Shown: positions 1-64,000 of the stretch, in pieces
Layout of the letters: each line of letters starts with the position of its first letter
Numbering within the stretch: position 1 is the stretch's first letter
IMG/VR virus record: IMGVR_UViG_3300012953_000001
Location: 32,001-96,000 of that record
DNA length: 64,000 nucleotides
Direction: 5' to 3' (one strand)
Source: a virus
Made by a program: the position numbers and the translations under genes
Notes under the pieces: model-generated
Seen by the model: the letters and a program-made list of their open reading frames with translations, nothing else
Databases searched by the model: none
What the model was told of the DNA's origin: nothing

Positions 1-71
1 CCTAAAAAGCGTCCTAGGCGCTAAGGGGAGAGTTAGGATTAACGCAAAATACGGTAAAATCACAATATGGT

Positions 72-111
72 ATGGCAAGAGACGTGCGTAAATCTGGCAT
101 AAGAATTGTGA
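72..111 (+). promoter_or_regulatory. putative phage promoter (GGnATAAGAA motif), copy 1
   Basis: GGCATAAGAATTGTG at 96-110, GCA starting 24 nt upstream of ATAAG; AGGAGG RBS at 113-118 and ATG at 125 follow. Confidence 0.6.
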
Positions 112-124
112 CAGGAGGTTACAC

Positions 125-361
125 ATGAGCATTCCAGACTCAACAATTGAGATGAAGGTAACGCCCATACCAAAGAAGCTGTTGGAGTTATTTAATGACA
201 ACCCAGTAGACCATAAGTTGAACGAGTGGTTAACCGTTCGTTGCTTTATTGGGCTACCTACAAAACCAGAAGCCTTGGCTTTCATCAAGAGACAAGTCAG
301 CAACAACACTAAGTGCCGAATCCCAGAAAAGGTCCGCAAGGCAGCGGGCATGGAAAAGTAA
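125..361 (+). CDS. small hypothetical protein (78 aa)
   Basis: AGGAGG RBS, own promoter-like motif and downstream hairpin; no recognisable family. Confidence 0.75.
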   Translation: MSIPDSTIEMKVTPIPKKLLELFNDNPVDHKLNEWLTVRCFIGLPTKPEALAFIKRQVSNNTKCRIPEKVRKAAGMEK

Positions 362-382
362 GAGGTCCTCCTCTTATTTTTC
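360..382 (+). terminator. weak intrinsic terminator
   Basis: AAGAGG-TCCT-CCTCTT hairpin followed by ATTTTTC, between convergent genes. Confidence 0.45.
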
Positions 383-402
383 TTAGCTATGGGACGCATG
401 AT

Positions 403-1710
403 CTACCTCCCCACCCAAGTCCCTGGTGCTTCCGCCCACGTCCGACGACTCTGGCCCAAAGTGGCCGGGTTCCTCGTCGGAGCAGTTTGAAACCCCCTCG
501 GAATCGTCGGCCCGAAGGGATTTACCGGGGGGCCCTTTGCTCCACCACGTATTACCCCAGGCACCGTGGCGGTAGTATTACTAGGACCTTTTAGCGCTCC
601 GACCGCAGCCCTGTTCCTTTGCTGAAGGAGTGTTGATGTCCTTGATTGGGCAAGCATCCTTTCATACTCAGGGGATACAGGTGGCCCAGAGCCCTTTGGT
701 TGCTGTCCGGTGTATCTTGCTTTGGGAACAGCTTTGCCTACACGAGGTGAGCCAGGGCCAAGTCCTCGCAGAGTGTTAACCACATCTGCTTTGCGTAGAC
801 CACCCTCGATAGGGATATCCGCAACAGAAGTGTTCGCCCCGGGAACTCTTGCTCGCCAGCCAGCAGCACGCTCTCTTAAGGACCGCTTTAAGGGACTTTT
901 TTCTCTGAGAGCTTTAGCAAGCTGCTCTTTCTTAACGGTTCTAGAGCTATCCGGCCCAGCCTTAGTAACCCTCTTGCCTGTACTTCCCTTGGGGGAGACA
1001 TAGAAATCAACAATCTTAGGTTTGCCTGAAGGGGTGACCATTATGTTTGTGGGATTGGATCTATCCAGCGCGGCTCCAGTTCTAGACGCTCTGCCAGACA
1101 TCGCGTCCTTGATAGACTTTCCGCGACGACCCATCATGTAGCTATCGCCCGCCATCCCTTGCGATTTCCATAGCTGTTTTAGATGCTTCTTTGTGGCCCT
1201 AGGTAAGCCCCCTGAGCGGACGACTGTATCGTACATGTCTCGCCCAGGCACATACTCCGAGTGGTAGTACCTTCCACCAGTAGGCGTCTTATGGAGCTTA
1301 TTGCTCACCACCTTAGCGAAGTCCTGGTTTCCTCTAGACATCATATGCCCACCAGATTTCGCAGGTGTTGCTCTGAGCCTTCGAAGAACATTAAACTTTT
1401 CAGCCGCTTGCTGCTTGCTGAATATTGCCCCAGAGGGGTCCATCATTTTTCGAACTAGGACTCTGCTAGGCGCATCTTTAGCACCAATAACCAAGTGTGC
1501 TGGACCCTCGCTACCAGAACCAAGGAACCTTAGCTGGGAGCCTTGCTTAGAGGTCTTCAGTGCGCCTTTAGAGACTAATCGTGCTGCTAAAGACTCAGCC
1601 TTAGCGATGTTCCCAGCATTAACCAACGCCCGAATAGCTTTGAGCGCGGCTGTAGCTGCGACCTTTTCAAGCTCGGAACGGTAGTTGTCTATTAACATCG
1701 CTTGGCTCAT
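403..1710 (-). CDS. protein-kinase-fold protein with basic disordered C-terminus, putative virion cargo
   Basis: LGSGSEGPAHLV (Gly loop), VLVRK (beta3 Lys), SEYVPGRD (hinge), NPTNIMVTPSGKPKIVDF (catalytic loop N and DFx); N-terminal LEKVAA; GGAGGGG RBS. Confidence 0.65.
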   Translation of the reverse strand: MSQAMLIDNYRSELEKVAATAALKAIRALVNAGNIAKAESLAARLVSKGALKTSKQGSQLRFLGSGSEGPAHLVIGAKDAPSRVLVRKMMDPSGAIFSKQQAAEKFNVLRRLRATPAKSGGHMMSRGNQDFAKVVSNKLHKTPTGGRYYHSEYVPGRDMYDTVVRSGGLPRATKKHLKQLWKSQGMAGDSYMMGRRGKSIKDAMSGRASRTGAALDRSNPTNIMVTPSGKPKIVDFYVSPKGSTGKRVTKAGPDSSRTVKKEQLAKALREKSPLKRSLRERAAGWRARVPGANTSVADIPIEGGLRKADVVNTLRGLGPGSPRVGKAVPKARYTGQQPKGSGPPVSPEYERMLAQSRTSTLLQQRNRAAVGALKGPSNTTATVPGVIRGGAKGPPVNPFGPTIPRGFQTAPTRNPATLGQSRRTWAEAPGTWVGR

Positions 1711-1971
1711 CTACCCCTCCGTTGGCTCGAAGTCATCGCATAAAAAATCCGCCCTAACCGGAGAATCCCCGTGCTTAGAGCACATACCATCACCCTTCCA
1801 ACTCCGCCCAGGCCTGTACCCAAAGCTTTGGCAACCGTCACACGCCGCATCACTTCTGTCCGACACTCGGAGATTGGGCGGGCGCGACTGCGCTAACTTC
1901 TGGAGTTGTTTTTCTAGAGAAGAATCTAGAAAAGAGTCCAGGGGATTTTTTGGGTCTTTTGGCGTATACAT
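1711..1971 (-). CDS. small Cys-rich protein, HiPIP-like Cys spacing
   Basis: CDGC...C...C pattern, LQKLAQ motif; stop abuts next start; probable start MYTPK at 1971 overlaps the SNF2 3' end. Confidence 0.6.
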   Translation of the reverse strand: MYTPKDPKNPLDSFLDSSLEKQLQKLAQSRPPNLRVSDRSDAACDGCQSFGYRPGRSWKGDGMCSKHGDSPVRADFLCDDFEPTEG

Positions 1972-3631
1972 AGCGAGTCTCACCCTTATCATCTACGTAC
2001 TTGTAGAGATGCTTCTTTGTTTTGTAAGCGCCGTAAAACTGTTCCTGCTGCTTGAACTTTCTACTGGCAACGTTGTCCATCCACTGGTCGGTAGTCTGTG
2101 GTGTTTTCTTACCGATTAACTTACCGAAAAATCCCGGACGCTTACTCATTGGTACGGTGCTTTGGTAACGTCTGACCTTCACAACGCGGTTCTCTAAGGA
2201 ACGATGTTCTTGCCCACCGAGTCTTCTAGCTCTTCCTTCTGCCTGAAGAACTCTTTGTGGGTTGAAGTGCCCATCTAAAGACATGAACGCTGTTGAGTTT
2301 TTTAGGTCTAACCCCTCGGCCCCAGCACCGCTAATAACGATGACTCGCTTCTTCCCAGACTTATACGCCTGTACTCCTTCTTGTCTAGAGACAGCGGTTA
2401 CTTTTCCACCACCTACCTCTGTGCCTTTACCAACAAAAATTGAATGCGGAATGCCACGTTCTTTAAGGCCTGCCGCTAAGACATCAACTCCGCCGCGTAC
2501 CAAGTTCGAATATAGGACAACCTTATTGTCCTTCCTTTCTACTAGGTGGGCTTCCGTATCGTTTAGTAGCTTGTTCACTTTAGGGGTTCTTCGGGCAGAC
2601 TCAGCTAACGACACATCACTTCTCCCCGAAGCCAATGAGTTCGCTAATTGCCGTGCCTGAGACACCTGAGAGAAAAGAAGCTTGGCATCCCTAACTGTTA
2701 TGTTCGGGTCTTTTTTGGTGATGTATTTTTTCACCGGCCCAAGCTTATCTAAGGAAAGTTGGTAGAGGCGATACTGCTCTTTGGACATTGGGACTTCTAC
2801 AGTCTCAGTGTCCTTTCTGGGCATCGTCTTTCCTTTGAGGTCTTTTGTTTGGACGTAGTCAATTTTGGTGCCGGTTCTGTCTGACAGGTCCCCGACATTT
2901 TTCATCCCAACAATTTTCTTTTTGGAGTCGTTAAACCCGCGAGTAAACCCGATTGTTTGGGTGTACCTGCGCTTGAACTGCTTTGGGGACAGGTCTCTAC
3001 GTCCCTCACTTAGTGTTAGTAAGGTAGCTATCTCTGATGGGTTGTTATTGATTAAGGACGCGGTCAGGCCCATGAAGTTTGTGGCCATTGATCGGGCAAT
3101 GGCAAGCGCCTTAAACGTCGTAGCAGACTCATTTCGAGTCTTATGGAATTCATCAGCGATAATAGTATCAGCACCGCTTCTTCTCATAAACCCGACAGGG
3201 TCTCTTCGAAACATTGAATAGCTGATGACTGTGTAGTCTTTATCGGTCTCTTCTCCGGGACGGATATACCCAGACTTTTTAGCTTTCTCTGAAGAAGACC
3301 CTACTGCCTGCCAAGAACTGCTTGTGAACTTTTCGATGCCATTTTTAGCAAAGTTGTCACGCAAGCCAGAGGGCACAATCACGATTGCTTTTTTAGCTTT
3401 ACCTTCGTGCTTGAGTTTCTCAAACCCGTAGATACTTGTGACTGTTTTACCAGTGCCCATCTCGTGGGCTAGGATCATCTTCCCCTTGTTCGCAAACAAG
3501 CGATCAATCGCTGCTGCTTGATGCGCGTAGGGCTTAAACCACTCTTTCATTGAAGGTATACCGGTGCCGTGCGCAGGCTTATCTCCTGCTGCTTCAGCCG
3601 CCTTCTTGATTAAGTAGTCGCCAAGAGTCAT
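1850..3631 (-). CDS. SNF2/SWI2-family ATPase
   Basis: HEMGTGKT Walker A, IIADEFH Walker B, GLTASLINNNPSEI motif III, GAGAEGLDL motif V, FNPQRVLQAEGRARRLG motif VI. Confidence 0.9.
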   Translation of the reverse strand: MTLGDYLIKKAAEAAGDKPAHGTGIPSMKEWFKPYAHQAAAIDRLFANKGKMILAHEMGTGKTVTSIYGFEKLKHEGKAKKAIVIVPSGLRDNFAKNGIEKFTSSSWQAVGSSSEKAKKSGYIRPGEETDKDYTVISYSMFRRDPVGFMRRSGADTIIADEFHKTRNESATTFKALAIARSMATNFMGLTASLINNNPSEIATLLTLSEGRRDLSPKQFKRRYTQTIGFTRGFNDSKKKIVGMKNVGDLSDRTGTKIDYVQTKDLKGKTMPRKDTETVEVPMSKEQYRLYQLSLDKLGPVKKYITKKDPNITVRDAKLLFSQVSQARQLANSLASGRSDVSLAESARRTPKVNKLLNDTEAHLVERKDNKVVLYSNLVRGGVDVLAAGLKERGIPHSIFVGKGTEVGGGKVTAVSRQEGVQAYKSGKKRVIVISGAGAEGLDLKNSTAFMSLDGHFNPQRVLQAEGRARRLGGQEHRSLENRVVKVRRYQSTVPMSKRPGFFGKLIGKKTPQTTDQWMDNVASRKFKQQEQFYGAYKTKKHLYKYVDDKGETRYVYAKRPKKSPGLFSRFFSRKTTPEVSAVAPAQSPSVGQK

Positions 3632-4476
3632 CCCTGCACGCCCCTGTGCTCCGCGTCAGACTGGATTTTTTGAGAAGCCTTGCTGGCCACTCTGGATAAA
3701 GCAGCGCCGCCACCAAAAGCTGCCAGTCCGAGCCCAAAGCTCTTTGCTGAGCTTCTTTTGAAGAGCTTGTTCAAGAGTTTTTTATCAATGCTTTTAGGGG
3801 ATTTTTTCAAAAGCTCTTTAAGCTTCTCAATGCTTATGGGTTTAGCTTCTTTCTTTGCCTGCTTGATAAGCAGTGCATGTGCGAGCTTTTCATACCAAGA
3901 GCTACTCTGAACCTCGGACCAAGCTTCGTTGACCTTCTTCATCTTCTCAGGGTCACCGCCCCGGTCTGGGTGATGCTTGAAGGCTGTTGCCCTAAAATGC
4001 TTCTTTGCCTCTTTTTTGGTCTTAACGTTCTTTGGAATATTAAGTGTTGATAGATTATCCTTAATAGTGCTTCGCCCTGGGCTCGTGTACTGCCTACGAC
4101 CACCACCGCCAGCATTTCGCCATGTCTGTTCCCAGCTTTCGTCAGCAGCCTTTCGAAATCGCTTCGTGAACCTTGCCATGTCTACACCAAGGCCAGCGTA
4201 ACCACCGAGGGACGACCCAACACCAGCGCCAGTCTCTCCCGCGATCCTCCGGTCTAGATCCATACGAGTTCGATACTTCTTTGAAAGAAGCATCTTCATC
4301 TTGTGGACCGCTTTCTTTCCTACTGGGAGCTTACGTAACTTCCTGTCGAAAAGTTTCTTACCAAGATGCTTGCCCCCGAAATGCCCCGCAGTGCTGCCTG
4401 TAATGGTGCCAGCGTAATCTTTGGCTAATTGGCCAAGTTCTTTCGCAGCAGATGCTTTCGCTACTTTTTCATACAT
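3628..4476 (-). CDS. J-domain (DnaJ-like) protein with Gly-rich helices
   Basis: KKHFRATAFKHHPDRGGDPEKMKKVNEAWSEV contains the HPD motif; flanked by EKVA/EKLA/IKQA motifs. Confidence 0.85.
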   Translation of the reverse strand: MYEKVAKASAAKELGQLAKDYAGTITGSTAGHFGGKHLGKKLFDRKLRKLPVGKKAVHKMKMLLSKKYRTRMDLDRRIAGETGAGVGSSLGGYAGLGVDMARFTKRFRKAADESWEQTWRNAGGGGRRQYTSPGRSTIKDNLSTLNIPKNVKTKKEAKKHFRATAFKHHPDRGGDPEKMKKVNEAWSEVQSSSWYEKLAHALLIKQAKKEAKPISIEKLKELLKKSPKSIDKKLLNKLFKRSSAKSFGLGLAAFGGGAALSRVASKASQKIQSDAEHRGVQG

Positions 4477-4481
4477 AGTTT

Positions 4482-6308
4482 TTACTCCCGCCCCATCTTA
4501 GAGAGGCCAGCTAAAGCGCCAGCACCCAGCATGGGGGCTGCGGCAGCTTGAGAAAAGGTTAGCCTTGCAGGGGAAACCATCTGATTAATTCGTTTTTGTG
4601 CCCCACCTCGCATGGCCCCTCGCCCTGCTTCAGCAAGCCTTCTAGCCGCACCACCGGTCATTCGGCCAAAATCCCTAGACGCTGGCGAAACAAAAACATC
4701 CATGGCGTGTTCGCCAAGTCTTTGCTTCATCGTCTTTTTCATGCCAGGAAGGAAGGCTTCTCGGATGCCTTGGGCAGCGGATTGTAGGCCCTTTTTCTGT
4801 ACGTACTTAGACCTGACTGCGAGTCCTTTGATACCGCCGATCAGACCATGCGACCCTAACGCAGCAAGGGGTAAAGCAGCTAATCCGCCCGTAGCAGTTG
4901 CAGCCGCACCCAGACCAACGCCGCCTCCAAGAAGGGCTAGATCTACACCAAGACCCTTCTTTTTAGCATCAGCTTGTAAGGCTTTGGGTAACCCTTGAAC
5001 TGCCTTACCGCCCTGAGACAACGCACCGCGACCTCCGTGCATTAACTGGTTGTACAGCCCGGACATCCCTGTTCGTTTAAAAATCTTCTTCTTGCCTACC
5101 GCCATGTCAATAGCATCAGGAAGCTGATTCCACACAGGAACGGGTTCCCCGCGCTTACTCCAGCGCATTGTGGGCGTAATGTACCTCTTGGCAGTGAGGA
5201 GGGCGGTCTCTCTGTACGCGGGTGGAACCCCACGGAGAAGTTTACCAATCTCGATACCCATCTGCCTGTTATATTTTAGCTCTGGGGCAAGCATTCCTAG
5301 GCCAAGACCTGCGCGGGTACCAACCCCCCGACGACCAGCTAGTCCTTCGCGAATCCCCATCGCCAATTGTTTGGTTTTAATTGTATTGGTGGCCCCCAGA
5401 ACCTTAGAGCCCCCGGGAACTTTGGACAGCCCTCTGCCCATCTTCCCGTACCCCATGGCCGCTTTGGTCGCGATGTGTCCCGCGCCAACCATTGGCAAAC
5501 CATGTGCAAGCATGTCCACAATAGATTTTCCAAGAAAAGCCGCGCCACCCAAACCGGCAGCAGCAGTAGCAGACCCCTCTTTTTTGAGAGCTTTCATCGC
5601 GCCATCAACAGCCGCAGACAAAACCAGACCGCCTAGAACTCCACCAGCGGCACCCCCACCTGCTGCTGGAAGAGCTTTCTTAAATACCTGTGTAGTCAAT
5701 TTGCCACCACTCATACCTTTTTGCAGAGCAACGCTTTCCGCTCCACGAGAGAGGGCACCAATTGCTGCGCCAGAAAGTGCGGGGGTTAGGTATTTCGCTA
5801 ACGCCCCGCCCCCCTTCTTACTCTTCTTCCTGCCCGAAGCAATGCTCAAGCCTAGAAGAATCGCTGAAGGGGTCTTATACGCAATGCGGGTCCCTCCGAT
5901 AATCGCGCCCCGTTTTGCGGATAAAGACTTCCCAAGGCCCCCAGACCTAGCGGATTTGTACCCCTCAATAAAACCCTTTTGTCCTTGATACGCAGCAGCA
6001 CTAGACCCCAGTAGGGCTAGTCCCGTTCTTTGTTTTGATTTGTCTTTTGATGTTACATAGTCGAGGCCTTTAAGAAATAGCGGAGCAGAGGCTACGCCGA
6101 CAGCCCCACCAATAGCCCTTCCGCTACCTCGACCTTTTAACCCACTGACGAGTAGGTCTTTGAGTTTGGTTTTGCTCCCTCGCAACTTTGCTTCAGTTGC
6201 GTGCTCAATGGAGCCTTTTGGAAGATCCCCTAGAACCGCCTTGAGCCCAAAGGCGGGAGCGGTCTTAAGCATGGTATCAAAATATTTTGGTTTGTTATCT
6301 TTCGCCAT
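4482..6308 (-). CDS. Gly/Ala/Lys-rich putative internal head or ejection protein with hydrophobic segments
   Basis: 608-aa ORF with several GxxxG-rich hydrophobic stretches, within the virion operon. Confidence 0.6.
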   Translation of the reverse strand: MAKDNKPKYFDTMLKTAPAFGLKAVLGDLPKGSIEHATEAKLRGSKTKLKDLLVSGLKGRGSGRAIGGAVGVASAPLFLKGLDYVTSKDKSKQRTGLALLGSSAAAYQGQKGFIEGYKSARSGGLGKSLSAKRGAIIGGTRIAYKTPSAILLGLSIASGRKKSKKGGGALAKYLTPALSGAAIGALSRGAESVALQKGMSGGKLTTQVFKKALPAAGGGAAGGVLGGLVLSAAVDGAMKALKKEGSATAAAGLGGAAFLGKSIVDMLAHGLPMVGAGHIATKAAMGYGKMGRGLSKVPGGSKVLGATNTIKTKQLAMGIREGLAGRRGVGTRAGLGLGMLAPELKYNRQMGIEIGKLLRGVPPAYRETALLTAKRYITPTMRWSKRGEPVPVWNQLPDAIDMAVGKKKIFKRTGMSGLYNQLMHGGRGALSQGGKAVQGLPKALQADAKKKGLGVDLALLGGGVGLGAAATATGGLAALPLAALGSHGLIGGIKGLAVRSKYVQKKGLQSAAQGIREAFLPGMKKTMKQRLGEHAMDVFVSPASRDFGRMTGGAARRLAEAGRGAMRGGAQKRINQMVSPARLTFSQAAAAPMLGAGALAGLSKMGRE

Positions 6309-6627
6309 TACTTTCGACCACCTTCGCTATCTTCCCGACCAATGTTTCAACCAGATAATCGTTAAGTGTATCTACGTTTTTTATCTCGCCGTACCAGCTA
6401 TCCACTTCGGGAACAAATTCTACAATAATATTCTCTGGGGGAAACCCTCCCAATGCGTTGGTAATACTATCGCCAAACCCTTTTGGGAATTCTGGCTCTC
6501 CCCAAAAATGAAATTTAACGCCACTATCAACCAGCAAGTACTCAGACCGGACACCAGGGATTGCGGTCTTTGCCTCAGTAAAAATGACCGGCTCAATTCT
6601 AAACCCATCTTTGTTATTACCAAACAT
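6295..6627 (-). CDS. hypothetical protein (110 aa, acidic)
   Basis: ORF packed in the operon, overlapping the next start. Confidence 0.7.
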   Translation of the reverse strand: MFGNNKDGFRIEPVIFTEAKTAIPGVRSEYLLVDSGVKFHFWGEPEFPKGFGDSITNALGGFPPENIIVEFVPEVDSWYGEIKNVDTLNDYLVETLVGKIAKVVESNGER

Positions 6628-6640
6628 ACTTACTGACTCC

Positions 6641-7420
6641 TCACTTCAAATCTTCGATGCTGCTAATATCCCGCTTGCCTAGCTTAATGGCAACAGTCTT
6701 TAGCTCATCAAGAACTTGGCGAACCTCGTCCCCTGTTTTATTCATTTCTTCCGTAGCTTTGAATATATTCTCTGCCCACATCTTCGCAGTCATAGCTGTA
6801 TCGCGGTTATTTGGTGAAGTTGTTGTTTCAAAAAACCGCATGGCAGATTCATGAAACACGCTTCTAATAACGTCTTTCTGCGATAACTCAACACGGTAGC
6901 CGAGTCGCCATAAGGCATACTCAAGCCCCTGCTTGTAGCATTGGCTAAGCACCTCACCGTTTGGGTGGGACTCCAGATACTCTAGCCACTCATTACTGGA
7001 TAATAAATCCCTGTTCCAAAAGTAATGGCGATAGAAATCTATTGTCTTTTTAGACAGTTTGACGCCACAAACTTCCACAACATACTTAGTAATGTCCTTC
7101 AGACTTGCATCACAGATAATGAGTGCTTCAAGCACGGGTCGAAGTTTTGTCTGCCCCAATATGTCCCTTGCGCGAATAGCGTCAGGCTGCTCAGACGCTA
7201 GAGACATTACTCGCTGTCGTCTAACCCAAACCCTTGTGGGGTTGTTGTTCAGATCAAGTCTTGCAGGCCTTGTTTCATCAAGCTGGGTAGAAAGCTCCCT
7301 TAAATACGCCTCAGTGGGCTCAGGCATTGCGTACATACGCGCAGCTTCCCTGATCTGTCCTGAGGAGAGACCAGAGAACAGCAGCATATACTTAAGCCAG
7401 TATTCATTGGGTTGCTTCAT
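6641..7420 (-). CDS. hypothetical protein with HTH-like segment (possibly terminase-small-subunit-like)
   Basis: 259-aa ORF; ASLKDITKYVVEVCGVKLSKKTIDFY resembles an HTH; function is inference only. Confidence 0.55.
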   Translation of the reverse strand: MKQPNEYWLKYMLLFSGLSSGQIREAARMYAMPEPTEAYLRELSTQLDETRPARLDLNNNPTRVWVRRQRVMSLASEQPDAIRARDILGQTKLRPVLEALIICDASLKDITKYVVEVCGVKLSKKTIDFYRHYFWNRDLLSSNEWLEYLESHPNGEVLSQCYKQGLEYALWRLGYRVELSQKDVIRSVFHESAMRFFETTTSPNNRDTAMTAKMWAENIFKATEEMNKTGDEVRQVLDELKTVAIKLGKRDISSIEDLK

Positions 7421-7428
7421 AAGTTTTA

Positions 7429-9420
7429 CTACGCCAGTGAAACATTAGCTCTGATTTGTAACTTCTTAAGCCCTTGCGTTGCCCTCTCAAGGCCACGAAG
7501 AGCCGAAGAGACAGCGCTCTCAGGAACATCCGAGAGCCCCAAGCGAACCCCCACAAGAAGTTCTGCCAGCTTGGAAGAAGCTTCTTCAAGTGTAGGAATC
7601 GCATCAACGTATCCCATGATGTTCTCAGGAGTAACGAAATTGAGTGACAGGACGGAGTCCACAGTTCCAGCAGCGGTCAATGCTGCGGCCTCTTTTGTGA
7701 GGTCCATATTGATGACCTTAGCCAACTCAATAAGCTCGCTATCTACCTGGGCGACCTTCTCCTTCTCGCCTAATCGCTTATCTGCCACAAAGGAGATCGA
7801 GGTGTTCTTGGCTGCGGACGCCAACTTCTTAACAGCACCATCAGGAGTATCTCCCAATACGCCAAGAAGAAGTAAAGACTCTTGCCCAGTAAGACCCGCG
7901 CTCTTAATCAAGCCGTCAACAGGTCTGCCAGAAAAAGCGAACTCGGAGCCATCTGAACGGATAGTGACCTCCATCATCCGGTCCTTCCTAGACGCAATCT
8001 TGTCCATCGCAACAGCATCAGTTGCGTAGCGTCCACCAAAGGCGAGGGGCACAAACGTGGCATCCTCAGGAAATAAGTAGTCGTTTCTTTCGATGTGGAG
8101 AGGCTTCCGCACGTTGGCAATCTTCAGCATCCCGCGACCCCTGATTGGGTGGTCGTAGATGTAGGAGTCACCATTATCGTCGGACACCTTGTGAAGAATA
8201 CTCAGAGGCTCTGTAACAACTCCTGCCTCTTTATATACAAAGACGCCTTCCCCATGCGGGTCTGCGCCAGCCAAGGTATCTAGATCCAAGGTGCCACAAG
8301 ATACGCCTGCTACCTTTTCCTGGAAAGCCGCACCGGACTTACCTACGACAAGGCACAGATCCATACGACTGCCATCAAGCGATTCCACATCCGTGATAAC
8401 AGCGGCTCTTTGGGCACTCCCTGATTTAGTCATAACGGAGTAGACCCCGTTCCCATCCACAGTCTTCAGGTTGGCAGTCTTCTCAACTGAAACTAGTTCG
8501 GAGTTACTTTCTGGAACAATGAGAGTGCTGCCATGATTAATTACATGCTGTCGAATCTCTAAAGGAATCTCCTGCCCGTCAACGTTGCTAAGGAAAATCT
8601 CTTGGGAAGTCCCGTCCACAGAAGCCATCTTTAGGGAGTAACCACCATCAACCTTAGAGATGATTGTGGCATCGAAGTCGTCGATGTTACCGGCAGGCTC
8701 AGAAGGGGTTCCATGAGCCTTTTCGGAATTCTCGGCAAGCTTTACGATTGCTGCGCTGAATGCATCATTCAACATAATAGCATCTTTAAGGGATTGATCG
8801 CCCGCCACCTTATGGAGGAACTCTTCGACAGCACGAGAGTCAATCGATGGGGACACTGCATCTAAAACAGATGCCTGCTTCACCGTGGCGTTTGTCGCAC
8901 CGCCCTGACCACCACCATACGCCTGCTGAGGCTCTTCTGGTGTAGTTACGGGGTTGAGTGCCCCACTCGGGTTCGGGGCCACGATGTACTGAGACATATC
9001 GAATAGAGCACGAGAAATGCGCTCCTCGTTCAGAGGGAGAAACCTTCCGTCTGGCGAAATGAACACGTCAAAAGAGTACGCCTTCTTGTTCTCCACAATG
9101 ATTGGGATGCGCAAAGAGGTTTTCTTCTCTTCTGGGCTTACTGGTTGCTCAGGGGATCTAACCATTTCTCCCATGCGAGACTGGCCGGGTCCTGCGGGGA
9201 CATCGGGCGCATGAGAAACCATGAACACGCCGTACATGTAACCAAGACTTTCGTCCTGGCCATCGATGGACATGTTTACTTTGTACTTACCTAAAAAAGA
9301 GTGCTGCTTATATAGATGCGCGAGCAACTCACTAGGATAAGTGCTGGGGTTGTCTCCCAACATAAATTTAGACGCCGTTTTCTCGAACGTCGGTCGTTGT
9401 AATTTTCTAACGAGTTCCAT
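7429..9420 (-). CDS. putative head scaffold/core protein with about 12 K-x-A motifs
   Basis: 663-aa ORF containing EKTAS, VKQAS, HKVAG, VKLAE, LKMAS, EKTAN, EKVAG, LKIAN, DKIAS, IKSAG, KKLAS, TKEAA. Confidence 0.6.
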   Translation of the reverse strand: MELVRKLQRPTFEKTASKFMLGDNPSTYPSELLAHLYKQHSFLGKYKVNMSIDGQDESLGYMYGVFMVSHAPDVPAGPGQSRMGEMVRSPEQPVSPEEKKTSLRIPIIVENKKAYSFDVFISPDGRFLPLNEERISRALFDMSQYIVAPNPSGALNPVTTPEEPQQAYGGGQGGATNATVKQASVLDAVSPSIDSRAVEEFLHKVAGDQSLKDAIMLNDAFSAAIVKLAENSEKAHGTPSEPAGNIDDFDATIISKVDGGYSLKMASVDGTSQEIFLSNVDGQEIPLEIRQHVINHGSTLIVPESNSELVSVEKTANLKTVDGNGVYSVMTKSGSAQRAAVITDVESLDGSRMDLCLVVGKSGAAFQEKVAGVSCGTLDLDTLAGADPHGEGVFVYKEAGVVTEPLSILHKVSDDNGDSYIYDHPIRGRGMLKIANVRKPLHIERNDYLFPEDATFVPLAFGGRYATDAVAMDKIASRKDRMMEVTIRSDGSEFAFSGRPVDGLIKSAGLTGQESLLLLGVLGDTPDGAVKKLASAAKNTSISFVADKRLGEKEKVAQVDSELIELAKVINMDLTKEAAALTAAGTVDSVLSLNFVTPENIMGYVDAIPTLEEASSKLAELLVGVRLGLSDVPESAVSSALRGLERATQGLKKLQIRANVSLA

Positions 9421-9432
9421 TATTTATACCCC

Positions 9433-9924
9433 TTAAGACCATGGCAACACTATGGGTGTTGGCGCTGGTGTTGTCTGAAGACCAGTTATGGCCCAAGTCA
9501 ATAATACTCCGTGTAGAGCGGTTGTTGAAGGCATTGTAGATTCCGAAGGCGGTAATGCTAACAACACACTCAGATTAAGTGGCGCTGCTGGCGGTGTATG
9601 CGTAACCGGAGGCGGTGGCATAACATTACCAGGAGACGCGCATAAAGCAGCGAAGGCTGTAAAACCAACCTCTAATGCCTGCTGGCTCATAGCTTGGGGC
9701 GAAGACATAACACCTAGAGCAGCCCCTATAAAAGCTTGTTTCCCTAAGCCCAGCCCTACAGGTGTCCAGGCTGGTATAACTGACTGCTGGAAAAATGCTT
9801 CCGCAACGTTTGCCCACTTCTCAGCGGCGTTCCAGCTTTGTAGGGCTTCCTCAGATTGAGGTAGCCCACCTACAATATTTTGTACTTGAGCATCCATAGG
9901 TGCTGCTGCTGCGGCTAAAGGCAT
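9433..9924 (-). CDS. hypothetical virion protein (163 aa, Ala/Pro-rich), next to the spike gene
   Basis: start reassigned to MPLAAA at 9924 (TAATG coupling with upstream stop). Confidence 0.65.
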   Translation of the reverse strand: MPLAAAAAPMDAQVQNIVGGLPQSEEALQSWNAAEKWANVAEAFFQQSVIPAWTPVGLGLGKQAFIGAALGVMSSPQAMSQQALEVGFTAFAALCASPGNVMPPPPVTHTPPAAPLNLSVLLALPPSESTMPSTTALHGVLLTWAITGLQTTPAPTPIVLPWS

Positions 9925-11300
9925 TACGGTTTCACCTTTACTTTTTGTGACCCCACGCTCGGTGTGAACGACGGAATCATAGGCCCACTCGGACCCCAGG
10001 CGGTAACGCACTGGAACGCGGACTTCATAAAAGTTTCTAGGTCTTCGAACCGAACAACCATATTATCAGCACCTTCTCCTAGCTCTATATTCTCACTAGC
10101 TTTTAGAATCACGTCTTTACTAGTAAATTCAATACTATTAACAACTTCCCACACAACTTTCTTGCACGCCATCTTGAATTCATTGGATTTAAGAAACTCG
10201 GCGTAAGAGTCGCCTGACGCGTCTTTAGCCCCATCGCCCCAATCTAGTCTAGCGGAGCCATGTACTGATGCGTACACATCTTTTTCTACCTCATGCCGAA
10301 TACTTCCCTTAGAAAAAACAAAGTTGTCTCCGTCCCTGTTTAACTGGAAGGCGTAAGTCACCTTTCCGCTATTATCACCATCATCGTGATTATAAACAGT
10401 AATACTTATAACACCCTTCTCTTCTGCGGTAATACCCTCTTCTGGTGGACCGCCCCTACTTTGCATAAGATCGGCATTTGCAAAAATATGTTCTGCATCC
10501 ACCTCGGTGTCTAATGTCTCGTCGGTTAAACGGCCTACCCTAAGCTCAACGGTATATTTGCCTTTTGACACATCTTCCTGTGCCAAATCTTTGATATTGT
10601 ACCGCACGATGCAGGGGGTTTCTTCTGCGGTCTTAAGCGCGTTCTTTTGGCCCTCGTCTAAAAAATAGTTGGACGATGGTACGCTTCCTGTCCCCCCTGC
10701 TGGATTCTCTCCTGCGGAAAGAACAGCGTGCCCCCATTCAATTTCTCCTACCGGGGAAAAAGCTTGGTACCTTTGGAAGTAGTCCCTAATGACGTTTTCC
10801 ACGGGCAGGTACACTCTTTGTGCTAGTCCCGTAGCCCCGATCTGGACTATTCCACCCCTACGCAAGACAATTTGATTCTCGTCTACGGTGCTCAGCATGA
10901 TGTCGCCAGCTTCAAGTGGATCTCTAAACCCACGATAACTAGGCCCCAAATCTTGGTGAGACTCGTCTATCGTATCCTCGTCCTCGTCCGCCTCATTCGC
11001 GGCCTGCGTGACAGGGGTCAACACAAACCCCAGGATAAAAGATGTCCGATCTGCGCAAGAGCAGATGTAGCAAAGCGAATCAACCTCGGGTATGAAGTTT
11101 ATGCCTCCAGCATGGTCTCTATTACAGTAAGGGACCATGAATGGGATATCCACCATCGTCTGCATGGTGAACACTGTTTGAACGTCCACAGTCCACTCTT
11201 TGACGTTCACATTTGTGACTTTCGCCAAGGTTATCTTTGGTGGCCCGTCCGCATAACCAGACTCGCTCGCGTATCCATCATTTTTTGGATCTTCTGCCAT
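9924..11300 (-). CDS. baseplate central spike-like protein (gp5/gpV type)
   Basis: N-terminal OB-fold-like LAKVTNVNVKEWTVDVQT...GGINFIPEVDS; C-terminal beta-strand repeats ending in GPSGP. Confidence 0.65.
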   Translation of the reverse strand: MAEDPKNDGYASESGYADGPPKITLAKVTNVNVKEWTVDVQTVFTMQTMVDIPFMVPYCNRDHAGGINFIPEVDSLCYICSCADRTSFILGFVLTPVTQAANEADEDEDTIDESHQDLGPSYRGFRDPLEAGDIMLSTVDENQIVLRRGGIVQIGATGLAQRVYLPVENVIRDYFQRYQAFSPVGEIEWGHAVLSAGENPAGGTGSVPSSNYFLDEGQKNALKTAEETPCIVRYNIKDLAQEDVSKGKYTVELRVGRLTDETLDTEVDAEHIFANADLMQSRGGPPEEGITAEEKGVISITVYNHDDGDNSGKVTYAFQLNRDGDNFVFSKGSIRHEVEKDVYASVHGSARLDWGDGAKDASGDSYAEFLKSNEFKMACKKVVWEVVNSIEFTSKDVILKASENIELGEGADNMVVRFEDLETFMKSAFQCVTAWGPSGPMIPSFTPSVGSQKVKVKP

Positions 11301-14300
11301 TAATATGGCCCTCCCTTGGACTTGTCTTTATGCCCAAACTCCGCGCTATAAGCTAAGCCCGGTGCTGGGTGGAGTCCGTGAATATCGGACTCCCATCCCT
11401 CATTGGCTGCTCTGATAAAGGTCTCCTTCAGCTTTCTGTACTGGAGTCTGGCTAGCCAATCTGTTGTTTGATCCAGCGGCAAGGTCTCTACACCACGAAG
11501 AACTGGCACTGTCTGTATAGGATTCTTCATAGTTTTATTTAGTGACCCTGCATGGGATAAAGAAATGTAGTCGCCTCGGATAAACTTAGGGGAGTCTCCT
11601 GGGTCAACAACTTTGCCGAGGTTGGTAAGCGCCTTGGTGACAACCTCAACATTTCTTTTCTTAATGCCCTCACTGGCATAGACCTTGTGGATCTCGTCTG
11701 CCAGATACCGCTGAACTGTTTCTATGTTCGTCTTTTCAAGAAGATCGTGTGGGTTTATTATGCCCGACGAAATAGGCTGTCCCTTACGGATCTTCTGTCC
11801 CTTTTTAACTGTGACCCTAAGGTTCCCAGGAATGTAAGCGTCCTGCGTACCTATGACTAAGTCATACCCACCAACAGGGCTCTCCTTGACGGATTTAACC
11901 TCTCCAGCCATAGGGGAAAGGGTCGCTGCATGAGCCAGGGTTTCTGGCATCTTTAGAAGCTGGGATACACGGTCGATCCCGCCAACAACGGAGCTTCCTC
12001 CTCCTGCGACACCACCTGTATGGAAAGCTTTCATGGAAAGCTGCGTTCCGCGTTCACCAATAGCAGTTCCCGCGATTAGCCCAATATTTGTGCCTTTGGA
12101 GATAACTGTTCCGTCATCGGTGACCCCGTAACACTTAGAGCATAAGCCCTTGGAAAGTTCACACTTCAGGGGCGATCTAGCAATAACTCGATCTACTTTC
12201 GCAGACTTGAACTTAGAAAGAAGATTAGGAGTAATAAGGGTATTCGCAGAGACCTTGAGCCCACCAGAGGAAATGGGCTTCGCAGTAAACCTATCTACTA
12301 AGTCCGAGTCCGTGACGGGTAAGGCGATGCCCTTAGTGGTTCCGCAGTCATCATTGGATACGATGTAGGAGATGGTCGTGTTAGCAATTTGCTTGTTTAA
12401 CGCCCCAGGCTTCTGGACCGACTGAACCTTTTTAATCAGGCCCGATCTCGCACCAGAAGTAGTTACCCAGTAGTCCGAAGACTTAAGTCCCTCTGAATAA
12501 GACCTTGAAATTGGGACTGGGATGACTCTGCCCTGAGCGTTCTCCACAAGCATCGGAGAAATAATCATCTGCTTCAACTGCGCCCAAGATGGTTTAACAC
12601 CGGCTTTTTCCATAGCCCTTAGCTTATTCCCGTCCTTATCTAACAAGCCCCGAGCCTCTTTACTCATGGCGTCAGAAGCATCTGTGTAAAGCTTAACAAC
12701 CTTAAGGTCTGCGGCTTCCTGGGAAAGCATGTTCATGGAAACTTGTTTGCGAATCACAGACTCTTGCTTCGCAGCTTTAGCCATGTGCTTCTCTCGAATC
12801 TCCCGCAATGGGAGGAAGTCGGAGAGCCCAAAACTAAAGCCGATGTTGTAAGCGTGCCCGAACCCAAGATCTTTAATCTTATCTGCGGTATTGGCGAACT
12901 CGGAAGGTGTCTTTGTCGCGAGGTCCCTAAGAACAGATTGTAGTCTACCCTTATCTACAACAGCCTTTGGATCCTTTAAAAATTCTTCTGACTGAATTTT
13001 GGAAGGCAGTTTGCTGTTGAAGAGCAGTCTCCCCGCTGTCGTCTTTATAGCCCCAACCTGCACAACATCTGTCATGCTTGTTTCGCCAGACTTAGCGGAG
13101 TCAATCGCTTCCTTAGCATTCTTAAAGCGGTTATTGGAACCCTTGCCCCAACGAGTGAGAAGGTACAGACCAAGCTGCCCTTCAAGGGTTGGTTGATACA
13201 TTACCCTTCCAGTAGCTGGGTTAAACAGGTTCTTGGAAGGCATCATCTTTTGTGCCTCGTCAACCGCCTCCTGCGATACAGGGACAAATACCGCCATGGT
13301 ATCCCCGTCAAAGTCAGCGTTAAATCCACCGACAACCAGTGGGTGGATGTGGATAGCAGACTCATCATGGAGCTTTGGCTTAAAGGCCATAATCCCAAAC
13401 TTATGCAGTACTGGATCTCTTTTAAAGAGTACTGGCCTCTTACTAACTGCAATATCAAGCGCCTTGTTCGCCAAGGAACTCTTCTTGTCTACTTCTTCTC
13501 GTGCCTGCAAGGGGGTGTACCCCATCTTTACAAGCTCTCTTACAACGAACGGGCGATAGATTTTCATCGCACCCTTCCGTGGCAGACCAAGCTCATCAAG
13601 ATGCAGTTCCATATTAGGCACAATAACGGAACGCATACTTATGTCTTGTCGCCTATCTACTAGCCGTTGAAGGAAGTAGCTCTGCTTAGGTGAGGATCGC
13701 CCGGACAAAATATGAAGAATCCCCGGAGGCCTTGGCTGACCGTCTGTGGTCAAGCCGCCCTGCGTCATTGTCTGGACACCCATCAGAGCTTCTGTCGCTG
13801 AGTAAAGATCCTCCCTAAGCTTAGTAATCTCACTATCCGGAAGGACCCCTTTGGCCTCGTTCAGCTTCTTATTTAGAAGAGCGATGTCTCTGTAAAGCAT
13901 GTTGACGCCATCAATGTTCAAGTCACCGCCCTCCATGGCAGTAATCGGACGGAACAGAGGCGGCAACACTGGGACGTGATCCAGTACGTAGGCTTCAGCA
14001 GCACTGATGTTGTTGTTCTTGAGCATCAAGCTGTACTTGATTTTCTTGTTGACTTTATCGAGGTCATTGCGGCGAACCGTTTTGATCTTCTCTTTTGCCT
14101 CCGCAAGCTCCTTATCAAGGTCCAGTCCTTTAAGGGCCGCAACTATGGCAGAGGGACCAGTGCTTACCCCATCACCCGACGCTACAACGTCTCCCTCGGC
14201 GTTAAACCCTAATTTACCGTCAATGATACCGTCGTACTCTTTTCCAGTAATCCCAAGGAGAGAGCGTACGCCTTTTTCGAAGACAGGATTGGGTATGGAC

Positions 14301-17300
14301 TCCGCAAGCTTGATATGCGACCAGTTCTTTCCGCCAGGACCTCCAGTAATGGTCTCGTCAAACAAACCATTCTTTTCAGGCTTCAGGTCCTTTCCTCTGA
14401 TGACCCTACTGCCGTCCTTAATTTCCCCATTAGACATTTCAACAATCTGTTTGTCCGTTAGTGGGGAAACAATCAGCCCATTACCATCCTTCTCAACATT
14501 CAGCCCTAGCGCACTCATGTAGGCTAGGAACTTCTCGTAAGCAAACGAGGGCTTCGGTGTTGGAAGCACTGCGCCTGTCTGAACCGCAGTCCAAACCTCG
14601 TCCTGCTGCTTGTCTCCCTTATAGGTTAATGCGTCCCGAATGTTCGCCGTAGCTCCATGCGCGAGCATTGCGTACAAACCAAGTTCACCAAACCGCTGTG
14701 CGCCTCCGCTCTTGCCACCGCTTTTTGGAACCAAGTTCGCGTCATAGTCGTAGCCATACCCATGTGATCTGGCGCTAAGCTTCTTATCGACTTGGTGCAT
14801 AAGCTTGAGGAAGTACTGATGTCCCACCAAGACTTTACCGAGGCTCTTCCCGGTTTGCGGGTCGAACAACTCACGCGTCTCAGAGAGCCCAGCCCCCTTT
14901 AAAGCATTATCTACAACATCACGGTAGCCCATATCACGCTCATGCTCTTTTACATGAACGGTCTTAGGGCCTGCTTTGGTCTGGATAACCCGAGTATGCG
15001 CCTTAACGCGGACAATCTTCTTCCTATCATCTGACTGAAAGTTCTCGACTGCGTACGGTTCGCCTTGGGTGTAAGCAACATTCCCAAGGCTTGTTTCCAG
15101 AACCTGCCCCGGATTGATTCGCCCAGGAACACCCGAGGGGTTTAAGACAATATGTAGTGCGTTGCCTTCTGCGTCCTTGGGCATCTCTTCATCAGGTATT
15201 ACTGCGGTAATAACACCCTTGTTTCCATGCCTACCCGTAAGCTTGTCTCCAATATCTGCTTGCTCTTCAGTCTTAACGTAGACAACGATCTCTCGACCAT
15301 TTCTAACTACGTCTGTCACGGTTCCGCGATAGGGCTTGTCCCAAGTCAGTGACTTGTTTTTATACGGTCGGACCAAAGACTTGTGAATGCCTTTGAGTAG
15401 AATCTGCTCCTTAGAAGGCTCCGTCTTTTGCAGAACGGTGACAATGGTATCGCCGGGGTCAACAACTTGACCCTTTTTGATCACACCATCTTCATCCAGC
15501 TTCACGGAATTCTCATCAGATATGGAGCCGGGGTAGTTTGCGCGAAACTTCTTTAGCCCAACACCCATACCCTTATCTATGTAAGACCGCTCTTTATGTA
15601 GGTGGTTACTAGTAAGCTTCTTGGAGGCACTCTCACTAATTACAATTCCATCCTCAAACACAAGACCCTTGTAGGGCAAGTACCCAACACGAAGGTTTGT
15701 CCCCAGGGAAAGCGTGCCGCCCCGAGTGAAGTTTGTGTCTGCGATTATTTGACCAGAGGAAACTTTGTCCCCCTTTTTCACCAGCGGATTACTGCTAATA
15801 AAAGCTTTTTTATCGTTGAGCGGGAAGTTGTCATAAAGCTGAATTTCGTGCTTCTTTCCTGCCTTGTCTTTAACCACAACTCTGGACGATGAAATGGAGT
15901 CCACAAATCCAGACACAGGTGAAGGATGCGAGGTAAACCGACCAACGATCTTTTCCCAAGTAGCGTAGTTAGGGTCCGGGTTTCCAGAAACAACCTGCAC
16001 CAGGGGCTGCTCCGGGTCCTTGAGGGAGATAGCCTGCTCAATATGTCTGGTCGCCATACCAGCGCGATTCGCTTGGTCAGATGGAAGAAACGGGACAAGA
16101 TTAGCGGTAATAGAGAACATCTGTTTTGGGGACTGTAGTACATAGTCCACATCAGAAGACGACACACGACTAGGGTCTCCACCACCTACCGGAATAACAA
16201 CAGACGTGTCTTTTTTGGGCTTAGGGGTTTTACCAGAGAAGTCGTACTGGTCTGAGAAAGATACATTGCCTAGAGTTAAATCTGCTGGAGACTTATCGTT
16301 GTATTTACCGGCCTTTACGTCAAAGACACGGATTGTAGGCGTTGTTCCTTTTTTACGGACCCCAAGAGACAGGTGCCCACTAATGCCAGAACGCTTACCC
16401 TCTGGGGTATGTACCGGATCAATAAACCCTAAGTAACTAGAGTCAATCAGCTTAGCCTCATCAGATATCGCACTGTCGTTCTGGATACCTCCGGTTCCCA
16501 TGATGGTGGTTCTTAAGAAGCCTCCAACCATATCGACAGGGTTAACTTGGGTTGTTTGTTGAGACAGCGATGTGGAAGTAAAAAATGCCTTAACGGGCAC
16601 ATTGAAAATATCAGAAGTAACAATGGCGCGGACGTTGTCCCTGCGGTCCAAATTGTTTGTCATCTTGTAGGTGATGCGCCGCTTGGAGTTGGCTATACGC
16701 TCTGGGATGTGGTCATTAATCGCCCAGAGTTCCTTGAACTGTAGCGCATCTCGGTTGTCTACCTTGTCATCACCCTTGTTAATGTTTAGGAGCTTCTCAG
16801 ACGAAGCCAGTAATGCTCCGCCTGTAACAGAGGAGAAGCCTTTGCCTAGAGTGATCTTGGTGGTGTCTTCAAGAAGCTTGGTTTTTTCAAGTGCCTCTTG
16901 AATTACTGGCACCGCCTCCGAGTCGGTCTTCGCGCCCGCTCTAGGATTGAGTGCTTTTGATAGCTTTACAAGTTCGCCGCGCTTCTTTGACTTCAGGGCG
17001 CTTGTATAGAGTTCCGTACCCCAGGTCTTCTGGATATTCTCGTCTTTTACACCTAGTGCCTGTAGCACCGGGAGTAGCTGGATATTCGATGTCCCGTAGG
17101 ACATGAGGAAACGCCTCTTGGTGGGGTCAAACCCAAGACGAAATCCTCTTCCTTCTGCCAGATTGAACTGGGACTCAAGCTCACCGTTTGCCTTACGCCT
17201 AGCGTAAACACCAGACTTCAGACGCCACTGGTTGTCTGCTTGGTACTCCGTTCCATCAACTATATAGCTATACCGCCTAGTGATCTTCGGAAGGTTCAGA

Positions 17301-17572
17301 ACTTTCAACTTCTTGGCAGAGTTAACAACCTTACCAGTCTCGTTGTTGACCAGATCGAAATTACCAAAAATACCCTGCGCCCAAGTTCTGCCACGAAGCC
17401 GTGCTTTCTTCTGTGCGCCAATGTCGTCAAGGTCTAGGGGGTCTCCCACATAGATATCCTTGGCAACAAGGGTGTGCTTCTTTCCCACCAGGGGAAAGAA
17501 CTTTTTGATTTCGTTTATTGTCCCGTCTTCGAGAGTTTCCATTACCCTCTGGGGATCTAAAACATTAGACAT
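11300..17572 (-). CDS. rpoBC: single-chain DNA-directed RNA polymerase, fused beta-beta' subunits
   Basis: beta motifs DPVHTPEG, PFLPSDQANRAGM, GDKLTGRHGNKGVI, YFLKLMHQVDKKLSARS, GAQRFGEL; beta' motifs PVLPPLFRP, RSVIVP, NADFDGD (13301-13321), CSKCYG, AIGERGTQLSMKAFHTGG; GGAGGG RBS. Confidence 0.97.
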   Translation of the reverse strand: MSNVLDPQRVMETLEDGTINEIKKFFPLVGKKHTLVAKDIYVGDPLDLDDIGAQKKARLRGRTWAQGIFGNFDLVNNETGKVVNSAKKLKVLNLPKITRRYSYIVDGTEYQADNQWRLKSGVYARRKANGELESQFNLAEGRGFRLGFDPTKRRFLMSYGTSNIQLLPVLQALGVKDENIQKTWGTELYTSALKSKKRGELVKLSKALNPRAGAKTDSEAVPVIQEALEKTKLLEDTTKITLGKGFSSVTGGALLASSEKLLNINKGDDKVDNRDALQFKELWAINDHIPERIANSKRRITYKMTNNLDRRDNVRAIVTSDIFNVPVKAFFTSTSLSQQTTQVNPVDMVGGFLRTTIMGTGGIQNDSAISDEAKLIDSSYLGFIDPVHTPEGKRSGISGHLSLGVRKKGTTPTIRVFDVKAGKYNDKSPADLTLGNVSFSDQYDFSGKTPKPKKDTSVVIPVGGGDPSRVSSSDVDYVLQSPKQMFSITANLVPFLPSDQANRAGMATRHIEQAISLKDPEQPLVQVVSGNPDPNYATWEKIVGRFTSHPSPVSGFVDSISSSRVVVKDKAGKKHEIQLYDNFPLNDKKAFISSNPLVKKGDKVSSGQIIADTNFTRGGTLSLGTNLRVGYLPYKGLVFEDGIVISESASKKLTSNHLHKERSYIDKGMGVGLKKFRANYPGSISDENSVKLDEDGVIKKGQVVDPGDTIVTVLQKTEPSKEQILLKGIHKSLVRPYKNKSLTWDKPYRGTVTDVVRNGREIVVYVKTEEQADIGDKLTGRHGNKGVITAVIPDEEMPKDAEGNALHIVLNPSGVPGRINPGQVLETSLGNVAYTQGEPYAVENFQSDDRKKIVRVKAHTRVIQTKAGPKTVHVKEHERDMGYRDVVDNALKGAGLSETRELFDPQTGKSLGKVLVGHQYFLKLMHQVDKKLSARSHGYGYDYDANLVPKSGGKSGGAQRFGELGLYAMLAHGATANIRDALTYKGDKQQDEVWTAVQTGAVLPTPKPSFAYEKFLAYMSALGLNVEKDGNGLIVSPLTDKQIVEMSNGEIKDGSRVIRGKDLKPEKNGLFDETITGGPGGKNWSHIKLAESIPNPVFEKGVRSLLGITGKEYDGIIDGKLGFNAEGDVVASGDGVSTGPSAIVAALKGLDLDKELAEAKEKIKTVRRNDLDKVNKKIKYSLMLKNNNISAAEAYVLDHVPVLPPLFRPITAMEGGDLNIDGVNMLYRDIALLNKKLNEAKGVLPDSEITKLREDLYSATEALMGVQTMTQGGLTTDGQPRPPGILHILSGRSSPKQSYFLQRLVDRRQDISMRSVIVPNMELHLDELGLPRKGAMKIYRPFVVRELVKMGYTPLQAREEVDKKSSLANKALDIAVSKRPVLFKRDPVLHKFGIMAFKPKLHDESAIHIHPLVVGGFNADFDGDTMAVFVPVSQEAVDEAQKMMPSKNLFNPATGRVMYQPTLEGQLGLYLLTRWGKGSNNRFKNAKEAIDSAKSGETSMTDVVQVGAIKTTAGRLLFNSKLPSKIQSEEFLKDPKAVVDKGRLQSVLRDLATKTPSEFANTADKIKDLGFGHAYNIGFSFGLSDFLPLREIREKHMAKAAKQESVIRKQVSMNMLSQEAADLKVVKLYTDASDAMSKEARGLLDKDGNKLRAMEKAGVKPSWAQLKQMIISPMLVENAQGRVIPVPISRSYSEGLKSSDYWVTTSGARSGLIKKVQSVQKPGALNKQIANTTISYIVSNDDCGTTKGIALPVTDSDLVDRFTAKPISSGGLKVSANTLITPNLLSKFKSAKVDRVIARSPLKCELSKGLCSKCYGVTDDGTVISKGTNIGLIAGTAIGERGTQLSMKAFHTGGVAGGGSSVVGGIDRVSQLLKMPETLAHAATLSPMAGEVKSVKESPVGGYDLVIGTQDAYIPGNLRVTVKKGQKIRKGQPISSGIINPHDLLEKTNIETVQRYLADEIHKVYASEGIKKRNVEVVTKALTNLGKVVDPGDSPKFIRGDYISLSHAGSLNKTMKNPIQTVPVLRGVETLPLDQTTDWLARLQYRKLKETFIRAANEGWESDIHGLHPAPGLAYSAEFGHKDKSKGGPY

Positions 17573-17581
17573 TAATCCCTC

Positions 17582-17621
17582 CGTGCAGACACGGCCTATT
17601 AGTTAGGTATAAGAACTATGA
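17582..17621 (+). promoter_or_regulatory. putative phage promoter, copy 2 (overlaps a CCGTG-CAGA-CACGG hairpin)
   Basis: CGTGCAGACACG at 17582 and GGTATAAGAACTATG at 17606-17620. Confidence 0.6.
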
Positions 17622-17806
17622 TGGGCAATGAGGCCCTCACCTTTAAAGCAACTCAAACAAAAGGAGTTTATGTTGTGATCAGTAATCGGAAGAAGTTGTA
17701 CCATGCACGTTCTAATTATAGAAAGATGCCTCGTGGCGCATTCTGCAAAAATAGTTGTGAAGACCTTGCAGACGCGGTTGAGGAATCTCTTAGTTCGGGG
17801 AAGTAA
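17618..17806 (+). CDS. small hypothetical protein, possibly leaderless (start 17618 or 17621)
   Basis: 62-aa ORF directly after the promoter motif, no RBS. Confidence 0.6.
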   Translation: MMGNEALTFKATQTKGVYVVISNRKKLYHARSNYRKMPRGAFCKNSCEDLADAVEESLSSGK

Positions 17807-17809
17807 CCC

Positions 17810-18028
17810 TTGAAGATTAAAAAGCCTATTAAATGCTTTATCAAACAGGGCTACTGTCGCGAACCAAAGAACTGCGGGCAGTGCAGCTACTTCCTTGAAA
17901 AAAGAGGCGGTGTCTTCTGGGTATGTTCTAAATGCCTTACGCATGATGACGACACCTCTAGCTTCTTCCAAAAAGGTCGATGTGATCGCTGTGATAACTT
18001 CGCAGCAATCCTGGTATGTGTAGATTAA
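17810..18028 (+). CDS. small Cys-rich Zn-binding-like protein
   Basis: 72 aa with 9 Cys including three CxxC pairs; TTG start. Confidence 0.65.
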   Translation: MKIKKPIKCFIKQGYCREPKNCGQCSYFLEKRGGVFWVCSKCLTHDDDTSSFFQKGRCDRCDNFAAILVCVD

Positions 18029-20058
18029 ATCTGCGCACCATCTGGACCTGTTCTGGGTGGTTTCTGCTCCGGTAAAGGTCTCATGGGTTTAACCCCCTGG
18101 CCTGATAGAGCATTGTTTACAAGCATGTATAGGTCTGGGTTGCTGGCTCTTAATTGGGCCAGCACCCTATACCTATCCACTTCATTCATTTTTTGTATCT
18201 CAGACGTGAGCTTTTTAGCCTGCGCGAACAGGTCTACCATTGGGCTCTGCCCCATTTGGGTAGGACTCTGTTCTGCCCCTTGGACTACGCCACCAGCCTG
18301 CTGCGCCTGTGGTGCTGCTTGTTGCTGCGCCTGCGCGGCATTCGGGTCTTGTTGCTGCGGGGCATCGCCTTGCTGTTGGGGTGGTGGTTGTTCCCCTCCG
18401 CCTTGTTGAGGTTGTCCCTGCCCCTGTCCTTGAGCGCCTTGCTCTTGTCCGGGAGCGCCCTGCTGCTCTTGTCCGGGAGGAGGACCATACTGCTGCTGCA
18501 TCTGCATCTGGTTCTCTTGCTGCATATTCTGCGACTCGATTTGATACCGAGTCTGTACAAGCATTGACTCTCCCTGAGCCTCTGTTTGTCGAATTTGCTG
18601 CTCCCGCTGGGTCAAGCCAAACATCTCTGCTTCTTTGTTGATCAGTTCAATCTCGTTGTCGAAATTGAAGTCTCGGGACTGCAAGAACGTGCGGCGACTG
18701 ATCATACCAGCGTTGGCCAAGTTCATATCAAAAGATGCCCGTTGAATGTCATCAGCCATCTTGAATGGTTTGAACTTCAACTTAATCTTGGGGAGGTTCA
18801 GGAAGTGCGCAACGCGGTCTCTAATGAACTCAACACACCGAAGCATATCCTGTCGGTTTCCTAAGAATTCATTCTCAAGAGCCCGAAGATTAACAGAGGC
18901 ACCGGAATACTGGGCCTCTCCGTAGAAGAATCCTGTGGGAACTCCCATACCTGCAATAATTTGATCACTGTAAATTCTCAGTTCTTGGTGTAGTAGTAAC
19001 GAACGGCCTTGGCCACCAACCATCTGGTAACCAACGGGAACGGGCATAACCGGTATGTGGTTATTGTCTTGTCGCCACCTACGGATTTGCCCCTGAACCT
19101 CTTTCTGCCAATCTTGTAAATTGATTTGTGAGTAAGGGTTGTTTCCGTCAGCGGAGATTTGCGGGAAGAGTACTCGCATTGGAACAACGTGCTCCATGGC
19201 GACAGCTTCCTGCGCTTTTCGTAAGACCTGTAAGAAGAATATGTCTTTGAGTACAGGTAGGATTAGAGGAGCGCCCCAACCACTGTCCGATGGGGATCTT
19301 GATATGGAAGGGCGTCGGCTATGGAAAATCTTATCGCTATCTAAAAGAATCGACTTCTTTTTACGTAGCGCATCAATAAATGCCTGGGGAATCGTCTCAA
19401 GGACATCTGGCTTACCCAGAGTAATGTCGTTCTTAAGCCCTCGGGGCATCTTGTAGTAGTACAAGTACTTGCCGGTAATCTCATTATATTTAATAATAAT
19501 GTGCTTTGGATTCCAGCGAATGAGGGAGATCTTAACTGCGGCTTTAACAGGTTCGTCTGTAACTCTGGCGGGTCCGAAGTGACCGCATTGTGGGCAGTCT
19601 AAGTGGAACTGGAGGCCCTTCCATTTATACCCCGTGCTATGTGCGGGACCATCCCAACCACAACTAGTGCACTTGAGTACTTTGGTAAACGGGAACGCGA
19701 TAGAGATGAAGGAGTTCCCGTAAGTATACCGGTCCAAGTTTGCTTCAATCAGAAAAGACCGGAGCAAGAACTGGTTCTCAAACAGTTCCTTGTACATACC
19801 GACAACGCCTTCGTTATCGTCTTCGTAAACCAAGTCAGTAATGGGGTAGGTAGCCAGCTTCTGGGTTACAGCGTTAACCAGGGGGTTGGTAAGCTGGTAA
19901 TAATGGCACCAGTCAAAGCACTCTTTAATTGTCTTTGGAATGTAGTTCTTGGCAACATCAAAGAAAGGACTCGGGTAAAACCCATCTGGGCGACCAACGG
20001 ACTTCGCCCTAGCTCCGCTAGAGGATAACCCATATCGTTGTGAACCATAATCTGCCAT
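18025..20058 (-). CDS. portal-like protein with Zn-finger insertion and Gln-rich C-terminal region
   Basis: NPLVNAVTQKLATYPIT, LDRYTYGNSFI, GWGAPLILPVLK and QIIAGMGVP match portal architecture; CTSC...CPQC insert; poly-Q/G tract. Confidence 0.75.
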   Translation of the reverse strand: MADYGSQRYGLSSSGARAKSVGRPDGFYPSPFFDVAKNYIPKTIKECFDWCHYYQLTNPLVNAVTQKLATYPITDLVYEDDNEGVVGMYKELFENQFLLRSFLIEANLDRYTYGNSFISIAFPFTKVLKCTSCGWDGPAHSTGYKWKGLQFHLDCPQCGHFGPARVTDEPVKAAVKISLIRWNPKHIIIKYNEITGKYLYYYKMPRGLKNDITLGKPDVLETIPQAFIDALRKKKSILLDSDKIFHSRRPSISRSPSDSGWGAPLILPVLKDIFFLQVLRKAQEAVAMEHVVPMRVLFPQISADGNNPYSQINLQDWQKEVQGQIRRWRQDNNHIPVMPVPVGYQMVGGQGRSLLLHQELRIYSDQIIAGMGVPTGFFYGEAQYSGASVNLRALENEFLGNRQDMLRCVEFIRDRVAHFLNLPKIKLKFKPFKMADDIQRASFDMNLANAGMISRRTFLQSRDFNFDNEIELINKEAEMFGLTQREQQIRQTEAQGESMLVQTRYQIESQNMQQENQMQMQQQYGPPPGQEQQGAPGQEQGAQGQGQGQPQQGGGEQPPPQQQGDAPQQQDPNAAQAQQQAAPQAQQAGGVVQGAEQSPTQMGQSPMVDLFAQAKKLTSEIQKMNEVDRYRVLAQLRASNPDLYMLVNNALSGQGVKPMRPLPEQKPPRTGPDGAQI

Positions 20059-20067
20059 CTGTTACTC

Positions 20068-20736
20068 CTACGGAACCAGCTTCTTTAGCTGCGTGAGTAA
20101 TGCCCTAGAGGAAGATTCAAGGAAGTCTTTCACAGATGTCACCTTCATTAGCTGAACATCATCCTCGTTCTTACCATTAAATGTGGGTTTCCTTCGCATC
20201 TTCACCGCTTTTCGTATACTTTCTTGCCGCTGTCCACCCACGAATTTCGTTAGGTGTTTATTGCAGGGCTCCAAAGGTCCCGGGCCATAAGCCAGCCCGT
20301 GATCTAGCATAACAGCAGCTACATATTTATACACCTCATTAGATATATTTAAGTCTTCTTTTACTTGCGCCAATATATCTAGTGCTAATGCTGCCCTGTG
20401 CGGGGTGGGTTTTTGTATCAGGTCAAACCTTGGAGTTAGCCCTACAAAACCCATAGATACTTTCTCAAAGGTTTCCCACCGCTGGTACGGCTCATCAGAA
20501 ACGTGACACGTTCTAATGGCCTGAATCTTATTCTTGTTGATCTCTGAGATTGTGGTGTTCCACGTTCTCGCGATTTCCACCCAACAAGTTTCAGGCTCCC
20601 ACCCCAAATAATCTGAGCCGAACTCCTTCAGGAGCATCAAGTTCAGGATAAGCGGGTGCGTCTCACGGTTAGTAAACGCGTGTTTTGGTACGGTTGGTCC
20701 GCCTATTTGTGCAGCACTATCAGTTGTTACGTTCAT
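20068..20736 (-). CDS. hypothetical virion-module protein (222 aa)
   Basis: ORF coupled to neighbours; no recognisable family. Confidence 0.7.
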   Translation of the reverse strand: MNVTTDSAAQIGGPTVPKHAFTNRETHPLILNLMLLKEFGSDYLGWEPETCWVEIARTWNTTISEINKNKIQAIRTCHVSDEPYQRWETFEKVSMGFVGLTPRFDLIQKPTPHRAALALDILAQVKEDLNISNEVYKYVAAVMLDHGLAYGPGPLEPCNKHLTKFVGGQRQESIRKAVKMRRKPTFNGKNEDDVQLMKVTSVKDFLESSSRALLTQLKKLVP

Positions 20737-21718
20737 CGATCATCCGAGCAATAACCTGCTTGTGCGTATCTGGTAGGCTGTCAAGTACGGCCACCGGATC
20801 AGTGGTAAACTGCGTGGTGAAATCCTCACCAAAGGAGCTAGTTAACCTATCTGACCCGCCATTATCAACCCAAGACTTGATGTCATTGGGTTCGTACTCT
20901 CTTCCACCAATCTCAAGCGGTCGTGCAACGGACGCATTCTTCTCTACCGAAGTACCAAAAACTGTCTGGTACGGGTCCGGTATTACTCGGTTATACAGAT
21001 GTGTGACTCCGTGTCGGATATCGAAATCCGTTAAATCCTCGGCCAACTGGTCTGGATCTGCGGAGGCGGACTTAACCATTAATGCCTCCAACTCTGCCAC
21101 GCCGTCTCCGCCAAGAACTGCCATTCTTCGCGTGTCGATTCCCACACGGAAATCCGACCCAAGCTCAGCGCGACCGTAGTCCTGCATATCATCTGTTAGT
21201 AGGTCGTTGAACACGCCTGCCTCTTTGACCTGCATCATCAATCGGCGTTTCCCTCGCGGGGAGCAAGAGTCAAAAGCATCCTTCATGACTTCCCACTGAC
21301 TGTCACCGCTCACGCCAAACAAGGACTCCAGCCCTCTATCTTCGGCCTCACCGCTGTAACCAAGTTCCATAGCGGCGGTTTTGGTAAGGTCCTCTGGGGG
21401 TGTAAATCCAAAAGAAACCAACGCTTCGCTTAATTTCTGCGCTGCCTCTTTTTGCAAGGGCTCTGGGAGGGCTCCCCCATGCTCAGAAAAGTACAGTGCG
21501 GAGGCAATGGTATTCCCAGCGTCTACAATAGGTAGTTTACGCGCTTGACCCTGCGGAGTATCTACAACAAGGGCGTAGTCACCGTCTTTAGTGGCGTTAC
21601 TATTCGAAAGGTCTGCGGCTACCTTAACAATATGGGGGATCCCTCGCTCAGAAAACTCTCTGCGAAGTAATAATCCACCATCATCGTAATGGTCTAGAAC
21701 TGCTGGTAATTGATTCAT
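20720..21718 (-). CDS. putative internal head protein with six K-x-A motifs
   Basis: VKVAA, QKEAA, TKTAA, VKEAG, VKSAS, EKNAS; start reassigned to MNQLP (GGGAG RBS). Confidence 0.7.
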   Translation of the reverse strand: MNQLPAVLDHYDDGGLLLRREFSERGIPHIVKVAADLSNSNATKDGDYALVVDTPQGQARKLPIVDAGNTIASALYFSEHGGALPEPLQKEAAQKLSEALVSFGFTPPEDLTKTAAMELGYSGEAEDRGLESLFGVSGDSQWEVMKDAFDSCSPRGKRRLMMQVKEAGVFNDLLTDDMQDYGRAELGSDFRVGIDTRRMAVLGGDGVAELEALMVKSASADPDQLAEDLTDFDIRHGVTHLYNRVIPDPYQTVFGTSVEKNASVARPLEIGGREYEPNDIKSWVDNGGSDRLTSSFGEDFTTQFTTDPVAVLDSLPDTHKQVIARMIDERNN

Positions 21719-21724
21719 GATGTC

Positions 21725-21764
21725 TCCCACAAGGGCTTGAATGTTTTTGGTATAAGCAAATCGG
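21725..21764 (+). promoter_or_regulatory. putative phage promoter, copy 3 (replication operon)
   Basis: GGTATAAGCAA at 21749-21759, with CCA at the position where other copies have GCA; lies in the divergent intergenic gap. Confidence 0.45.
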
Positions 21765-21803
21765 AAAGCCCCAAACTTTTTCTAACTCAAAAACCCGGAG
21801 GTT

Positions 21804-22082
21804 ATGATGGACAATAATAAAAGATGTACGCTCAAGGTGGAAGTACCACGTAAGCGTCCCGAACTCAAAGATGTACTTCTAGAGGCTGGCTTGCAAGGCC
21901 TCAAAGAAGCAGCCAGTGCTCTTGCAAATAGTTTATCACGTAATGATGATAACAGCCGTAATGTTAAATTGACAATCGATGTACCAAAAATCAATGTAGG
22001 TTCCTCGGCTTCAGACGACAATGTCGATACCTCAAATACTGAAGATCGGCAAGAACCTTCAGATGAAGATGAGGAGTGTTGA
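21804..22082 (+). CDS. hypothetical protein (92 aa, acidic tail)
   Basis: GGAGG RBS; first gene of the plus-strand block. Confidence 0.65.
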   Translation: MMDNNKRCTLKVEVPRKRPELKDVLLEAGLQGLKEAASALANSLSRNDDNSRNVKLTIDVPKINVGSSASDDNVDTSNTEDRQEPSDEDEEC

Positions 22083-22519
22083 TGGCCCAATTAACTAGGT
22101 TTGGTCAGGTAATAAAGAAATTAAGAGACTCTTCTGGATATACGTCCAGAAGGAGTTTCGCCATTGATTGCGGATTATCTGCGGAAACTATACGTAATTA
22201 TGAGTCTGGTAAGGCGCTCCCTTCTAACCAAGCACTCATGCAAATGCTCAAAGTTTTAGAGCTAGAGTTGTCCTCTAATGAGGCTAAAGAGGTTATTGCC
22301 TCCTTGCATGAAGCTCGAAGAAGTAGGGCCGTAGGCAATAAAAGGTCCTACGGAGCAGCGGCAAATTTAGAACTAAGTAAGTACCTAAGTGATTCAAATG
22401 TCTCTGAGGAAAAGATAGAAGCACTAATATCTCTGTTTCTGGAGTATATCAACCCTGATAGACAGAGTGATAGTTTCATGTATTTCTTAAGACAGAAGAT
22501 AACAAAGATATTGGAGTAA
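22082..22519 (+). CDS. XRE/Cro-C1-type HTH transcription regulator
   Basis: IKKLRDSSGYTSRRSFAIDCGLSAETIRNYESGKALPS; start at ATG 22082 after GAGGAG. Confidence 0.85.
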   Translation: MAQLTRFGQVIKKLRDSSGYTSRRSFAIDCGLSAETIRNYESGKALPSNQALMQMLKVLELELSSNEAKEVIASLHEARRSRAVGNKRSYGAAANLELSKYLSDSNVSEEKIEALISLFLEYINPDRQSDSFMYFLRQKITKILE

Positions 22520-22523
22520 CTAT

Positions 22524-23927
22524 ATGATGTACCTCCCCGAACTGGACGGAGGGGCCCGCATTCTGGATGAGGCTTTTGCCTCCGCCAGCATGTGGATTCC
22601 AAAAAGTATGGTAGAAAACCGTGACGCATTTATTCGTGCAACAACGGTACGTACCGAGAATTCACGCACCGGAGAGGTCAAAACAATCTCTTTGGCCCAC
22701 AGCCGCAAAAATCACCTAGTGGTCGCTAGGCACCTATTCACAGAAGAAGAGTGGGAGTCTCGACTTGGGAATTGGAGTATTCCCGCTATGGAGATTTTCT
22801 GGGATAACTTTGACTTCGGGGACAAAATATCTCCGAGGGATAAGTCCCAAAAGGAGGCGTGGGAGGCATTTTCAACCGCAGAGAATGGGGTTCTAAACCT
22901 TGCTTGCGGTAAGGGCAAGACAGTGATGGCCCTAAAGAAGATCGCTCAACGCGGCCATCCAGCCATAGTCATTGTTAATAATAGAGGGCTAATGGATCAG
23001 TGGCGGGAGCGGGCCTGTGAATTTCTTGATATCGATGAGAAAGATATTGGTATTGTTCAAGGCCCCAAAGCTGAGTGGGATAAGCCTCTTGTGCTGGCAA
23101 TGATTCATTCGTTAGCCAATCATGCAGAGCGTGGTCTAGATATGGACCACAGGCTTAGGTTTGGTACGGTAATATTTGATGAGGTTCATCACTTAAGTGC
23201 CACCAAGTTTAGCCAGACTGCTGATTTATTTCTCGGTAATAGATACGGATTGACTGCTACCCCTACCCGGGAAGACGGTTTGGAAGATGTGTACTACGCA
23301 CATATCGGAAGAATCTTTCACAGTGATTTGGTGGGTGATCTAACTGCGAAGATATTCTTCGTAAAGATACCAACTCCTCTCCCCCCAAATGAGTCAATCA
23401 TACAAGATAAAACTGGAGAGTTCTCTGCTCCCAAAATGTATACGTATCTCGCTAATAACGAGGAAAGGAACTGTAGAATCTTGAAGTGTGTTTGTGATGC
23501 ACTAGACAAAGGTCGAAAGATCTTAGTACTGGCCCACAGTAAAGCGCACCCCCAAATTCTACAGGATAAATTTCTCGACAATAAGCGTATGAAAGGATAT
23601 ACAAGCGGCGTCGTTACTGGAGATACCTCCGGTGGGGACCGCACCAAGATAATCAGAGACTCTGATGTTGCGTTTGCAACTTTCCAGGTGGCTAAGGAAG
23701 GACTCGACGTTGCTGAGTTGGACACATTGTTATTCGCTACCCCATTCAAGTCTTGGGGCGCTTTCCAACAAGGGAAGGGGCGTATCGAACGACAGTTCAA
23801 TGGCAAAAAAGATCCTATCGTCCTGGTCATGGATGACACATACATCGGAGCATCTACCAACATGTGCCGAGCGCTTAAACGAGGAATTGTACAGAATGGA
23901 TTATCTTTCAAAACCGTCGAAGGATGA
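22524..23927 (+). CDS. superfamily II helicase (UvsW/ResIII/A18-like)
   Basis: LACGKGKT, IFDEVHH, GLTATP, EGLD, QGKGRIER. Confidence 0.9.
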   Translation: MMYLPELDGGARILDEAFASASMWIPKSMVENRDAFIRATTVRTENSRTGEVKTISLAHSRKNHLVVARHLFTEEEWESRLGNWSIPAMEIFWDNFDFGDKISPRDKSQKEAWEAFSTAENGVLNLACGKGKTVMALKKIAQRGHPAIVIVNNRGLMDQWRERACEFLDIDEKDIGIVQGPKAEWDKPLVLAMIHSLANHAERGLDMDHRLRFGTVIFDEVHHLSATKFSQTADLFLGNRYGLTATPTREDGLEDVYYAHIGRIFHSDLVGDLTAKIFFVKIPTPLPPNESIIQDKTGEFSAPKMYTYLANNEERNCRILKCVCDALDKGRKILVLAHSKAHPQILQDKFLDNKRMKGYTSGVVTGDTSGGDRTKIIRDSDVAFATFQVAKEGLDVAELDTLLFATPFKSWGAFQQGKGRIERQFNGKKDPIVLVMDDTYIGASTNMCRALKRGIVQNGLSFKTVEG

Positions 23928-24576
23928 TCTTAAGTCATATCTACACACATTCAACAACTGTACAGCGTGCAGACTTCATAAGAACAAAAAGGGTTTAATC
24001 CTTGGACGAGGGAGCATCCACGCGTCTGTTGTTGTGTTGTTAGATAGGTCGAGTGTTCGCGCCGCATATAGTGGAAACATTATGGACGGCGGTGAAGGAC
24101 AAACGCTTCAACAAGTCTTACGATTTGTAGCGGAAGATTATCCAGTAATACGTGAAAATTTCCTTTGGGTAACCCCCGTAACTATCTGCCCTACACAGAG
24201 GCCCGGAAAGCAAGAGATGCTACCGACGCCTACTGCCAAGGAGCAGGCAGCTTGCTTTGAAAGGTTATCTGGGGAACTACATCGCATACAGCCTGAAATC
24301 ATCATTGCTTGTGGTTCAGCCGCCTATAAGGCAGTTACTCCCACAGGAAGTGGTTCCTACGACGAGCGCGTAGGTAGGGTTGTAGAGGCATATATTAACG
24401 GTGATATTGGGAAATATCCGATACCCGTGATGGTGACTTATTCAATGAACCAACTGTTTCGGAATCCGACGCAAAATGTCGGAGGTGTATGGAATAAGAC
24501 AGTTGGCCACTTCAAACAGGCTGTATCAATAGCCGAAACTTTATTGAAAACAAGGAGGACCTCAAATGGGGTATAG
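23896..24576 (+). CDS. family-4 uracil-DNA-glycosylase-like protein with degenerate catalytic motifs
   Basis: CTACRL...GRG and two further Cys; PEIIIACGSAA; start reassigned to MDYLSK (GAGGA RBS). Confidence 0.75.
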   Translation: MDYLSKPSKDDLKSYLHTFNNCTACRLHKNKKGLILGRGSIHASVVVLLDRSSVRAAYSGNIMDGGEGQTLQQVLRFVAEDYPVIRENFLWVTPVTICPTQRPGKQEMLPTPTAKEQAACFERLSGELHRIQPEIIIACGSAAYKAVTPTGSGSYDERVGRVVEAYINGDIGKYPIPVMVTYSMNQLFRNPTQNVGGVWNKTVGHFKQAVSIAETLLKTRRTSNGV

Positions 24577-24997
24577 TTCAAAACAAACAGAAGCAAGAAA
24601 AGCAGTAGAGAAGTTCGAGGAGTCGCGACAAGCGATCCACACCTTCCTAGAAGAACACCCACAACTTATGGATATTTTTATCCCGTTGATGGACCAGTAC
24701 AATGTCAACCTGTCCGAAGCAAAACAGTTGGTGCGGAATCTTCCGGGTTCCGATAAGCTCTCTATCGGACCATTCACAAGAACCGCTCGTCCTAAGTCAG
24801 TTGTCTATGACGCCACAAAGGTTAACCCTGAAGTTTTGGGGCTACCGGGTGTCGTTAAGAAAATTGACGCAAAGGAAGTTGACCGATTGATTGTGGCTGG
24901 GACAATCTCCCATGCAGATGTAGAAGATGGGCAGTCTGAGGAGTTTGGCTCTGCCAGAGTTCTTGGTCCGAAAGAAATTGTATTGAAAGTTGTCTAA
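24566..24997 (+). CDS. hypothetical protein (143 aa)
   Basis: GGAGG RBS, coupled in operon. Confidence 0.75.
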   Translation: MGYSSKQTEARKAVEKFEESRQAIHTFLEEHPQLMDIFIPLMDQYNVNLSEAKQLVRNLPGSDKLSIGPFTRTARPKSVVYDATKVNPEVLGLPGVVKKIDAKEVDRLIVAGTISHADVEDGQSEEFGSARVLGPKEIVLKVV

Positions 24998-25000
24998 CCA

Positions 25001-25453
25001 ATGGCTGGCTATAAAAAGAAAGCCGTGGCTGACACCCCCTCACTAGCTGAGGGGTTTGCCACCCTGCGACGTACCACGGTAAAGAGTTGGGGTTCTAAAG
25101 ATGACATTCAAAGTGAGGATGAAAGAATGGAAGAACAAATTCCTGTAAAGTCGTTGGTCTCTGGAGACCCTGCCGCTGCTGCGTCTGTTACCGCTAGTGT
25201 GTCCACTAAGATGTCAGACGCTGTGTATTACCCGCCTAACGGTACTTGGGACAAAATCCCATATAGCGTAGAGGTATTTTCAAGCGTGACCTTAAAGTGT
25301 GATCAAGATTCCGACACCATTAAGTCGGCCCATGAGATGGCTTATGATCTCGCATGGGACTCATCTAGGGAGCATATTTTGAAAGCAGTTGCGGGACACA
25401 CGGTAGATATTAAACAACGTCTCTGCCCAGGCTACTTCTCGGAAGAGGGGTAG
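25001..25453 (+). CDS. hypothetical protein (150 aa)
   Basis: ORF packed in operon. Confidence 0.7.
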   Translation: MAGYKKKAVADTPSLAEGFATLRRTTVKSWGSKDDIQSEDERMEEQIPVKSLVSGDPAAAASVTASVSTKMSDAVYYPPNGTWDKIPYSVEVFSSVTLKCDQDSDTIKSAHEMAYDLAWDSSREHILKAVAGHTVDIKQRLCPGYFSEEG

Positions 25454-25457
25454 TCTT

Positions 25458-25757
25458 ATGGCGGACTTATTGAAGTGCAACATAGATTCCCTGCACGCTC
25501 ATAGCATTGAGGTTTTTAGTTCAGATGCCGCTGGTAGTCATGCGGTTATCAAAGCTAAGATCGGCTTTAGCGTTGCAGGGAAACCTGTTGGAGAAGTATC
25601 TGTAGATGGTTTAGAGCAAAATGAAGATGTCATAGAGGCCGCAAGATTACTTGTTGCTGCTGTGGAGAAAGCTTTTGCGCCGACCGTAGGCATTATAAGC
25701 GAACTAGACGAAAAGAAACCGGAAGAAAACCCGCCTGCGGGCATCACCGATTTCTAG
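25458..25757 (+). CDS. hypothetical protein (99 aa)
   Basis: ORF packed in operon, GAGGGG upstream. Confidence 0.7.
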   Translation: MADLLKCNIDSLHAHSIEVFSSDAAGSHAVIKAKIGFSVAGKPVGEVSVDGLEQNEDVIEAARLLVAAVEKAFAPTVGIISELDEKKPEENPPAGITDF

Positions 25758-25775
25758 CGACAACATGGAGGTCAC

Positions 25776-27188
25776 ATGGCATCAAACTGGGAGTTGCAAC
25801 TTATTGCGTCAATTGTACGAGGGGAATCGCCAGCCGACCTTTTCGAAAGCGCTCAGAAAGAAGGTATCACCTTCCGCACATTCGGAGGCATGGAGGCGAA
25901 AACCTTATGGGCAACCATAGACGCGCACTATAAACGACCTAAAAATTTTGGTCACGTACCCAGCGAACAAGCATTAGGGGAGCAGTTCCCCTCACTGGAC
26001 CTGCCAAAGCCTGTTGAAAACTTTCTAGACCTTTGTGGAAAGATTAGAGACGGACATCTCAGAAGAGAGGCAGAGACAGCATTAAATAAGTATCTGAGCG
26101 ATATTGAGCCTAGTAAAGGTGCCGAGGTTGTTAGTAAGCTCCATGAGCATCTAGGACAGCTTCTAGAGCAAGCGGTAGCTGACAACGACGTTTGCTTTTC
26201 CAAGGTAGCTTTTCAGGAATGTGTGGATGAACTCCAATCTGTGGAGTCCTCCAGCGGCATGACTGGAATGCCTTGGCCTTGGGCGAGGCTAAATGCTGCT
26301 ACCCAGGGTATTCAACCCGGTGATTACATCATGGTCTGGGCTTTGCCTAAGAACATGAAAACTTGGTTTGGGTTGGTGATTGCTGCGTACCTTCTCGAAA
26401 CGGGTCGTAGAGTTCTTATCTACTCTAAGGAAATGACTTGGGACGCAGTTAGAAGACGGCTTGCTTGTATTATCGCAAAAGTAAATTACACAAAACTAAA
26501 AGAGGGTAGCCTGTCCTCTGCTGAGACTGAGCAATACTTACAAAAACTAGAAGAGATATGCGACCCTCAATTTCCTGGGGATGTCTGGTTCACGCAAGCT
26601 GACCGTGCAGACGGTAGTGTTGGTGGTCCTGACGATATCCGTAGGAAGATAGAGGTGTTTCGTCCTCACTTTGTATTGTTGGACTCTGCTTACATGCTGG
26701 AGCTTCCTGGTTCTGGTGCGAGTGCTTTGGACTGGAAACAGATGTCTATCGTCAATAGGCGCTTAAAGCAGATTGCAAAAACCACAGGGATACCAATGCT
26801 GGCTATCCTACAGGAGAACGAAAGAAGTGCGTATAAGTATTCAAAGTCTAGGGGGACAGCTTCCTTGGCTATGAACACTGGTGCGGTCATGGACTGTGAT
26901 GTTGGTATCCGGTTGGTCTATCACAAGCGTCGGGAAGAGATCTCTATCCACCTTGCCGCTGCTCGTGAAACGACTGACGAAGGATTCACGATCAACGCCC
27001 TAGCGGCTGAGAACTTTAACTACGCACACGACGGGCTGTATACGCTCGCAGACGTTCAAGAAGAAGAGGAAGAAGTGTCCCTTCCAGAAGGGGTGTCCGA
27101 TCAACCTACAGTTGACGAATCGGTCACCAGCCCTTTAATGGCCATTAGTAGAGATCGTGATGAGATCGATGATGACCTTGGGTTGTAG
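25776..27188 (+). CDS. dnaB: DnaB-like (SF4) replicative helicase
   Basis: TGMPWPWARLNAATQGIQPGDYIMVWALPKNMKTW, LIYSKEM, VLLDSAY, DCDVGIRL; next to the primase. Confidence 0.8.
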   Translation: MASNWELQLIASIVRGESPADLFESAQKEGITFRTFGGMEAKTLWATIDAHYKRPKNFGHVPSEQALGEQFPSLDLPKPVENFLDLCGKIRDGHLRREAETALNKYLSDIEPSKGAEVVSKLHEHLGQLLEQAVADNDVCFSKVAFQECVDELQSVESSSGMTGMPWPWARLNAATQGIQPGDYIMVWALPKNMKTWFGLVIAAYLLETGRRVLIYSKEMTWDAVRRRLACIIAKVNYTKLKEGSLSSAETEQYLQKLEEICDPQFPGDVWFTQADRADGSVGGPDDIRRKIEVFRPHFVLLDSAYMLELPGSGASALDWKQMSIVNRRLKQIAKTTGIPMLAILQENERSAYKYSKSRGTASLAMNTGAVMDCDVGIRLVYHKRREEISIHLAAARETTDEGFTINALAAENFNYAHDGLYTLADVQEEEEEVSLPEGVSDQPTVDESVTSPLMAISRDRDEIDDDLGL

Positions 27189-27190
27189 CT

Positions 27191-28177
27191 ATGGATTATA
27201 GACATGAAATCATGTCCATATTGCAGAGCCACATAAGATTCCACGAACACCAATCCGGTACTACAAATGTCGCTGCTTACTGCCCCTTTCATAAGGGTGG
27301 TAAGGAGTCTAAGCCCTCATTCTACGTGTACGTAGGGCCTCCCACGAGCAACAAGCTCCCAGGGGCCTGTTTCTGTCATACGTGTAGTGAGGGTTGGAGC
27401 CTGATAGGTCTCCTAAAGAAGTTGTCTGTACCGAACTCCCTTATAGACACCATACGGTCCCACGTAGAAGAAGCTTACCCTGAGCAAAAAAGGGACAAGC
27501 TCGAATTTGGGTGGACCCAACTACCTGAGGCGGTTCTAGGCATGTTTTCTTACATGCCTAAGAACTTGCTTGAGATTGGTTTTTCTGAGGAGGTGTTACG
27601 TGAGTATGAAGTGGGCTTTGACAGAGGGCGTAAGAGGATAATTTTCCCCATTCGAAACCACCTTGGTGAGTTAGTGGCTATGTCTGGTCGTACCGTAAAG
27701 GACGCTTGGCCTAGGTACAAAATTTACAAGGAAGAGCTGTCCGAAGTTGTTGGCGGGTACTCTTTCGATAAGAAGGCGGTCTTGTGGGGACTAGATAAAT
27801 TTTATAATTCTCGCATGTATAATGATAGAAACATTGACATGCCTGTAGTAGTGTGTGAAGGATTCAAAGCAGCCTTGTGGGTTATCCAGAGTGGATACCC
27901 CTTCACCGTAGCAATTCTAGGGTCTTACTTGAGTAAGGAACAAGAAGCATTGTTATCAAGAGTAGCAAATCGGGTTGTGCTATTTCTCGATAATGATGAT
28001 GCGGGTAGAAAGGCTACTCACAAGATCATGGAGAACCAGCTTCAAGGTCTTGATTTAAAAGCTGCCAATTATAGGCAGAACCATGGCAAGTCTCCCGATG
28101 ACTTGTCGCTAACAGAGGTGCAAGCCGCGATAGAGACGGCACTAACACCGATTACTTGGAGGAGATCCAATGAGTAA
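27191..28177 (+). CDS. dnaG: DnaG-like primase
   Basis: CPFH...CHTC zinc finger, RIIFPIRN, VVCEGF and FLDNDDAGRKA TOPRIM motifs. Confidence 0.92.
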   Translation: MDYRHEIMSILQSHIRFHEHQSGTTNVAAYCPFHKGGKESKPSFYVYVGPPTSNKLPGACFCHTCSEGWSLIGLLKKLSVPNSLIDTIRSHVEEAYPEQKRDKLEFGWTQLPEAVLGMFSYMPKNLLEIGFSEEVLREYEVGFDRGRKRIIFPIRNHLGELVAMSGRTVKDAWPRYKIYKEELSEVVGGYSFDKKAVLWGLDKFYNSRMYNDRNIDMPVVVCEGFKAALWVIQSGYPFTVAILGSYLSKEQEALLSRVANRVVLFLDNDDAGRKATHKIMENQLQGLDLKAANYRQNHGKSPDDLSLTEVQAAIETALTPITWRRSNE

Positions 28178-29297
28178 AGTTGATTACGCAGAATTTCAAA
28201 AAATGCAGGCAGAGAAACGCCAGCGGCTTCTTAATAAAACTAAGCAAGCCAACCGCCCTAGCGGCGGAGGCGGAAACAAGAGTGGGGGCTATGAGGTTCC
28301 TGCTTGGAAGAAACGCCAAGAGTACTTCAAGCCTGGAACGGAGCCCACAAAGATCCGCCTTATCCCTAATGATAAAGGAGAACTGTGGTATCCCTACATG
28401 AGCAAGTGGGTTTCTACCGCGAAAGGAAAGAGAAATATTATCTCTAATGCCTGGAACGGTGACAGAGACATGCCGTGTGTCCTCTACTACTACGCAGTGG
28501 AGAATGAGAACGCGGACTACCTTGCCTCGGAGCAAATGGTCACAACCGTACTTGTCTTGGAAGATTACTATAAGATCCCCAAGACATCTGCCAAAGGTAA
28601 CGAGTACCACGTGTACGAGAAAAGCCTTGGCACAGATAAGCACGGTAGGACCTTAGACCCCGCAGAGTATCAGAGTTATGAGAAGTCATTTGGGAGGAAA
28701 CTGCATTGGTCTATGTGGCCAAGCCAGCAGCGGAATTTCATGAATACGCTTCTCAGTCTTGTAGACAAATGTGCAAACTGCAAAGACGGTGAAATCAGTG
28801 TGTACGCGTATGGTTGCCCCCAGTGTGGAGGAACCATCGCGGACCACCGAGAAGAGCCTATCGACCGAGAAAGCGAACAGGTTCTGAGAACACAGAGCGT
28901 TGTTTGCCCTCATTGCGAGGCAACAGTCGTTGCGGAGCAGCAGTATGAGTGTGTAAAGCAAGACGGTTATGGAGGCGATTGGGTTGAGGGCTGTGGTAGC
29001 CCTATCCGTATCTCGCTCGATGAACCTCTCGACCTTGTTATTCGAGCCGTACCTGCCGGTAGAAGTGTCGCTATCGAAGTCTTGGAGTTTGGCCCCGCGT
29101 CAGACGACGGAAAGTCTATTCCTGACTGGATGACCAAGCCTTTCGAGTTCGACTCTTTCTTCGGGAAGATGGACTTGGCTGATCAAGCGAACTCTATGGG
29201 TCTCCCGATGCCCTTCGAGGAATCGGCACAAGCTCTTGTAGATCAATTTTTTGAAGCACAGGCCGACGAGGAAGATGACGATAGCATCCCCTTCTAG
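28170..29297 (+). CDS. putative single-stranded DNA-binding protein with Zn-ribbons
   Basis: TKIRLIP start, three CxxC pairs, acidic tail DEEDDDSIPF; lies between primase and polymerase. Confidence 0.7.
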   Translation: MSKVDYAEFQKMQAEKRQRLLNKTKQANRPSGGGGNKSGGYEVPAWKKRQEYFKPGTEPTKIRLIPNDKGELWYPYMSKWVSTAKGKRNIISNAWNGDRDMPCVLYYYAVENENADYLASEQMVTTVLVLEDYYKIPKTSAKGNEYHVYEKSLGTDKHGRTLDPAEYQSYEKSFGRKLHWSMWPSQQRNFMNTLLSLVDKCANCKDGEISVYAYGCPQCGGTIADHREEPIDRESEQVLRTQSVVCPHCEATVVAEQQYECVKQDGYGGDWVEGCGSPIRISLDEPLDLVIRAVPAGRSVAIEVLEFGPASDDGKSIPDWMTKPFEFDSFFGKMDLADQANSMGLPMPFEESAQALVDQFFEAQADEEDDDSIPF

Positions 29298-29308
29298 GCG
29301 GTAATTAG

Positions 29309-29345
29309 GCGGGGGCTCGGGAGACCGGGTCCCCGCTTTCTTTTC
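29309..29345 (+). terminator. intrinsic terminator/attenuator between SSB and DNA polymerase
   Basis: 12-bp stem GCGGGGGCTCGG-GAGA-CCGGGTCCCCGC followed by TTTCTTTT. Confidence 0.8.
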
Positions 29346-29360
29346 CCAAGGAGGACTATC

Positions 29361-31250
29361 ATGGGGATGTTTACGCTTCTTCCAGAAGCAATCGCAATTC
29401 GTACGCCTGAACAAGCTGCTCAGGTGATTGAGGACTACTCGGACGCTAGGATTGTAGCGTTTGATACGGAGACCACTGGTCTGTCTCGGTCTAAAGACCG
29501 CGCCGTTATTTTAGCCATAAGTGATGGTGAAAGCCGTTACGCAATTTATCCAGAAGTAATTCCTTACTTCAAAGACTTCTTAGAGAATCCCGAACTAAAG
29601 CTCGTTGCTCACAACGCAAACTTTGACCAGTGGATGCTCTTAAATATTGGCATCGACCTTAATAGGCACTCTTTGCGGAACCACTACCGTGTCTACGACA
29701 CAATGGTTATGCATGCGTTGGTTGATGACACAATTGGCCACGATCTTAAGTCGCTCGTAAAAAGTTACTTAGGTATCGAGATGGTCCCATTCAAGAGTGT
29801 CTTCGGTTCACAGATGCGCCGAAGAACACTTCATGACCTACTACTAGATCCGGAAAATGAGGAGGTAGTGACGAACTACGCCTCCTTGGATGCGTACGCC
29901 ACCTTTAAGCTTTTCATCGCGCTCCGAGAGGAGTTGATGGAAATGTTTACTGGTAATAATGAGTACAAGAGTCTCTGGGAGTACTATTACAAAACAGAGC
30001 TTCCTTTCACAAAGATACTTTGGGAAATGGAGCGTGTTGGCGTCAAGATCGACAAGGACGCACTGCTTGAGCAGGCTCCCAAGATCGAAGCAGAGCTTTT
30101 GTCTATCCAGAAATGGTTCGGACGAGAGATGCGGCAACTGTATGTGAACCTAAACTCTAAAGACCAAATGGGTGCTTTCTTCTTTGGAGAACTTGGCCAC
30201 AAGCCTCTGTCTTATACAGAGAAAGGCAAACCCCAGCTAAACGCAGCCACTCTACAAAAGTGGGAACGTGGTGGTTGTGAGTACGCCACTAAGCTCCTTA
30301 GATATAGGGACCAAGATAAGAAGCTCTCCACATACATAACAAACTTGTTGGACCGGATACATATAGACGACAGGATCCATGCGACGTTCAATCAAACGGG
30401 AGCAAGGACCGGTCGATTAAGTTCTTCTGAACCGAACCTACAGAACCAACCCGCGTACATCAGAGGTGCCTATGTAGGTTCAAATATGACCAAGTTATAC
30501 GCTGCTGACTATGCGCAGCTTGAGATGCGTATCCTTGCGCATTTCTCAGAAGACCCTTCCCTAATAAACGCCATCAGAAGTGGCCAGGATGTGCACACAA
30601 GTACCGCCTCTAAAATGTTCAAAGTTCCCTATGAAGACATCATGGTTGCAAGGGAAAAAGACGACAATGATGAGGAGCTTACTGCTCATGAAAAGACACT
30701 TCTCAAGCATCGAAAAGGCGCGAAAGCTATTAACTTTGGGCTCATGTATGGGCAGGGTTCTGGGCGGTTAGCTGCCACCCTGAATTGCTCTATCGATGAA
30801 GCAAAGATGCTTATCCGCCAGTATTTTGCGGCCTTCCCTAAGGTCACGAAGTATTTCAAAAGTGCTATTCGGGAAGCTTCTGAACTAGAGTACTGCTCCA
30901 CCATTCTTGGTAGACGCAGACAAGTTCCAGGGCTGAATTCAAATGTCAGCATGGACAGAGGTAACGCAGAGCGTCAAGTGAAGAACTCCCCCATTCAAGG
31001 GACCGCTGCCGATATTACTAAACTGGCAATGATCCGCTTATGGGAAGACCCACTCATCGAAGCCTCTGGAGCGAAGATGGTCATCCAAGTTCACGATGAA
31101 ATCGTGTTCGAGGTACCGGACGAGTTCGTAAATGATGAAGAATTTAACAACAGAATTTCAGATCTAATGGCCCAACCTTTCTCGTTTGACCTAGCGGTTC
31201 CGCTGGAGACCTCGGGTAAGTACGGGGCTAACTGGTCGGAGTGTAAGTGA
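29361..31250 (+). CDS. polA: family A DNA polymerase (3'-5' exonuclease plus polymerase; no 5' nuclease domain)
   Basis: FDTETTGL, HNANFD, YASLDA; ADYAQLEMRILAH (A), RKGAKAINFGLMYG (B), QVHDEIV (C). Confidence 0.97.
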   Translation: MGMFTLLPEAIAIRTPEQAAQVIEDYSDARIVAFDTETTGLSRSKDRAVILAISDGESRYAIYPEVIPYFKDFLENPELKLVAHNANFDQWMLLNIGIDLNRHSLRNHYRVYDTMVMHALVDDTIGHDLKSLVKSYLGIEMVPFKSVFGSQMRRRTLHDLLLDPENEEVVTNYASLDAYATFKLFIALREELMEMFTGNNEYKSLWEYYYKTELPFTKILWEMERVGVKIDKDALLEQAPKIEAELLSIQKWFGREMRQLYVNLNSKDQMGAFFFGELGHKPLSYTEKGKPQLNAATLQKWERGGCEYATKLLRYRDQDKKLSTYITNLLDRIHIDDRIHATFNQTGARTGRLSSSEPNLQNQPAYIRGAYVGSNMTKLYAADYAQLEMRILAHFSEDPSLINAIRSGQDVHTSTASKMFKVPYEDIMVAREKDDNDEELTAHEKTLLKHRKGAKAINFGLMYGQGSGRLAATLNCSIDEAKMLIRQYFAAFPKVTKYFKSAIREASELEYCSTILGRRRQVPGLNSNVSMDRGNAERQVKNSPIQGTAADITKLAMIRLWEDPLIEASGAKMVIQVHDEIVFEVPDEFVNDEEFNNRISDLMAQPFSFDLAVPLETSGKYGANWSECK

Positions 31251-31393
31251 TGAACGAAATAATTCTTGAGATAGTGAGGGTGGTTCTAGCTGACGAGGCC
31301 CTTAGAGAGCAGGTTTTGTCTGAGTTGGATATTACCGATGAGGCGGCTTGGGCAATTAAAGAAGCCTACGAAAACCAAGACGAGACTTTATGA
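31250..31393 (+). CDS. small acidic protein (47 aa), not in ORF track
   Basis: MNEIILEIVRVVLADEALREQVLSELDITDEAAWAIKEAYENQDETL; start overlaps the pol stop, stop overlaps the next ATG. Confidence 0.65.
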   Translation: MNEIILEIVRVVLADEALREQVLSELDITDEAAWAIKEAYENQDETL

Positions 31394-31581
31394 AAACCCC
31401 GTGGAGCAAGCACGAGGATGAAATGGTGCGGAGGCTTTGGCCGACACACCACGTCACCCGAATAGCTAGAAAGCTGAAGCGTTCTGACGCTGCGGTAGCC
31501 CGCAGAGCTTATAGACTTCTTGGTACCAAGCGTATCCAGGAGATTAGACAACTAAATAAAAAGCTGCGGGAGAGTCGATGA
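31390..31581 (+). CDS. small Myb/GcrA-like HTH protein
   Basis: PWSKHEDEMVRRLW...TRIARKLKRSDAAVARRAYRL. Confidence 0.65.
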   Translation: MKTPWSKHEDEMVRRLWPTHHVTRIARKLKRSDAAVARRAYRLLGTKRIQEIRQLNKKLRESR

Positions 31582-31766
31582 TGGAGCGACATTACAGAAT
31601 AATTATTGAGGAGGAGCTACGGGCTAACAACCCAAAGCAAGCCCTCGTGTACGCCTTAGAAAGAATACAGACCGAAGAAACTGTCGCGTCTGTGACATGT
31701 GAATCTACTGGAGAAGTTTTCCATTACGAGATTCAAACCTTACAACGATTAGATAACGAAAATTGA
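31578..31766 (+). CDS. hypothetical protein (62 aa)
   Basis: coupled ORF, GGGAG upstream. Confidence 0.65.
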   Translation: MMERHYRIIIEEELRANNPKQALVYALERIQTEETVASVTCESTGEVFHYEIQTLQRLDNEN

Positions 31767-31776
31767 GGAGGTCCTT

Positions 31777-32010
31777 ATGGGCTGGTGGTCTATTAATAAT
31801 ACGGTGTTGGACGGAGGTATCCACGAAGGTGGTACCGAAATGTTCAATGGAGATGGTCCCGCAGATATCATGGGTGTAGCGCTAGACTCAGTAGTTAAAG
31901 AGTACGAGTCTACCTGGGGACGAAAGCCTTTTAAGGAAGAGCTTCGTGCGGCGTTTAATTTTGTCGCCAATAGCCTAGAGCTAGAGAGCGTAAAAGAGAG
32001 CGTAAAATGA
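31777..32010 (+). CDS. hypothetical protein (77 aa)
   Basis: GAGGAGG RBS. Confidence 0.75.
   Translation: MGWWSINNTVLDGGIHEGGTEMFNGDGPADIMGVALDSVVKEYESTWGRKPFKEELRAAFNFVANSLELESVKESVK
31984..32007 (+). repeat. 12-bp tandem duplication
   Basis: GAGAGCGTAAAA x2, encoding ESVKESVK and ending in the next ATG. Confidence 0.9.
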
Positions 32011-32798
32011 CCGATAGAGACGCTAAGCTTCCAGAGGATTACTGGGAGCCTTTGTGGCCGGGTAAGCCTATCAACAATGAGTACAAGCATGTTGATGGGA
32101 ATGCTACAGCGGATACTTGGTGCAACGAAAAGTGCCAAGTTTACGTGTACGATTACCCCCCGCTAGAGGGGTGGCCACCTATTATTGAGATGTCCCTAAA
32201 GTTGAATTCACGAGAGCCGTGGAGAGACTGGCGGGATTTTTACCGGATTAAATCAGAGCTATGTGGGACAAAATGCTGGGCTATAGAGGTGTACCCCGCG
32301 CAGGATGCTTTAGTGGACTCCTGTAACCAGTACCACATGTTCGTTTTCCCTCCAGACGTAGCGTGGCCTATCAGGCTTCACCAAGCAAAAATCACCAGTT
32401 ACGGTGAGGAATTCCAAGAGATGCACCGACTTGCAGCTAAGGAGTTTGGTGAAGAAGAGTGGCAGGCCATGTCCAGTAGGACCAAACAAAGGGATTGGCA
32501 TGAGCACCATAAATGCGATGAGCTTCCTGAGATTGGCCCGGTCTGGAGAAAGCGTGGGTACTTCATTAACGATGAAGGCGAAGTTGAGAAGGGGGAGGCT
32601 CCGGTAGAGGAGCCCCCTCAAGATGTTGGACAGATGCTCATGCAAGCTGTCTTGGGCACAATGACGGGCACCTCTTTTGATCCGGACTATAAAGAAGTAG
32701 CGCCAAAAACGACGCAACGGAAAAAAGGGAACAAGAGCAGGAAGAAGATGAGCAAGAAAAGCCGACAACAAAACAGAAAACGACGAACCAAGAAGTAG
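32007..32798 (+). CDS. DUF7694-like protein with highly basic C-terminus
   Basis: WRDFYRIKSELCG...AIEVYPAQDALVDSCNQYHMFV; tail KKGNKSRKKMSKKSRQQNRKRRTKK. Confidence 0.6.
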   Translation: MTDRDAKLPEDYWEPLWPGKPINNEYKHVDGNATADTWCNEKCQVYVYDYPPLEGWPPIIEMSLKLNSREPWRDWRDFYRIKSELCGTKCWAIEVYPAQDALVDSCNQYHMFVFPPDVAWPIRLHQAKITSYGEEFQEMHRLAAKEFGEEEWQAMSSRTKQRDWHEHHKCDELPEIGPVWRKRGYFINDEGEVEKGEAPVEEPPQDVGQMLMQAVLGTMTGTSFDPDYKEVAPKTTQRKKGNKSRKKMSKKSRQQNRKRRTKK

Positions 32799-32807
32799 GA
32801 GGGTAGA

Positions 32808-32876
32808 ATGCTTGGGTTTACAATTGGTACTGTCTTTGGCGCAGCTGTAATTATTTACTTACGCGACTATCGGTAA
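32808..32876 (+). CDS. 22-aa single-pass membrane peptide, not in ORF track
   Basis: MLGFTIGTVFGAAVIIYLRDYR preceded by AGGAGGG; fills the intergenic gap. Confidence 0.55.
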   Translation: MLGFTIGTVFGAAVIIYLRDYR

Positions 32877-32880
32877 TAAC

Positions 32881-33132
32881 ATGTGGTTCTTTTATGTGGT
32901 TAGATGCTCTGACAACTCTCTCTACGCAGGAATAACAACCTGTGTAGAGAGACGTATAAAAGACCACAACACAACTGCCAGAGGTGCAAAGTACACAAGA
33001 AGCCGAAGACCTGTCTCCTTGGCTATGACTAAAATATTTGGTAATAAATCAGAGGCCCTTAAATATGAGATCGGCTTCAAAAGACTGTCTAAAAAAGACA
33101 AGGAAGATATATGCTCAAAGGAGGGTATGTGA
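32881..33132 (+). CDS. standalone GIY-YIG nuclease (UPF0213/SLX1-like)
   Basis: FYVVRCSDNSLYAGIT..VERRIKDHN...GAKYTRSRRPV...EALKYE. Confidence 0.9.
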   Translation: MWFFYVVRCSDNSLYAGITTCVERRIKDHNTTARGAKYTRSRRPVSLAMTKIFGNKSEALKYEIGFKRLSKKDKEDICSKEGM

Positions 33133-33414
33133 ATGAAAACTAAATACGCAATACCAACAGCGTTAGTAGATGATTTAATTCTTTCGGGAATGGCTACTGA
33201 CGAAGATGAGGCTATAGAAAAAGTAGCCTCCGGTTCAGGGCTAGTAGCTCTCAGAAACCACAAACAGCGACAGCTTGAAACGCTTATGATTGAGAAGGAC
33301 CATGGTATTACTCACCGTGGAGCCTCAGAAGGAAGCAAGATCTCCGAACTAGAAAGCGAGATTGAAGAGATAAATAAGTTGATTGAGTTTCGAGACGTAT
33401 CGGTGGAGGACTAG
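33133..33414 (+). CDS. hypothetical coiled-coil protein (93 aa)
   Basis: ORF abutting both neighbours. Confidence 0.7.
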   Translation: MKTKYAIPTALVDDLILSGMATDEDEAIEKVASGSGLVALRNHKQRQLETLMIEKDHGITHRGASEGSKISELESEIEEINKLIEFRDVSVED

Positions 33415-34470
33415 ATGGCAAAGGATGATTTATCAAAGCTAATAAAAGGCGTTCAAAAGAGCTTGGGTGGGGCGGCAAAGATCTCCCATCTAGCCGAAGT
33501 GGATGCTCCGTTTCTGACTAGGCTTCCCACAGGGATTTTAAGTCTAGATCTAGCGTTAAAGGGCGGCTTCCCCGCAGGCTCTATGCACCAATTGTTTGGT
33601 CCTGACGGCGCAGGCAAAGACTTCCTTTCAAATCTAGTTATTGCCCAGCTACAGAGAGACTATGGAGAAAAGGCAAACGTTGCCTGGATGAGCTTCGGCT
33701 ATAAGCCCGATGTCCCATTCATGGAAATGTGCGGAATTGATGTCGATCTAGGTAACCTAATGTTTATTGATATTGGGAACGAGGACGCGTTAGACCAGCC
33801 TGCTGAGTCTCTTTTGACTGCAATGCTAGATCTTATCAGGTCTAATAAATTCCAGCTTATGGTTATCAATGAGCTTGGGTCGGGAGAGACCAAAGACAAT
33901 GTTAAGAAGGGACTCCATGAAGACGCTAAGATTGCTACTTGGGCAAGCTTGATGTCTACATTCTGCCAGAAGTTCTACAGTGCTATGCGCACTCCTGGCG
34001 AAGATGGTGAGCCTAACAAGACATGTGTAATAATGATTAATCCTGTTCGCGCAAACATTGATGCACGTTCTGCGAAGTACTTCCCATACTCTCAAGGTGG
34101 GGGTTACGCGCTGAAGCATGCTAAAGCTGTAGACCTTCACCTCCGCGCTGGAAGCACTATCAAAACTGGTGGTGAGAAAGTGGGTAAGGAGATTAAGTGG
34201 AAGATCAGCAAAGGCAAGCACGGAATCTCAGAGGGTGCTGAGGGCGGCTACACATTCATGTTTAACCGAGGAGTTGACCTTATAGAGGACCTCGCGAATA
34301 CAGCTAAATCTCTTGGGGTAATCAGAAGCTCTGGCCCTGTGTACTATGTCTTGGACTACGATGACAAAGTAAAGGGCGGAATCAGCGGCGTTGTAGACAT
34401 GCTGAAGAAGTCACCAACTCTCTGCGAGGAAGTCCGACAAGCAGTCTTGGAAAGGACTGCTGATGTCTAG
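33415..34470 (+). CDS. recA: RecA/UvsX-like recombinase with atypical Walker motifs
   Basis: LPTGILSLDLALKGGFPAG, LFGPDGAGKD, GGYALKHAKAVDL, GVDLIEDL. Confidence 0.85.
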   Translation: MAKDDLSKLIKGVQKSLGGAAKISHLAEVDAPFLTRLPTGILSLDLALKGGFPAGSMHQLFGPDGAGKDFLSNLVIAQLQRDYGEKANVAWMSFGYKPDVPFMEMCGIDVDLGNLMFIDIGNEDALDQPAESLLTAMLDLIRSNKFQLMVINELGSGETKDNVKKGLHEDAKIATWASLMSTFCQKFYSAMRTPGEDGEPNKTCVIMINPVRANIDARSAKYFPYSQGGGYALKHAKAVDLHLRAGSTIKTGGEKVGKEIKWKISKGKHGISEGAEGGYTFMFNRGVDLIEDLANTAKSLGVIRSSGPVYYVLDYDDKVKGGISGVVDMLKKSPTLCEEVRQAVLERTADV

Positions 34471-35224
34471 AATCTACGTTAAGATAGGACCCAAGTCCAT
34501 AAGGCACATAGTTGACGGTTTACCCTTCTTACCAGGGCTGTGTATGCATCGAATGCCTACATCTGGAAAGATAAGTGAACTTTACAACATTACGCATAAT
34601 AATAGTGGGCTTGCGGTCCTATCTTCCGTAGCGGAGAAAAACCTAGAACTGGCGAGAATGGTTCTGGGTCGATTGTTGTGGGACAGGTCCTCCGCCGCAA
34701 TCTTTGAAGATGAGCGGTACCACAAATTAATGGAGGAGGCTGACGCTGTGCTGACAAATCATGAGAGAAGTAAGAAACAAGAGAAACGAATCGCAGAAGA
34801 TGTTGGCGGAAAACGCCAGCCAGCGTCCGGTTCTCGCTGGGGGTGTAAGCGAGATATCGTCTCGCCACGCCTGCTGATAGAAGCAAAAACAACTAGGTCC
34901 GCTAAGCAAGCGGTATCAATAAAAGATCTACACTTCCTAACCAAGCAAGCTTACCAACAGGGCAAAATACCCGCGTACGTTATTGAGCTAGGCTCCAAGG
35001 AGGAAGTTGTCGTTATTCATTCGCAAGACATCGCTGAAGACGTTTTTTCGGAGTTCAACGAACAGAAAGAGATAAATTGTCAGACCAAGAAGTCATTCTC
35101 TATAACATCGGGACTTGTTGACTGGTTAGGGTCTGACAACTGCGCTTTGATAGTAACGTCTAGTGGGACTTACGCCCTGCTGAACTACTACTTCTTTTTG
35201 GAAGTAGCCAAGAGGGGATTATGA
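34463..35224 (+). CDS. PD-(D/E)xK nuclease, Holliday-junction-resolvase-like, with N-terminal extension
   Basis: QEKRIAEDVGGKRQPASGS...KRDIV...LLIEAKTT. Confidence 0.75.
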   Translation: MSRIYVKIGPKSIRHIVDGLPFLPGLCMHRMPTSGKISELYNITHNNSGLAVLSSVAEKNLELARMVLGRLLWDRSSAAIFEDERYHKLMEEADAVLTNHERSKKQEKRIAEDVGGKRQPASGSRWGCKRDIVSPRLLIEAKTTRSAKQAVSIKDLHFLTKQAYQQGKIPAYVIELGSKEEVVVIHSQDIAEDVFSEFNEQKEINCQTKKSFSITSGLVDWLGSDNCALIVTSSGTYALLNYYFFLEVAKRGL

Positions 35225-35937
35225 CAAAAGAAAGTAAAATGCCTGTGCGATGTCTCAGAGGAGACAAGCTACGGCATCACAACAACTTCAATACGAAGAA
35301 TGAGTATGACGCCCTCCTAGAGCAAGACAACAAAAAGCCTTGGACTAGGAAGGTCGGCCATCATCACCCATCTTCAATTGGGAATGTAAACAATGCTGCT
35401 TACGGGTGTCGTAGAGCCCTGTATTATGACCGAATAGGGGTGCCGCCTAAGGCGAGAACGACTGCGGATAAGCAAGTCATTTTTGACATGGGCCACTCAC
35501 TGCATGACATGATTCAAGACCGCTTCAAGGAGATTGAGGGCTTTGAATCAGAAGTGAATTGTGAATTCCCAGACCTAAATATTTACGGTCATTGTGATGG
35601 GGTGTTTCGCGAACAAGACTGGGTTCTCGAAATCAAAACGGTAGGCGAGAGTGTTTATCGGACATTGGTTCAGCCCAAGATAGAACACATCTGGCAGGTG
35701 CACTGCTATATGTTCTGCTTGGACATACCGAGAACACAGCTTTTCTACATAAACCGAGCCAGCGGCGCTACGAGACTTTTCAGAATCGAGTTTTCAAACA
35801 AGATCTGGGAAGAGATCGCTGCTGTCATTGGTGAGATTGAAGACCACGTCGAACGGCAAGAGCCACCCCCCAAAGAAGTGAGTAAATGGAAATGTGGGGG
35901 TTGTAAATTTTATCACGAATGTAAACCAGAATTTTAA
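35221..35937 (+). CDS. Cas4-like PD-(D/E)xK exonuclease with Fe-S Cys motif
   Basis: HPSS...CRRALYY, GHSLH, GHCDG, LEIKT, QVHCYM, CGGCKFYHEC. Confidence 0.85.
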   Translation: MTKESKMPVRCLRGDKLRHHNNFNTKNEYDALLEQDNKKPWTRKVGHHHPSSIGNVNNAAYGCRRALYYDRIGVPPKARTTADKQVIFDMGHSLHDMIQDRFKEIEGFESEVNCEFPDLNIYGHCDGVFREQDWVLEIKTVGESVYRTLVQPKIEHIWQVHCYMFCLDIPRTQLFYINRASGATRLFRIEFSNKIWEEIAAVIGEIEDHVERQEPPPKEVSKWKCGGCKFYHECKPEF

Positions 35938-35953
35938 TCGGGAGGCACCGAGT

Positions 35954-36541
35954 ATGACCCAGAAGAAGAAAGATCTTTTTCTGGAGCTACGGGGCACGCT
36001 GGAGGAGGACCTAAAAAGGACGGGCTTTGACCCAGACACAAATCCTCCAGGGAAAGAGCCTAAGATACGGGGCTCCGTAAGTGACCTAGACGCTCCAAAC
36101 TTAAAGAAGTTATATGACCAGTTCTTAGCATTCTACGACTACATAACCGACCAAATCGCTACAGATATTGGTTTCGTTATGGTCAGCAAAGCAAGACTAG
36201 AACAAGTTCATGCACAAGCACTGCTGAGGGCTCAGGGAGACTCATCCCTAAAGAATGCGGAACAGCGAAAAGCCGCAGCCACTACAGATGGAACGTATGT
36301 AGGGGCGCAAAGAGACTACACGTACTTCAAGGCTAAACTGGCGATGCAGCAAGAGCGCAGAGACAAATATAAACGCGCCATGGACAGGATCGGCAGGGAG
36401 CTTTGGTACCGAACGCAGGACGATAGTCAAGAGTTCTACACACCGGCATCAATCGCTAGACCTGTAGCGGACAACCACGCAGCGGAGGTTCAGAAGTTTA
36501 AGTCCGGTTATAAGCGGAGGGCGGTGAAGGATGGAACGTAA
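35954..36541 (+). CDS. coiled-coil protein, possibly UvsY-like recombination mediator
   Basis: start reassigned to MTQKKK (GGAGG RBS); long amphipathic helices; position in the recombination cluster. Confidence 0.55.
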   Translation: MTQKKKDLFLELRGTLEEDLKRTGFDPDTNPPGKEPKIRGSVSDLDAPNLKKLYDQFLAFYDYITDQIATDIGFVMVSKARLEQVHAQALLRAQGDSSLKNAEQRKAAATTDGTYVGAQRDYTYFKAKLAMQQERRDKYKRAMDRIGRELWYRTQDDSQEFYTPASIARPVADNHAAEVQKFKSGYKRRAVKDGT

Positions 36542-36950
36542 GAAAGTATTCGAGGCGGAGCTTACAATACTCCCCCCATCAGTAAATAGAATGTATGTGT
36601 ACACGACACGAGGCCCAAGACCTTCTTCGGATATGAAAAAGTTCAAGGCTAAGGCGTCTACACAGTTAGCAAAACAAATCCCCTTTGGGGCTAAGCCATT
36701 ATCCCAAAATACCCCTTATGCCCTTCGACTGGAGTTTCACCTACCGGCGTTGCTGAACAAGGGGTGGCCGAAGAAAGCTAAGACCAAATACAAACGAAAA
36801 GATGTATCAAACCTGATCAAAGTCGTTGAGGATTTACTTTCTTGGTGTTTGGGAATAGACGACTCATGCTTCTTAGAGGTATCGGTTCAAAAGATGGATG
36901 GCTTAGTTTCAGAGTTTGTTGGAGTGAAAATAGAAGTACATGAAATCTGA
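36531..36950 (+). CDS. rusA: RusA-like Holliday junction resolvase
   Basis: LPPSVNRMY...KDVSNLIKVVEDLL...GIDDS. Confidence 0.85.
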   Translation: MERKKVFEAELTILPPSVNRMYVYTTRGPRPSSDMKKFKAKASTQLAKQIPFGAKPLSQNTPYALRLEFHLPALLNKGWPKKAKTKYKRKDVSNLIKVVEDLLSWCLGIDDSCFLEVSVQKMDGLVSEFVGVKIEVHEI

Positions 36951-37236
36951 GAACATACCGTTAAAGCCCCTGGAGCTACTTCATGTAGCGTGGGAGCAGC
37001 ATGGCCAAAGAATAGCCATGCACGAGAACCCTGGGCAAATTCAGGAGCTTTTGTCGTATAAGGATGACGAAGTCCAAAGCAGCCCATTTAACCCCATGCG
37101 TGATGAAATCATGCTATATATAAAGGATAGAAGAAATATGCTAAGTTTATCGTGTGATGGCAACTGTTATGGCCACACAGATGGCGTTGTGGCGTTTTGC
37201 CACCAACAACTTATGGAGGACCAGAATGGCCGCTAA
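36940..37236 (+). CDS. hypothetical protein (98 aa)
   Basis: coupled ORF; C-x3-C-x2-H...C-H pattern. Confidence 0.7.
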   Translation: MKSENIPLKPLELLHVAWEQHGQRIAMHENPGQIQELLSYKDDEVQSSPFNPMRDEIMLYIKDRRNMLSLSCDGNCYGHTDGVVAFCHQQLMEDQNGR

Positions 37237-38134
37237 AGCTACTAAAAAGATGTTTGATAACCTAGATCGTGCTGAAGTCAGAAAGCTGGCGATTGTGGGC
37301 ATGAAGCTGGCACCAGCAAAAGCCTACACTATGGACTTTAAGACATTAGTCTCGTGGGTCCATGCGCGAGCTACTGAAGTGCCCGCTGACGAAGTAAACG
37401 GTGATCGCGACAGGGACCCTAGGCCCTTTGTCGAGGTTGACTTGGATGCAGTTGGTAACGAAGCCTTTAGAGACGGCGTTATGAGCTACATCGCACAGCT
37501 ACAGGATTTTGTCCGAGGCAATCGCGACAGTGCGCCAGCATGGCCACCTAGTGATGCAGGTGACGCGATTAAGGCTAAAGAAGTGACTCCTGAGGAGCCT
37601 AAGGCCGAGGTTGCTCCTAAGCGAAAGCGTGGCCGTCCGCGTAAAATGGATACGGTATCCAAGGAAACGCCTATTACTAAGAAGCCTGTCCCTGAAGCGA
37701 AGGCTGCTGCTCCTAAGAAAGAAGTTGCACCAATCGCTAAGACAAAGCTCAAGAAGACAAAGCTTTCCACAAAGAAAGCGGAGCCTGCGCCAGAAGCTGT
37801 TGATACCACCGTCAAAGAAGCCACCACTACGCCAAGCGTTGATGTGGTTGGGTTGATGGCTGCTATTGAGAGCCTGTCTGCGCGTGTTGAAGAGCTTACG
37901 ACCACCGTTAATAATATTAGTGCCTACACTAATGGTTTAGCGGAAGGCGTAAAAGATGGCTTCACTACAGTTAGTGATCAAGTGGCCGCTGTTCGAACAG
38001 AGCAGACCGCTGCTAATAACCTACTTGGTAATGCTTTATTGTTCCTCATGAACTCTGTGGTTTTTGAGGAGGGCGAAGAAAAAGTAGACCTTGCAGGTGT
38101 CCCAGAGCCAAATAGCTATTTGGACCTGGATTAG
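37226..38134 (+). CDS. AT-hook / histone-like DNA-binding protein with coiled-coil C-terminus
   Basis: start reassigned to MAAKAT (GGAGGA RBS); KRKRGRPRK AT-hook; Lys/Ala/Pro-rich linker. Confidence 0.7.
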   Translation: MAAKATKKMFDNLDRAEVRKLAIVGMKLAPAKAYTMDFKTLVSWVHARATEVPADEVNGDRDRDPRPFVEVDLDAVGNEAFRDGVMSYIAQLQDFVRGNRDSAPAWPPSDAGDAIKAKEVTPEEPKAEVAPKRKRGRPRKMDTVSKETPITKKPVPEAKAAAPKKEVAPIAKTKLKKTKLSTKKAEPAPEAVDTTVKEATTTPSVDVVGLMAAIESLSARVEELTTTVNNISAYTNGLAEGVKDGFTTVSDQVAAVRTEQTAANNLLGNALLFLMNSVVFEEGEEKVDLAGVPEPNSYLDLD

Positions 38135-38158
38135 TCCATACCCTCCTTTGGACTTGAT

Positions 38159-38201
38159 GAGCCCCTCGCGTATCTTCGGATATGTGGGGGGCTCTTTTTT
38201 T
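38159..38201 (+). terminator. intrinsic terminator of the replication operon
   Basis: 16-bp stem with a cTTCGg loop followed by T7. Confidence 0.88.
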
Positions 38202-38211
38202 AGCTACAAAA

Positions 38212-38251
38212 CGTGCAAAAACGACCCCCTTTTTAGGGATAAGAATAGTGA
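38212..38251 (+). promoter_or_regulatory. putative phage promoter, copy 4
   Basis: CGTGCAAAAACG at 38212 and GGGATAAGAATAGTG at 38236-38250; same 27-nt spacing as copy 2. Confidence 0.62.
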
Positions 38252-38327
38252 AGGAAGGGATAGCTCCCTTTCGAAGTCGAATTAACAGCGGTGAAGTCGC
38301 CGCGAATTTCCTAAGGAGGAAAGTGCT

Positions 38328-38621
38328 ATGGGTATCAAAATCAATAACCCCTTTAAGAAGGCCCAGCCTTCTCGTCGTGACCAAGTTATTGCCGTAGGCA
38401 AGAACGCTGCTACCCTTGTAGTGTTCTCTTGGCTCATTCAGAAAGGTGTCGAAGGACTCGATGCTGCTGTCAAGGGTGCCGCCCAGGGCTTCAAGTCTGC
38501 CAAGGAAAATATGGCGGCGAAGCGTGAGGCTGCGAAAACTGCTGCGGAAGCACAGGCTAACGCTGCGACCTCAGAGTCGCAGGCTACCAGTGAAGAGGCT
38601 TCTGCCTCGGCTGCTGCGTAG
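38328..38621 (+). CDS. small Ala-rich protein with one hydrophobic helix
   Basis: TAAGGAGG RBS; own promoter motif and terminator. Confidence 0.8.
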   Translation: MGIKINNPFKKAQPSRRDQVIAVGKNAATLVVFSWLIQKGVEGLDAAVKGAAQGFKSAKENMAAKREAAKTAAEAQANAATSESQATSEEASASAAA

Positions 38622-38632
38622 TTAGCCGGAAA

Positions 38633-38664
38633 GGTTGTGGGGGCTTATGCCCCCCAACTTTTCT
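38633..38664. terminator. terminator hairpin between convergent units
   Basis: GGGGGC-TTAT-GCCCCC core with GGTTG/CAACT extension and T-rich tail. Confidence 0.75.
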
Positions 38665-38680
38665 TACCTATTTTTCTTAC

Positions 38681-41600
38681 CTACCAAATTGTCTTAAGCT
38701 TAGACTGTTTCGCATCCTCTGGATAGAACCACTTCGTCGTAGAGCCCCACTTCTGGAAGGCATTGTCTCCTGCGCCGCCGTAACCACTCTGTGTTTGTGG
38801 ATCAAGCTGCGGCCAATCGGTACCGTGATCGAGGAGGGTGGCAGTTTCAGCATCAACCCAGTCGTTATGTGCACCTTGATTGGGATGACCAGTGTTCGAC
38901 TGTCTGTGGATAACGTGCGTGAGACCAACGGTTGGTGTCATAGCGAGGTGGTCCGAGTAGTCGGACCAATTTGGGGCAGCGATCCCTGGCTTGTTACTCC
39001 AGTAGGACCCCATCCACAGGTTCACGTTATGGTGCTGGATGTTACCGATATCGACCATTGAGCCGTGACTCTGCCAAGTCTTATTACCGTTAATTGTACC
39101 ATACAGGTATTGTCCGGATTCAGGGTCCCACCCAGATATGGTCACTCCACGAGCGTCGATATTGGTGGCGGTAGAATCCCATCCTGGCCTATAACCAGCA
39201 GCCCAGTCTGTAAGGTTATTACCAACACTAGCGACAGAACCACCTGTTACCTTAAGTATGGTGCGCCCGCCACCCTTGTTTCCTACCAAGACGGCATACG
39301 CGCCGTCAGTCTGCCCTGGCGTTGTGCCTGACTGAGCGTTAGGATCCCAAGGTATTGTCACCGGGACTCCCACATAGATCCCAGCGTTCACCTTGTTGCT
39401 ATTGAAGATCATGCCCTTGTTGTAGACATCAAAACAATGCTGGTAAATCCGAGTCTCCGCACTATTACCTGCGTAATCACCCTGCATCCAATCATTGGCG
39501 TGGAAAATGTTACCGGTAATGACCATGTTCGAGTTGGTGCTCATCTCGTCAGTGTGCACCCGCATGAACCAGTTGTTCTGGATACGTGCCCTATGCATTC
39601 TGAAGTCGGAGCTATTCGGAACAAAGCATTCGCCATTGGAGTACCCTCCGTCACCCAAATCAGTATGTGCATAAAAGTCCGTGCCCTCGACTGTACCAGC
39701 TATGTTACTCCACACGCCATTTACCGATGGGAGAGTGGTTGATGGTATTCCGCCCAATCCCCAGTAACCGATAAACCACCCCCAGGCGTCATTGACCATG
39801 AAGGGGTCATCGTCGAGGTCTACGACCTGTTGCTGGCTGACCAAGTCATTATTTGAGAGTTGTAATCCGTCATGGTTACCTCTTAGCTGGATACAGCCGC
39901 CCATCCCGAACGAGATCCCAAGCCGACCATTCCAACAATCGGCTAGCCACGAGTCACCATAACCAGACAGGTCAGTCTCATCCCAAGTCTCTGCTCCGGT
40001 ATGGGTCGCCATACCGTGCATTTTATTATCGCTGACGGTCAACGAATTTGAACGTACCGAATGGAGGAGCTTAACCCCAACGTTGCCCGAAACTACAGAG
40101 CCCTCTCCTTGACCAATCGTGATGAATGGGCCCCAGAGCCCCCAGTTAAACCCAGCACCAAAGAAATTCTCCTCATCGGTCATCAATGCGAGATGATGCT
40201 CATTTTTACCTAAGAACACGTTGTCCTTAATTATCGAAGAAGCTCCGCCTCGTCTGGAGTGCGGCGCAAACATCGCAAGGCTTGGTAGATAGTTGCAGTT
40301 ATGCATAATAGCGCCAACACCAGTATTTCTAGAGATAATGGTGCCCTTGCCTGCGGTGGTAATATGTCCACCAGTAAGCATATTGTCGCAGATTTCATTT
40401 GAACGTGCTTGACTCTGACGCGGTGTGTTTGCACCAACAATGTACTCGTCATGGACTCCGCCCATCGCAAATTTGTCCGGTGCATCGTCCCAAGTCCCTA
40501 CAGCGATAGCACCCGTGATGTATGCGGAGGTGTATCCCACTATATTGCTGGTGACCTTGCAGTTTCTTGGGTAACAACCAAGCTGGATGTACCCGCCAAG
40601 GTCAGACCCACCTAGTCCGTTCCAGCCTCCGCTAATGTTGCCGCTTGTCGAAGGCCCATCTAACGGCTTCTGGATAAGTGCAGGGACGTACCCGAGTTCC
40701 CAGGTGGCCGGGTCTTGGTTTCTATTTATACCAAATCGGGAATACAATGTGTTGTTGCCGCTAACGACAACTCCCGCGTAGCTAGGGTATCTTAGCTGGC
40801 CCAACGTCTGTATCTCGTTATCCGCGAATTCCATAACCGAGATGTTGCCACCACCAGTGTGGTTATTCACGATCCTGCTACCATCGACCTGGGCGTAAGG
40901 GGCAGTCATAAAGATACTACCACCTAAGTGGTCGAGTTTATCCCGATCTGCAACTGGGTACATAGACATGTCTGGGTCTGGGTGGAACGACATATCGTTC
41001 TCCGAGAAAACCGTGTTCATGGTTCGCCCAAACGTTTCCGTGAGATTTACAGAGCAACCATTAAACCGATTGCCCGCAATATAGTTATGCTCTGCGGCCA
41101 TAACGGCAGGAGACGCCTCGCCCCCTGGCACACCCCCAAACCTAATTGCATTCCTCTGGTTAGCGTAAACATTGTTGTTCACGAACCGAATATTGAAGCA
41201 ACGAGTGCTGGGCGTGCCAGACATCTCCGCTTCGTACGTCACATAGCTACCAAACTGGTTATTTGAAAAGTCCACATTTCTGATGGTCTCAGCCTGAACA
41301 GAAGCAAACCTACCAGCGTACTCGTCCCCGGTAAGGCTAGACATACCCTGAACCTGATAAGGCCAGTTGTAAGACTGTTCCAGGTTGCCGCTTACCTGCG
41401 CACCATCCACCCAGTAAAGGTCGATAAACGTGTGCCCGAGCGTGGACTTATTCACATTATCCTTAATCTGGACGTTGCTCGCCATAAACTCATCGAGTGC
41501 CCCATCTCCCATGTTGGGGCCCCAGATGTTGTTGTACCCCCCGCTGACCACAATTAGTGGGTGGTATGTGGCAGTAGAAAAGGTAGGCTCATCCTGAGGC

Positions 41601-44600
41601 GCACCGGGCGCTAAGACAGGCCAAGTGTTCTCGCCGCCGACCCGCTCAATAACATTACCAGAAATAGTAATGTCCATCCCTTGATGACGAATAGCGGCAC
41701 AAGATACGTTTTGTGCCCAAGTACCCAGACTCAACTCAATCGTTCCTTCGTTGTAGACGTGCAGCGGAAGGCTGTTATGGTCAATGATAGTGTTGTTGAG
41801 GACCTTGGTCATGCCTCGGGCACCAGGACTGACGGAGGTTCCCGCCCCAAACTTGGACGTTCCGGTGCTGATACTCTCCCAACCGGTTCGAATTAAAGTG
41901 TTGCCCTCAATGCAGCCCCAACTCTCTTGGAGTAGATCAGTATTTGGGTCGCCACTACCATCCAACCCAGCCCACTGAAGCGGTTGTGGTACGAAGACTC
42001 CTCTGCCGATAAAGCCTTCGATATGGTTATTTCGGACCACATAATCAGGGCAAGCGCAAAGAATAACACCGTGGGGATTATACACCTCAAACCCATACCC
42101 ATTTGGTTGTACCTCTGAGCAGGTTGCGTGATTATCCTCAATAAGAACACCTGAGTGATATGTCGGTAACGTACTGCCGGGGCTTAAGGCATCGAACTGG
42201 TACTGTGGGACGATTGTTACAAAGGTCGTGGTAGTTTTAGAGACGCAGTTTCGGATGGTTAACCTATCCATGGCAATGTAGTCCATGTGATGGAAAAACC
42301 CTGTGCCTCCGAGTAAGTGGACATTATCAATGGTCACATCTCGGGACCCATAAGCCCCAGGAATTTCCTGATAGTCGTTGAGGATAACCTCCATCGCGTC
42401 ATTCCCGTGGACGGGATCAAGCGACGATGCTCTGCTATTAGTGGTGTATACCGGATACGCCCTACCTGAATTACCCGTTGCCCAAGGACTGGGGTCTTCT
42501 GTTCGGTTGATGAATAGGTTGATCCCGGACTGGAAATTATGATTCGAATTCCATGTTGGGATGCTAGGACCGCCCCACCAGTAGGTATCCGTGTTCACGG
42601 CAGAGGTTTCCTGCCATGCATGATTACCCCATGTAAAAGACAAGTCCTTAAACACAAGGCCGCTCTTGGCGTTAATATCAATAAGATTTTGTTCAACACC
42701 CGTATCGGACCAAGATGGGTCTGGCTCGTAACCCCAGTGAATCATAGGCATGCCAGCAGCGGTTTCCCCACTATGTTGAACCGGCTTCGCAGGCTTAACC
42801 GTTGGGTGTCCGATAACTGTAAGTCCGTCAGCGGGAACCTTGAGCGGGTAGGATTCGCCTCGCTGTGGGTACAGCCCCTCGTATGTCCACCCGACTACCT
42901 CAATAGTCCATTTACGCGTACCGGCTCCGTCACTGCTTGGAGCGGGAAGGCTAGTCTCTTCCTGGAGCATTTCCCAAATCTCAATGGCCTTAAACGCTGC
43001 GCCAAGAGTTTTAAAGTGGGTCTGGTCCGAAGGGTATGACCCTGAAATGGACCAAGCGTCCGCCATAGGATTAACAAACGCAGTCGCAGTGCTGCCCGTA
43101 TTGCCTACGTAGAGAGTGTTCTTCTGGTCCTCTCTAGAGACTCGTTGTCTCGCGTCATAAACTGCCTGAACACCAGTCGTCGAATCATAGTCAACAAGAC
43201 ATACAAGAAACCCATTAGGCTCATCGTACATTGTCATGCCAAAACTCGCGAAAGCAGTCCCTACCGGAATAATTAGATAGGACCCCTTCATGTTCCCTAT
43301 ACTGGGTTGAGTGTTCATGTCGGTGTCAAAGAAGAATCGCACATAGTAAGAGCCAGTAACCCAACCGTCGAAACACAATCGCGTCTCTGGGTGGAAGACT
43401 TTTGCCCCACCTTTAAGGTACCAGCATTCGCTAAAATCAACCGAGTGCGCGGCATTTCCCTGGGTATAGTCTACGGCGTTACCGAAGTCATCCTCAGAGT
43501 AGGCTTGGAAATGTTGGTTAGCTCCCTTGATAAGACCGTTGGAATATACACCAAAGTTATTTTTTAGGTCCGAGTTGCCAACATATTTCCCCTTCGGGAC
43601 ATACATCCCAGGCAGGGCTGCTTCAATGCCTTCTGTGATAGAAGGTTGGTTGCCCGGAGTTCCGGTATTGATTCGGTGAGGCATCGCCTCGCCGCTCCAA
43701 GTGTGCGGCTCATACGCGGTCGTCACGCCATAGTAGTTCTCATTTACGCCAAGATTGGCACTAGCGGTTTTTGTATTGAGCGTGTGTGCTCGATGGGTGT
43801 CTGGAGAGGTAAGGGGGAGTTTCCACCCCTCATCAGAAAGGGTCCAACCACCATTCTGGATATGACTAAACTCTGATAGGTAGTCCGCCCCGCGAGTGTC
43901 TTGAAAAATTAATGTCCGCACTTGGTTCGGAGCTATTGCGTTGTCCTTGCCTGCGTACATCAAGTACGCGTGCGTGTACTCCATCACTTGCCAACCAATA
44001 GCCCCATGCCAAGGACCGGCACCGGGAGCGAACGCGCCTGAACGCGGACGCATCTCTACAAGGTTCAGGTCATGCGACTCTGGGAGATTTGTGTAGGTGC
44101 GGAAAACCGTTTGGTTGGAAAACTCCTGCGGGAAGATGATGGAGATCGGTCGGGAGTTGGCGGCGTAGGCAATCTTATGCCCTGCGCCCTGCTGCCCTCG
44201 TAACTCTTCGTTTGAAGAGAAGTCCGCATGGTAGGCAGCATTAAGCCCAAAGGTAGTATTGGCGTACTCCCCTGGAGTGTGCTTGTTCTCTACGATGGGA
44301 GCACCGTATAGCTTACTAACTACGAAGTTTTCAAAGCCGCCAAAAGATATGCCATAGATCTGAGTGGGGCTTCCTCCACCCATATCTTGGGATTCCACAA
44401 GCAGGTTGCCACTAGAGGTGTATGTTGCAGACCCTGTCCCATAGTACGGTGCAAGACCGCCCGTCCAGTTGGCTGGGTGGTCATCTGGCATGAGAGCGCG
44501 ACCGACTAGCCCCCTACAAACAAGCATGTTGTCCGATGCTCGAACAAGTGTCGCTGCTGCATGGGCTGGGTGCGCCTGATTCTGGGCGAATGTATGGAGT

Positions 44601-46420
44601 GGGATCCGGTCCCCAGGATGAATCCCTTGTGCGGTTAAGAAGTCCTCTATTGTAGTATTTGGCCCAGGCCCAGTGTGCTCAGTCTGAATGTACAGAAGGT
44701 CATTGCCTAGAGTTTGTTGGGTAGGATTGAACGGACCATTCAGCATGTAGTCCCTAGCCCCTTGTGGGCCAGGAACGGGTAGGTAGCCGCCACTCAAATG
44801 TGAGAGGTGGTCTCTTAGAAGACGGATATCTCCGTAAGTCCAATTCAGTTTTGATGCAGGAGCCTCGTAAGATCCCCGAGTAGCGGAAGCTCCCTGAGAA
44901 CGTAACTGCTCGCCTACCGTAGTCAGCGTATTACAGTATAGGTAATAGTCCTGCTGAATCGTGTGTCGGTCTGCTCCAGGCCCCTCAAAAATCAGTACGG
45001 GGTTGAGTAGGAACCCTAAGGGCGTACAAGGAACAATATGTCCTGGGTTCGAATCCAAAACAAAGCTTACAGGTGCACTAGGCGCTACAACATCAGTGAC
45101 CTCTTCGCTCTCCCAAGCACCTGCGGCTGAGTCGTATCGGAACAACATTGTACCCGACGAGGTAGGGGTCTTTTTGGGCATAGTCCAGTTAGACTGCGCC
45201 CCCTCTTCCATGTCTGGTAAACCAACATCTCCGTAGGCTCTTCGGCCATTCTTCTGGAACCCACTCTGGGCTACCTTATTCGCAGTCCCACCGATACCGG
45301 TATTGAAGTCTTCCCCTGCGCCTAAAGGTGCAAGATACAAGTCTCCCTGCACATCCCCAACATCAGCCACCTCAGGAAGGTCGGGTCGGGGGATCCGGTA
45401 CACAACGTGCGCGTATAGGGTTCTTTCTTCTGGGAGAGACGCCGCATTAGCATGATCTGGATAAGCCTTCCAAGAAACAAGGTCCCCATCACTGAATGTT
45501 GTGTAGTCACCTACTGTGACTTTGGCCAAGTTCCCTCGGGTCAGTACCGCCTTATCACCAGTTCCCCCAGCACCGAGAGCCTCGCTCTGCTGGACCGCTG
45601 TGATTTGGTAGAGGCCATTATTGCTGTTACCCGTTGCACTAGGGTCTCCGTCATTTTGAACTTCGACGTAACACCCTGGTCGGAGACTCAAGTTATGAAA
45701 GCCTAAACCCGTGGACCTGATGGTTAGTCCGTCTGACTCCCATCTATGAATATCAATAGTAATAGCTGTCCCGTTGTAAGGACTGATCTCCGCGTTAATC
45801 GGGGTAATGGGCGGGATTGTGAGCGGTAAAGCGTGCTCGTCATCTCCTTGGTATTCTGTCGGCTGGAAGTACTCCGGTACTCCGAGCTTAGCAGAAACGT
45901 TGACTGGAGAGAGCGAGTGCTTTAGCGACGTGTTTCCACGCGACTGCCATAAGGTTTTTCCCTCTTCACTACCGAAGAGACGAATAAAGTTTTCAAGCTC
46001 TCGCTGATGGAGGCCGCAGTAAACCCATACGGGAGGTACTGTATTCGGGTTCGCTGAACCAGCAAGATCAATAGCATCTTGATAGGTCTGAACACCGTTT
46101 GGGTTTAAGGCACTGTTCTGCCCGAGAGGCCAGAACCCAGCACTCGAACCACCCAGGTCTGTAGAGTCCCTGACAGGAGAAAGAACCTCTTCCCTCATTG
46201 CAGGGGCATCGAGAGTCCCTTTTACGCTGTCGATATTAGCGGATAAAGCAGAGAAAGCGCGGTTGAACGCTGAGCTAGTCGCATCCTCTCCATAAGCCAT
46301 GAACTTAGTCGCAGGTGCATGCGGCTTAAACGGCGTAGTGGTATTCGCAGGAGACGTATCGGCCAGGGTCTCGCTAGCAGGCGTAGTGCCCGCCAGTTTT
46401 CCGAAATACTTATAAGACAT
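38681..46420 (-). CDS. giant tail fibre/tailspike with parallel beta-helix (pectate-lyase-like) region
   Basis: 2579 aa; recurring I.[DG]N.h beta-helix rungs (LIEDNH, VVRNNHI, IEGNTL, ISGNVI, IAGNRF, VSGNVG); GGAGG RBS. Confidence 0.75.
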   Translation of the reverse strand: MSYKYFGKLAGTTPASETLADTSPANTTTPFKPHAPATKFMAYGEDATSSAFNRAFSALSANIDSVKGTLDAPAMREEVLSPVRDSTDLGGSSAGFWPLGQNSALNPNGVQTYQDAIDLAGSANPNTVPPVWVYCGLHQRELENFIRLFGSEEGKTLWQSRGNTSLKHSLSPVNVSAKLGVPEYFQPTEYQGDDEHALPLTIPPITPINAEISPYNGTAITIDIHRWESDGLTIRSTGLGFHNLSLRPGCYVEVQNDGDPSATGNSNNGLYQITAVQQSEALGAGGTGDKAVLTRGNLAKVTVGDYTTFSDGDLVSWKAYPDHANAASLPEERTLYAHVVYRIPRPDLPEVADVGDVQGDLYLAPLGAGEDFNTGIGGTANKVAQSGFQKNGRRAYGDVGLPDMEEGAQSNWTMPKKTPTSSGTMLFRYDSAAGAWESEEVTDVVAPSAPVSFVLDSNPGHIVPCTPLGFLLNPVLIFEGPGADRHTIQQDYYLYCNTLTTVGEQLRSQGASATRGSYEAPASKLNWTYGDIRLLRDHLSHLSGGYLPVPGPQGARDYMLNGPFNPTQQTLGNDLLYIQTEHTGPGPNTTIEDFLTAQGIHPGDRIPLHTFAQNQAHPAHAAATLVRASDNMLVCRGLVGRALMPDDHPANWTGGLAPYYGTGSATYTSSGNLLVESQDMGGGSPTQIYGISFGGFENFVVSKLYGAPIVENKHTPGEYANTTFGLNAAYHADFSSNEELRGQQGAGHKIAYAANSRPISIIFPQEFSNQTVFRTYTNLPESHDLNLVEMRPRSGAFAPGAGPWHGAIGWQVMEYTHAYLMYAGKDNAIAPNQVRTLIFQDTRGADYLSEFSHIQNGGWTLSDEGWKLPLTSPDTHRAHTLNTKTASANLGVNENYYGVTTAYEPHTWSGEAMPHRINTGTPGNQPSITEGIEAALPGMYVPKGKYVGNSDLKNNFGVYSNGLIKGANQHFQAYSEDDFGNAVDYTQGNAAHSVDFSECWYLKGGAKVFHPETRLCFDGWVTGSYYVRFFFDTDMNTQPSIGNMKGSYLIIPVGTAFASFGMTMYDEPNGFLVCLVDYDSTTGVQAVYDARQRVSREDQKNTLYVGNTGSTATAFVNPMADAWSISGSYPSDQTHFKTLGAAFKAIEIWEMLQEETSLPAPSSDGAGTRKWTIEVVGWTYEGLYPQRGESYPLKVPADGLTVIGHPTVKPAKPVQHSGETAAGMPMIHWGYEPDPSWSDTGVEQNLIDINAKSGLVFKDLSFTWGNHAWQETSAVNTDTYWWGGPSIPTWNSNHNFQSGINLFINRTEDPSPWATGNSGRAYPVYTTNSRASSLDPVHGNDAMEVILNDYQEIPGAYGSRDVTIDNVHLLGGTGFFHHMDYIAMDRLTIRNCVSKTTTTFVTIVPQYQFDALSPGSTLPTYHSGVLIEDNHATCSEVQPNGYGFEVYNPHGVILCACPDYVVRNNHIEGFIGRGVFVPQPLQWAGLDGSGDPNTDLLQESWGCIEGNTLIRTGWESISTGTSKFGAGTSVSPGARGMTKVLNNTIIDHNSLPLHVYNEGTIELSLGTWAQNVSCAAIRHQGMDITISGNVIERVGGENTWPVLAPGAPQDEPTFSTATYHPLIVVSGGYNNIWGPNMGDGALDEFMASNVQIKDNVNKSTLGHTFIDLYWVDGAQVSGNLEQSYNWPYQVQGMSSLTGDEYAGRFASVQAETIRNVDFSNNQFGSYVTYEAEMSGTPSTRCFNIRFVNNNVYANQRNAIRFGGVPGGEASPAVMAAEHNYIAGNRFNGCSVNLTETFGRTMNTVFSENDMSFHPDPDMSMYPVADRDKLDHLGGSIFMTAPYAQVDGSRIVNNHTGGGNISVMEFADNEIQTLGQLRYPSYAGVVVSGNNTLYSRFGINRNQDPATWELGYVPALIQKPLDGPSTSGNISGGWNGLGGSDLGGYIQLGCYPRNCKVTSNIVGYTSAYITGAIAVGTWDDAPDKFAMGGVHDEYIVGANTPRQSQARSNEICDNMLTGGHITTAGKGTIISRNTGVGAIMHNCNYLPSLAMFAPHSRRGGASSIIKDNVFLGKNEHHLALMTDEENFFGAGFNWGLWGPFITIGQGEGSVVSGNVGVKLLHSVRSNSLTVSDNKMHGMATHTGAETWDETDLSGYGDSWLADCWNGRLGISFGMGGCIQLRGNHDGLQLSNNDLVSQQQVVDLDDDPFMVNDAWGWFIGYWGLGGIPSTTLPSVNGVWSNIAGTVEGTDFYAHTDLGDGGYSNGECFVPNSSDFRMHRARIQNNWFMRVHTDEMSTNSNMVITGNIFHANDWMQGDYAGNSAETRIYQHCFDVYNKGMIFNSNKVNAGIYVGVPVTIPWDPNAQSGTTPGQTDGAYAVLVGNKGGGRTILKVTGGSVASVGNNLTDWAAGYRPGWDSTATNIDARGVTISGWDPESGQYLYGTINGNKTWQSHGSMVDIGNIQHHNVNLWMGSYWSNKPGIAAPNWSDYSDHLAMTPTVGLTHVIHRQSNTGHPNQGAHNDWVDAETATLLDHGTDWPQLDPQTQSGYGGAGDNAFQKWGSTTKWFYPEDAKQSKLKTIW

Positions 46421-46432
46421 TGAATAACCTCC

Positions 46433-47089
46433 CTAGAATCTCAATTCCCACTCAACGCGCAAAACAACATTCGGTGTTACTGCAATTGGGTCAAAAATAT
46501 TATACGCCACCAAGTAATTTGGCTGCGAGGGGTCCGCTTCCCCAGGTATTGCGGGAACTGCTTCATGGGTAAATGTTGCATTAGCATCTGATAAATACAA
46601 ACCAGCTTCAGAAATTGGAACAGAGGTTCCAACATCAACATTTGATACCCGAGTAATGTTACCCGCAAACGATAGCTCTGTCTCTGCAATATCAACAATA
46701 AACCTAGTCCTGAAGTCTCCCGGGAAGTAGGTACTATTGTTTGACTGATTATCGACCTGCTTTAGGTACAGACGCTGTGAGCCTAAAAGCTGGATAGGTA
46801 CCGGATCTTGTAAGGAGGTAACCGTCACTAACTCGGTCTGTCCTGTAGCAAAAAGGGTATTGGTCTGTAGCGCACCGCCACAACCAAATCCCATGTACCC
46901 AATCTTTGATGTAACGTGCGGGCTTGGTGGATCTGTAGAGTAATCATCAGAGCCAACCAGCATCGCCAACCAAGCCCTTCCGGTATTGGTGACAACATTG
47001 TGGCTTAAGCGGCGGTCAACCAACTTACCATCCTTATAAACTCCAATGGCAACATTGATCGTCGGGTCTAGTTTATCTGTTAAAAGCAT
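46433..47089 (-). CDS. tail-collar/baseplate fibre-attachment-like protein
   Basis: HNVVTNTGRAWLA, YMGFGCGG, ISEAGLY, IAVTPNVVLRVEWELRF. Confidence 0.7.
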   Translation of the reverse strand: MLLTDKLDPTINVAIGVYKDGKLVDRRLSHNVVTNTGRAWLAMLVGSDDYSTDPPSPHVTSKIGYMGFGCGGALQTNTLFATGQTELVTVTSLQDPVPIQLLGSQRLYLKQVDNQSNNSTYFPGDFRTRFIVDIAETELSFAGNITRVSNVDVGTSVPISEAGLYLSDANATFTHEAVPAIPGEADPSQPNYLVAYNIFDPIAVTPNVVLRVEWELRF

Positions 47090-47098
47090 TGTTAACTC

Positions 47099-49039
47099 CT
47101 ACCCGCCGTCTTCTTCGGTTTCACTAGCGAGGGCTTCATTTTGTGTATCATAGATTGCGGCCAATTCAGGGTAATTGTTCCTAGCTTCTTCCTCGCTGGC
47201 AACCTCAATCCCCTGAGCAGCTAATACAGCCAGCAGGGTTGGGTAAGTATTACTAACCGAAACAGTGTTTACTGTCGCCCCGTAATACTCCGGAGTTGTC
47301 CCGCTAGAAGGCGTATAGCTGTACCCTTGCCCCCCAGAGATCGAGCCGGTCGATTCGCCAGGGTTGTAGCCTGAGTTGGTGTAGGTCTGGTACGGGTCAC
47401 CCCAGTAGACTGCAAACCCCTTATGGGTATTCGACCCATCAGCATTAAAATACACTACTAGTGTCTCTACGTTTTGTGAGGGGTCCCAATCGTTGGGGTA
47501 ATCAGGAAACCTTAAGAATACAGGCGGGTTCGTATACCAGTCATTGCTCCAGAAATTGGGCATTGGGTTTCCATTCTCCAACCACACCTCATTGTCACTT
47601 TCGTGTCCACTGAACGTCCAATTGTTGACCTCTTCCCCGTCCCTCATCAGGACCAAAGAAATAGTGTCTACAGAAGTTTCGGTACTGTAATACACGGCCA
47701 CGTGGTTTGACTGCCCATCGGCGTAGAACGCAGGGGTAAACCCTCCGTCTGGAGCAATGCTTGTTTGACGCATCTCATCGTTTCCGTAATTACCACTCTC
47801 CCCGCCAGTGTCATATAAGACGCCTGCTGGGGCGTAAATAGTGTCACCCTGTCCTATAATAAATGCTGTGGTCGGGTAATCACACGAACCGTCGTCTATT
47901 GTGGCGTTAGGATCGTGATTAATTGCTGCTGGATCTGTGCAGCCGTAGAACTCCCCTCCACCTGATGGGTTTGATGGGTCGTAGGTGCCTGCGACTTTCA
48001 AAAGAAGTCTAATGGGTTCCGCGTCCGTCTCTGTGTACCCGTCATCTTGTCCGAGGGGGTCTGTCGAAAATGTATATGGTGGTGGGCTGCTCGGGTTATG
48101 TCCCGAGGAATCCGTGAACACCATCTGTGTGCTTTTTAATTGCGTAGGGGAGGTGTACCCAAGGTGCGCAGTATTATTGTTAATCCAGCCACCATAGTCA
48201 CCCTCGAAATCCTTTTTGAAGTGTCGCCAAGAGTTTTGGTAACCCTCGCCAGAATACCCAGTACAAATACCTAACCAATACCACCCCGGACCAAGGACTA
48301 AGGGAGTAGAGTAGTTGTGCACGACCGCGCCAAGATCACTAACAAATACCCCACCATCAGTCCAAGAGTTGGGGACATACATATCTGGTCCCGAAACCCC
48401 CGAGGTGCCAAGGTTGGTGTACACCGCCATAGAGATATACCCCTGAGACAGTAGTTGGGTGCACTCGGTGGCTATCGCGGAAAAGGCTGTGACGTAATCA
48501 ACACGAAAAGGAACTGCGTACCAAGTATTTTCGCGCAACGTGTACAGAGAGTTTGCGTCAGTGCAAGGGCCCAAACCATCCCCATTGTCGTACCACTTAC
48601 CCGGGTTCATGTGCAGACGGGTTCCTGCTGAGGTGGAACTCGGGGCATCCATGCCTTCCATCCACCCAAACCACATCACTAAAGGAATAGTGCTGACCCA
48701 TCTGCCCGTTTCGCTATCCGATAAGTCATCTGGTTTTACGTAATAAAGGGCAATCCAGGGAGGAGGTGTATCCCCCATATCCGTGTCTAGCCAGCCCAAT
48801 GAGTTTGGATCCCAAGAGTACATTCCCCAGGTCTTGGCTGGGAAAGGCATAATACCGCCAGAAGCAGCATCCCAATCGAAATTCCGGATGCACGCAATTT
48901 GCCCCTGAGAAAGGTTAGTTCGGTGCTGACTGGAGTCATCGGCGCTACCACCTTTTAAAGCGTCGATAGCCTTAAGCTCGTCTAAATTCTCGACGACTAA
49001 CTGGCCTACAGTAAGTGTATTTGCTTGTTTATGCGACAC
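47099..49039 (-). CDS. tail-associated protein with GCTD-type repeat and CUB-like domain
   Basis: start reassigned to GTG 49039 (GGGAG RBS after upstream stop); GCTDPAAINHDPNATIDDGSCDY; GVLYDTGGESGNYGNDE...VYFNADGSNTHKGFAVYW. Confidence 0.7.
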   Translation of the reverse strand: MSHKQANTLTVGQLVVENLDELKAIDALKGGSADDSSQHRTNLSQGQIACIRNFDWDAASGGIMPFPAKTWGMYSWDPNSLGWLDTDMGDTPPPWIALYYVKPDDLSDSETGRWVSTIPLVMWFGWMEGMDAPSSTSAGTRLHMNPGKWYDNGDGLGPCTDANSLYTLRENTWYAVPFRVDYVTAFSAIATECTQLLSQGYISMAVYTNLGTSGVSGPDMYVPNSWTDGGVFVSDLGAVVHNYSTPLVLGPGWYWLGICTGYSGEGYQNSWRHFKKDFEGDYGGWINNNTAHLGYTSPTQLKSTQMVFTDSSGHNPSSPPPYTFSTDPLGQDDGYTETDAEPIRLLLKVAGTYDPSNPSGGGEFYGCTDPAAINHDPNATIDDGSCDYPTTAFIIGQGDTIYAPAGVLYDTGGESGNYGNDEMRQTSIAPDGGFTPAFYADGQSNHVAVYYSTETSVDTISLVLMRDGEEVNNWTFSGHESDNEVWLENGNPMPNFWSNDWYTNPPVFLRFPDYPNDWDPSQNVETLVVYFNADGSNTHKGFAVYWGDPYQTYTNSGYNPGESTGSISGGQGYSYTPSSGTTPEYYGATVNTVSVSNTYPTLLAVLAAQGIEVASEEEARNNYPELAAIYDTQNEALASETEEDGG

Positions 49040-49049
49040 AGCGAACTCC

Positions 49050-52000
49050 CTATATGACCAGCCAGTTACTGCCGTCAGCAACGAAAGTAGCGGAGCCATA
49101 GCCTTGTGTATATCGTATAGTAGTCAGACCATCGATAGTCTGACCTAACCCTGCTGGTGGGTTGACAACAACATCATGCCTGCCGCCGCTAAGACCTTTG
49201 GCATCTTTAACAGTTACGGTCCTCCCTGTGTCCAATGCGCTAGGTAATTCAATTACAACATCAGAGATAAGCCCCGTACCCAAGTCCGCCGCGATGAATT
49301 CATCGGTCGGCTGTACCAGATAAGGACTTGTCGGATTAGCCAATGTTGGATCTATCACTTTCAGATCAACATGACCGCCACCAACAGTGGCCTGTGTCTG
49401 GCCCCTAAGCCAAATAACACAAGTTACCTCTGCTCCAGAATCTAGAACCGTACCGTCTTCTATGACTTGAACCGCAATCGACTGCCCAGCAGCGACTGGT
49501 ATATTTAAATTTGGTTTTATCGACTGGGGCCACGTGCCGTTCCCAGACCAAGCCACCTCACTCGATGCGTACCAGACAGCCGCGTTCCCAAACGAATTTG
49601 GGTCTGCGGAAATGTTGTCTGAGCTTGGGAGGACTCCCACCCGTAAGCGTAACGAGCCTTCACCCGTATTTATCGCGTTAGTGTGGTTGTAACGGTAGGA
49701 CACCCCAATAATCTCAGCCCCAAAAGGAAGGACTGCGGATTGTCCGTGGTGATCCACTCCCGTCCCAGAATTGGCACCAAAACACCCATAGTGAGTAATA
49801 TAAGTATTACCACTGATGGGGTCTGTAAACTCAGGACCGTCTCCTTGGCCAACGGTTCCTTGGGTGTGGTTCATAACAGTGCAATTAAGCGCTGTCTGCC
49901 ACACGTTCTCCTCGCTAGCTAAGCCAGAGCCGATTGTGTTGGTGCCAATTTTGAGATTAAAATTGTTATCCATCCAGAGCGTAGCTTGCTCAAAGTTAGA
50001 TGGAGCGCCTTTAGCGGTTGCCGGGTTTCCGGCTTGAGTCTTAAGGACGAGCCCTGTCGGGTCCAACAGCCCAGTCACCCCAACATCGCCGTCAACGATG
50101 AAGGTGTTGCTCTTCCAACCCCAGTTCTGTCCAGCAATGACCTGTGACGGTAGTTGGGAAGTTACACCGAGCACCCCATCTTCGAGGTATACCTTGTTCG
50201 CAAAGCTTGGGTTCTCAAAGGTAATGACCCCATCTGACCCGCCCGCTTGGCTCTTACCGCCTCGAACAATGATATCGCCACCGCGAACACCGTCTCCCGC
50301 GCCAAGTCTTAAATCACCACCAAATGAAATGTCGTCTGGATTTCCGTTAACACCAATGCCAGTACCAGCTAAAAGCTCGACACTACCGCCCTTAGAGGCG
50401 TTTGGAAGGAAGTCGTCGCCGTGACCCGCGTGGAGAACGATATCTCCACCATCAACGCCTCCTCCGGGAGTCAGTGCGTTACCACCAGTCACCAGCACTG
50501 TGCCAGGAGCACCACCACCAGAGCCACCCGCGTTAACTCTTACTGAGCCGCCATCTTTAACACCATTAGCGTCTGCATTACCGCCGACAATGTTGACCGT
50601 GCCAGGGACGGTATCAGGAAAGGACGCGCTTAAGGTTTGTAGCGTTGTTGACCCTGTGGCGTTGGTGCCCATACCACCGCTGATGACAACATCACCAGGG
50701 AGGGATGCGGGTTCTGGAGCTACCCCATTAAACCCGTCAGCATTAAACCCGCCTTCGATATAAACGGATCCTGCTTTCGCCCCTGCGCCGGGTCCAGAGT
50801 TGGAGTCTGCGAGAAGACGACCGCCTTTAATATATAGGTCTGGAGAGGTAAAATAGTTAAGCGACCCAGGGTCACCAATACCAGCTTCAATGTGAAGCGT
50901 ATCTGGGCTTCCAAGGACGCCATTAAACCCGTCCATACCCTTGAGGAATACGTCCGCGCCTACCCCATTATTTTGTAGTTGGTGAGTAAGCGTTAGTCGG
51001 GAATCCGCCAACGCGGCCCCAAGGACACCATCCCATCGAGTAATCGCGTTATCTACTGATGAGCCATTAGCTGGGCCGTTGACGTTCCCGCCACCGCCAC
51101 CACCGCCACCAACCAATTGGTGCACAGTACCAGTCTCATCCTTGTAATAAGGCATGTTCTGGGTAAGTGCTGCATCTGAACCGTCTGCGACGAAGATCGC
51201 TCCTTGGGCGGCGTCGATCTCTGCGTTAGCCCCTGCGGGCAGGTTGGTTGCGTGGTCAGTCTCATCGAAGACTAATCCGATAGGGTCGATAATCCCAGTT
51301 ACCTTGAGATCACCATGAACCGTTAAGGTCTTACCCGCAGTGGCACCACCAACACCAAAGTATGATTGAGTGCCAGATGTATAGACGTTTCCGCCAACAG
51401 TAACATCCTGTGCAACATTGGCGTGTCCAGTGGAGATATTCACATCCCCAAGGGCTACGTTGACGCTGCCTTGCTGTAAGTTCACGTCACCTATGGTTAG
51501 GTTGGCGCTACCAACGAGCATCTCCAAGTTACCACCGAGGATATTCGCATCCCCGTTGATGACAGTGAACGTCTGGGCGACATCAAAATTGTTGGAGACG
51601 TAGCCATCGCCAAACACATGAAAGTCTGTAGTCGGATTACCAACAACTGCGCCGACAGCGACCCCACCATTAATAATTCTAATGTGCTCTACTAGGGCCG
51701 CGTTTGGCTCATCGTAGATATAAAAAGATAGTCGATCTTCGTCGTGCTCTGCGGCTACAAACGTGGACACATGCTCAATGCGAGCGGCTGCGGGAACAAT
51801 CGCTGTTCCAAAATCAATCGCGTTTTTACGCTCAGTATTCTGAGCAGGCATGACATGCTTAAACTCAAATGTCGAAGCATCTGAGCCATCATTAATGTTG
51901 CCACCAGTAGACTCTAGTCTGATTGTCGCTGTGTCCTGCCCATCAGCATGAGAGATGTGCAGCTTCTTTTGTGGTTGGGCGTCACCAACACCTACATACT

Positions 52001-53540
52001 GACCCAGGCCTGTCTGCCAAGCCATAAGGGTTACGCCACTATTATTTTTACATATTACTGGGTGTCCAGCAGTTGCCCAGTCAGCCTCTAGGTTCCAACG
52101 ATTTGTCCCGCTCTCAGACAACACGATCATTGGGTGATCATTAAAATTATCACCACTAATATCTAAGTAGCCTTCTGGGGATCTGGTGTTAATACCTACG
52201 AAGGTAACGTTGTTCCCACCAGAGTCTTGTCCGTGCCCATCAATGTATAAACCAGCGGAAGGAGGGTTCGCTCCTCCGTGTGGGAGTATATGAAAAGAGG
52301 TAACCGCATTGGTGGTGTAGAACGTGGCGTCAAACTCACCCATAACAGTTGGATGAGGAACTGCGTGACTTAGGTGGATGTCACTATCTTTAATGAGTTG
52401 GCCCGTGGTCCCATCCCAACGGACTAAATGCTCGTCTTGGCTGGAGATTGGTCCGTGGACTACCCCAGGAAGCATGGTGGTAGAGCCGTGGAACCAGATA
52501 GACCCTGGAATATTTCCTCCGCCACCTGTCTCAGAACCTACTACTAGGACAACACCTACTACACGAACGTTTGCTGGTGTGGCGATCTGGGTGATGTCAG
52601 AAGTTAGGAACCCGCCGTCCGAGATGTAGACTCGGTCCCCTACTGATGCGGCAGCGCCATTATCCAACGTGTTTGTTGAATAGGGGACTACACCGTCAAC
52701 AAGAAGGTAGCTTCTTTCCCCGTTAGGAACAGCATCGTGAAGCGTCAAGAAGATTGGAGCCTCTTTGATAGAGGCCATAGTCGCGTCTATAAGATCGTAC
52801 TGTAAGTTATAGTTCTGGAAGTCTTCCAGACTAACGTCGGAGCCTTTCCAGCGGTAAAGCGTGTTGGCGTCCAGCGTAACTGGTTTTCCAATATCAACGA
52901 GACTACCAGACCTGTTCTGACCACTCGCGATTCTCCTGCCGCCAAGGCTTTTAGAAACAGTGTTTAGGTAACGCTCGACACTTCTAGCCCAGCCCTCATC
53001 AGCGTCGTACTCGGTTGTCTCACCAGCAGCAATAGCTGACGTAGCAGTGGACCAGTTTGCAGGATCTTGTCCCGGGTGCTCCGCGCTGTCTGCCCCCAAG
53101 ACGTTAGCATCAGTGACCTCAAATAATACCGTAAACTCATCAGCTTCCGGGTTAAGAATCGTAGTGCCAGGAACCCCATTAGGGTCTTGCACCCACTGCT
53201 GCGCATTTACTCTAACAAGCCATCTTCCAGGAAGGTTGGGAGTGAATACTTGAGGATTGGCTACGGTTCCGCCTGTGGTCGGGTTCCCGGTGCCAGGGGC
53301 AAGCTGTACGGGCAGACCATCTGGCCCAAATAGATCCCACGAAGAGGTTGAGAGGTCGTACTCGCCTACACTCTGTGAGGCGTCCGTGTCGAATGCGTCG
53401 GTTGGGTTTGCAGGGTCGTTATCTTGGTCAAGCCACACCTCGCAAACCCAGTTCGCCAATTGGTCATAAAGGACCGAATTGGGAGCGCTTCCGTTTGACT
53501 GATCGCCCGTGCCTTGTGATTTAATTACTAGAGTAGCCAT
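49050..53540 (-). CDS. long tail fibre protein
   Basis: 1496 aa; two RWDG repeats, G[DN]hxhxxG beta-repeats, C-terminal IELP...GRTVTVKD...TIDG...FVADGSNWLVI fibre module. Confidence 0.8.
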   Translation of the reverse strand: MATLVIKSQGTGDQSNGSAPNSVLYDQLANWVCEVWLDQDNDPANPTDAFDTDASQSVGEYDLSTSSWDLFGPDGLPVQLAPGTGNPTTGGTVANPQVFTPNLPGRWLVRVNAQQWVQDPNGVPGTTILNPEADEFTVLFEVTDANVLGADSAEHPGQDPANWSTATSAIAAGETTEYDADEGWARSVERYLNTVSKSLGGRRIASGQNRSGSLVDIGKPVTLDANTLYRWKGSDVSLEDFQNYNLQYDLIDATMASIKEAPIFLTLHDAVPNGERSYLLVDGVVPYSTNTLDNGAAASVGDRVYISDGGFLTSDITQIATPANVRVVGVVLVVGSETGGGGNIPGSIWFHGSTTMLPGVVHGPISSQDEHLVRWDGTTGQLIKDSDIHLSHAVPHPTVMGEFDATFYTTNAVTSFHILPHGGANPPSAGLYIDGHGQDSGGNNVTFVGINTRSPEGYLDISGDNFNDHPMIVLSESGTNRWNLEADWATAGHPVICKNNSGVTLMAWQTGLGQYVGVGDAQPQKKLHISHADGQDTATIRLESTGGNINDGSDASTFEFKHVMPAQNTERKNAIDFGTAIVPAAARIEHVSTFVAAEHDEDRLSFYIYDEPNAALVEHIRIINGGVAVGAVVGNPTTDFHVFGDGYVSNNFDVAQTFTVINGDANILGGNLEMLVGSANLTIGDVNLQQGSVNVALGDVNISTGHANVAQDVTVGGNVYTSGTQSYFGVGGATAGKTLTVHGDLKVTGIIDPIGLVFDETDHATNLPAGANAEIDAAQGAIFVADGSDAALTQNMPYYKDETGTVHQLVGGGGGGGGNVNGPANGSSVDNAITRWDGVLGAALADSRLTLTHQLQNNGVGADVFLKGMDGFNGVLGSPDTLHIEAGIGDPGSLNYFTSPDLYIKGGRLLADSNSGPGAGAKAGSVYIEGGFNADGFNGVAPEPASLPGDVVISGGMGTNATGSTTLQTLSASFPDTVPGTVNIVGGNADANGVKDGGSVRVNAGGSGGGAPGTVLVTGGNALTPGGGVDGGDIVLHAGHGDDFLPNASKGGSVELLAGTGIGVNGNPDDISFGGDLRLGAGDGVRGGDIIVRGGKSQAGGSDGVITFENPSFANKVYLEDGVLGVTSQLPSQVIAGQNWGWKSNTFIVDGDVGVTGLLDPTGLVLKTQAGNPATAKGAPSNFEQATLWMDNNFNLKIGTNTIGSGLASEENVWQTALNCTVMNHTQGTVGQGDGPEFTDPISGNTYITHYGCFGANSGTGVDHHGQSAVLPFGAEIIGVSYRYNHTNAINTGEGSLRLRVGVLPSSDNISADPNSFGNAAVWYASSEVAWSGNGTWPQSIKPNLNIPVAAGQSIAVQVIEDGTVLDSGAEVTCVIWLRGQTQATVGGGHVDLKVIDPTLANPTSPYLVQPTDEFIAADLGTGLISDVVIELPSALDTGRTVTVKDAKGLSGGRHDVVVNPPAGLGQTIDGLTTIRYTQGYGSATFVADGSNWLVI

Positions 53541-53543
53541 TGA

Positions 53544-56500
53544 CTAAACTCCTCCAAACGGGCCTGTTCCCCAAGCATTCACGCCCCAGCCGTCTTGTGA
53601 GTGGTAAAAAGCTTTTGGAACAACATCCTCATCCATATGGTACTGCCATACACCGCCAGATTTCATCTGGTATGGCCGGTAGTTTCGCACAATAATATCA
53701 TAATAACCGTATTCTGGAAGGTTATCAGGGACATGCAATTCAAGTACGTGACCATCGCTTGGCTGATCAGGACCGCCGTACAGAAAGTGTTGGTCACCAT
53801 CCCTGTCTTTTCCAAGGTACGTGACTAGTTGGCCTGGGTTTACTCCTTGCTCAAAGTGGTAAGAATCCACCGGAATCTCTAAACCAGTTGTTGAGCTTCT
53901 AAAAAACACCCAGGAACCTCCTATAATACCTTGCTGAATCGACGGGTCTCCGTAACTATCTGGAGTACTCGTTGGGATCCTAACCCTTGTAGGGTCATCA
54001 TTACAGAAATAAAACCCACAAATTCTGATATCGAACCCCGCAGACGAGGGCACGATCATCTTAACCGCTGGAGGCGGAATAAAGAACTCAGTGAATCCAT
54101 GCGTATAGTGATAGTCCTTTCTAGGTCTAATCTTCAACCCATAGTGAATATTCTGTAAATAGGCTGACACCAATGGCGATTGATTAAAATCTTGGATGTT
54201 AACCGCGTTCATTGAGTCTAAGGCCCCTACATCCTCGTAACCGTACGTAAGCTTCGTGATATTTGTATTAATAACATTCTGCCAGTCTGAGTAAACCCCA
54301 GGACTATTACTAGGAATAAACTGTTCATTACCTGGAACAGAAGACCTATAAGGATGTTGTTGTACCTCTTTTTCGTGCTTCTCCGCTAATTGGTAAAACT
54401 CTGGGCTATGCCCTAAATAACCAAATGTCCCGGCCTCAACAGCATCAGGAGCAGTTATCTCAAACGCGTTCGCGTTGATGACATTTGAGACCGCATATTC
54501 CCCGTTTAGCTTTACGGTCCCTGGCGCAATTGTAGTTTGATCTGTGTTCCAGATTCGCACCATATCCCCTGCAATTAGGTGATGTGGATGCATTGTTTGT
54601 ACTTCTGGGTCGGGACCCATTCCTCCGCCAGCGGTTATAGCGGCAATAATACCGCCAAACTTTGCGCTGGTCTCTACATAGGACCCATCAAATGTCGGAG
54701 AAGACTGCTGCCAACTCTTGATGGTGATTCCGCCCGAACCGTTTGGAAAGGGACCAGCCCCAGAATCCACGGGGAGATACTTAGTTAAAATAAGTGATGG
54801 ATCGGAGGCTGGTCCATACTCGATAAGTTTGTCCTGCTGCCAGATGGTCTCCAGTAAGAAATATGGGTACTCCGGTGGGTTTATCTGCCCAGGATAAGAA
54901 ACGTGTGGCTCATGTGATCTTCGAATCACCTGCTCGTCCAGGGGTGGGACCAACTCTGCAATAGCGCCGCTCCACTTGCCCACAATCTGTAGGCTCATTC
55001 CTGGTGCCCATACAGTATTATCGTAAATATTTGTTAGGACATCTAGTCGGGACTCGTCCCCGTAAGCGTTGTAGTTCTGCTGTAAAGGTTCAACATCCCA
55101 CTCGTTAAGTTCGTCGGTGTCTGAACGGTCAAATCCCAGAAGGAGGTACGTGTTCGGATGCTCGTGCTGTGGGGAAAAAATACCGGTCCAAACCTTGAGA
55201 GGGTCCCACGCAGGGATCTTAGGATGAACCCCCGCACCAATATGTAAGATGACTGGCGGGGCAACTTCCCAAATACCAGCGTCCACTTTTCCCGTAGTAT
55301 TTATATGAACCTCAATCGGCTCCCCAATTTGGAACTCAATGTCTTCTTGAGCAGGGGTCGTGTCTTTCAGTACGGGAACCATTATTCTAGATCGGACAAC
55401 GTCAATGTCCGAGCTAAGCGTGTTCACCATGTCTAAGGTTTTACGCTTAAAGTTCCAGGAGCCGTCTCCTGAATAGTCGTCCAAAACGCCTTCGCAGTAA
55501 CCGGACTCGTACTTCTCAAGCACGTCCTCTTTATCCCAATAAGTAACCACTGGTGGGTGGTTGTTGAGTATGTCGGCTGCGGGGTCTGCGAACAGATAGA
55601 TCTTTTCTATGACCCCCTCAAGCCCTAAAAGGTTCATCCCCGCATTAGTCTGCGAAAACTTTGCGAGCACAAAGGCTGGCGCACCATTAGTGGGAAGGCC
55701 CCCAGTCCCAGAAACTGTCTTGTCCATAATATGAAACTGGTCGCCCACAAAAAACCCGAAGCTCTGGGCACCGGAATGCCAAGCCACACCTAGGTTTGTT
55801 AAGTTCGCATTAGACAAAACATGTGGAGGCTGTGGAGGCTGTAGAGGGGTAACCACCTCCCCGTATGCGAAGTTAGCGCCGGTCTGAATTGTATACTCAG
55901 CAGTAATTGGCGGGTTAGCTCCAGCACTGAATGTCACGTTAAAGCCGCCAGGGAGCAGGTCCTCCGCTATAGCTTGAGTCAGTAAGTCTGTGTAGTCGAT
56001 AGACGCCACTTTCTCGTAGGTCTTAGACTTGGGCCACAACAAATCTTCTCTAGACTTGGGCACCACTGGGTGGGCCTCTTGTTGGGCCACGCTGTTGTCC
56101 CAAAGCACGTTCTGGTCGTTTAATGCCCAGAATGGCGAGGTATGTGGAGTATCTTTTAGAGATAGGGTTGGATACAGGTACGGAGTATCTACAACGCTGA
56201 TTTCATCAGTAAGTTGCAGGGAGCCTATGAGAATAAAATCTGTGTACGCGGGTTTCGCGTCATCAAGAAAGGTCTTAATTAGCGGAAATACTTGAGTGGA
56301 CTGCGTGACTGCCATCGGCACGTCAACAACAAACTTGTGGTATTTCTCTATTTGGGTCGGTGTTTGATCGACAATATGTGTGTTGCCCTGCTCATCTATG
56401 TACGTATAGGAGTTCCCACCAAACTGCCTGTCAATCAAGTCTGGGTCTGAGATGTAGTCTGCAATAGTAACTACATCAACGAGCTTGGAGTACATCGTTA

Positions 56501-59500
56501 CTTTCGCGTTACGAATTTCCGCCAATACAGACTCAGCCACCTCAATCTTCTGGCCGTCAACCATTACGTAGACACCAGAGACCTCCTCAATAAGCTCCCA
56601 GTACTTCACATCTGTAAAGAGGGAGTACTTACTCCCAGTGGCTGGGTTTATGGCTAACTCGGCCCCTTTGGGGTAGAAATACGTATGTGACCTTAGATCC
56701 TTATCCTCGATAATAATCCGCCCATTCAGAGTGTCTGTGGGCTCCTCGATATGGATAATCTGCCCCTCTACCTCAGAATAGGGCAAGTCAAAGAAAGACT
56801 GGACAGCTAGTTGTAAGTTGTCGAAGTGTGGTCCACTCATGAACGCAAACCACACCGCCTTGGTTAAGGTAAGGTAGTCTACGTCAGCATCGTATTCATC
56901 CACCAGATCTCTTGGAAGACCTACGTACAGACCAAAGTTATTTTGTATGGTCTCCCAGTTATCGAAGTAAGAAAGCTCCGCCCAGAATCGATCAGGTCCC
57001 GGAGTGTAGGAACAGTACTTTGGTGCCCAGAAATACAACTTCTCAGCAGTGTGTCTTAGCGGTCTATCTAGTGTAAGTGACCCATCACTGTTGTATGAAA
57101 GGACTTGGTACTGCGCCGCATCACCCGCGCCTATGCATATGGTCTCTACATTTTCAATGCGGGGGTCAGAACCGATAAAACTGAGGTTTCCGTGTAGGTT
57201 GAACAGTGTTGATAGTGCTGTATGCACCATAAGCTTGCTATCAGGATAAACTCTGTTGCTTCCCGCCTCGCTACGCACTGTTCCGTGGTACCAGTCTTGA
57301 ATGTGAATACGGCTACCCTTGATATGGAAGTCGAGGTTCTCATTCATTTCAGGCTCTAGGGTGTCCACCCCAAGTCTCGGAATGCTTACAAGGTCTGTGG
57401 CCTTCCCTAGCTTCCTAGATAAGACAATCTTTTTGGGAGACAGCGTAATAGATACGAGGTCTTTTTGTTCCCAAAACTGCTCCTCCCCAGCAAGTATGGA
57501 CTGTGCAATTAGTCCAGACAACAAAGGCCCCCAGTCCACAAAGAGGCACTGTCCCCCGACCCCTAAAATGGTTAGTGGTACCTCAATCTCTGAGTTTGTG
57601 TACGGGTTTTCAAAGCAGAATAGTACGTAATCTCCAAGAGACAGGTCATATTGGCTAAGGTCTAGCTCGTCCCCAATTTTTACGTACGCAGACTGCTCTA
57701 CTTCAATATTTCTTGCTTCACGAAGATGGTCCCACTCACGCGCAAACCCATCGACTGTCTGCACCTCGATCTGTTTATCGCCAGTACCCTCAGATAGTTT
57801 CACAGCGTTCGCTAATAAATTAGGACCCACCTCAGCAATGGTGACAAGCTTCGGATTCTCGTCGTTCTCATCGAAAACACGAATTGTATCCAAACTGGGG
57901 TCAACAACATTGGCTAAAGGATACGTGGGGTCGTCAAAAACAACGCTCTTGGCAGGCGTTGTCTGCGTGAGTAGTGAGGTGTCCCGTGTAAAGTAGCCAC
58001 CCGTTCTTTGTGCCAGTACCTCGAATGATGGGAACGTGTCCTTACTAGACCCGGTTATAGCCCAAGAAAACTTCGTTGGGTCTACTGTGTCACTCCCAAT
58101 CACACCTACTAGGTCAATCACCTTTGGTGCGTGTAACGTGCTACGAAGGAGCGCCTTTCCTACTGACAGCGGGGCTGTAGCCGAATGCTCTATAACTGTG
58201 GCTGTATCAGTAGATGACCCGTAGATAACATCGGAAACATCCAGGTCTTTTACGGTGTAGTTTTCTGGATGAATTATTGTTGCTGTGTACCCTGTTGGTA
58301 CATCGATAGCGGCATCGTAATGCAACCACCGTCTCTGATACCTTCTAGATACGTCTTTTATGGCTTTGGCATAGTCATTCTGCCATGCAGTAACTAAGTC
58401 GGAAGATACCGCTTGTGTTAGAGCCGACCACACAGAAGTTATCTGCGCTTTATCGGGGACAAGATTCCAGAAGTCACTTAGGTATTTCCAAACATATTCG
58501 GAATTTGGTCTATGCCCAATAAGCTGACTTGTCACACCCGCCGTAAAAGTGGCCCTAGAAGGCAAGCTTTCCCTGGTACCGTTATCTACAGTGAGATACG
58601 CCACGTAAACCCCAGGCTTGTCTGGGATAATCACGGGATTCATCAGGTTAGATCCGCTCCCACCGGAGAACTGCACTTCTTGTGTTTTGAGTTTCTCTGT
58701 TCCAGCAGACCCGGCAATCGCTAAGTCTGCCCTAAAAAGAGCGGGGTAAGTCACCTCCTCAAAAGACACTTCATTAGTAGATGGGTCATTGTCTTGGTCC
58801 ACTGCCGCTGGCTGTGAGAAATTTATTACGGTTGATCCGCCCGAAATCTCAATGTTGTAGCCCGCTGCTAAATTATTAGAGAACGCAGTAACCAAGTCAC
58901 CAGCGGTTGTGGTGACCTCCCCATCGTTGTCTACACCCAGCACAATGGATAGAACCTTGCTCACAGTGTCCCAAGACATGCTTAGCAAAGAATTGTTGGG
59001 TCCCTTAGTGGCAGACACTTTGAAATCATTCGCCCACCTAGTGGGCTTGGTGTATGTCAAAACTACGGCGGTTAGAGGGTCCGGGTTGAGCGGGTCAATT
59101 GAGTTGGGGTCATCTATGATTATATCCGCAGTGGCGTACGACGCCCCCTGCATAATACAATTGCTCCCATCAGGGACTAAATCAAACTCCCAATTATAGA
59201 TAATATTCTTTCCACCGGGGTCGTAACTCTTTGCACCAATAAGTGTTTGTGACGTACCTATCTGGGTTTGATACACCGTGTAAGCATCAGCAATCGGTCT
59301 GTCTTCTGGAATCACTCTAGAGCTAGACAGCCGGATAGAGCCAAAAGAAAAAATTGATAGCTCTCCGTCTTCAAACTCTTGCTCTGAGTCCCAAGAAGAC
59401 AGTTTGAGCTTGGAGGGAGCGCTCGACTGCAAGTAAATGCAATCGTTTAGCTTGCCCGAAGATTTCTTAGCTGCGAGGTTGTACTTGAGAACTGCCTCTG

Positions 59501-60128
59501 TAATGTCTGGGTCAATCCCATAAGCACTATCAGAAGGAGCTACATAGATAGCGATTCTTCCGCTCCCGCTACTGACAATTGCTCGCAGATTTAGGCCGTC
59601 AATAAACGTCCCATCTGTTTTGAAGAGTAAATTCTTCGAGCCTGCCAGTATGGTTGGGCTTGGATCTTCTGGGTATGAGGCAAGCGCGATCCCTTCGTAT
59701 GAGAATAAGAAACCAGCAGTGTAGCTTTGTTGGTTGACCGCGCCCACAAACAGACGGTTATCAGGATTCCTGAAATCCAAGGGAATCTGTCTGACGCCTG
59801 TGTCCTCATCTTCATTCGGAAGGAAAATATCAAACTCAAAAGTAAAGCTTTCAGGAACTCCGAAGGGCAGAGCCTCAGACACCTGCAAAGAAGACTTCCT
59901 AACCGTATCAGTCACAACCCCTTGCGCGTCAGCAACCAGAGTGGTGAAGGAATCAGCAGTTACAACATTCCCTAAGGACGTTGCATATGCACTGATTGGG
60001 TTAGGTACTTCTGGCGCAACATACACGACCGCGTCATCAGATAAGGTCCTGTCGTTGGGGTCAGTGGTCTCTGCGGCCCTAAACGTCCAATCACATATAT
60101 CAAACTTTGCTGATGAGGGTAATGACAT
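53544..60128 (-). CDS. large baseplate wedge-like structural protein
   Basis: 2194 aa; PKD-like segment (KSYDPGG...YNWEF...PGVYVAYLTVDNG); adjacent to fibre genes. Confidence 0.65.
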   Translation of the reverse strand: MSLPSSAKFDICDWTFRAAETTDPNDRTLSDDAVVYVAPEVPNPISAYATSLGNVVTADSFTTLVADAQGVVTDTVRKSSLQVSEALPFGVPESFTFEFDIFLPNEDEDTGVRQIPLDFRNPDNRLFVGAVNQQSYTAGFLFSYEGIALASYPEDPSPTILAGSKNLLFKTDGTFIDGLNLRAIVSSGSGRIAIYVAPSDSAYGIDPDITEAVLKYNLAAKKSSGKLNDCIYLQSSAPSKLKLSSWDSEQEFEDGELSIFSFGSIRLSSSRVIPEDRPIADAYTVYQTQIGTSQTLIGAKSYDPGGKNIIYNWEFDLVPDGSNCIMQGASYATADIIIDDPNSIDPLNPDPLTAVVLTYTKPTRWANDFKVSATKGPNNSLLSMSWDTVSKVLSIVLGVDNDGEVTTTAGDLVTAFSNNLAAGYNIEISGGSTVINFSQPAAVDQDNDPSTNEVSFEEVTYPALFRADLAIAGSAGTEKLKTQEVQFSGGSGSNLMNPVIIPDKPGVYVAYLTVDNGTRESLPSRATFTAGVTSQLIGHRPNSEYVWKYLSDFWNLVPDKAQITSVWSALTQAVSSDLVTAWQNDYAKAIKDVSRRYQRRWLHYDAAIDVPTGYTATIIHPENYTVKDLDVSDVIYGSSTDTATVIEHSATAPLSVGKALLRSTLHAPKVIDLVGVIGSDTVDPTKFSWAITGSSKDTFPSFEVLAQRTGGYFTRDTSLLTQTTPAKSVVFDDPTYPLANVVDPSLDTIRVFDENDENPKLVTIAEVGPNLLANAVKLSEGTGDKQIEVQTVDGFAREWDHLREARNIEVEQSAYVKIGDELDLSQYDLSLGDYVLFCFENPYTNSEIEVPLTILGVGGQCLFVDWGPLLSGLIAQSILAGEEQFWEQKDLVSITLSPKKIVLSRKLGKATDLVSIPRLGVDTLEPEMNENLDFHIKGSRIHIQDWYHGTVRSEAGSNRVYPDSKLMVHTALSTLFNLHGNLSFIGSDPRIENVETICIGAGDAAQYQVLSYNSDGSLTLDRPLRHTAEKLYFWAPKYCSYTPGPDRFWAELSYFDNWETIQNNFGLYVGLPRDLVDEYDADVDYLTLTKAVWFAFMSGPHFDNLQLAVQSFFDLPYSEVEGQIIHIEEPTDTLNGRIIIEDKDLRSHTYFYPKGAELAINPATGSKYSLFTDVKYWELIEEVSGVYVMVDGQKIEVAESVLAEIRNAKVTMYSKLVDVVTIADYISDPDLIDRQFGGNSYTYIDEQGNTHIVDQTPTQIEKYHKFVVDVPMAVTQSTQVFPLIKTFLDDAKPAYTDFILIGSLQLTDEISVVDTPYLYPTLSLKDTPHTSPFWALNDQNVLWDNSVAQQEAHPVVPKSREDLLWPKSKTYEKVASIDYTDLLTQAIAEDLLPGGFNVTFSAGANPPITAEYTIQTGANFAYGEVVTPLQPPQPPHVLSNANLTNLGVAWHSGAQSFGFFVGDQFHIMDKTVSGTGGLPTNGAPAFVLAKFSQTNAGMNLLGLEGVIEKIYLFADPAADILNNHPPVVTYWDKEDVLEKYESGYCEGVLDDYSGDGSWNFKRKTLDMVNTLSSDIDVVRSRIMVPVLKDTTPAQEDIEFQIGEPIEVHINTTGKVDAGIWEVAPPVILHIGAGVHPKIPAWDPLKVWTGIFSPQHEHPNTYLLLGFDRSDTDELNEWDVEPLQQNYNAYGDESRLDVLTNIYDNTVWAPGMSLQIVGKWSGAIAELVPPLDEQVIRRSHEPHVSYPGQINPPEYPYFLLETIWQQDKLIEYGPASDPSLILTKYLPVDSGAGPFPNGSGGITIKSWQQSSPTFDGSYVETSAKFGGIIAAITAGGGMGPDPEVQTMHPHHLIAGDMVRIWNTDQTTIAPGTVKLNGEYAVSNVINANAFEITAPDAVEAGTFGYLGHSPEFYQLAEKHEKEVQQHPYRSSVPGNEQFIPSNSPGVYSDWQNVINTNITKLTYGYEDVGALDSMNAVNIQDFNQSPLVSAYLQNIHYGLKIRPRKDYHYTHGFTEFFIPPPAVKMIVPSSAGFDIRICGFYFCNDDPTRVRIPTSTPDSYGDPSIQQGIIGGSWVFFRSSTTGLEIPVDSYHFEQGVNPGQLVTYLGKDRDGDQHFLYGGPDQPSDGHVLELHVPDNLPEYGYYDIIVRNYRPYQMKSGGVWQYHMDEDVVPKAFYHSQDGWGVNAWGTGPFGGV

Positions 60129-60129
60129 C

Positions 60130-63100
60130 TTATCTCGCCTTGTTGAGGATAATGCCTGCCAAATCCTCCATAATATGGAAGCGCTTGTTCAGGTAGATTA
60201 TATTTTCGTCCCGAACGATACGTACAACACGATTCTCATCATGAGTTAAGAACGCAACCTTCTGTGGGAACTCAACGTAGCCCACGCCTTTTCGAGCCAG
60301 CAACGCGGCAACGTCATAAAGCTCAAGCGGTTTGTTGGGATACAGGGTCTTGAAAAAATCCTCCAAAAGGCCGAAGACTTCTGAGTTCCCTAGCGAGGTG
60401 TCTCCATAGCTCAACCCGGCCAAAGGATACGCTGGGAAATAGTGTCGAGAGAGTGGGTTGTTGCATACAACGCGCAGGTCTCGGCTGAGTAAAAGTGATT
60501 GTACATCTTGTACCGGCTGTGACCTTTCGTAGGTCAAAGTTACCTCTGCGCCAGGAAGCGCATAGACATCTTTTAGGTCGCCCGATGTATCAGACAGCGC
60601 TATTGCTGTGGTCCTAATACTCGACTCCTCCCCAAGACTGTAGGAGTAGTTGCTATTCTTTACAACGACCTCGTACCCAAGAGATTTGTGATTGATCACA
60701 TCAAGCTGTTGCTGGTCGTCAACCAGCCCATCTTTCACATTGGGGTCATATGAGGTCAGTGTGATTTTAGCGGAGTACAGACCATACTCATTCGGGACCA
60801 TGTCCGTTGGGTACACGCGCTGGTACTTCTCACGCAACACATCCACGAACACCACTTCAGGGTCTCCTGCTACCGGAGTAGGTTGCCCATCTGAGTTAAC
60901 CACCGAGATACGCCACTGCGCATTCCCTGTGCCTGTGCTGGCGGAGTCTACGTACGTGACGGCTGTGACTGTGTAGGGGTCAAATAGCTCCCACCCTGCT
61001 GGGTAGAAGTTATTGTCCTGGTGGTCTAATGTCTGGCACCTAAGCTCCTCCAGAACACCAATGGTTCCCTCATTAAGCAACTGTACTGCTTTGCTGGAGG
61101 CTATCTGTAGATAGTAATGCTCTGCATTCGTGGGATCTTCCCAGATAGATGCTTTGAGGGAGTCCCCCACCTGACGGTTAATATCCGCCACTGCTTGCTC
61201 TAGCGTGGTCGGGTTTGGACCACTGAAGCTTACAGACCTTCGTTCCCCATCTATCAAGATGGTCAAGACCTTACCTGCGAGGGTAAGATTCTCATCCTCT
61301 AGGAATGGGTCTTGTCCATTAAACAGGTTGGAACGGAACTGCCGCGTCTTTATTACTAAACGATCTCCAACAGAAATCCCATGCTTAAAGAAGTTCTCGT
61401 CTTCACTGATGATAACCCCAGGCGTTGCCGGGTTGATCGTTAAATCAGACGATGCGTAATCTGTTGAGTAAAGCAGAGCGGACTCTAAGGGGGACGGCCT
61501 AAACTGGTATGTCTTTTTGTCGGCCACACTTTTGTAGCTGAAGATTGTATCGGGCCCTGCTTCAAAATACGTCGGGTCTCGGAATACAATCTCTGCACTA
61601 CCAATAGCAGGTCTGCCCAAGGTGAATCTGATGTTCTCAATACTGCTTAATAAGCCTTCAATGGGCCTATCCAAAATCAGTGTGTTGAGCGATGTGCCCC
61701 CAGCAGCATTATCTGTGTCCGTATGCGTAAACCCTTCTACATAAAAATACTTATCCGGGTCTTCAAGAGTATCAATCCGAACAACGTCATACTTGAGTAC
61801 GTTCCACTCAGTAACAAAGTCCTCGCCCTCATGCACAACTAAGTGTGCTTTGGGGTTAGCCGCGTTACCGTTTTCATCGGCACCAATGAGAATTGTAGGT
61901 TCCCATGTTCCTATGGGGTCTTCTCCGATTGATTCCTCATTGATCGGATCGTCATTCATCCCTGCGAACGAGCTAGAGATAATATCTACAGGGTTCTTGT
62001 ATGGAACCGAAACGCCCTCCGTGTCTCCTCCTGAGAGGGAAACAGCTTTAAGCCTAACCAGAGGTAATTCAACACCTGCGGCTTGCTTAGAGTAAACCCT
62101 GTAAGAAAGTCCCGAACCTGTTTCAGGAATAGACTCCTCCAGTACCAGAGTGTTTAGATTCTTACCAATAATCCGGTATTCCCCACGAGACGTATTAGAA
62201 TCGATAGAAATATAAAGAGACGTGTCCGAAGGGCTTGTTCCAAAGTTAAATCCAGAAGGACAGAAAACAGAGAAATCGTTCTTCTGCACAACTAGGTCGT
62301 TGCCTTGTTGGTGAACAACGAGCGGTTTATTAATGCTAGTTGTGCACCCAAACAACGCTCTAAACCTTAGGTTCGCATACGCAGCCCCGTCAGGAAATTT
62401 ACCGTCGATCCTCACACCACCATTTGGGGAAGACGACTGTGTATGAATAGCCCGGAAAAACCTCGGTTGCAGGTCGCCAGAAGGTGGGTCCAGAATTTCA
62501 ATAACTAGATTATCTAGCGAAATGTCCGTCCCTGGTGCGGGGTCATAGTGTTGAACAATAGCTGCCAGTAAATCACCGCTGTCAAAATGCGTTGGGTCAG
62601 TAACTGCGTCAATGCCACCATCAGAAGCAGACACAAGGACCTCGTGTGACGGAGGCGGGTCTTGCGGCGTAGGCGCTGGAAGCGCGTCCGGGTCTATCGC
62701 TTCTGGCTGTAGCAAAATAGGTGCAGTCGTTTGTTCAGCGACAGAGGTTGCCTTGATGTAGACATCGGTCATCCCGCCGATGTGAACCTCATTAGCCTTA
62801 ATCTCGAAATCTCCCCCAAACCAATCAGGGAATGGAGTACTGCCTGGAATACCAGAAACTACAATGCCAGAGTCTTCGGTATCCTCTGCCGCTTGCGCGT
62901 AAACCTGCACAATCTGATTGTTTAACAGGCGGTTTGTGGAGATAGGGTTTGCGTATGGAAACTCTACTCCACCGTAGTGCGCGGGACCAGATGGGTGTGG
63001 CACTAAAAACCCGGAGCTTCCCGTGTAATTAATGTAGGACATCTCATCCAGATCAAACTCTGTTACTGTCGGGTCTTGTGGATTTTTGAGTTTTGTCGCA

Positions 63101-64000
63101 CCGGGAACAACCGGTAACGAACAGCGCGTAAGAATATAATCGTCAAGAGTCCCATCTCCGTCTAAGTCTAGGGCCGTGCCTGCTACGGTACTTCCGGTAA
63201 GTGTGTAACGGGCCTTTGCGTAAGACATCTGGTCTGCCGAGTCATACTGCCCAGTGGGCCACACGTGCGCGTGACCTTTTCCTTGTGCGTCCATGCTGAT
63301 TGCTTCACCAGAAATACATGCTGCGGAGGCGGGTGCCCCCAAGCTTCTGTGAGCCTCTGTGAAGCCTTTGCCTAATCTAAGCCATAAAGCTCGTCGTTTA
63401 TTTACTTCACCATCATTCTCGCTCCACCTGTAGGTGGTGGCGTGGTTGTCGCCCGTATCAGGATCCCATCTGCTGCCACGGTAGTTACTATTTCCACGAG
63501 CAACAACGTGCCCAGTTGTTGTGCTCAGAGTATCTGTACCGTACATGCCCGGTCGTTTATAGGCAGGGGCATAGGCGAAATCATCATAAGAAACACCAAG
63601 GTCTCCACTGGGAGAAATGGTCTCTACTTTGTTCCGGTAGACAGACCAACAGACCTTAAACGGGTTTAGGTAATAGTTGTAGCCTATGGTAAACGCTGGT
63701 GACTCCCTGTTAGGGTCGTTCGCATTTAGTGCTTGGTTTGAGCCTCCGACCTGTGGGATCTCATTTGCGTTAAACTCAAGAGTAATAAGGCCCTGGGAGT
63801 ACTCTATCTCAGCCTTCTCAACCCAAAGACCGTTGACCTCCTCAAGCTCTAGAGCAAGATTAACTGCGTCCTGTAGGTTGGCTGCTCCCACAGCCGCTGC
63901 CATAGCATCAATAGGCGTAGGCCAAACCTGTGTCAGCCTCCCATCCCCAGTATCATCAAAAATATACCAAGTACCTGCGTTGTCAGGGTCTTTGTTAATG
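60130..64000 (-). CDS. baseplate structural protein, 5'-truncated by the window edge
   Basis: frame stays open upstream of 63903 to the window end (INKDPDNAGTWYIFDDTGDGRLTQVWPTPIDAMAAA...). Confidence 0.65.
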   Translation of the reverse strand, partial: INKDPDNAGTWYIFDDTGDGRLTQVWPTPIDAMAAAVGAANLQDAVNLALELEEVNGLWVEKAEIEYSQGLITLEFNANEIPQVGGSNQALNANDPNRESPAFTIGYNYYLNPFKVCWSVYRNKVETISPSGDLGVSYDDFAYAPAYKRPGMYGTDTLSTTTGHVVARGNSNYRGSRWDPDTGDNHATTYRWSENDGEVNKRRALWLRLGKGFTEAHRSLGAPASAACISGEAISMDAQGKGHAHVWPTGQYDSADQMSYAKARYTLTGSTVAGTALDLDGDGTLDDYILTRCSLPVVPGATKLKNPQDPTVTEFDLDEMSYINYTGSSGFLVPHPSGPAHYGGVEFPYANPISTNRLLNNQIVQVYAQAAEDTEDSGIVVSGIPGSTPFPDWFGGDFEIKANEVHIGGMTDVYIKATSVAEQTTAPILLQPEAIDPDALPAPTPQDPPPSHEVLVSASDGGIDAVTDPTHFDSGDLLAAIVQHYDPAPGTDISLDNLVIEILDPPSGDLQPRFFRAIHTQSSSPNGGVRIDGKFPDGAAYANLRFRALFGCTTSINKPLVVHQQGNDLVVQKNDFSVFCPSGFNFGTSPSDTSLYISIDSNTSRGEYRIIGKNLNTLVLEESIPETGSGLSYRVYSKQAAGVELPLVRLKAVSLSGGDTEGVSVPYKNPVDIISSSFAGMNDDPINEESIGEDPIGTWEPTILIGADENGNAANPKAHLVVHEGEDFVTEWNVLKYDVVRIDTLEDPDKYFYVEGFTHTDTDNAAGGTSLNTLILDRPIEGLLSSIENIRFTLGRPAIGSAEIVFRDPTYFEAGPDTIFSYKSVADKKTYQFRPSPLESALLYSTDYASSDLTINPATPGVIISEDENFFKHGISVGDRLVIKTRQFRSNLFNGQDPFLEDENLTLAGKVLTILIDGERRSVSFSGPNPTTLEQAVADINRQVGDSLKASIWEDPTNAEHYYLQIASSKAVQLLNEGTIGVLEELRCQTLDHQDNNFYPAGWELFDPYTVTAVTYVDSASTGTGNAQWRISVVNSDGQPTPVAGDPEVVFVDVLREKYQRVYPTDMVPNEYGLYSAKITLTSYDPNVKDGLVDDQQQLDVINHKSLGYEVVVKNSNYSYSLGEESSIRTTAIALSDTSGDLKDVYALPGAEVTLTYERSQPVQDVQSLLLSRDLRVVCNNPLSRHYFPAYPLAGLSYGDTSLGNSEVFGLLEDFFKTLYPNKPLELYDVAALLARKGVGYVEFPQKVAFLTHDENRVVRIVRDENIIYLNKRFHIMEDLAGIILNKAR

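Follow-up and report, generated by a model that had tools for sequence, protein, structure and literature searches.

Phage sigma factors such as T4 gp55, which serves the late promoter TATAAATA, and SPO1 gp28 and gp33/34 act on the host core polymerase to express middle or late genes, and the T4 late promoters carry no -35 block. Reviews of large phages describe either a divergent multisubunit polymerase without a sequence-detectable sigma factor or a sigma factor that works on an enzyme borrowed from the host (PMC7824862; PMC13282480). The polymerases of phiKZ and AR9 consist of four to five very divergent polypeptides with no sequence-detectable sigma homologue (PMC7824862; PMC13282480). Among cellular systems, sigma-28 promoters have the form (-36)TCTAAAG(-30) / (-15)GCCGATAA(-8) (PMC12784957). 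The beta, beta' and sigma proteins of Salmonella phage Arash are abundant in its virions (PMC10585845). In the literature that we searched, the Arash isolation paper was the only report of a phage with both sigma and polymerase; the word promoter does not occur in it (PMC10585845), and the motif considered below is undescribed.

The DNA analysed here (the window) is a 64,000-nt stretch of a complete phage genome of 178,429 bp, for which GenBank phage records hold no near-identical DNA. A motif recurs in this genome that we consider likely to be a two-block sigma-70-type promoter of the phage's non-structural genes; its most likely reader is a sigma factor encoded by the phage itself, probably working on the phage polymerase. 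Gene calls came from a home-made ORF scorer, so that the intergenic fractions given below are approximate, and copies were counted by fixed patterns because iterated refinement of a position weight matrix drifted into coding false positives. The pattern GGNATAAG occurs 38 times in the genome, against 10 times for its reversed control, and 20 of the 38 copies are intergenic (p = 8e-12 over the whole genome, 9% of which is non-coding). It is the top-ranked gapped 8-mer by intergenic enrichment across all 178 kb. Within the window alone the pattern is not enriched (12 matches versus 7.9 +/- 3.3 in shuffles).

The consensus reads GCAAAA(T), about 14 nt, t-GGnATAAGA, N4 and TG. Numbered from the predicted start, this becomes G-35 C A A A A-30, then a spacer rich in T, G-14 G-13 n A-11 T A A G-7 A-6, four unconstrained positions and T-1 G+1. 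The -35-like block is significant (3.24 bits, whereas the highest of 300 null trials reached 1.66), and its spacing varies by +/-1 base, with GCA lying 23-25 nt 5' of ATAAG in 14 of the 19 intergenic sites of this genome. As expected for the sigma-70 family, the logo shows two blocks, one from -35 to -30 and one from -14 to -6, separated by a spacer fixed to within +/-1. The ATAA that begins at A-11 is invariant in this genome, in Arash, in Vibrio phage D181 and at 16 orthologous sites.

The four strings of the original prediction lie on the plus strand where it had placed them (GGCATAAGAATTGTG at 96, GGTATAAGAACTATG at 17606, GGTATAAGCAAATCG at 21749 and GGGATAAGAATAGTG at 38236), each ahead of the first gene of a plus-strand unit (Table 1). 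Its account of their spacing also holds: GCA begins 24 nt 5' of ATAAG in copies 1, 2 and 4 (at 75, 17585 and 38215), the variant copy is copy 3, where CCACAAG is shifted by about one base, and CGTGCAnAnACG is common to copies 2 and 4. The start sites need a small correction. The likely start is the G of the conserved TG (at 110, 17620, 21763 and 38250), one base 5' of the sites given before; TG as positions -1 and +1 agrees with the pyrimidine-purine step at which transcription usually starts. An RNA hairpin begins exactly at the predicted start G in 8 of 24 sites, versus 16% for the controls (p = 0.026). The small unit at copy 2 probably does not begin at the ATG at 17618, which overlaps the TG of that copy.

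Table 1. Putative promoters, the units they would drive and the polymerase gene in the window
Feature	Coordinates	Strand	Details
Putative promoter, copy 1	75..110	+	GCAAGA 75-80, GGCATAAG 96-103, TG 109-110, predicted start G110; intergenic, 14 nt 5' of ATG at 125
78-aa gene, predicted to be driven by copy 1	125..361	+	followed by two-way terminator hairpin 359-376 with T-run; no Pfam match
Fused beta-beta' RNA polymerase	11300..17572	-	2,090 aa; Pfam Rpb2_6 6.6e-57, Rpb1_2 1.1e-26
Putative promoter, copy 2	17585..17620	+	GCAGAC 17585-17590, GGTATAAG 17606-17613, TG 17619-17620; back to back with polymerase gene start
Small plus-strand unit	17675..18028	+	likely GTG start 17675 after AAAGGAG; 72-aa ORF 17810-18028
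Putative promoter, copy 3	21727..21763	+	CCACAAG 21727-21733, GGTATAAG 21749-21756, CG 21762-21763; heads 16-kb replication module
Replication/recombination module	21804..38134	+	Xre-type HTH protein, two SF2 helicases, DnaB-like helicase, family A DNA polymerase, RecA-like protein (Pfam)
Candidate internal promoter	24471..24505	+	GCAAAAT 24471-24477, GGAATAAG 24491-24498, TG 24504-24505; 60 nt 5' of gene at 24566
Candidate internal promoter	37035..37069	+	GCAAATT 37035-37041, CGTATAAG 37055-37062, CG 37068-37069; 5' of 326-aa gene at 37154
Putative promoter, copy 4	38215..38250	+	GCAAAAA 38215-38221, GGGATAAG 38236-38243, TG 38249-38250; after terminator 38159-38194
Single-gene unit (97 aa)	38328..38654	+	gene 38328-38621; terminator 38639-38654

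In 16 relatives the copy 2 site keeps ATAAGA and the GC of its -35 block without change, or almost so, next to flanks that vary; the orthologue of copy 3 (CACAAG with GGTATAAG) persists in relatives whose polymerase identity is as low as 60%, and the copy 4 15-mer recurs in relatives G001 and G002. The internal candidate at 24491 lies within the 3' end of ORF 23665-24576, where Q-N and W-N-K codons confound its conservation among relatives. Apparent covariation at this site was rejected as evidence for a hairpin, because GGAATAAG encodes W-N-K in this coding 3' end and Pro (CCN) and Gly (GGN) codons alone give complementary runs. The candidate at 37055 is the weakest copy, its first G being replaced by C. 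A minus-strand occurrence of GGCATAAG at 38644 is no more than the loop of a terminator hairpin.

Inverted repeats do not form a general part of the element. The repeat CCGTG-CAGA-CACGG, which the original prediction had noted, is present in copy 2, but it is kept in the closest relatives only, shows no compensatory change and is disrupted in both L024 and L032. An inverted repeat with its centre in the -35 block is found at 8 of 24, 4 of 25 and 8 of 21 sites in this genome, Arash and D181, respectively, versus a background of about 25% (p >= 0.09), which sets the motif apart from N4-type promoters, all of which require a DNA hairpin.

Could the motif be something other than a promoter, such as a site of RNA processing, an operator bound by a phage regulator or what is left of a dispersed repeat? 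Some copies do overlap small inverted repeats and T-runs that resemble terminators. Against this, the motif sites stand ahead of the gene that opens each unit and not inside it, and they often follow a terminator directly. The units are bracketed by terminators, which precede copy 4 and close units 1, 3 and 4; strong terminators of the replication module lie at 29307-29338 and 38159-38194. The two blocks have sigma-type spacing, the window has no match among the known RNA families of Rfam, and co-orientation with the next gene is strict in three genomes: it holds for 18 of the 20 intergenic GGNATAAG copies here, for 26 of 26 in Arash (43 copies in all) and for 17 of 17 in D181 (26 copies in all, as GKTATAAG). 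Nor is the motif a repeat family, since conservation is confined to about 17 scattered positions between unrelated flanks. A non-promoter role therefore seems extremely unlikely to us. In Arash, TATATAA and TTGTAACC are also enriched between genes, but they were rejected as promoter motifs because both are part of a repeat, roughly 200 bp long, that is present five times.

The promoter code and its presumed machinery are found together across the clade. Five uncultivated relatives with 40-85% polymerase identity carry 6-23 copies of GGNATAAGN5YG, versus 0-3 for controls, with a strong strand bias, and in relative G005 the -35 block is clearer still, as TGCAAAA. The fused beta-beta' gene is present in a single copy and is the sole polymerase gene found in the genome: no second multisubunit polymerase and no alpha-like subunit were found in the phage, and a search for the T7-type (T7/N4) polymerase family, run without a positive control, gave no match. 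A sigma-70-family factor of 292 aa is encoded at genome positions 111243-112121, 15 kb beyond the window. It was found only through its homology to Arash gp10 (E = 5e-25); Pfam sigma regions 2 and 4 gave no match in a six-frame search of the genome. A profile of its family aligns with solved factors (SigA 2e-14, RpoS 1e-10, FliA 3e-5) from region 2 to region 4.2, and the phage protein spans regions 2 to 4, as a cognate sigma factor should. Curated sigma models match it weakly, below their cut-offs, its best named relatives in NCBIfam being FliA/WhiG and SigB/F/G. Both the sigma homologue and the polymerase are present in all seven genomes tested, and in 50,697 phage records the sigma factor is restricted to four isolates, all with this polymerase.

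The window's nATAAG agrees with TATAAT at five of six positions and the geometry of the motif fits sigma-28 promoters, which invites the view that a host holoenzyme reads it, carrying either the housekeeping sigma with an unusual -10 element or flagellar sigma-28. The first of these fits poorly, since the near-invariant T at -7 of the housekeeping promoter (TTGACA-N17-TATAAT) is G in every copy and TTGACA is absent, the -35 block being GCAAAA. Scans with sigma-70 patterns gave 15 matches versus 21.7 expected and 19 versus 14.9, with no enrichment and none at the motif sites. Dependence on a host flagellar sigma would couple infection to the motility state. Moreover, one motif is used across phages of Salmonella, of Vibrio and of unknown hosts, all of which have their own sigma factor. 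We judge recognition by a host holoenzyme very improbable.

A different division of labour would have the phage sigma read the motif on the host core polymerase, as T4 gp55 and SPO1 gp28 do, leaving the fused polymerase to serve other promoters. Phage sigmas usually redirect the host core (PMC7824862; PMC13282480), the phage has no detectable alpha-like subunit of its own, and the structural genes, which lack the motif, need another initiation route. Several observations argue the other way. The sigma factor and the phage polymerase are found together in all genomes tested, and no phage record has the sigma factor without the polymerase. Arash virions pack all three proteins together, and the motif persists across hosts with different core enzymes. 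We regard use of the host core as unlikely, and the fused beta-beta' polymerase as the probable catalytic partner of the promoter.

Conservation across the clade, the shared polymerase and sigma and the difference in hosts make a bipartite promoter linked to the transcription apparatus of the phage itself the best-supported reading. The original prediction is also amended in that recognition most likely occurs through the phage sigma factor and not through the polymerase alone. We infer recognition of the motif by sigma from co-occurrence and geometry; the start site and timing are predictions as well. The motif would drive the replication module and many small genes; the 292-aa sigma factor would read it while working on the fused beta-beta' polymerase. 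The sigma and polymerase genes themselves lie in strands and blocks without the motif, and Arash virions hold large amounts of the homologous proteins, which suggests that the enzyme is probably delivered with the DNA; it would then start the non-structural units without a host sigma. The temporal model is incomplete because the minus-strand structural genes yielded no promoter class of their own: word enrichment in 16 upstream regions gave only GTTGCCA and TAATATA, both weak and inconsistently spaced.

The clade thus combines a clearly bacterial-type polymerase with a recognisable sigma factor, and the motif is a testable promoter code for the pair. One member of the clade, Arash, can be propagated on a standard laboratory strain of Salmonella. 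There is perhaps an even chance that a widespread clade of phages of about 145-190 kb, with enteric and marine isolates and many uncultivated members, carries a complete bacterial-type initiation system, in which a virion-packed beta-beta' core (fused or in two to three genes) and a canonical group-3-like sigma read their own sigma-28-like promoter, GCAAAA-N14-GGnATAAG-N5-TG. If so, the non-structural genes would be expressed without host sigma and perhaps without host polymerase as well, and the rule of the reviews, polymerase without sigma or sigma without polymerase, would be broken. The consensus lets operons and non-coding RNA units be annotated in uncultivated relatives, and offers a compact orthogonal promoter/sigma pair.

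Compared with known systems, the motif works like the sigma-28 class without being a member of it. The two share the same two-block geometry, in which AAA (-33 to -31) and ATAA (-11 to -8) coincide, and in both sigma-28 (FliA/WhiG, group 3) promoters and the phage motif a G/C-rich extended -10 lies just upstream and T at -7 is not required. Relative to the class pattern TAAA-N15-GCCGATAA, however, GCCG is replaced by t-GG-n and TCTAAAG by GCAAAA, and the phage adds G-7 and the TG at the start. Unlike the FliA class, the factor is phage-encoded, scores far below the family cut-offs and would serve phage replication and early genes. As in T4 and SPO1, a phage-encoded sigma-family factor would set a promoter code unlike that of the host; unlike in those phages, the catalytic subunits are also phage-encoded here, and the phage's own sigma and polymerase genes are without the motif. 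The phiKZ/AR9 systems resemble this one in having a phage enzyme related to cellular beta/beta', with a virion-packaged form for early genes, and the phiKZ late consensus (-3)TATG(+1) resembles the CTATG that is frequent at the start here. Their promoters are short single blocks, whereas here there are two blocks, a single fused bacterial-type polypeptide and a recognisable sigma-70-family factor, which places the motif outside the phiKZ/AR9 non-virion promoter class. Arash (OQ632216) and Vibrio phages D69, D148 and D181 carry sigma factors and polymerases of the same families as this phage (about 30% identity for the polymerase) and share the promoter core GKTATAAG-N5-TG with it. One fused gene encodes the polymerase here; Arash has two genes for it, and D181 has three or more pieces, with a gene for a homing endonuclease lying in between. 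The -35 block is (C)AATAA in Arash and the Vibrio phages as opposed to GCAAAA here, and D181 has T at -13 in place of G-13, so that the clade provides a natural series for the drift of sigma specificity (GG versus GT at -14/-13; GCAAAA versus CAATAA at -35).

Four motif strings had been noted at the heads of the plus-strand transcription units, and all four are present at exactly window 96, 17606, 21749 and 38236 (copies 1-4, plus strand), each in non-coding DNA ahead of its unit's first gene. The proposed placement of GCA 24 nt before ATAAG holds for copies 1, 2 and 4; copy 3 reads CCACAAG and is shifted by about 1 base. Outside these units the window is minus-strand; its genes there include one for a 2,090-aa polymerase and others, very large, of structural type. 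Within the window alone GGNATAAG, the 8-mer of the ATAAG block, is not enriched (12 copies versus 7.9 +/- 3.3), and the whole genome was therefore needed for the test. The virus record, of which the window forms bases 32,001-96,000, is complete (178,429 bp, 123-bp terminal repeats), and a simple codon-usage scorer called 187 genes (91% coding; the calls are approximate). The genome-wide scan proposed with the original prediction came out in its favour: GGNATAAG was found 38 times and its reversed control 10 times. Of the 38 copies, 20 are intergenic, in a genome with 9% intergenic DNA (p = 8e-12), and 18 of those 20 are directed toward the gene that follows, which begins a median of 47 nt away. 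In an unbiased ranking of the genome's gapped 8-mers, GGNATAAG comes first for intergenic enrichment. Beyond the window, at 131-168 kb, a stretch of small genes holds the majority of copies.

Candidate motif copies and the plus-strand units following copies 1-4 (window coordinates)
Feature	Position	Strand	Description
78-aa gene	125-361	+	first gene after copy 1
Small ORFs	17675-18028	+	unit after copy 2
16-kb replication module	21804-38134	+	unit after copy 3
97-aa gene	38328-38621	+	unit after copy 4
Candidate copy	24491		GCAAAAT, GGAATAAG, TG
Candidate copy	37055		GCAAATT, CGTATAAG, CG

A minus-strand GGCATAAG at window 38644 was rejected as a chance match in the loop of a terminator (GGGGGC-TTAT-GCCCCC). 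Downstream of copy 2, an AAAGGAG ribosome-binding site precedes a two-codon mini-ORF (ATG TTG TGA, window 17670-17678, plus strand) that overlaps the likely start codon, GTG at 17675, of a small gene. The product of the second gene after copy 3 (window 22076-22519, plus strand) is a helix-turn-helix protein of the Xre type (HTH_31, 3.3e-07); as a candidate early regulator, it might govern the switch to the structural genes. An ORF at window 23930-24576 (plus strand), which overlaps the end of the helicase gene and was not called by the gene scorer used, contains a segment (GRGS...VVVLLDRSS) that we take, by eye, to resemble the uracil-DNA glycosylase family 4 signature; its conserved C-terminal stretch Q-N-x-G-G-x-W-N-K coincides with the candidate promoter at 24491.

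The aligned sites give the consensus GCAAAA(T), about 14 nt, t-GGnATAAGA, N4, TG. The two-block layout envisaged earlier is well supported: the upstream block carries 3.24 bits, whereas none of 300 random sets exceeded 1.66, and in 14 of 19 intergenic sites GCA is placed 24 nt (eight sites), 23 nt (five) or 25 nt (one) ahead of ATAAG. With the G of the conserved TG taken as +1, GCAAAA occupies -35 to -30, GG -14/-13, ATAA -11 to -8 and G -7. Multisubunit polymerases usually prefer a pyrimidine-purine step at -1/+1. The TG of the phage motif at these positions has its like in the late consensus of phiKZ, (-3)TATG(+1) (PMC7618050). An RNA hairpin begins precisely at the predicted +1 G at 8 of 24 sites, compared with 16% in controls (p = 0.026), and this G is the first paired base in many predicted transcripts; such hairpins are found at window 17619-17645 and 38252-38275 and at genome 131168, 132965, 138229, 162667 and 167856. 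Among relatives the copy 2 hairpin differs in sequence and, judged by eye, keeps its pairing (GGGC/GCCC, GAGGC/GCCTC, GAGCAG/CTGCTC, GGAGAG/CTCTCC). The TG step and the hairpins are hints, drawn from sequence, that the predicted +1 G is the start site.

The inverted repeat described in the original prediction is real in copy 2 and is not a general feature of the motif. In three genomes, the frequency of repeats with the -35 block at their centre does not exceed background, and the copy 2 repeat is the same in close relatives and disrupted in the relatives L024 and L032. Compensatory changes at the 24491 site are only apparent: they fall in a coding region, and its Pro and Gly codons account for the complementarity. 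In this lineage, for example in the long uncultivated relative G005, many copies show the -35 block enclosed by a short stem, after which comes a T-rich spacer, an arrangement that may be a terminator-promoter overlap. A possible divergent promoter pair lies beyond the window at genome 162600-162670 (window coordinates ~130600-130670): two copies of GGTATAAG stand back to back, 31 nt apart, and a single 5-bp inverted repeat (ACGCA-caaaac-TGCGT) provides the -35 region of both.

The motif recurs in relatives. Salmonella phage Arash (OQ632216) has 36 copies of GGNATAAG on one strand versus 7-8 in controls, and 26 of its 43 motif copies are intergenic, all 26 co-oriented; its sites share GGTATAAG-N5-TGTAA as consensus, and the block found equally far upstream, (C)AATAA, is weaker. 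The words ranked second and third for intergenic enrichment in Arash are explained by a ~200-bp repeat, present five times at intervals of ~34-40 kb (near 26.7, 66.4, 100.2, 138.5 and 173.3 kb). This repeat, which has three TATATAA words along with tandem TTGTAACC/GGTTACAA, may serve as an origin or packaging signal or be a mobile element. In Vibrio phage D181 (OZ196140) the exact GGNATAAG string is not enriched; an unbiased word search yields GTTATAAG (14 of 18 intergenic), and of 26 GKTATAAG copies 17 are intergenic, all of them co-oriented; D181 has GT where Arash has GG, a difference at position -13. We also retrieved 26 loci from uncultivated relatives (polymerase identity 40-85%). In five long genomes among them, GGNATAAGN5YG occurs 6-23 times versus 0-3 in controls, almost always on one strand, and 19 sites in G005 follow the pattern TGCAAAA, spacer, TTTT-n-GGnATAAGAACTATG. 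At the copy 2 orthologue, in the divergent gap by the polymerase gene, ATAAGA is invariant in 16 relatives and the -35 block almost always has its GC, with flanks free to vary; the copy 3 orthologue is conserved likewise. A non-promoter role for the motif fits poorly with its two-block layout, strict orientation and placement after terminators. Reading by the host housekeeping sigma factor is also unlikely: every copy has G rather than the near-invariant T at -7, TTGACA is absent, host-type patterns are neither enriched nor coincident with the sites, and phages of differing hosts use the same code.

The phage encodes transcription proteins of its own. A minus-strand ORF at window 11300-17572, the sole gene of its kind in the genome, specifies one polypeptide with beta and then beta' domains in order (Rpb2_6 6.6e-57, Rpb1_2 1.1e-26). 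No alpha-like domain was found in the phage, and the T7-type polymerase family gave no match in a search run without a positive control. The closest cultured relatives of the polymerase, at ~30% identity, are those of Vibrio phages D69, D148 and D181 and of Arash. Within the clade the enzyme is fused (2,090 aa, this phage), encoded by two genes (Arash gp206 and gp216) or in three or more pieces (D181); at the D181 locus (2959-10941), where the ORFs number three or more, two of them flank a homing endonuclease gene. A 292-aa homologue of the Arash sigma factor gp10 lies at genome 111243-112121 (minus strand, E = 5e-25), ~15 kb past the window and inside a large structural block. Pfam sigma models did not match this divergent gene in a six-frame search; as a protein it weakly matches the Sigma70_r3, r2, SigB/F/G and FliA/WhiG models. 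Combined into a profile, six members of its family match sigma factors of solved structure over regions 2 to 4.2 (SigA 2e-14, RpoS 1e-10, FliA 3e-5). The homologue is present in all four long relatives tested (G001-G004).

The structural/virion blocks (window 1-17572, 18025-21730 and 38681-64000, minus strand), which include the polymerase gene, contain zero copies of the motif, and a search for another upstream motif common to structural genes found none. In Arash, beta (gp206), beta' (gp216) and sigma factor (gp10) are abundant in virions (PMC10585845). The polymerase and sigma genes of this phage sit in minus-strand blocks that lack the motif, and the corresponding Arash proteins are carried in the virion. 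On the simplest model, an injected holoenzyme would start the motif-headed units. Its main rival is that the phage sigma factor acts on the host core enzyme; among 50,697 phage records, this sigma factor was found only in four isolates, all with the phage's polymerase family.

A literature search for the motif, or for phages with both a sigma factor and a polymerase, returned only the Arash isolation paper, in which promoters are not analysed and the word promoter does not occur (PMC10585845). Reviews describe phage multisubunit polymerases without sigma homologues, and sigma-bearing phages without polymerases (PMC7824862; PMC13282480). Judged from the genomes, the motif is most likely a phage-specific, sigma-dependent promoter code. 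The solved Pseudomonas sigma-28 promoter has blocks (-36)TCTAAAG(-30) and (-15)GCCGATAA(-8), with A-11 flipped out and a GC pair as its extended -10 (PMC12784957). The blocks of the phage motif superimpose on these, and the best named relatives of the phage sigma factor belong, as does sigma-28, to group 3.

What the first reader, a model, noticed from the sequence alone, without database searches (positions are those of the whole stretch)
403..21718. Candidate virion-packaged transcription and takeover kit: single-chain RNAP, SNF2 ATPase, kinase and J-domain protein in the head operon
Seen: a fused cellular-type RNAP, a SNF2 ATPase, a kinase-fold protein and a J-domain protein are co-oriented with the portal and spike genes. 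The SNF2, kinase and J proteins each carry a K-x-A motif within their first 20 residues. Known: N4, phiKZ-like and crAss-like phages inject virion RNAPs, and poxviruses package SF2/SNF2-like ATPases with their RNAP for early transcription. Inference: this phage may eject an RNAP with an ATP-dependent DNA translocase, a kinase and an Hsp70-recruiting co-chaperone to start transcription from the GGnATAAG promoters. I know of no described phage system with this combination.
Basis: partly seen in the sequence, partly recalled or inferred. Interest (0 to 1): 0.85.

Follow-up and report, generated by a model that had tools for sequence, protein, structure and literature searches.

The report
Phage RNA polymerase module in head genes
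A 178-kb uncultured phage keeps its only RNA polymerase (one fused chain) and an SNF2 ATPase among its head-assembly genes. In a cultured relative these proteins are abundant in purified virions, so they are probably injected to start infection. The kinase-like and J-domain genes beside them are optional extras that some complete relatives lack.

Summary
On the minus strand they run portal (18025-20058), fused beta-beta' RNAP (11300-17572), a spike-like protein, J-domain protein (3628-4476), SNF2 ATPase (1850-3631) and a kinase-fold protein (403-1710). Terminase, prohead protease and capsid genes follow.

The genome is complete and has one RNAP and one weak sigma. The bare K-x-A motif and the GGnATAAG octamer are not significant alone. 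Their extended forms are: hydrophobic-[E/D]-K-x-A occurs 41 times against 8 expected, mostly at N-termini of late-block proteins. A roughly 45-nt promoter carrying GGnATAAG has about 19 copies.

Published virion proteomics of Salmonella phage Arash (about 30% identical RNAP) found the RNAP, the SNF2 homologue and a sigma at peptide densities like portal and capsid.

RNAP and SNF2 are syntenic in every close relative checked. One complete relative lacks the J-domain gene, and another lacks both the J-domain and kinase genes.

Verdict: a probable virion RNAP-sigma-SNF2 core with variable accessory proteins, not an obligate four-part kit. It is a new variant of a known strategy. First-stage readers noted similar layouts in related genomes.

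The parts
20720..21718 (-). First gene of the leftward head block (332 aa from the ATG at 21718). It carries 7 K-x-A sites.
   Evidence: It is 74-78% identical in relatives L030 and L031.
20068..20736 (-). 222-aa protein of unknown function, upstream of the portal gene.
   Evidence: It is 69-71% identical in relatives.
18025..20058 (-). Portal protein (677 aa).
   Evidence: 33% identical to Arash gp204, annotated portal, E 2e-89. 80% identical in close relatives.
17606..18028 (+). Opposite-strand cassette between the RNAP and portal genes. It holds a GGTATAAG promoter (17606-17613), a 62-aa ORF (17618-17806) and a Cys-rich 72-aa ORF (17810-18028).
   Evidence: The plus-strand 72-aa ORF is 65-69% identical in two relatives. 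The overlapping minus-strand ORF 17603-17971 is 37% identical in one relative and absent in the other.
11300..17572 (-). Single-chain beta-beta' multisubunit-type RNA polymerase (2090 aa). It is the only RNAP in the genome.
9924..11300 (-). 458-aa protein. A gpV/gp5-like central-spike fold is a lead only.
   Evidence: Atlas neighbours are Phage_base_V, Gp5_C and Phage_spike. 61-73% identical in five relatives.
9433..9924 (-). 163-aa protein. The start is set by the relatives' MPLA start.
7429..9420 (-). 663-aa protein with 17 K-x-A sites (3.8 expected). Candidate heavily processed internal head protein.
   Evidence: The FEKTA motif at K14 is conserved in relatives.
6641..7420 (-). 259-aa conserved protein of unknown function.
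   Evidence: 72-77% identical in relatives.
6295..6627 (-). 110-aa conserved protein of unknown function.
4482..6308 (-). 608-aa basic Gly/Ala/Lys-rich protein with glycine-zipper-like hydrophobic segments. Candidate ejection or membrane protein. The N-terminal K-x-A-P is conserved.
3628..4476 (-). J-domain protein (282 aa). The HPD motif is at 169-171, with Gly-rich flanks and a conserved W-Y-E-K-L-[A/G] just after the J domain. It is an accessory gene.
   Evidence: Absent from G001, G002, Arash and D181.
1850..3631 (-). SNF2-family ATPase (593 aa) with intact motifs. It is a core partner of the RNAP gene.
   Evidence: 76-83% identical in all six close relatives checked. Homologous to Arash gp217, E 1.7e-35.
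403..1710 (-). Protein-kinase-fold protein (435 aa). It has two N-terminal helices carrying L-E-K-V-A, a minimal Hanks-type core and a basic, poorly modelled tail. It is an accessory gene.
   Evidence: Absent from G001, Arash and D181.
96..361 (+). Second opposite-strand cassette: a GGCATAAG promoter (96-103), a Shine-Dalgarno site and a 78-aa ORF (125-361), lying between the kinase-like gene and terminase.
   Evidence: The plus-strand ORF is 65% identical in L023, against 55% for the overlapping minus-strand ORF 1-399. The promoter copy is conserved in L010.
21749..21756 (+). GGTATAAG promoter core heading the rightward replication block (plus-strand genes 21804-38134).

Best explanation
Region 403-21718 is the portal-proximal part of the late head-morphogenesis block of a complete 178-kb tailed phage of the RNAP-encoding lineage that includes Salmonella phage Arash.

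Proposed mechanism:
- The phage's only RNAP, a beta-beta' fusion, is made late and loaded into the prohead. A phage sigma-like factor and the SNF2 ATPase probably go with it.
- These proteins are ejected with the DNA. They then transcribe early and replication genes from phage-specific promoters, roughly tGCAaA, about 16 nt, tttaGGnATAAG.
- The genes between RNAP and SNF2 are most likely internal head or ejection proteins. They are the spike-like protein, the 663-aa multi-site protein and the Gly-rich 608-aa protein.
- Many proteins of this block carry hydrophobic-[E/D]-K-x-A, often in the first 30 residues. The same motif occurs near the N-terminus of the capsid protein, in the candidate prohead protease and many times in scaffold-like proteins. 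I read it as the cleavage or targeting signature of that protease.
- The kinase-fold and J-domain proteins are lineage-variable accessories. They may ride along as cargo, but they are not required parts of the machine.

Shown here: gene identities, order and synteny, the single RNAP, and the motif and promoter statistics.
Taken from a paper on a relative: presence of RNAP, sigma and helicase in virions.
Inferred: packaging in this phage, ejection, promoter use by the phage enzyme, and cleavage at K-x-A.
For: Gene identities.

One RNAP and one weak sigma in a complete genome with terminal repeats.

Head-module context:
- Terminase lies just beyond the window start (26% identical to Arash gp1).
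- The candidate prohead protease hits phrog_18299 at 1.8e-09 and is 41% identical to Arash gp222.
- The capsid protein hits phrog_2522.

Synteny of RNAP through SNF2 in L006, L019, L023, L027 and L029.

Arash virion mass spectrometry (PMC10585845), as unique peptides / spectra:
- RNAP gp206 128 / 3516; gp216 40 / 1210.
- SNF2 homologue gp217 38 / 1148; sigma gp10 24 / 467.
- Portal 32 / 877; capsid protein 30 / 1333.
- Metabolic enzymes and other helicases, 2-11 unique peptides.

Motif:
- [LMFIV][ED]KxA occurs 41 times against 8.0 expected (z 11).
- With Y and W also allowed at the first position, there are 44 sites, 21 of them in the first 30 residues.
- N-terminal sites occur in 17 of 74 late-block proteins against 3 of 127 others (Fisher p 4.6e-06).
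- It lies at K25 of the capsid protein and at K29, K229 and K259 of the protease. The 202-aa acidic protein has six sites.
- It is also enriched in Arash (28 against 9.3) and in the D181 locus (19 against 3.2), clustered in head genes.

Promoter:
- About 19 long-motif copies, almost all on the plus strand before plus-strand genes.
- None lies before the RNAP gene.
- The GGTATAAG core recurs about 30 times before Arash early-region genes.
- The bipartite form is strand-biased in G001 and G002, 5 against 0 each, with controls of 0-1.
Against: - There are no virion data for this phage or its close relatives.
- The Arash preparation yielded 116 proteins, including ribonucleotide reductase. Its authors say contamination by highly expressed proteins is possible.
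- The RNAP itself has no hydrophobic-[E/D]-K-x-A site.
- Arash gp217 has no N-terminal site and was reported at 100% coverage. The motif is therefore not needed for that protein's virion association.
- The L-E-K-x-A-A N-terminus is a consensus of the whole kinase-like family, including members in unrelated phage contexts. It could be a structural feature of that family.
- With one RNAP and one detectable sigma, it is unclear who transcribes the late block. No late promoter was found.
- D181 has the RNAP but no detectable SNF2 homologue.
Confidence: 0.55

Rival explanations
1. Not packaged. The RNAP, sigma and SNF2 are intracellular enzymes for middle or late transcription that merely happen to be encoded among head genes. 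The host RNAP starts the infection, and the Arash virion signal is carry-over of abundant proteins.
For: The Arash authors raise this possibility themselves. Their list of 116 'virion' proteins includes ribonucleotide reductases, NAMPT and RNA ligases. The RNAP lacks the head-module motif. A single RNAP must in any case also work inside the cell.
Against: Unique-peptide density of RNAP, gp217 and sigma (0.066-0.10 per residue) equals that of portal and capsid (0.055-0.098). It is 5-20 times that of the metabolic enzymes (0.004-0.014); I computed this from the paper's Table 2. The portal-RNAP adjacency is kept across about 30% protein identity. No early-type promoter precedes the RNAP gene. The promoter core is shared by phages of very different hosts, which fits recognition by the phage enzyme.
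Confidence: 0.2
2. One reading: an obligate four-part injected kit, in which RNAP, SNF2, kinase and J-domain protein act together to launch transcription and take over the host.
For: All four genes are co-oriented within 17 kb. All four are syntenic in L006, L019 and L029. The kinase-like protein has a strict, conserved L-E-K-[V/T]-A at K16, and the J protein has Y-E-K-V-A at K4.
Against: The complete relative G001 lacks both the kinase-like and J genes anywhere in its genome. The complete relative G002 lacks the J gene. Arash and D181 lack both. The J protein's N-terminal motif is not conserved. In this clade the kinase's catalytic-loop Asp is displaced or replaced (D, E or Q at N-6), so activity is uncertain.
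Confidence: 0.1
3. The J-domain protein, and possibly the kinase-like protein, are not cargo. They are late-expressed helpers. The J protein would recruit host DnaK to fold or assemble the very large head and RNAP proteins or to act at the membrane. The kinase-like protein would modify host or phage proteins inside the infected cell.
For: J-domain co-chaperones occur sporadically in jumbo phages and were predicted to aid folding and assembly (PMC7824862). The J protein has Gly-rich, membrane-like segments and a weak DjlA-like hit. Both genes are dispensable in relatives. Distant members of the kinase family sit outside head modules.
Against: Both genes lie inside the head or internal-protein block and carry the block's motif. 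W-Y-E-K-L-[A/G] directly after the J domain is invariant. That position is where a maturation cut would free the domain.
Confidence: 0.35

Closest known systems
Salmonella phage Arash (OQ632216; PMC10585845) and Vibrio phages D181/D148/D69
   Same: Genome size of about 180 kb. Portal, a small gene and a cellular-type RNAP are adjacent. Arash has an SNF2-type helicase next to the RNAP and a phage sigma. The prohead protease is homologous (41% identity). The hydrophobic-E-K-x-A motif clusters in head genes. Arash shares the GGTATAAG promoter core.
   Different: RNAP identity is only about 30%. In Arash the RNAP is in two genes separated by an inserted block, and in D181 it is in three pieces with homing endonucleases; here it is one 2090-aa chain. 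Arash and D181 lack the kinase-like and J-domain genes. D181 has no detectable SNF2 homologue.
mReC, the RNAP-encoding Caudovirales lineage (Weinheimer and Aylward 2020, PMC7481178)
   Same: Tailed-phage contigs from aquatic metagenomes with beta and beta' that standard cellular RNAP models recognise.
   Different: The passages I searched by keyword contain no mention of virions, sigma factors or helicases. I did not test clade membership by phylogeny.
phiKZ-like and SPN3US virion RNAP, ejection proteins and prohead protease
   Same: A multisubunit-type RNAP is packaged in the head with a bolus of ejection proteins. The prohead protease trims many head proteins at a short motif. An Snf2-type helicase co-varies with the RNAP genes (PMC7824862; abstracts of PMC7411985 and PMC10052503).
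   Different: Those phages have two RNAP sets, each split into four or five pieces, and no sigma. From my own knowledge, their cleavage motif ends in Glu (A/S/G-x-E). Here there is one fused RNAP, a sigma-like factor and a Lys-x-Ala motif.
Coliphage N4 virion RNAP and ejectosome
   Same: A very large polymerase is made late, packaged, and expelled with neighbouring ejection proteins to transcribe early genes (PMC13434306 abstract).
   Different: From my own knowledge, the N4 enzyme is a T7-like single-subunit polymerase that uses hairpin promoters. Here the enzyme is a two-barrel cellular-type polymerase with a bipartite sigma-style promoter.
T4 internal proteins with a capsid-targeting sequence cut by gp21
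   Same: A short N-terminal leader is shared by unrelated cargo proteins and removed by the prohead protease. The same site is present in the capsid and scaffold proteins (PMC9026906 and PMC9958956, listed and not read; the rest is my own knowledge).
   Different: The motif differs (L/I-x-E in T4), and cleavage here is only inferred.
Hanks-type bacterial Ser/Thr kinases (PknA, PknB)
   Same: The family profile aligns the catalytic loop and the DFG region with PknA (E 6.1e-10). The fold search returns only kinases.
   Different: The domain is minimal, about 190 aligned residues, with TM about 0.4. No Pfam model matches any of 39 family members. The window protein has a one-residue shift at the catalytic Asp.

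Membership tests
Multisubunit (two-barrel) RNA polymerase, beta-beta' fusion | Beta catalytic-barrel signature and beta' NADFDGD motif in one open frame | tested here: met
   GRHGNKG at residue 781 and NADFDGD at 1418 in a 2090-aa ORF with no stops.
Multisubunit (two-barrel) RNA polymerase, beta-beta' fusion | Matches to the curated rpoB and rpoC domain models | tested here: met
   Pfam Rpb2_6 6.6e-57, Rpb1_2 1.1e-26 and Rpb1_5 6.6e-23. NCBIfam rpoC 4.3e-164, rpoB 7.9e-118 and fused beta/beta' 1.2e-173; all are below the equivalog cut-offs, so this is a divergent member.
Virion-packaged phage RNAP system (N4, phiKZ or crAss-like strategy) | Polymerase present in purified virions | not testable with these tools
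   Only indirect evidence: the homologues in Arash are abundant in virion mass spectrometry (PMC10585845).
Virion-packaged phage RNAP system (N4, phiKZ or crAss-like strategy) | Polymerase gene lies in the late or structural module, not behind an early promoter | tested here: met
   It lies between portal and terminase. No GGnATAAG-type promoter precedes it on its strand.
Virion-packaged phage RNAP system (N4, phiKZ or crAss-like strategy) | Early genes carry phage-specific promoters and are transcribed without the host RNAP | tested here: inconclusive
   A conserved long promoter exists and its core is shared with Arash. Which enzyme uses it was not testable.
SNF2 family ATPase | SNF2-related N-lobe plus Helicase_C lobe with Walker A, Walker B and motif VI | tested here: met
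   PDB sequence hits are ISWI, SMARCA5 and Rad54.
RapA-type RNAP-recycling SNF2 | Specific similarity to RapA, including its RNAP-binding N-terminal domains | tested here: not met
   RapA is not among the 34 PDB sequence hits. The protein starts about 25 residues before the ATPase core, leaving no room for RapA-like N-terminal domains. A RapA-like role is not excluded.
J-domain (DnaJ/Hsp40) co-chaperone | J-domain model match with the HPD tripeptide | tested here: met
   29.3 bits against a cut-off of 27.8; 31.3 bits in the genome search. HPD is invariant in three homologues.
Hanks-type protein kinase | Kinase fold: N-lobe sheet, C helix, catalytic and Mg-binding loops | tested here: met
   AF2 model pLDDT 84.2 and pTM 0.82. 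All listed Foldseek PDB hits are kinases, probability 1.00 and E from 5e-07. The profile hits PknA at 6.1e-10.
Hanks-type protein kinase | Gly-rich loop, beta3 Lys, catalytic-loop Asn and DFG Asp | tested here: met
   E68, N222 and D235 are invariant across 95 family members, and K88 is at least 90% conserved.
Hanks-type protein kinase | Catalytic Asp five residues before the loop Asn | tested here: not met
   The family consensus has D-x-x-x-x-N. The window protein has D at N-6, and close relatives have E or Q there. The invariant D202 might substitute; this is untested.
Head proteins processed by a prohead protease (T4 or phiKZ style) | The same short motif in the capsid N-terminus, the protease itself, scaffold-like proteins and cargo leaders | tested here: met
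Head proteins processed by a prohead protease (T4 or phiKZ style) | Demonstrated cleavage at the motif | not testable with these tools
   This needs N-terminal or semi-tryptic peptide mapping of virions.

The most novel reading that the evidence does not exclude
A fourth kind of virion RNA polymerase. It would be a bacterial-type single-chain beta-beta' enzyme loaded into the capsid with its own sigma factor and an SNF2 ATPase. It would then be ejected to read a conserved sigma-style promoter (GGnATAAG core) shared by phages of unrelated hosts. Optional cargo, a minimal Hanks-type kinase and a J-domain protein, would be addressed to the head by an N-terminal hydrophobic-E-K-x-A leader that a Lys-x-Ala-specific prohead protease removes.
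Probability: 0.3. Interest if true: 0.75.

Novelty: new variant of a known kind. Interest (0 to 1): 0.55.

Why it matters
Three kinds of virion RNA polymerase are known. N4 has a T7-like enzyme, phiKZ-like phages have split multisubunit enzymes without sigma, and crAss-like phages have a very divergent two-barrel enzyme.

A packaged polymerase that looks bacterial, is a single chain and appears to use a sigma factor would be a simpler, sequence-readable model of host-independent transcription. Its promoter is easy to recognise and recurs in a cultured Salmonella phage, Arash, so the idea can be tested at the bench now.

The Lys-x-Ala motif would give a way to predict capsid cargo from sequence in this whole phage group. 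The kinase-like family has 133 clusters and no Pfam model, so it is an unannotated phage protein family.

Removing the kinase and J protein from the core also tells experimenters which genes to prioritise.

Tried and rejected
- Pfam and PHROGs gave nothing for 11 of the 16 proteins in the block.
- Single-sequence PDB searches for the kinase-like, spike-like, portal and protease proteins gave nothing usable.
- The first AF2 run of the kinase-like protein used a 3-sequence alignment and failed (pLDDT 36.8). The 95-sequence alignment was needed.
- Pfam on 39 members of the kinase family gave no hit.
- Sigma70_r2 and Sigma70_r4 Pfam searches of the genome found nothing. The sigma is seen only through NCBIfam (1.7e-06) and through similarity to Arash gp10.
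- A strict TGCRNR...GGNATAAG pattern found only 7 sites. The upstream element is looser than that.
- No shared late promoter was found in the few intergenic gaps of the minus-strand blocks.
- I rejected the minus-strand ORFs 21782-22090, 17603-17971 and 1-399 as probable artefacts that overlap better-conserved plus-strand genes.
- One script call was empty by mistake.
- No complex prediction was sent. The RNAP exceeds the size limit, and I make no binding claim that a pass would change.
- No sequencing-run search was made, because metagenome reads cannot give expression timing.

Full report
**What is there.** The window is bases 32001-96000 of a complete 178,429-bp virus record with direct terminal repeats. 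Region 403-21718 is almost entirely minus-strand coding. Reading in the direction of transcription, the genes are:
- a 332-aa protein (20720-21718);
- a 222-aa protein;
- the portal (18025-20058; 33% identical to Arash gp204, E 2e-89);
- the RNAP (11300-17572);
- a 458-aa protein whose atlas neighbours are gpV/gp5-type spikes (a lead only);
- a 163-aa protein;
- a 663-aa protein;
- 259-aa and 110-aa proteins;
- a 608-aa basic Gly/Ala/Lys-rich protein;
- the J-domain protein (3628-4476);
- the SNF2 ATPase (1850-3631);
- the kinase-fold protein (403-1710).

Just beyond the window start the same strand continues. It carries terminase, four small proteins, a 561-aa candidate prohead protease (phrog_18299, 1.8e-09; 41% identical to Arash gp222), scaffold-like acidic proteins and the capsid protein. 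'In the head operon' is therefore a fair description.

There is one correction. Two short plus-strand cassettes, each behind a GGnATAAG promoter, interrupt the block at 96-361 and 17606-18028. Their plus-strand ORFs are better conserved in relatives than the overlapping minus-strand ORFs.

**The four named proteins.**
- *RNAP.* It is a 2090-aa fusion with strong rpoB and rpoC model hits and both catalytic signatures. It is the only RNAP in the genome; there is no second Rpb1 match and no T7-type match.
- *SNF2.* It has all the ATPase motifs. Its solved relatives are ISWI, SMARCA5 and Rad54, not RapA.
- *J protein.* It passes the Pfam threshold narrowly. HPD is invariant in three homologues.
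- *Kinase.* It had no Pfam, PHROG or PDB hit by itself.
  - A profile search found 133 clusters of relatives.
  - A 95-member profile hits PknA (6.1e-10), PknB and Chk1 across the catalytic and DFG loops.
  - The AF2 model of residues 1-270 (pLDDT 84.2) returns only protein kinases from the PDB.
  - The fold claim therefore holds. Activity is uncertain, because in this clade the catalytic Asp sits one residue off and is E or Q in close relatives.

**K-x-A.** The literal observation is true but weak. K-x-A in the first 20 residues occurs in 34 of 201 proteins against 20 expected. Genome-wide it is not enriched.

The extended motif hydrophobic-[E/D]-K-x-A is another matter:
- It occurs 41 times against 8.0 expected (z 11).
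- With Y and W also allowed at the first position there are 44 sites, and 21 of them lie within the first 30 residues.
- Seventeen of 74 late-block proteins carry it N-terminally, against 3 of 127 others (p 4.6e-06).
- It sits at K25 of the capsid protein, at K29, K229 and K259 of the candidate protease, six times in a 202-aa acidic protein and 17 times (loose form) in the 663-aa protein.
- It is also enriched in Arash and D181, where it clusters in head genes and lies at matching positions in the capsid and protease proteins.

This is the pattern expected of a prohead-protease site that doubles as a cargo leader, as in T4 and phiKZ-like phages. Cleavage itself is inferred.

Among the four proteins the evidence is uneven:
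- The kinase-like protein has a strict, conserved site (L-E-K-[V/T]-A).
- SNF2 has a loose conserved one (Y-L-[I/T]-K-x-A).
- The J protein's N-terminal site is not conserved, but W-Y-E-K-L-[A/G] right after its J domain is.
- The RNAP has none.
- One caution: L-E-K-x-A-A is the consensus N-terminus of the whole kinase-like family, even in phages without this RNAP.

**Promoter.** The octamer alone is not significant in the window (12 against 7.9). About 19 of the 38 genome copies share a roughly 45-nt motif: tGCAaA, about 16 nt, tttaGGnATAAGa-t-tG. Nearly all of these lie on the plus strand before plus-strand early-type or replication genes.

In the window they sit at 96, 17606, 21749 and 38236. 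None precedes the RNAP or any head gene. The bipartite form is strand-biased in two complete relatives. The GGTATAAG core recurs about 30 times before the early-region genes of Arash, a Salmonella phage whose RNAP is only about 30% identical. Conservation across such different hosts argues that the phage polymerase and sigma read it. The passages I searched in the Arash paper do not mention promoters.

**Evidence on packaging.** The only direct data are from Arash (PMC10585845). Unique peptides and spectra were:
- RNAP gp206: 128 peptides, 3516 spectra (the highest count);
- gp216: 40 / 1210;
- the SNF2 homologue gp217: 38 / 1148;
- sigma gp10: 24 / 467;
- portal: 32 / 877;
- capsid protein: 30 / 1333.

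Per residue, the first four (0.066-0.10 unique peptides) match portal and capsid. They exceed ribonucleotide reductase, NAMPT and two other helicases (0.004-0.014) by 5-20 fold; this is my arithmetic on the paper's table. The authors note that contamination is possible, and they list 116 proteins.

The other points are consistent with packaging. The gene sits in the late module, there is a single RNAP, and no early promoter precedes it. On balance I put packaging of the RNAP at about 65% and of SNF2 at about 60%.

**Synteny test.**
- RNAP, the spike-like protein, the 163-, 663-, 259-, 110- and 608-aa proteins and SNF2 are present in the same order in all five related contigs that cover the block. 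Identities are 45-86%.
- The J gene is present in three of those contigs and absent from two.
- The kinase-like gene is present in four and absent from one.
- Whole-genome searches of two complete relatives confirm this. G001 (173,034 bp) has neither gene. G002 (181,199 bp) has the kinase but no J domain. The own genome served as a positive control.
- Arash has only the SNF2 homologue. D181 has none of the three.

So RNAP plus SNF2 is a conserved pair in this clade, and the other two genes are accessory.

**Comparison with known systems.** The strategy of a virion RNAP plus ejection proteins plus protease-trimmed cargo is known from N4, phiKZ/SPN3US and crAss-like phages. An Snf2-type helicase that tracks the phiKZ-group RNAP has been described, with a RapA-like role proposed (PMC7824862). 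Cellular-type RNAP in tailed phages was described as mReC (PMC7481178); the passages I searched there mention neither virions, sigma nor helicases.

What differs here:
- one fused chain;
- a sigma-like partner that is virion-associated in Arash;
- a bipartite promoter shared across hosts;
- a Lys-x-Ala motif instead of the Glu-ending motifs of T4 and phiKZ;
- two unusual optional neighbours.

I therefore class it as a new variant of a known kind. First-stage readers of this scan noted the same layout and motif in this genome and in four related genomes. Those notes were leads, and I tested the motif and the sigma lead here.

**Verdict.** The genes are real, but the two short motifs are meaningful only in extended form, and the operon is interrupted. 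An RNAP-SNF2(-sigma) virion core is likely. The four-part kit is not conserved, and the roles of the kinase and J protein remain open.

Noticed in passing
window 17606-18028 (+): Between the RNAP and portal genes there is an opposite-strand cassette. It has a GGTATAAG promoter with ATG four bases downstream, a 62-aa ORF, and a Cys-rich 72-aa ORF with several CxxC pairs that looks like a zinc ribbon. The 72-aa ORF is 65-69% identical in two relatives. Transcription from here would run antisense into the portal gene.
   Followed up: partly
window 96-361 (+): A second opposite-strand cassette (promoter, Shine-Dalgarno site, 78-aa ORF) lies between the kinase-like gene and terminase. It is conserved with its promoter in one relative (L010/L023) and absent in L006. 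The RNAP-to-kinase block is thus bracketed by two early-type promoters that point against it.
   Followed up: partly
window 21782-22090 (-) versus 21804-22082 (+): The 102-aa minus-strand ORF is probably spurious. A plus-strand 92-aa ORF with a GGAGG ribosome site follows the GGTATAAG promoter at 21749 and opens the rightward replication block.
   Followed up: partly
window 11300-17572 (-), residues about 1060-1100: At the beta/beta' junction, the beta' N-terminal zinc-binding segment seems to be replaced by a short Gly-rich linker before the conserved H-I-x-L-A element. No Cys cluster is visible there.
   Followed up: no
L003, L004 and L001 (Salmonella phage Arash): About 30 copies of GGTATAAG followed by (t/a)aa(a/g)gtGTAa precede the minus-strand early-region genes of Arash. 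The passages I searched in the Arash paper mention no promoters. This is a ready-made candidate promoter set for a cultured phage.
   Followed up: partly
proteins P0005-P0137 (family of window 403-1710): This is a phage protein family of 133 clusters at 50% identity with a minimal Hanks-type kinase core. The consensus N-terminus is L-E-K-x-A-A, and no Pfam model matches any of 39 members tested. Some members lie next to tail genes or among early genes of unrelated phages.
   Followed up: partly
L002 (Vibrio phage D181) 19959-27941: The homologous RNAP is split into three ORFs, with homing-endonuclease genes and small ORFs between them. In Arash it is split in two by an 8-gene inverted block. 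The single-chain form here may be the uninterrupted state.
   Followed up: no
window 38681-64000 (-): There is a run of giant ORFs (2579, 666, 1496, 2194 and about 2400 aa). The last is 26% identical over 323 residues to the Arash virion protein gp13. They are probably virion or ejected proteins.
   Followed up: no
L015:15243-16121 (-) (genome 111243-112121): The only sigma-like gene (292 aa; SigB/F/G-type hit at 1.7e-06; 33% identical to Arash gp10) has a roughly 55-aa non-sigma N-terminus with F-L-K-Y-A-G at K13. It is flanked by two proteins with strict motif sites.
   Followed up: partly
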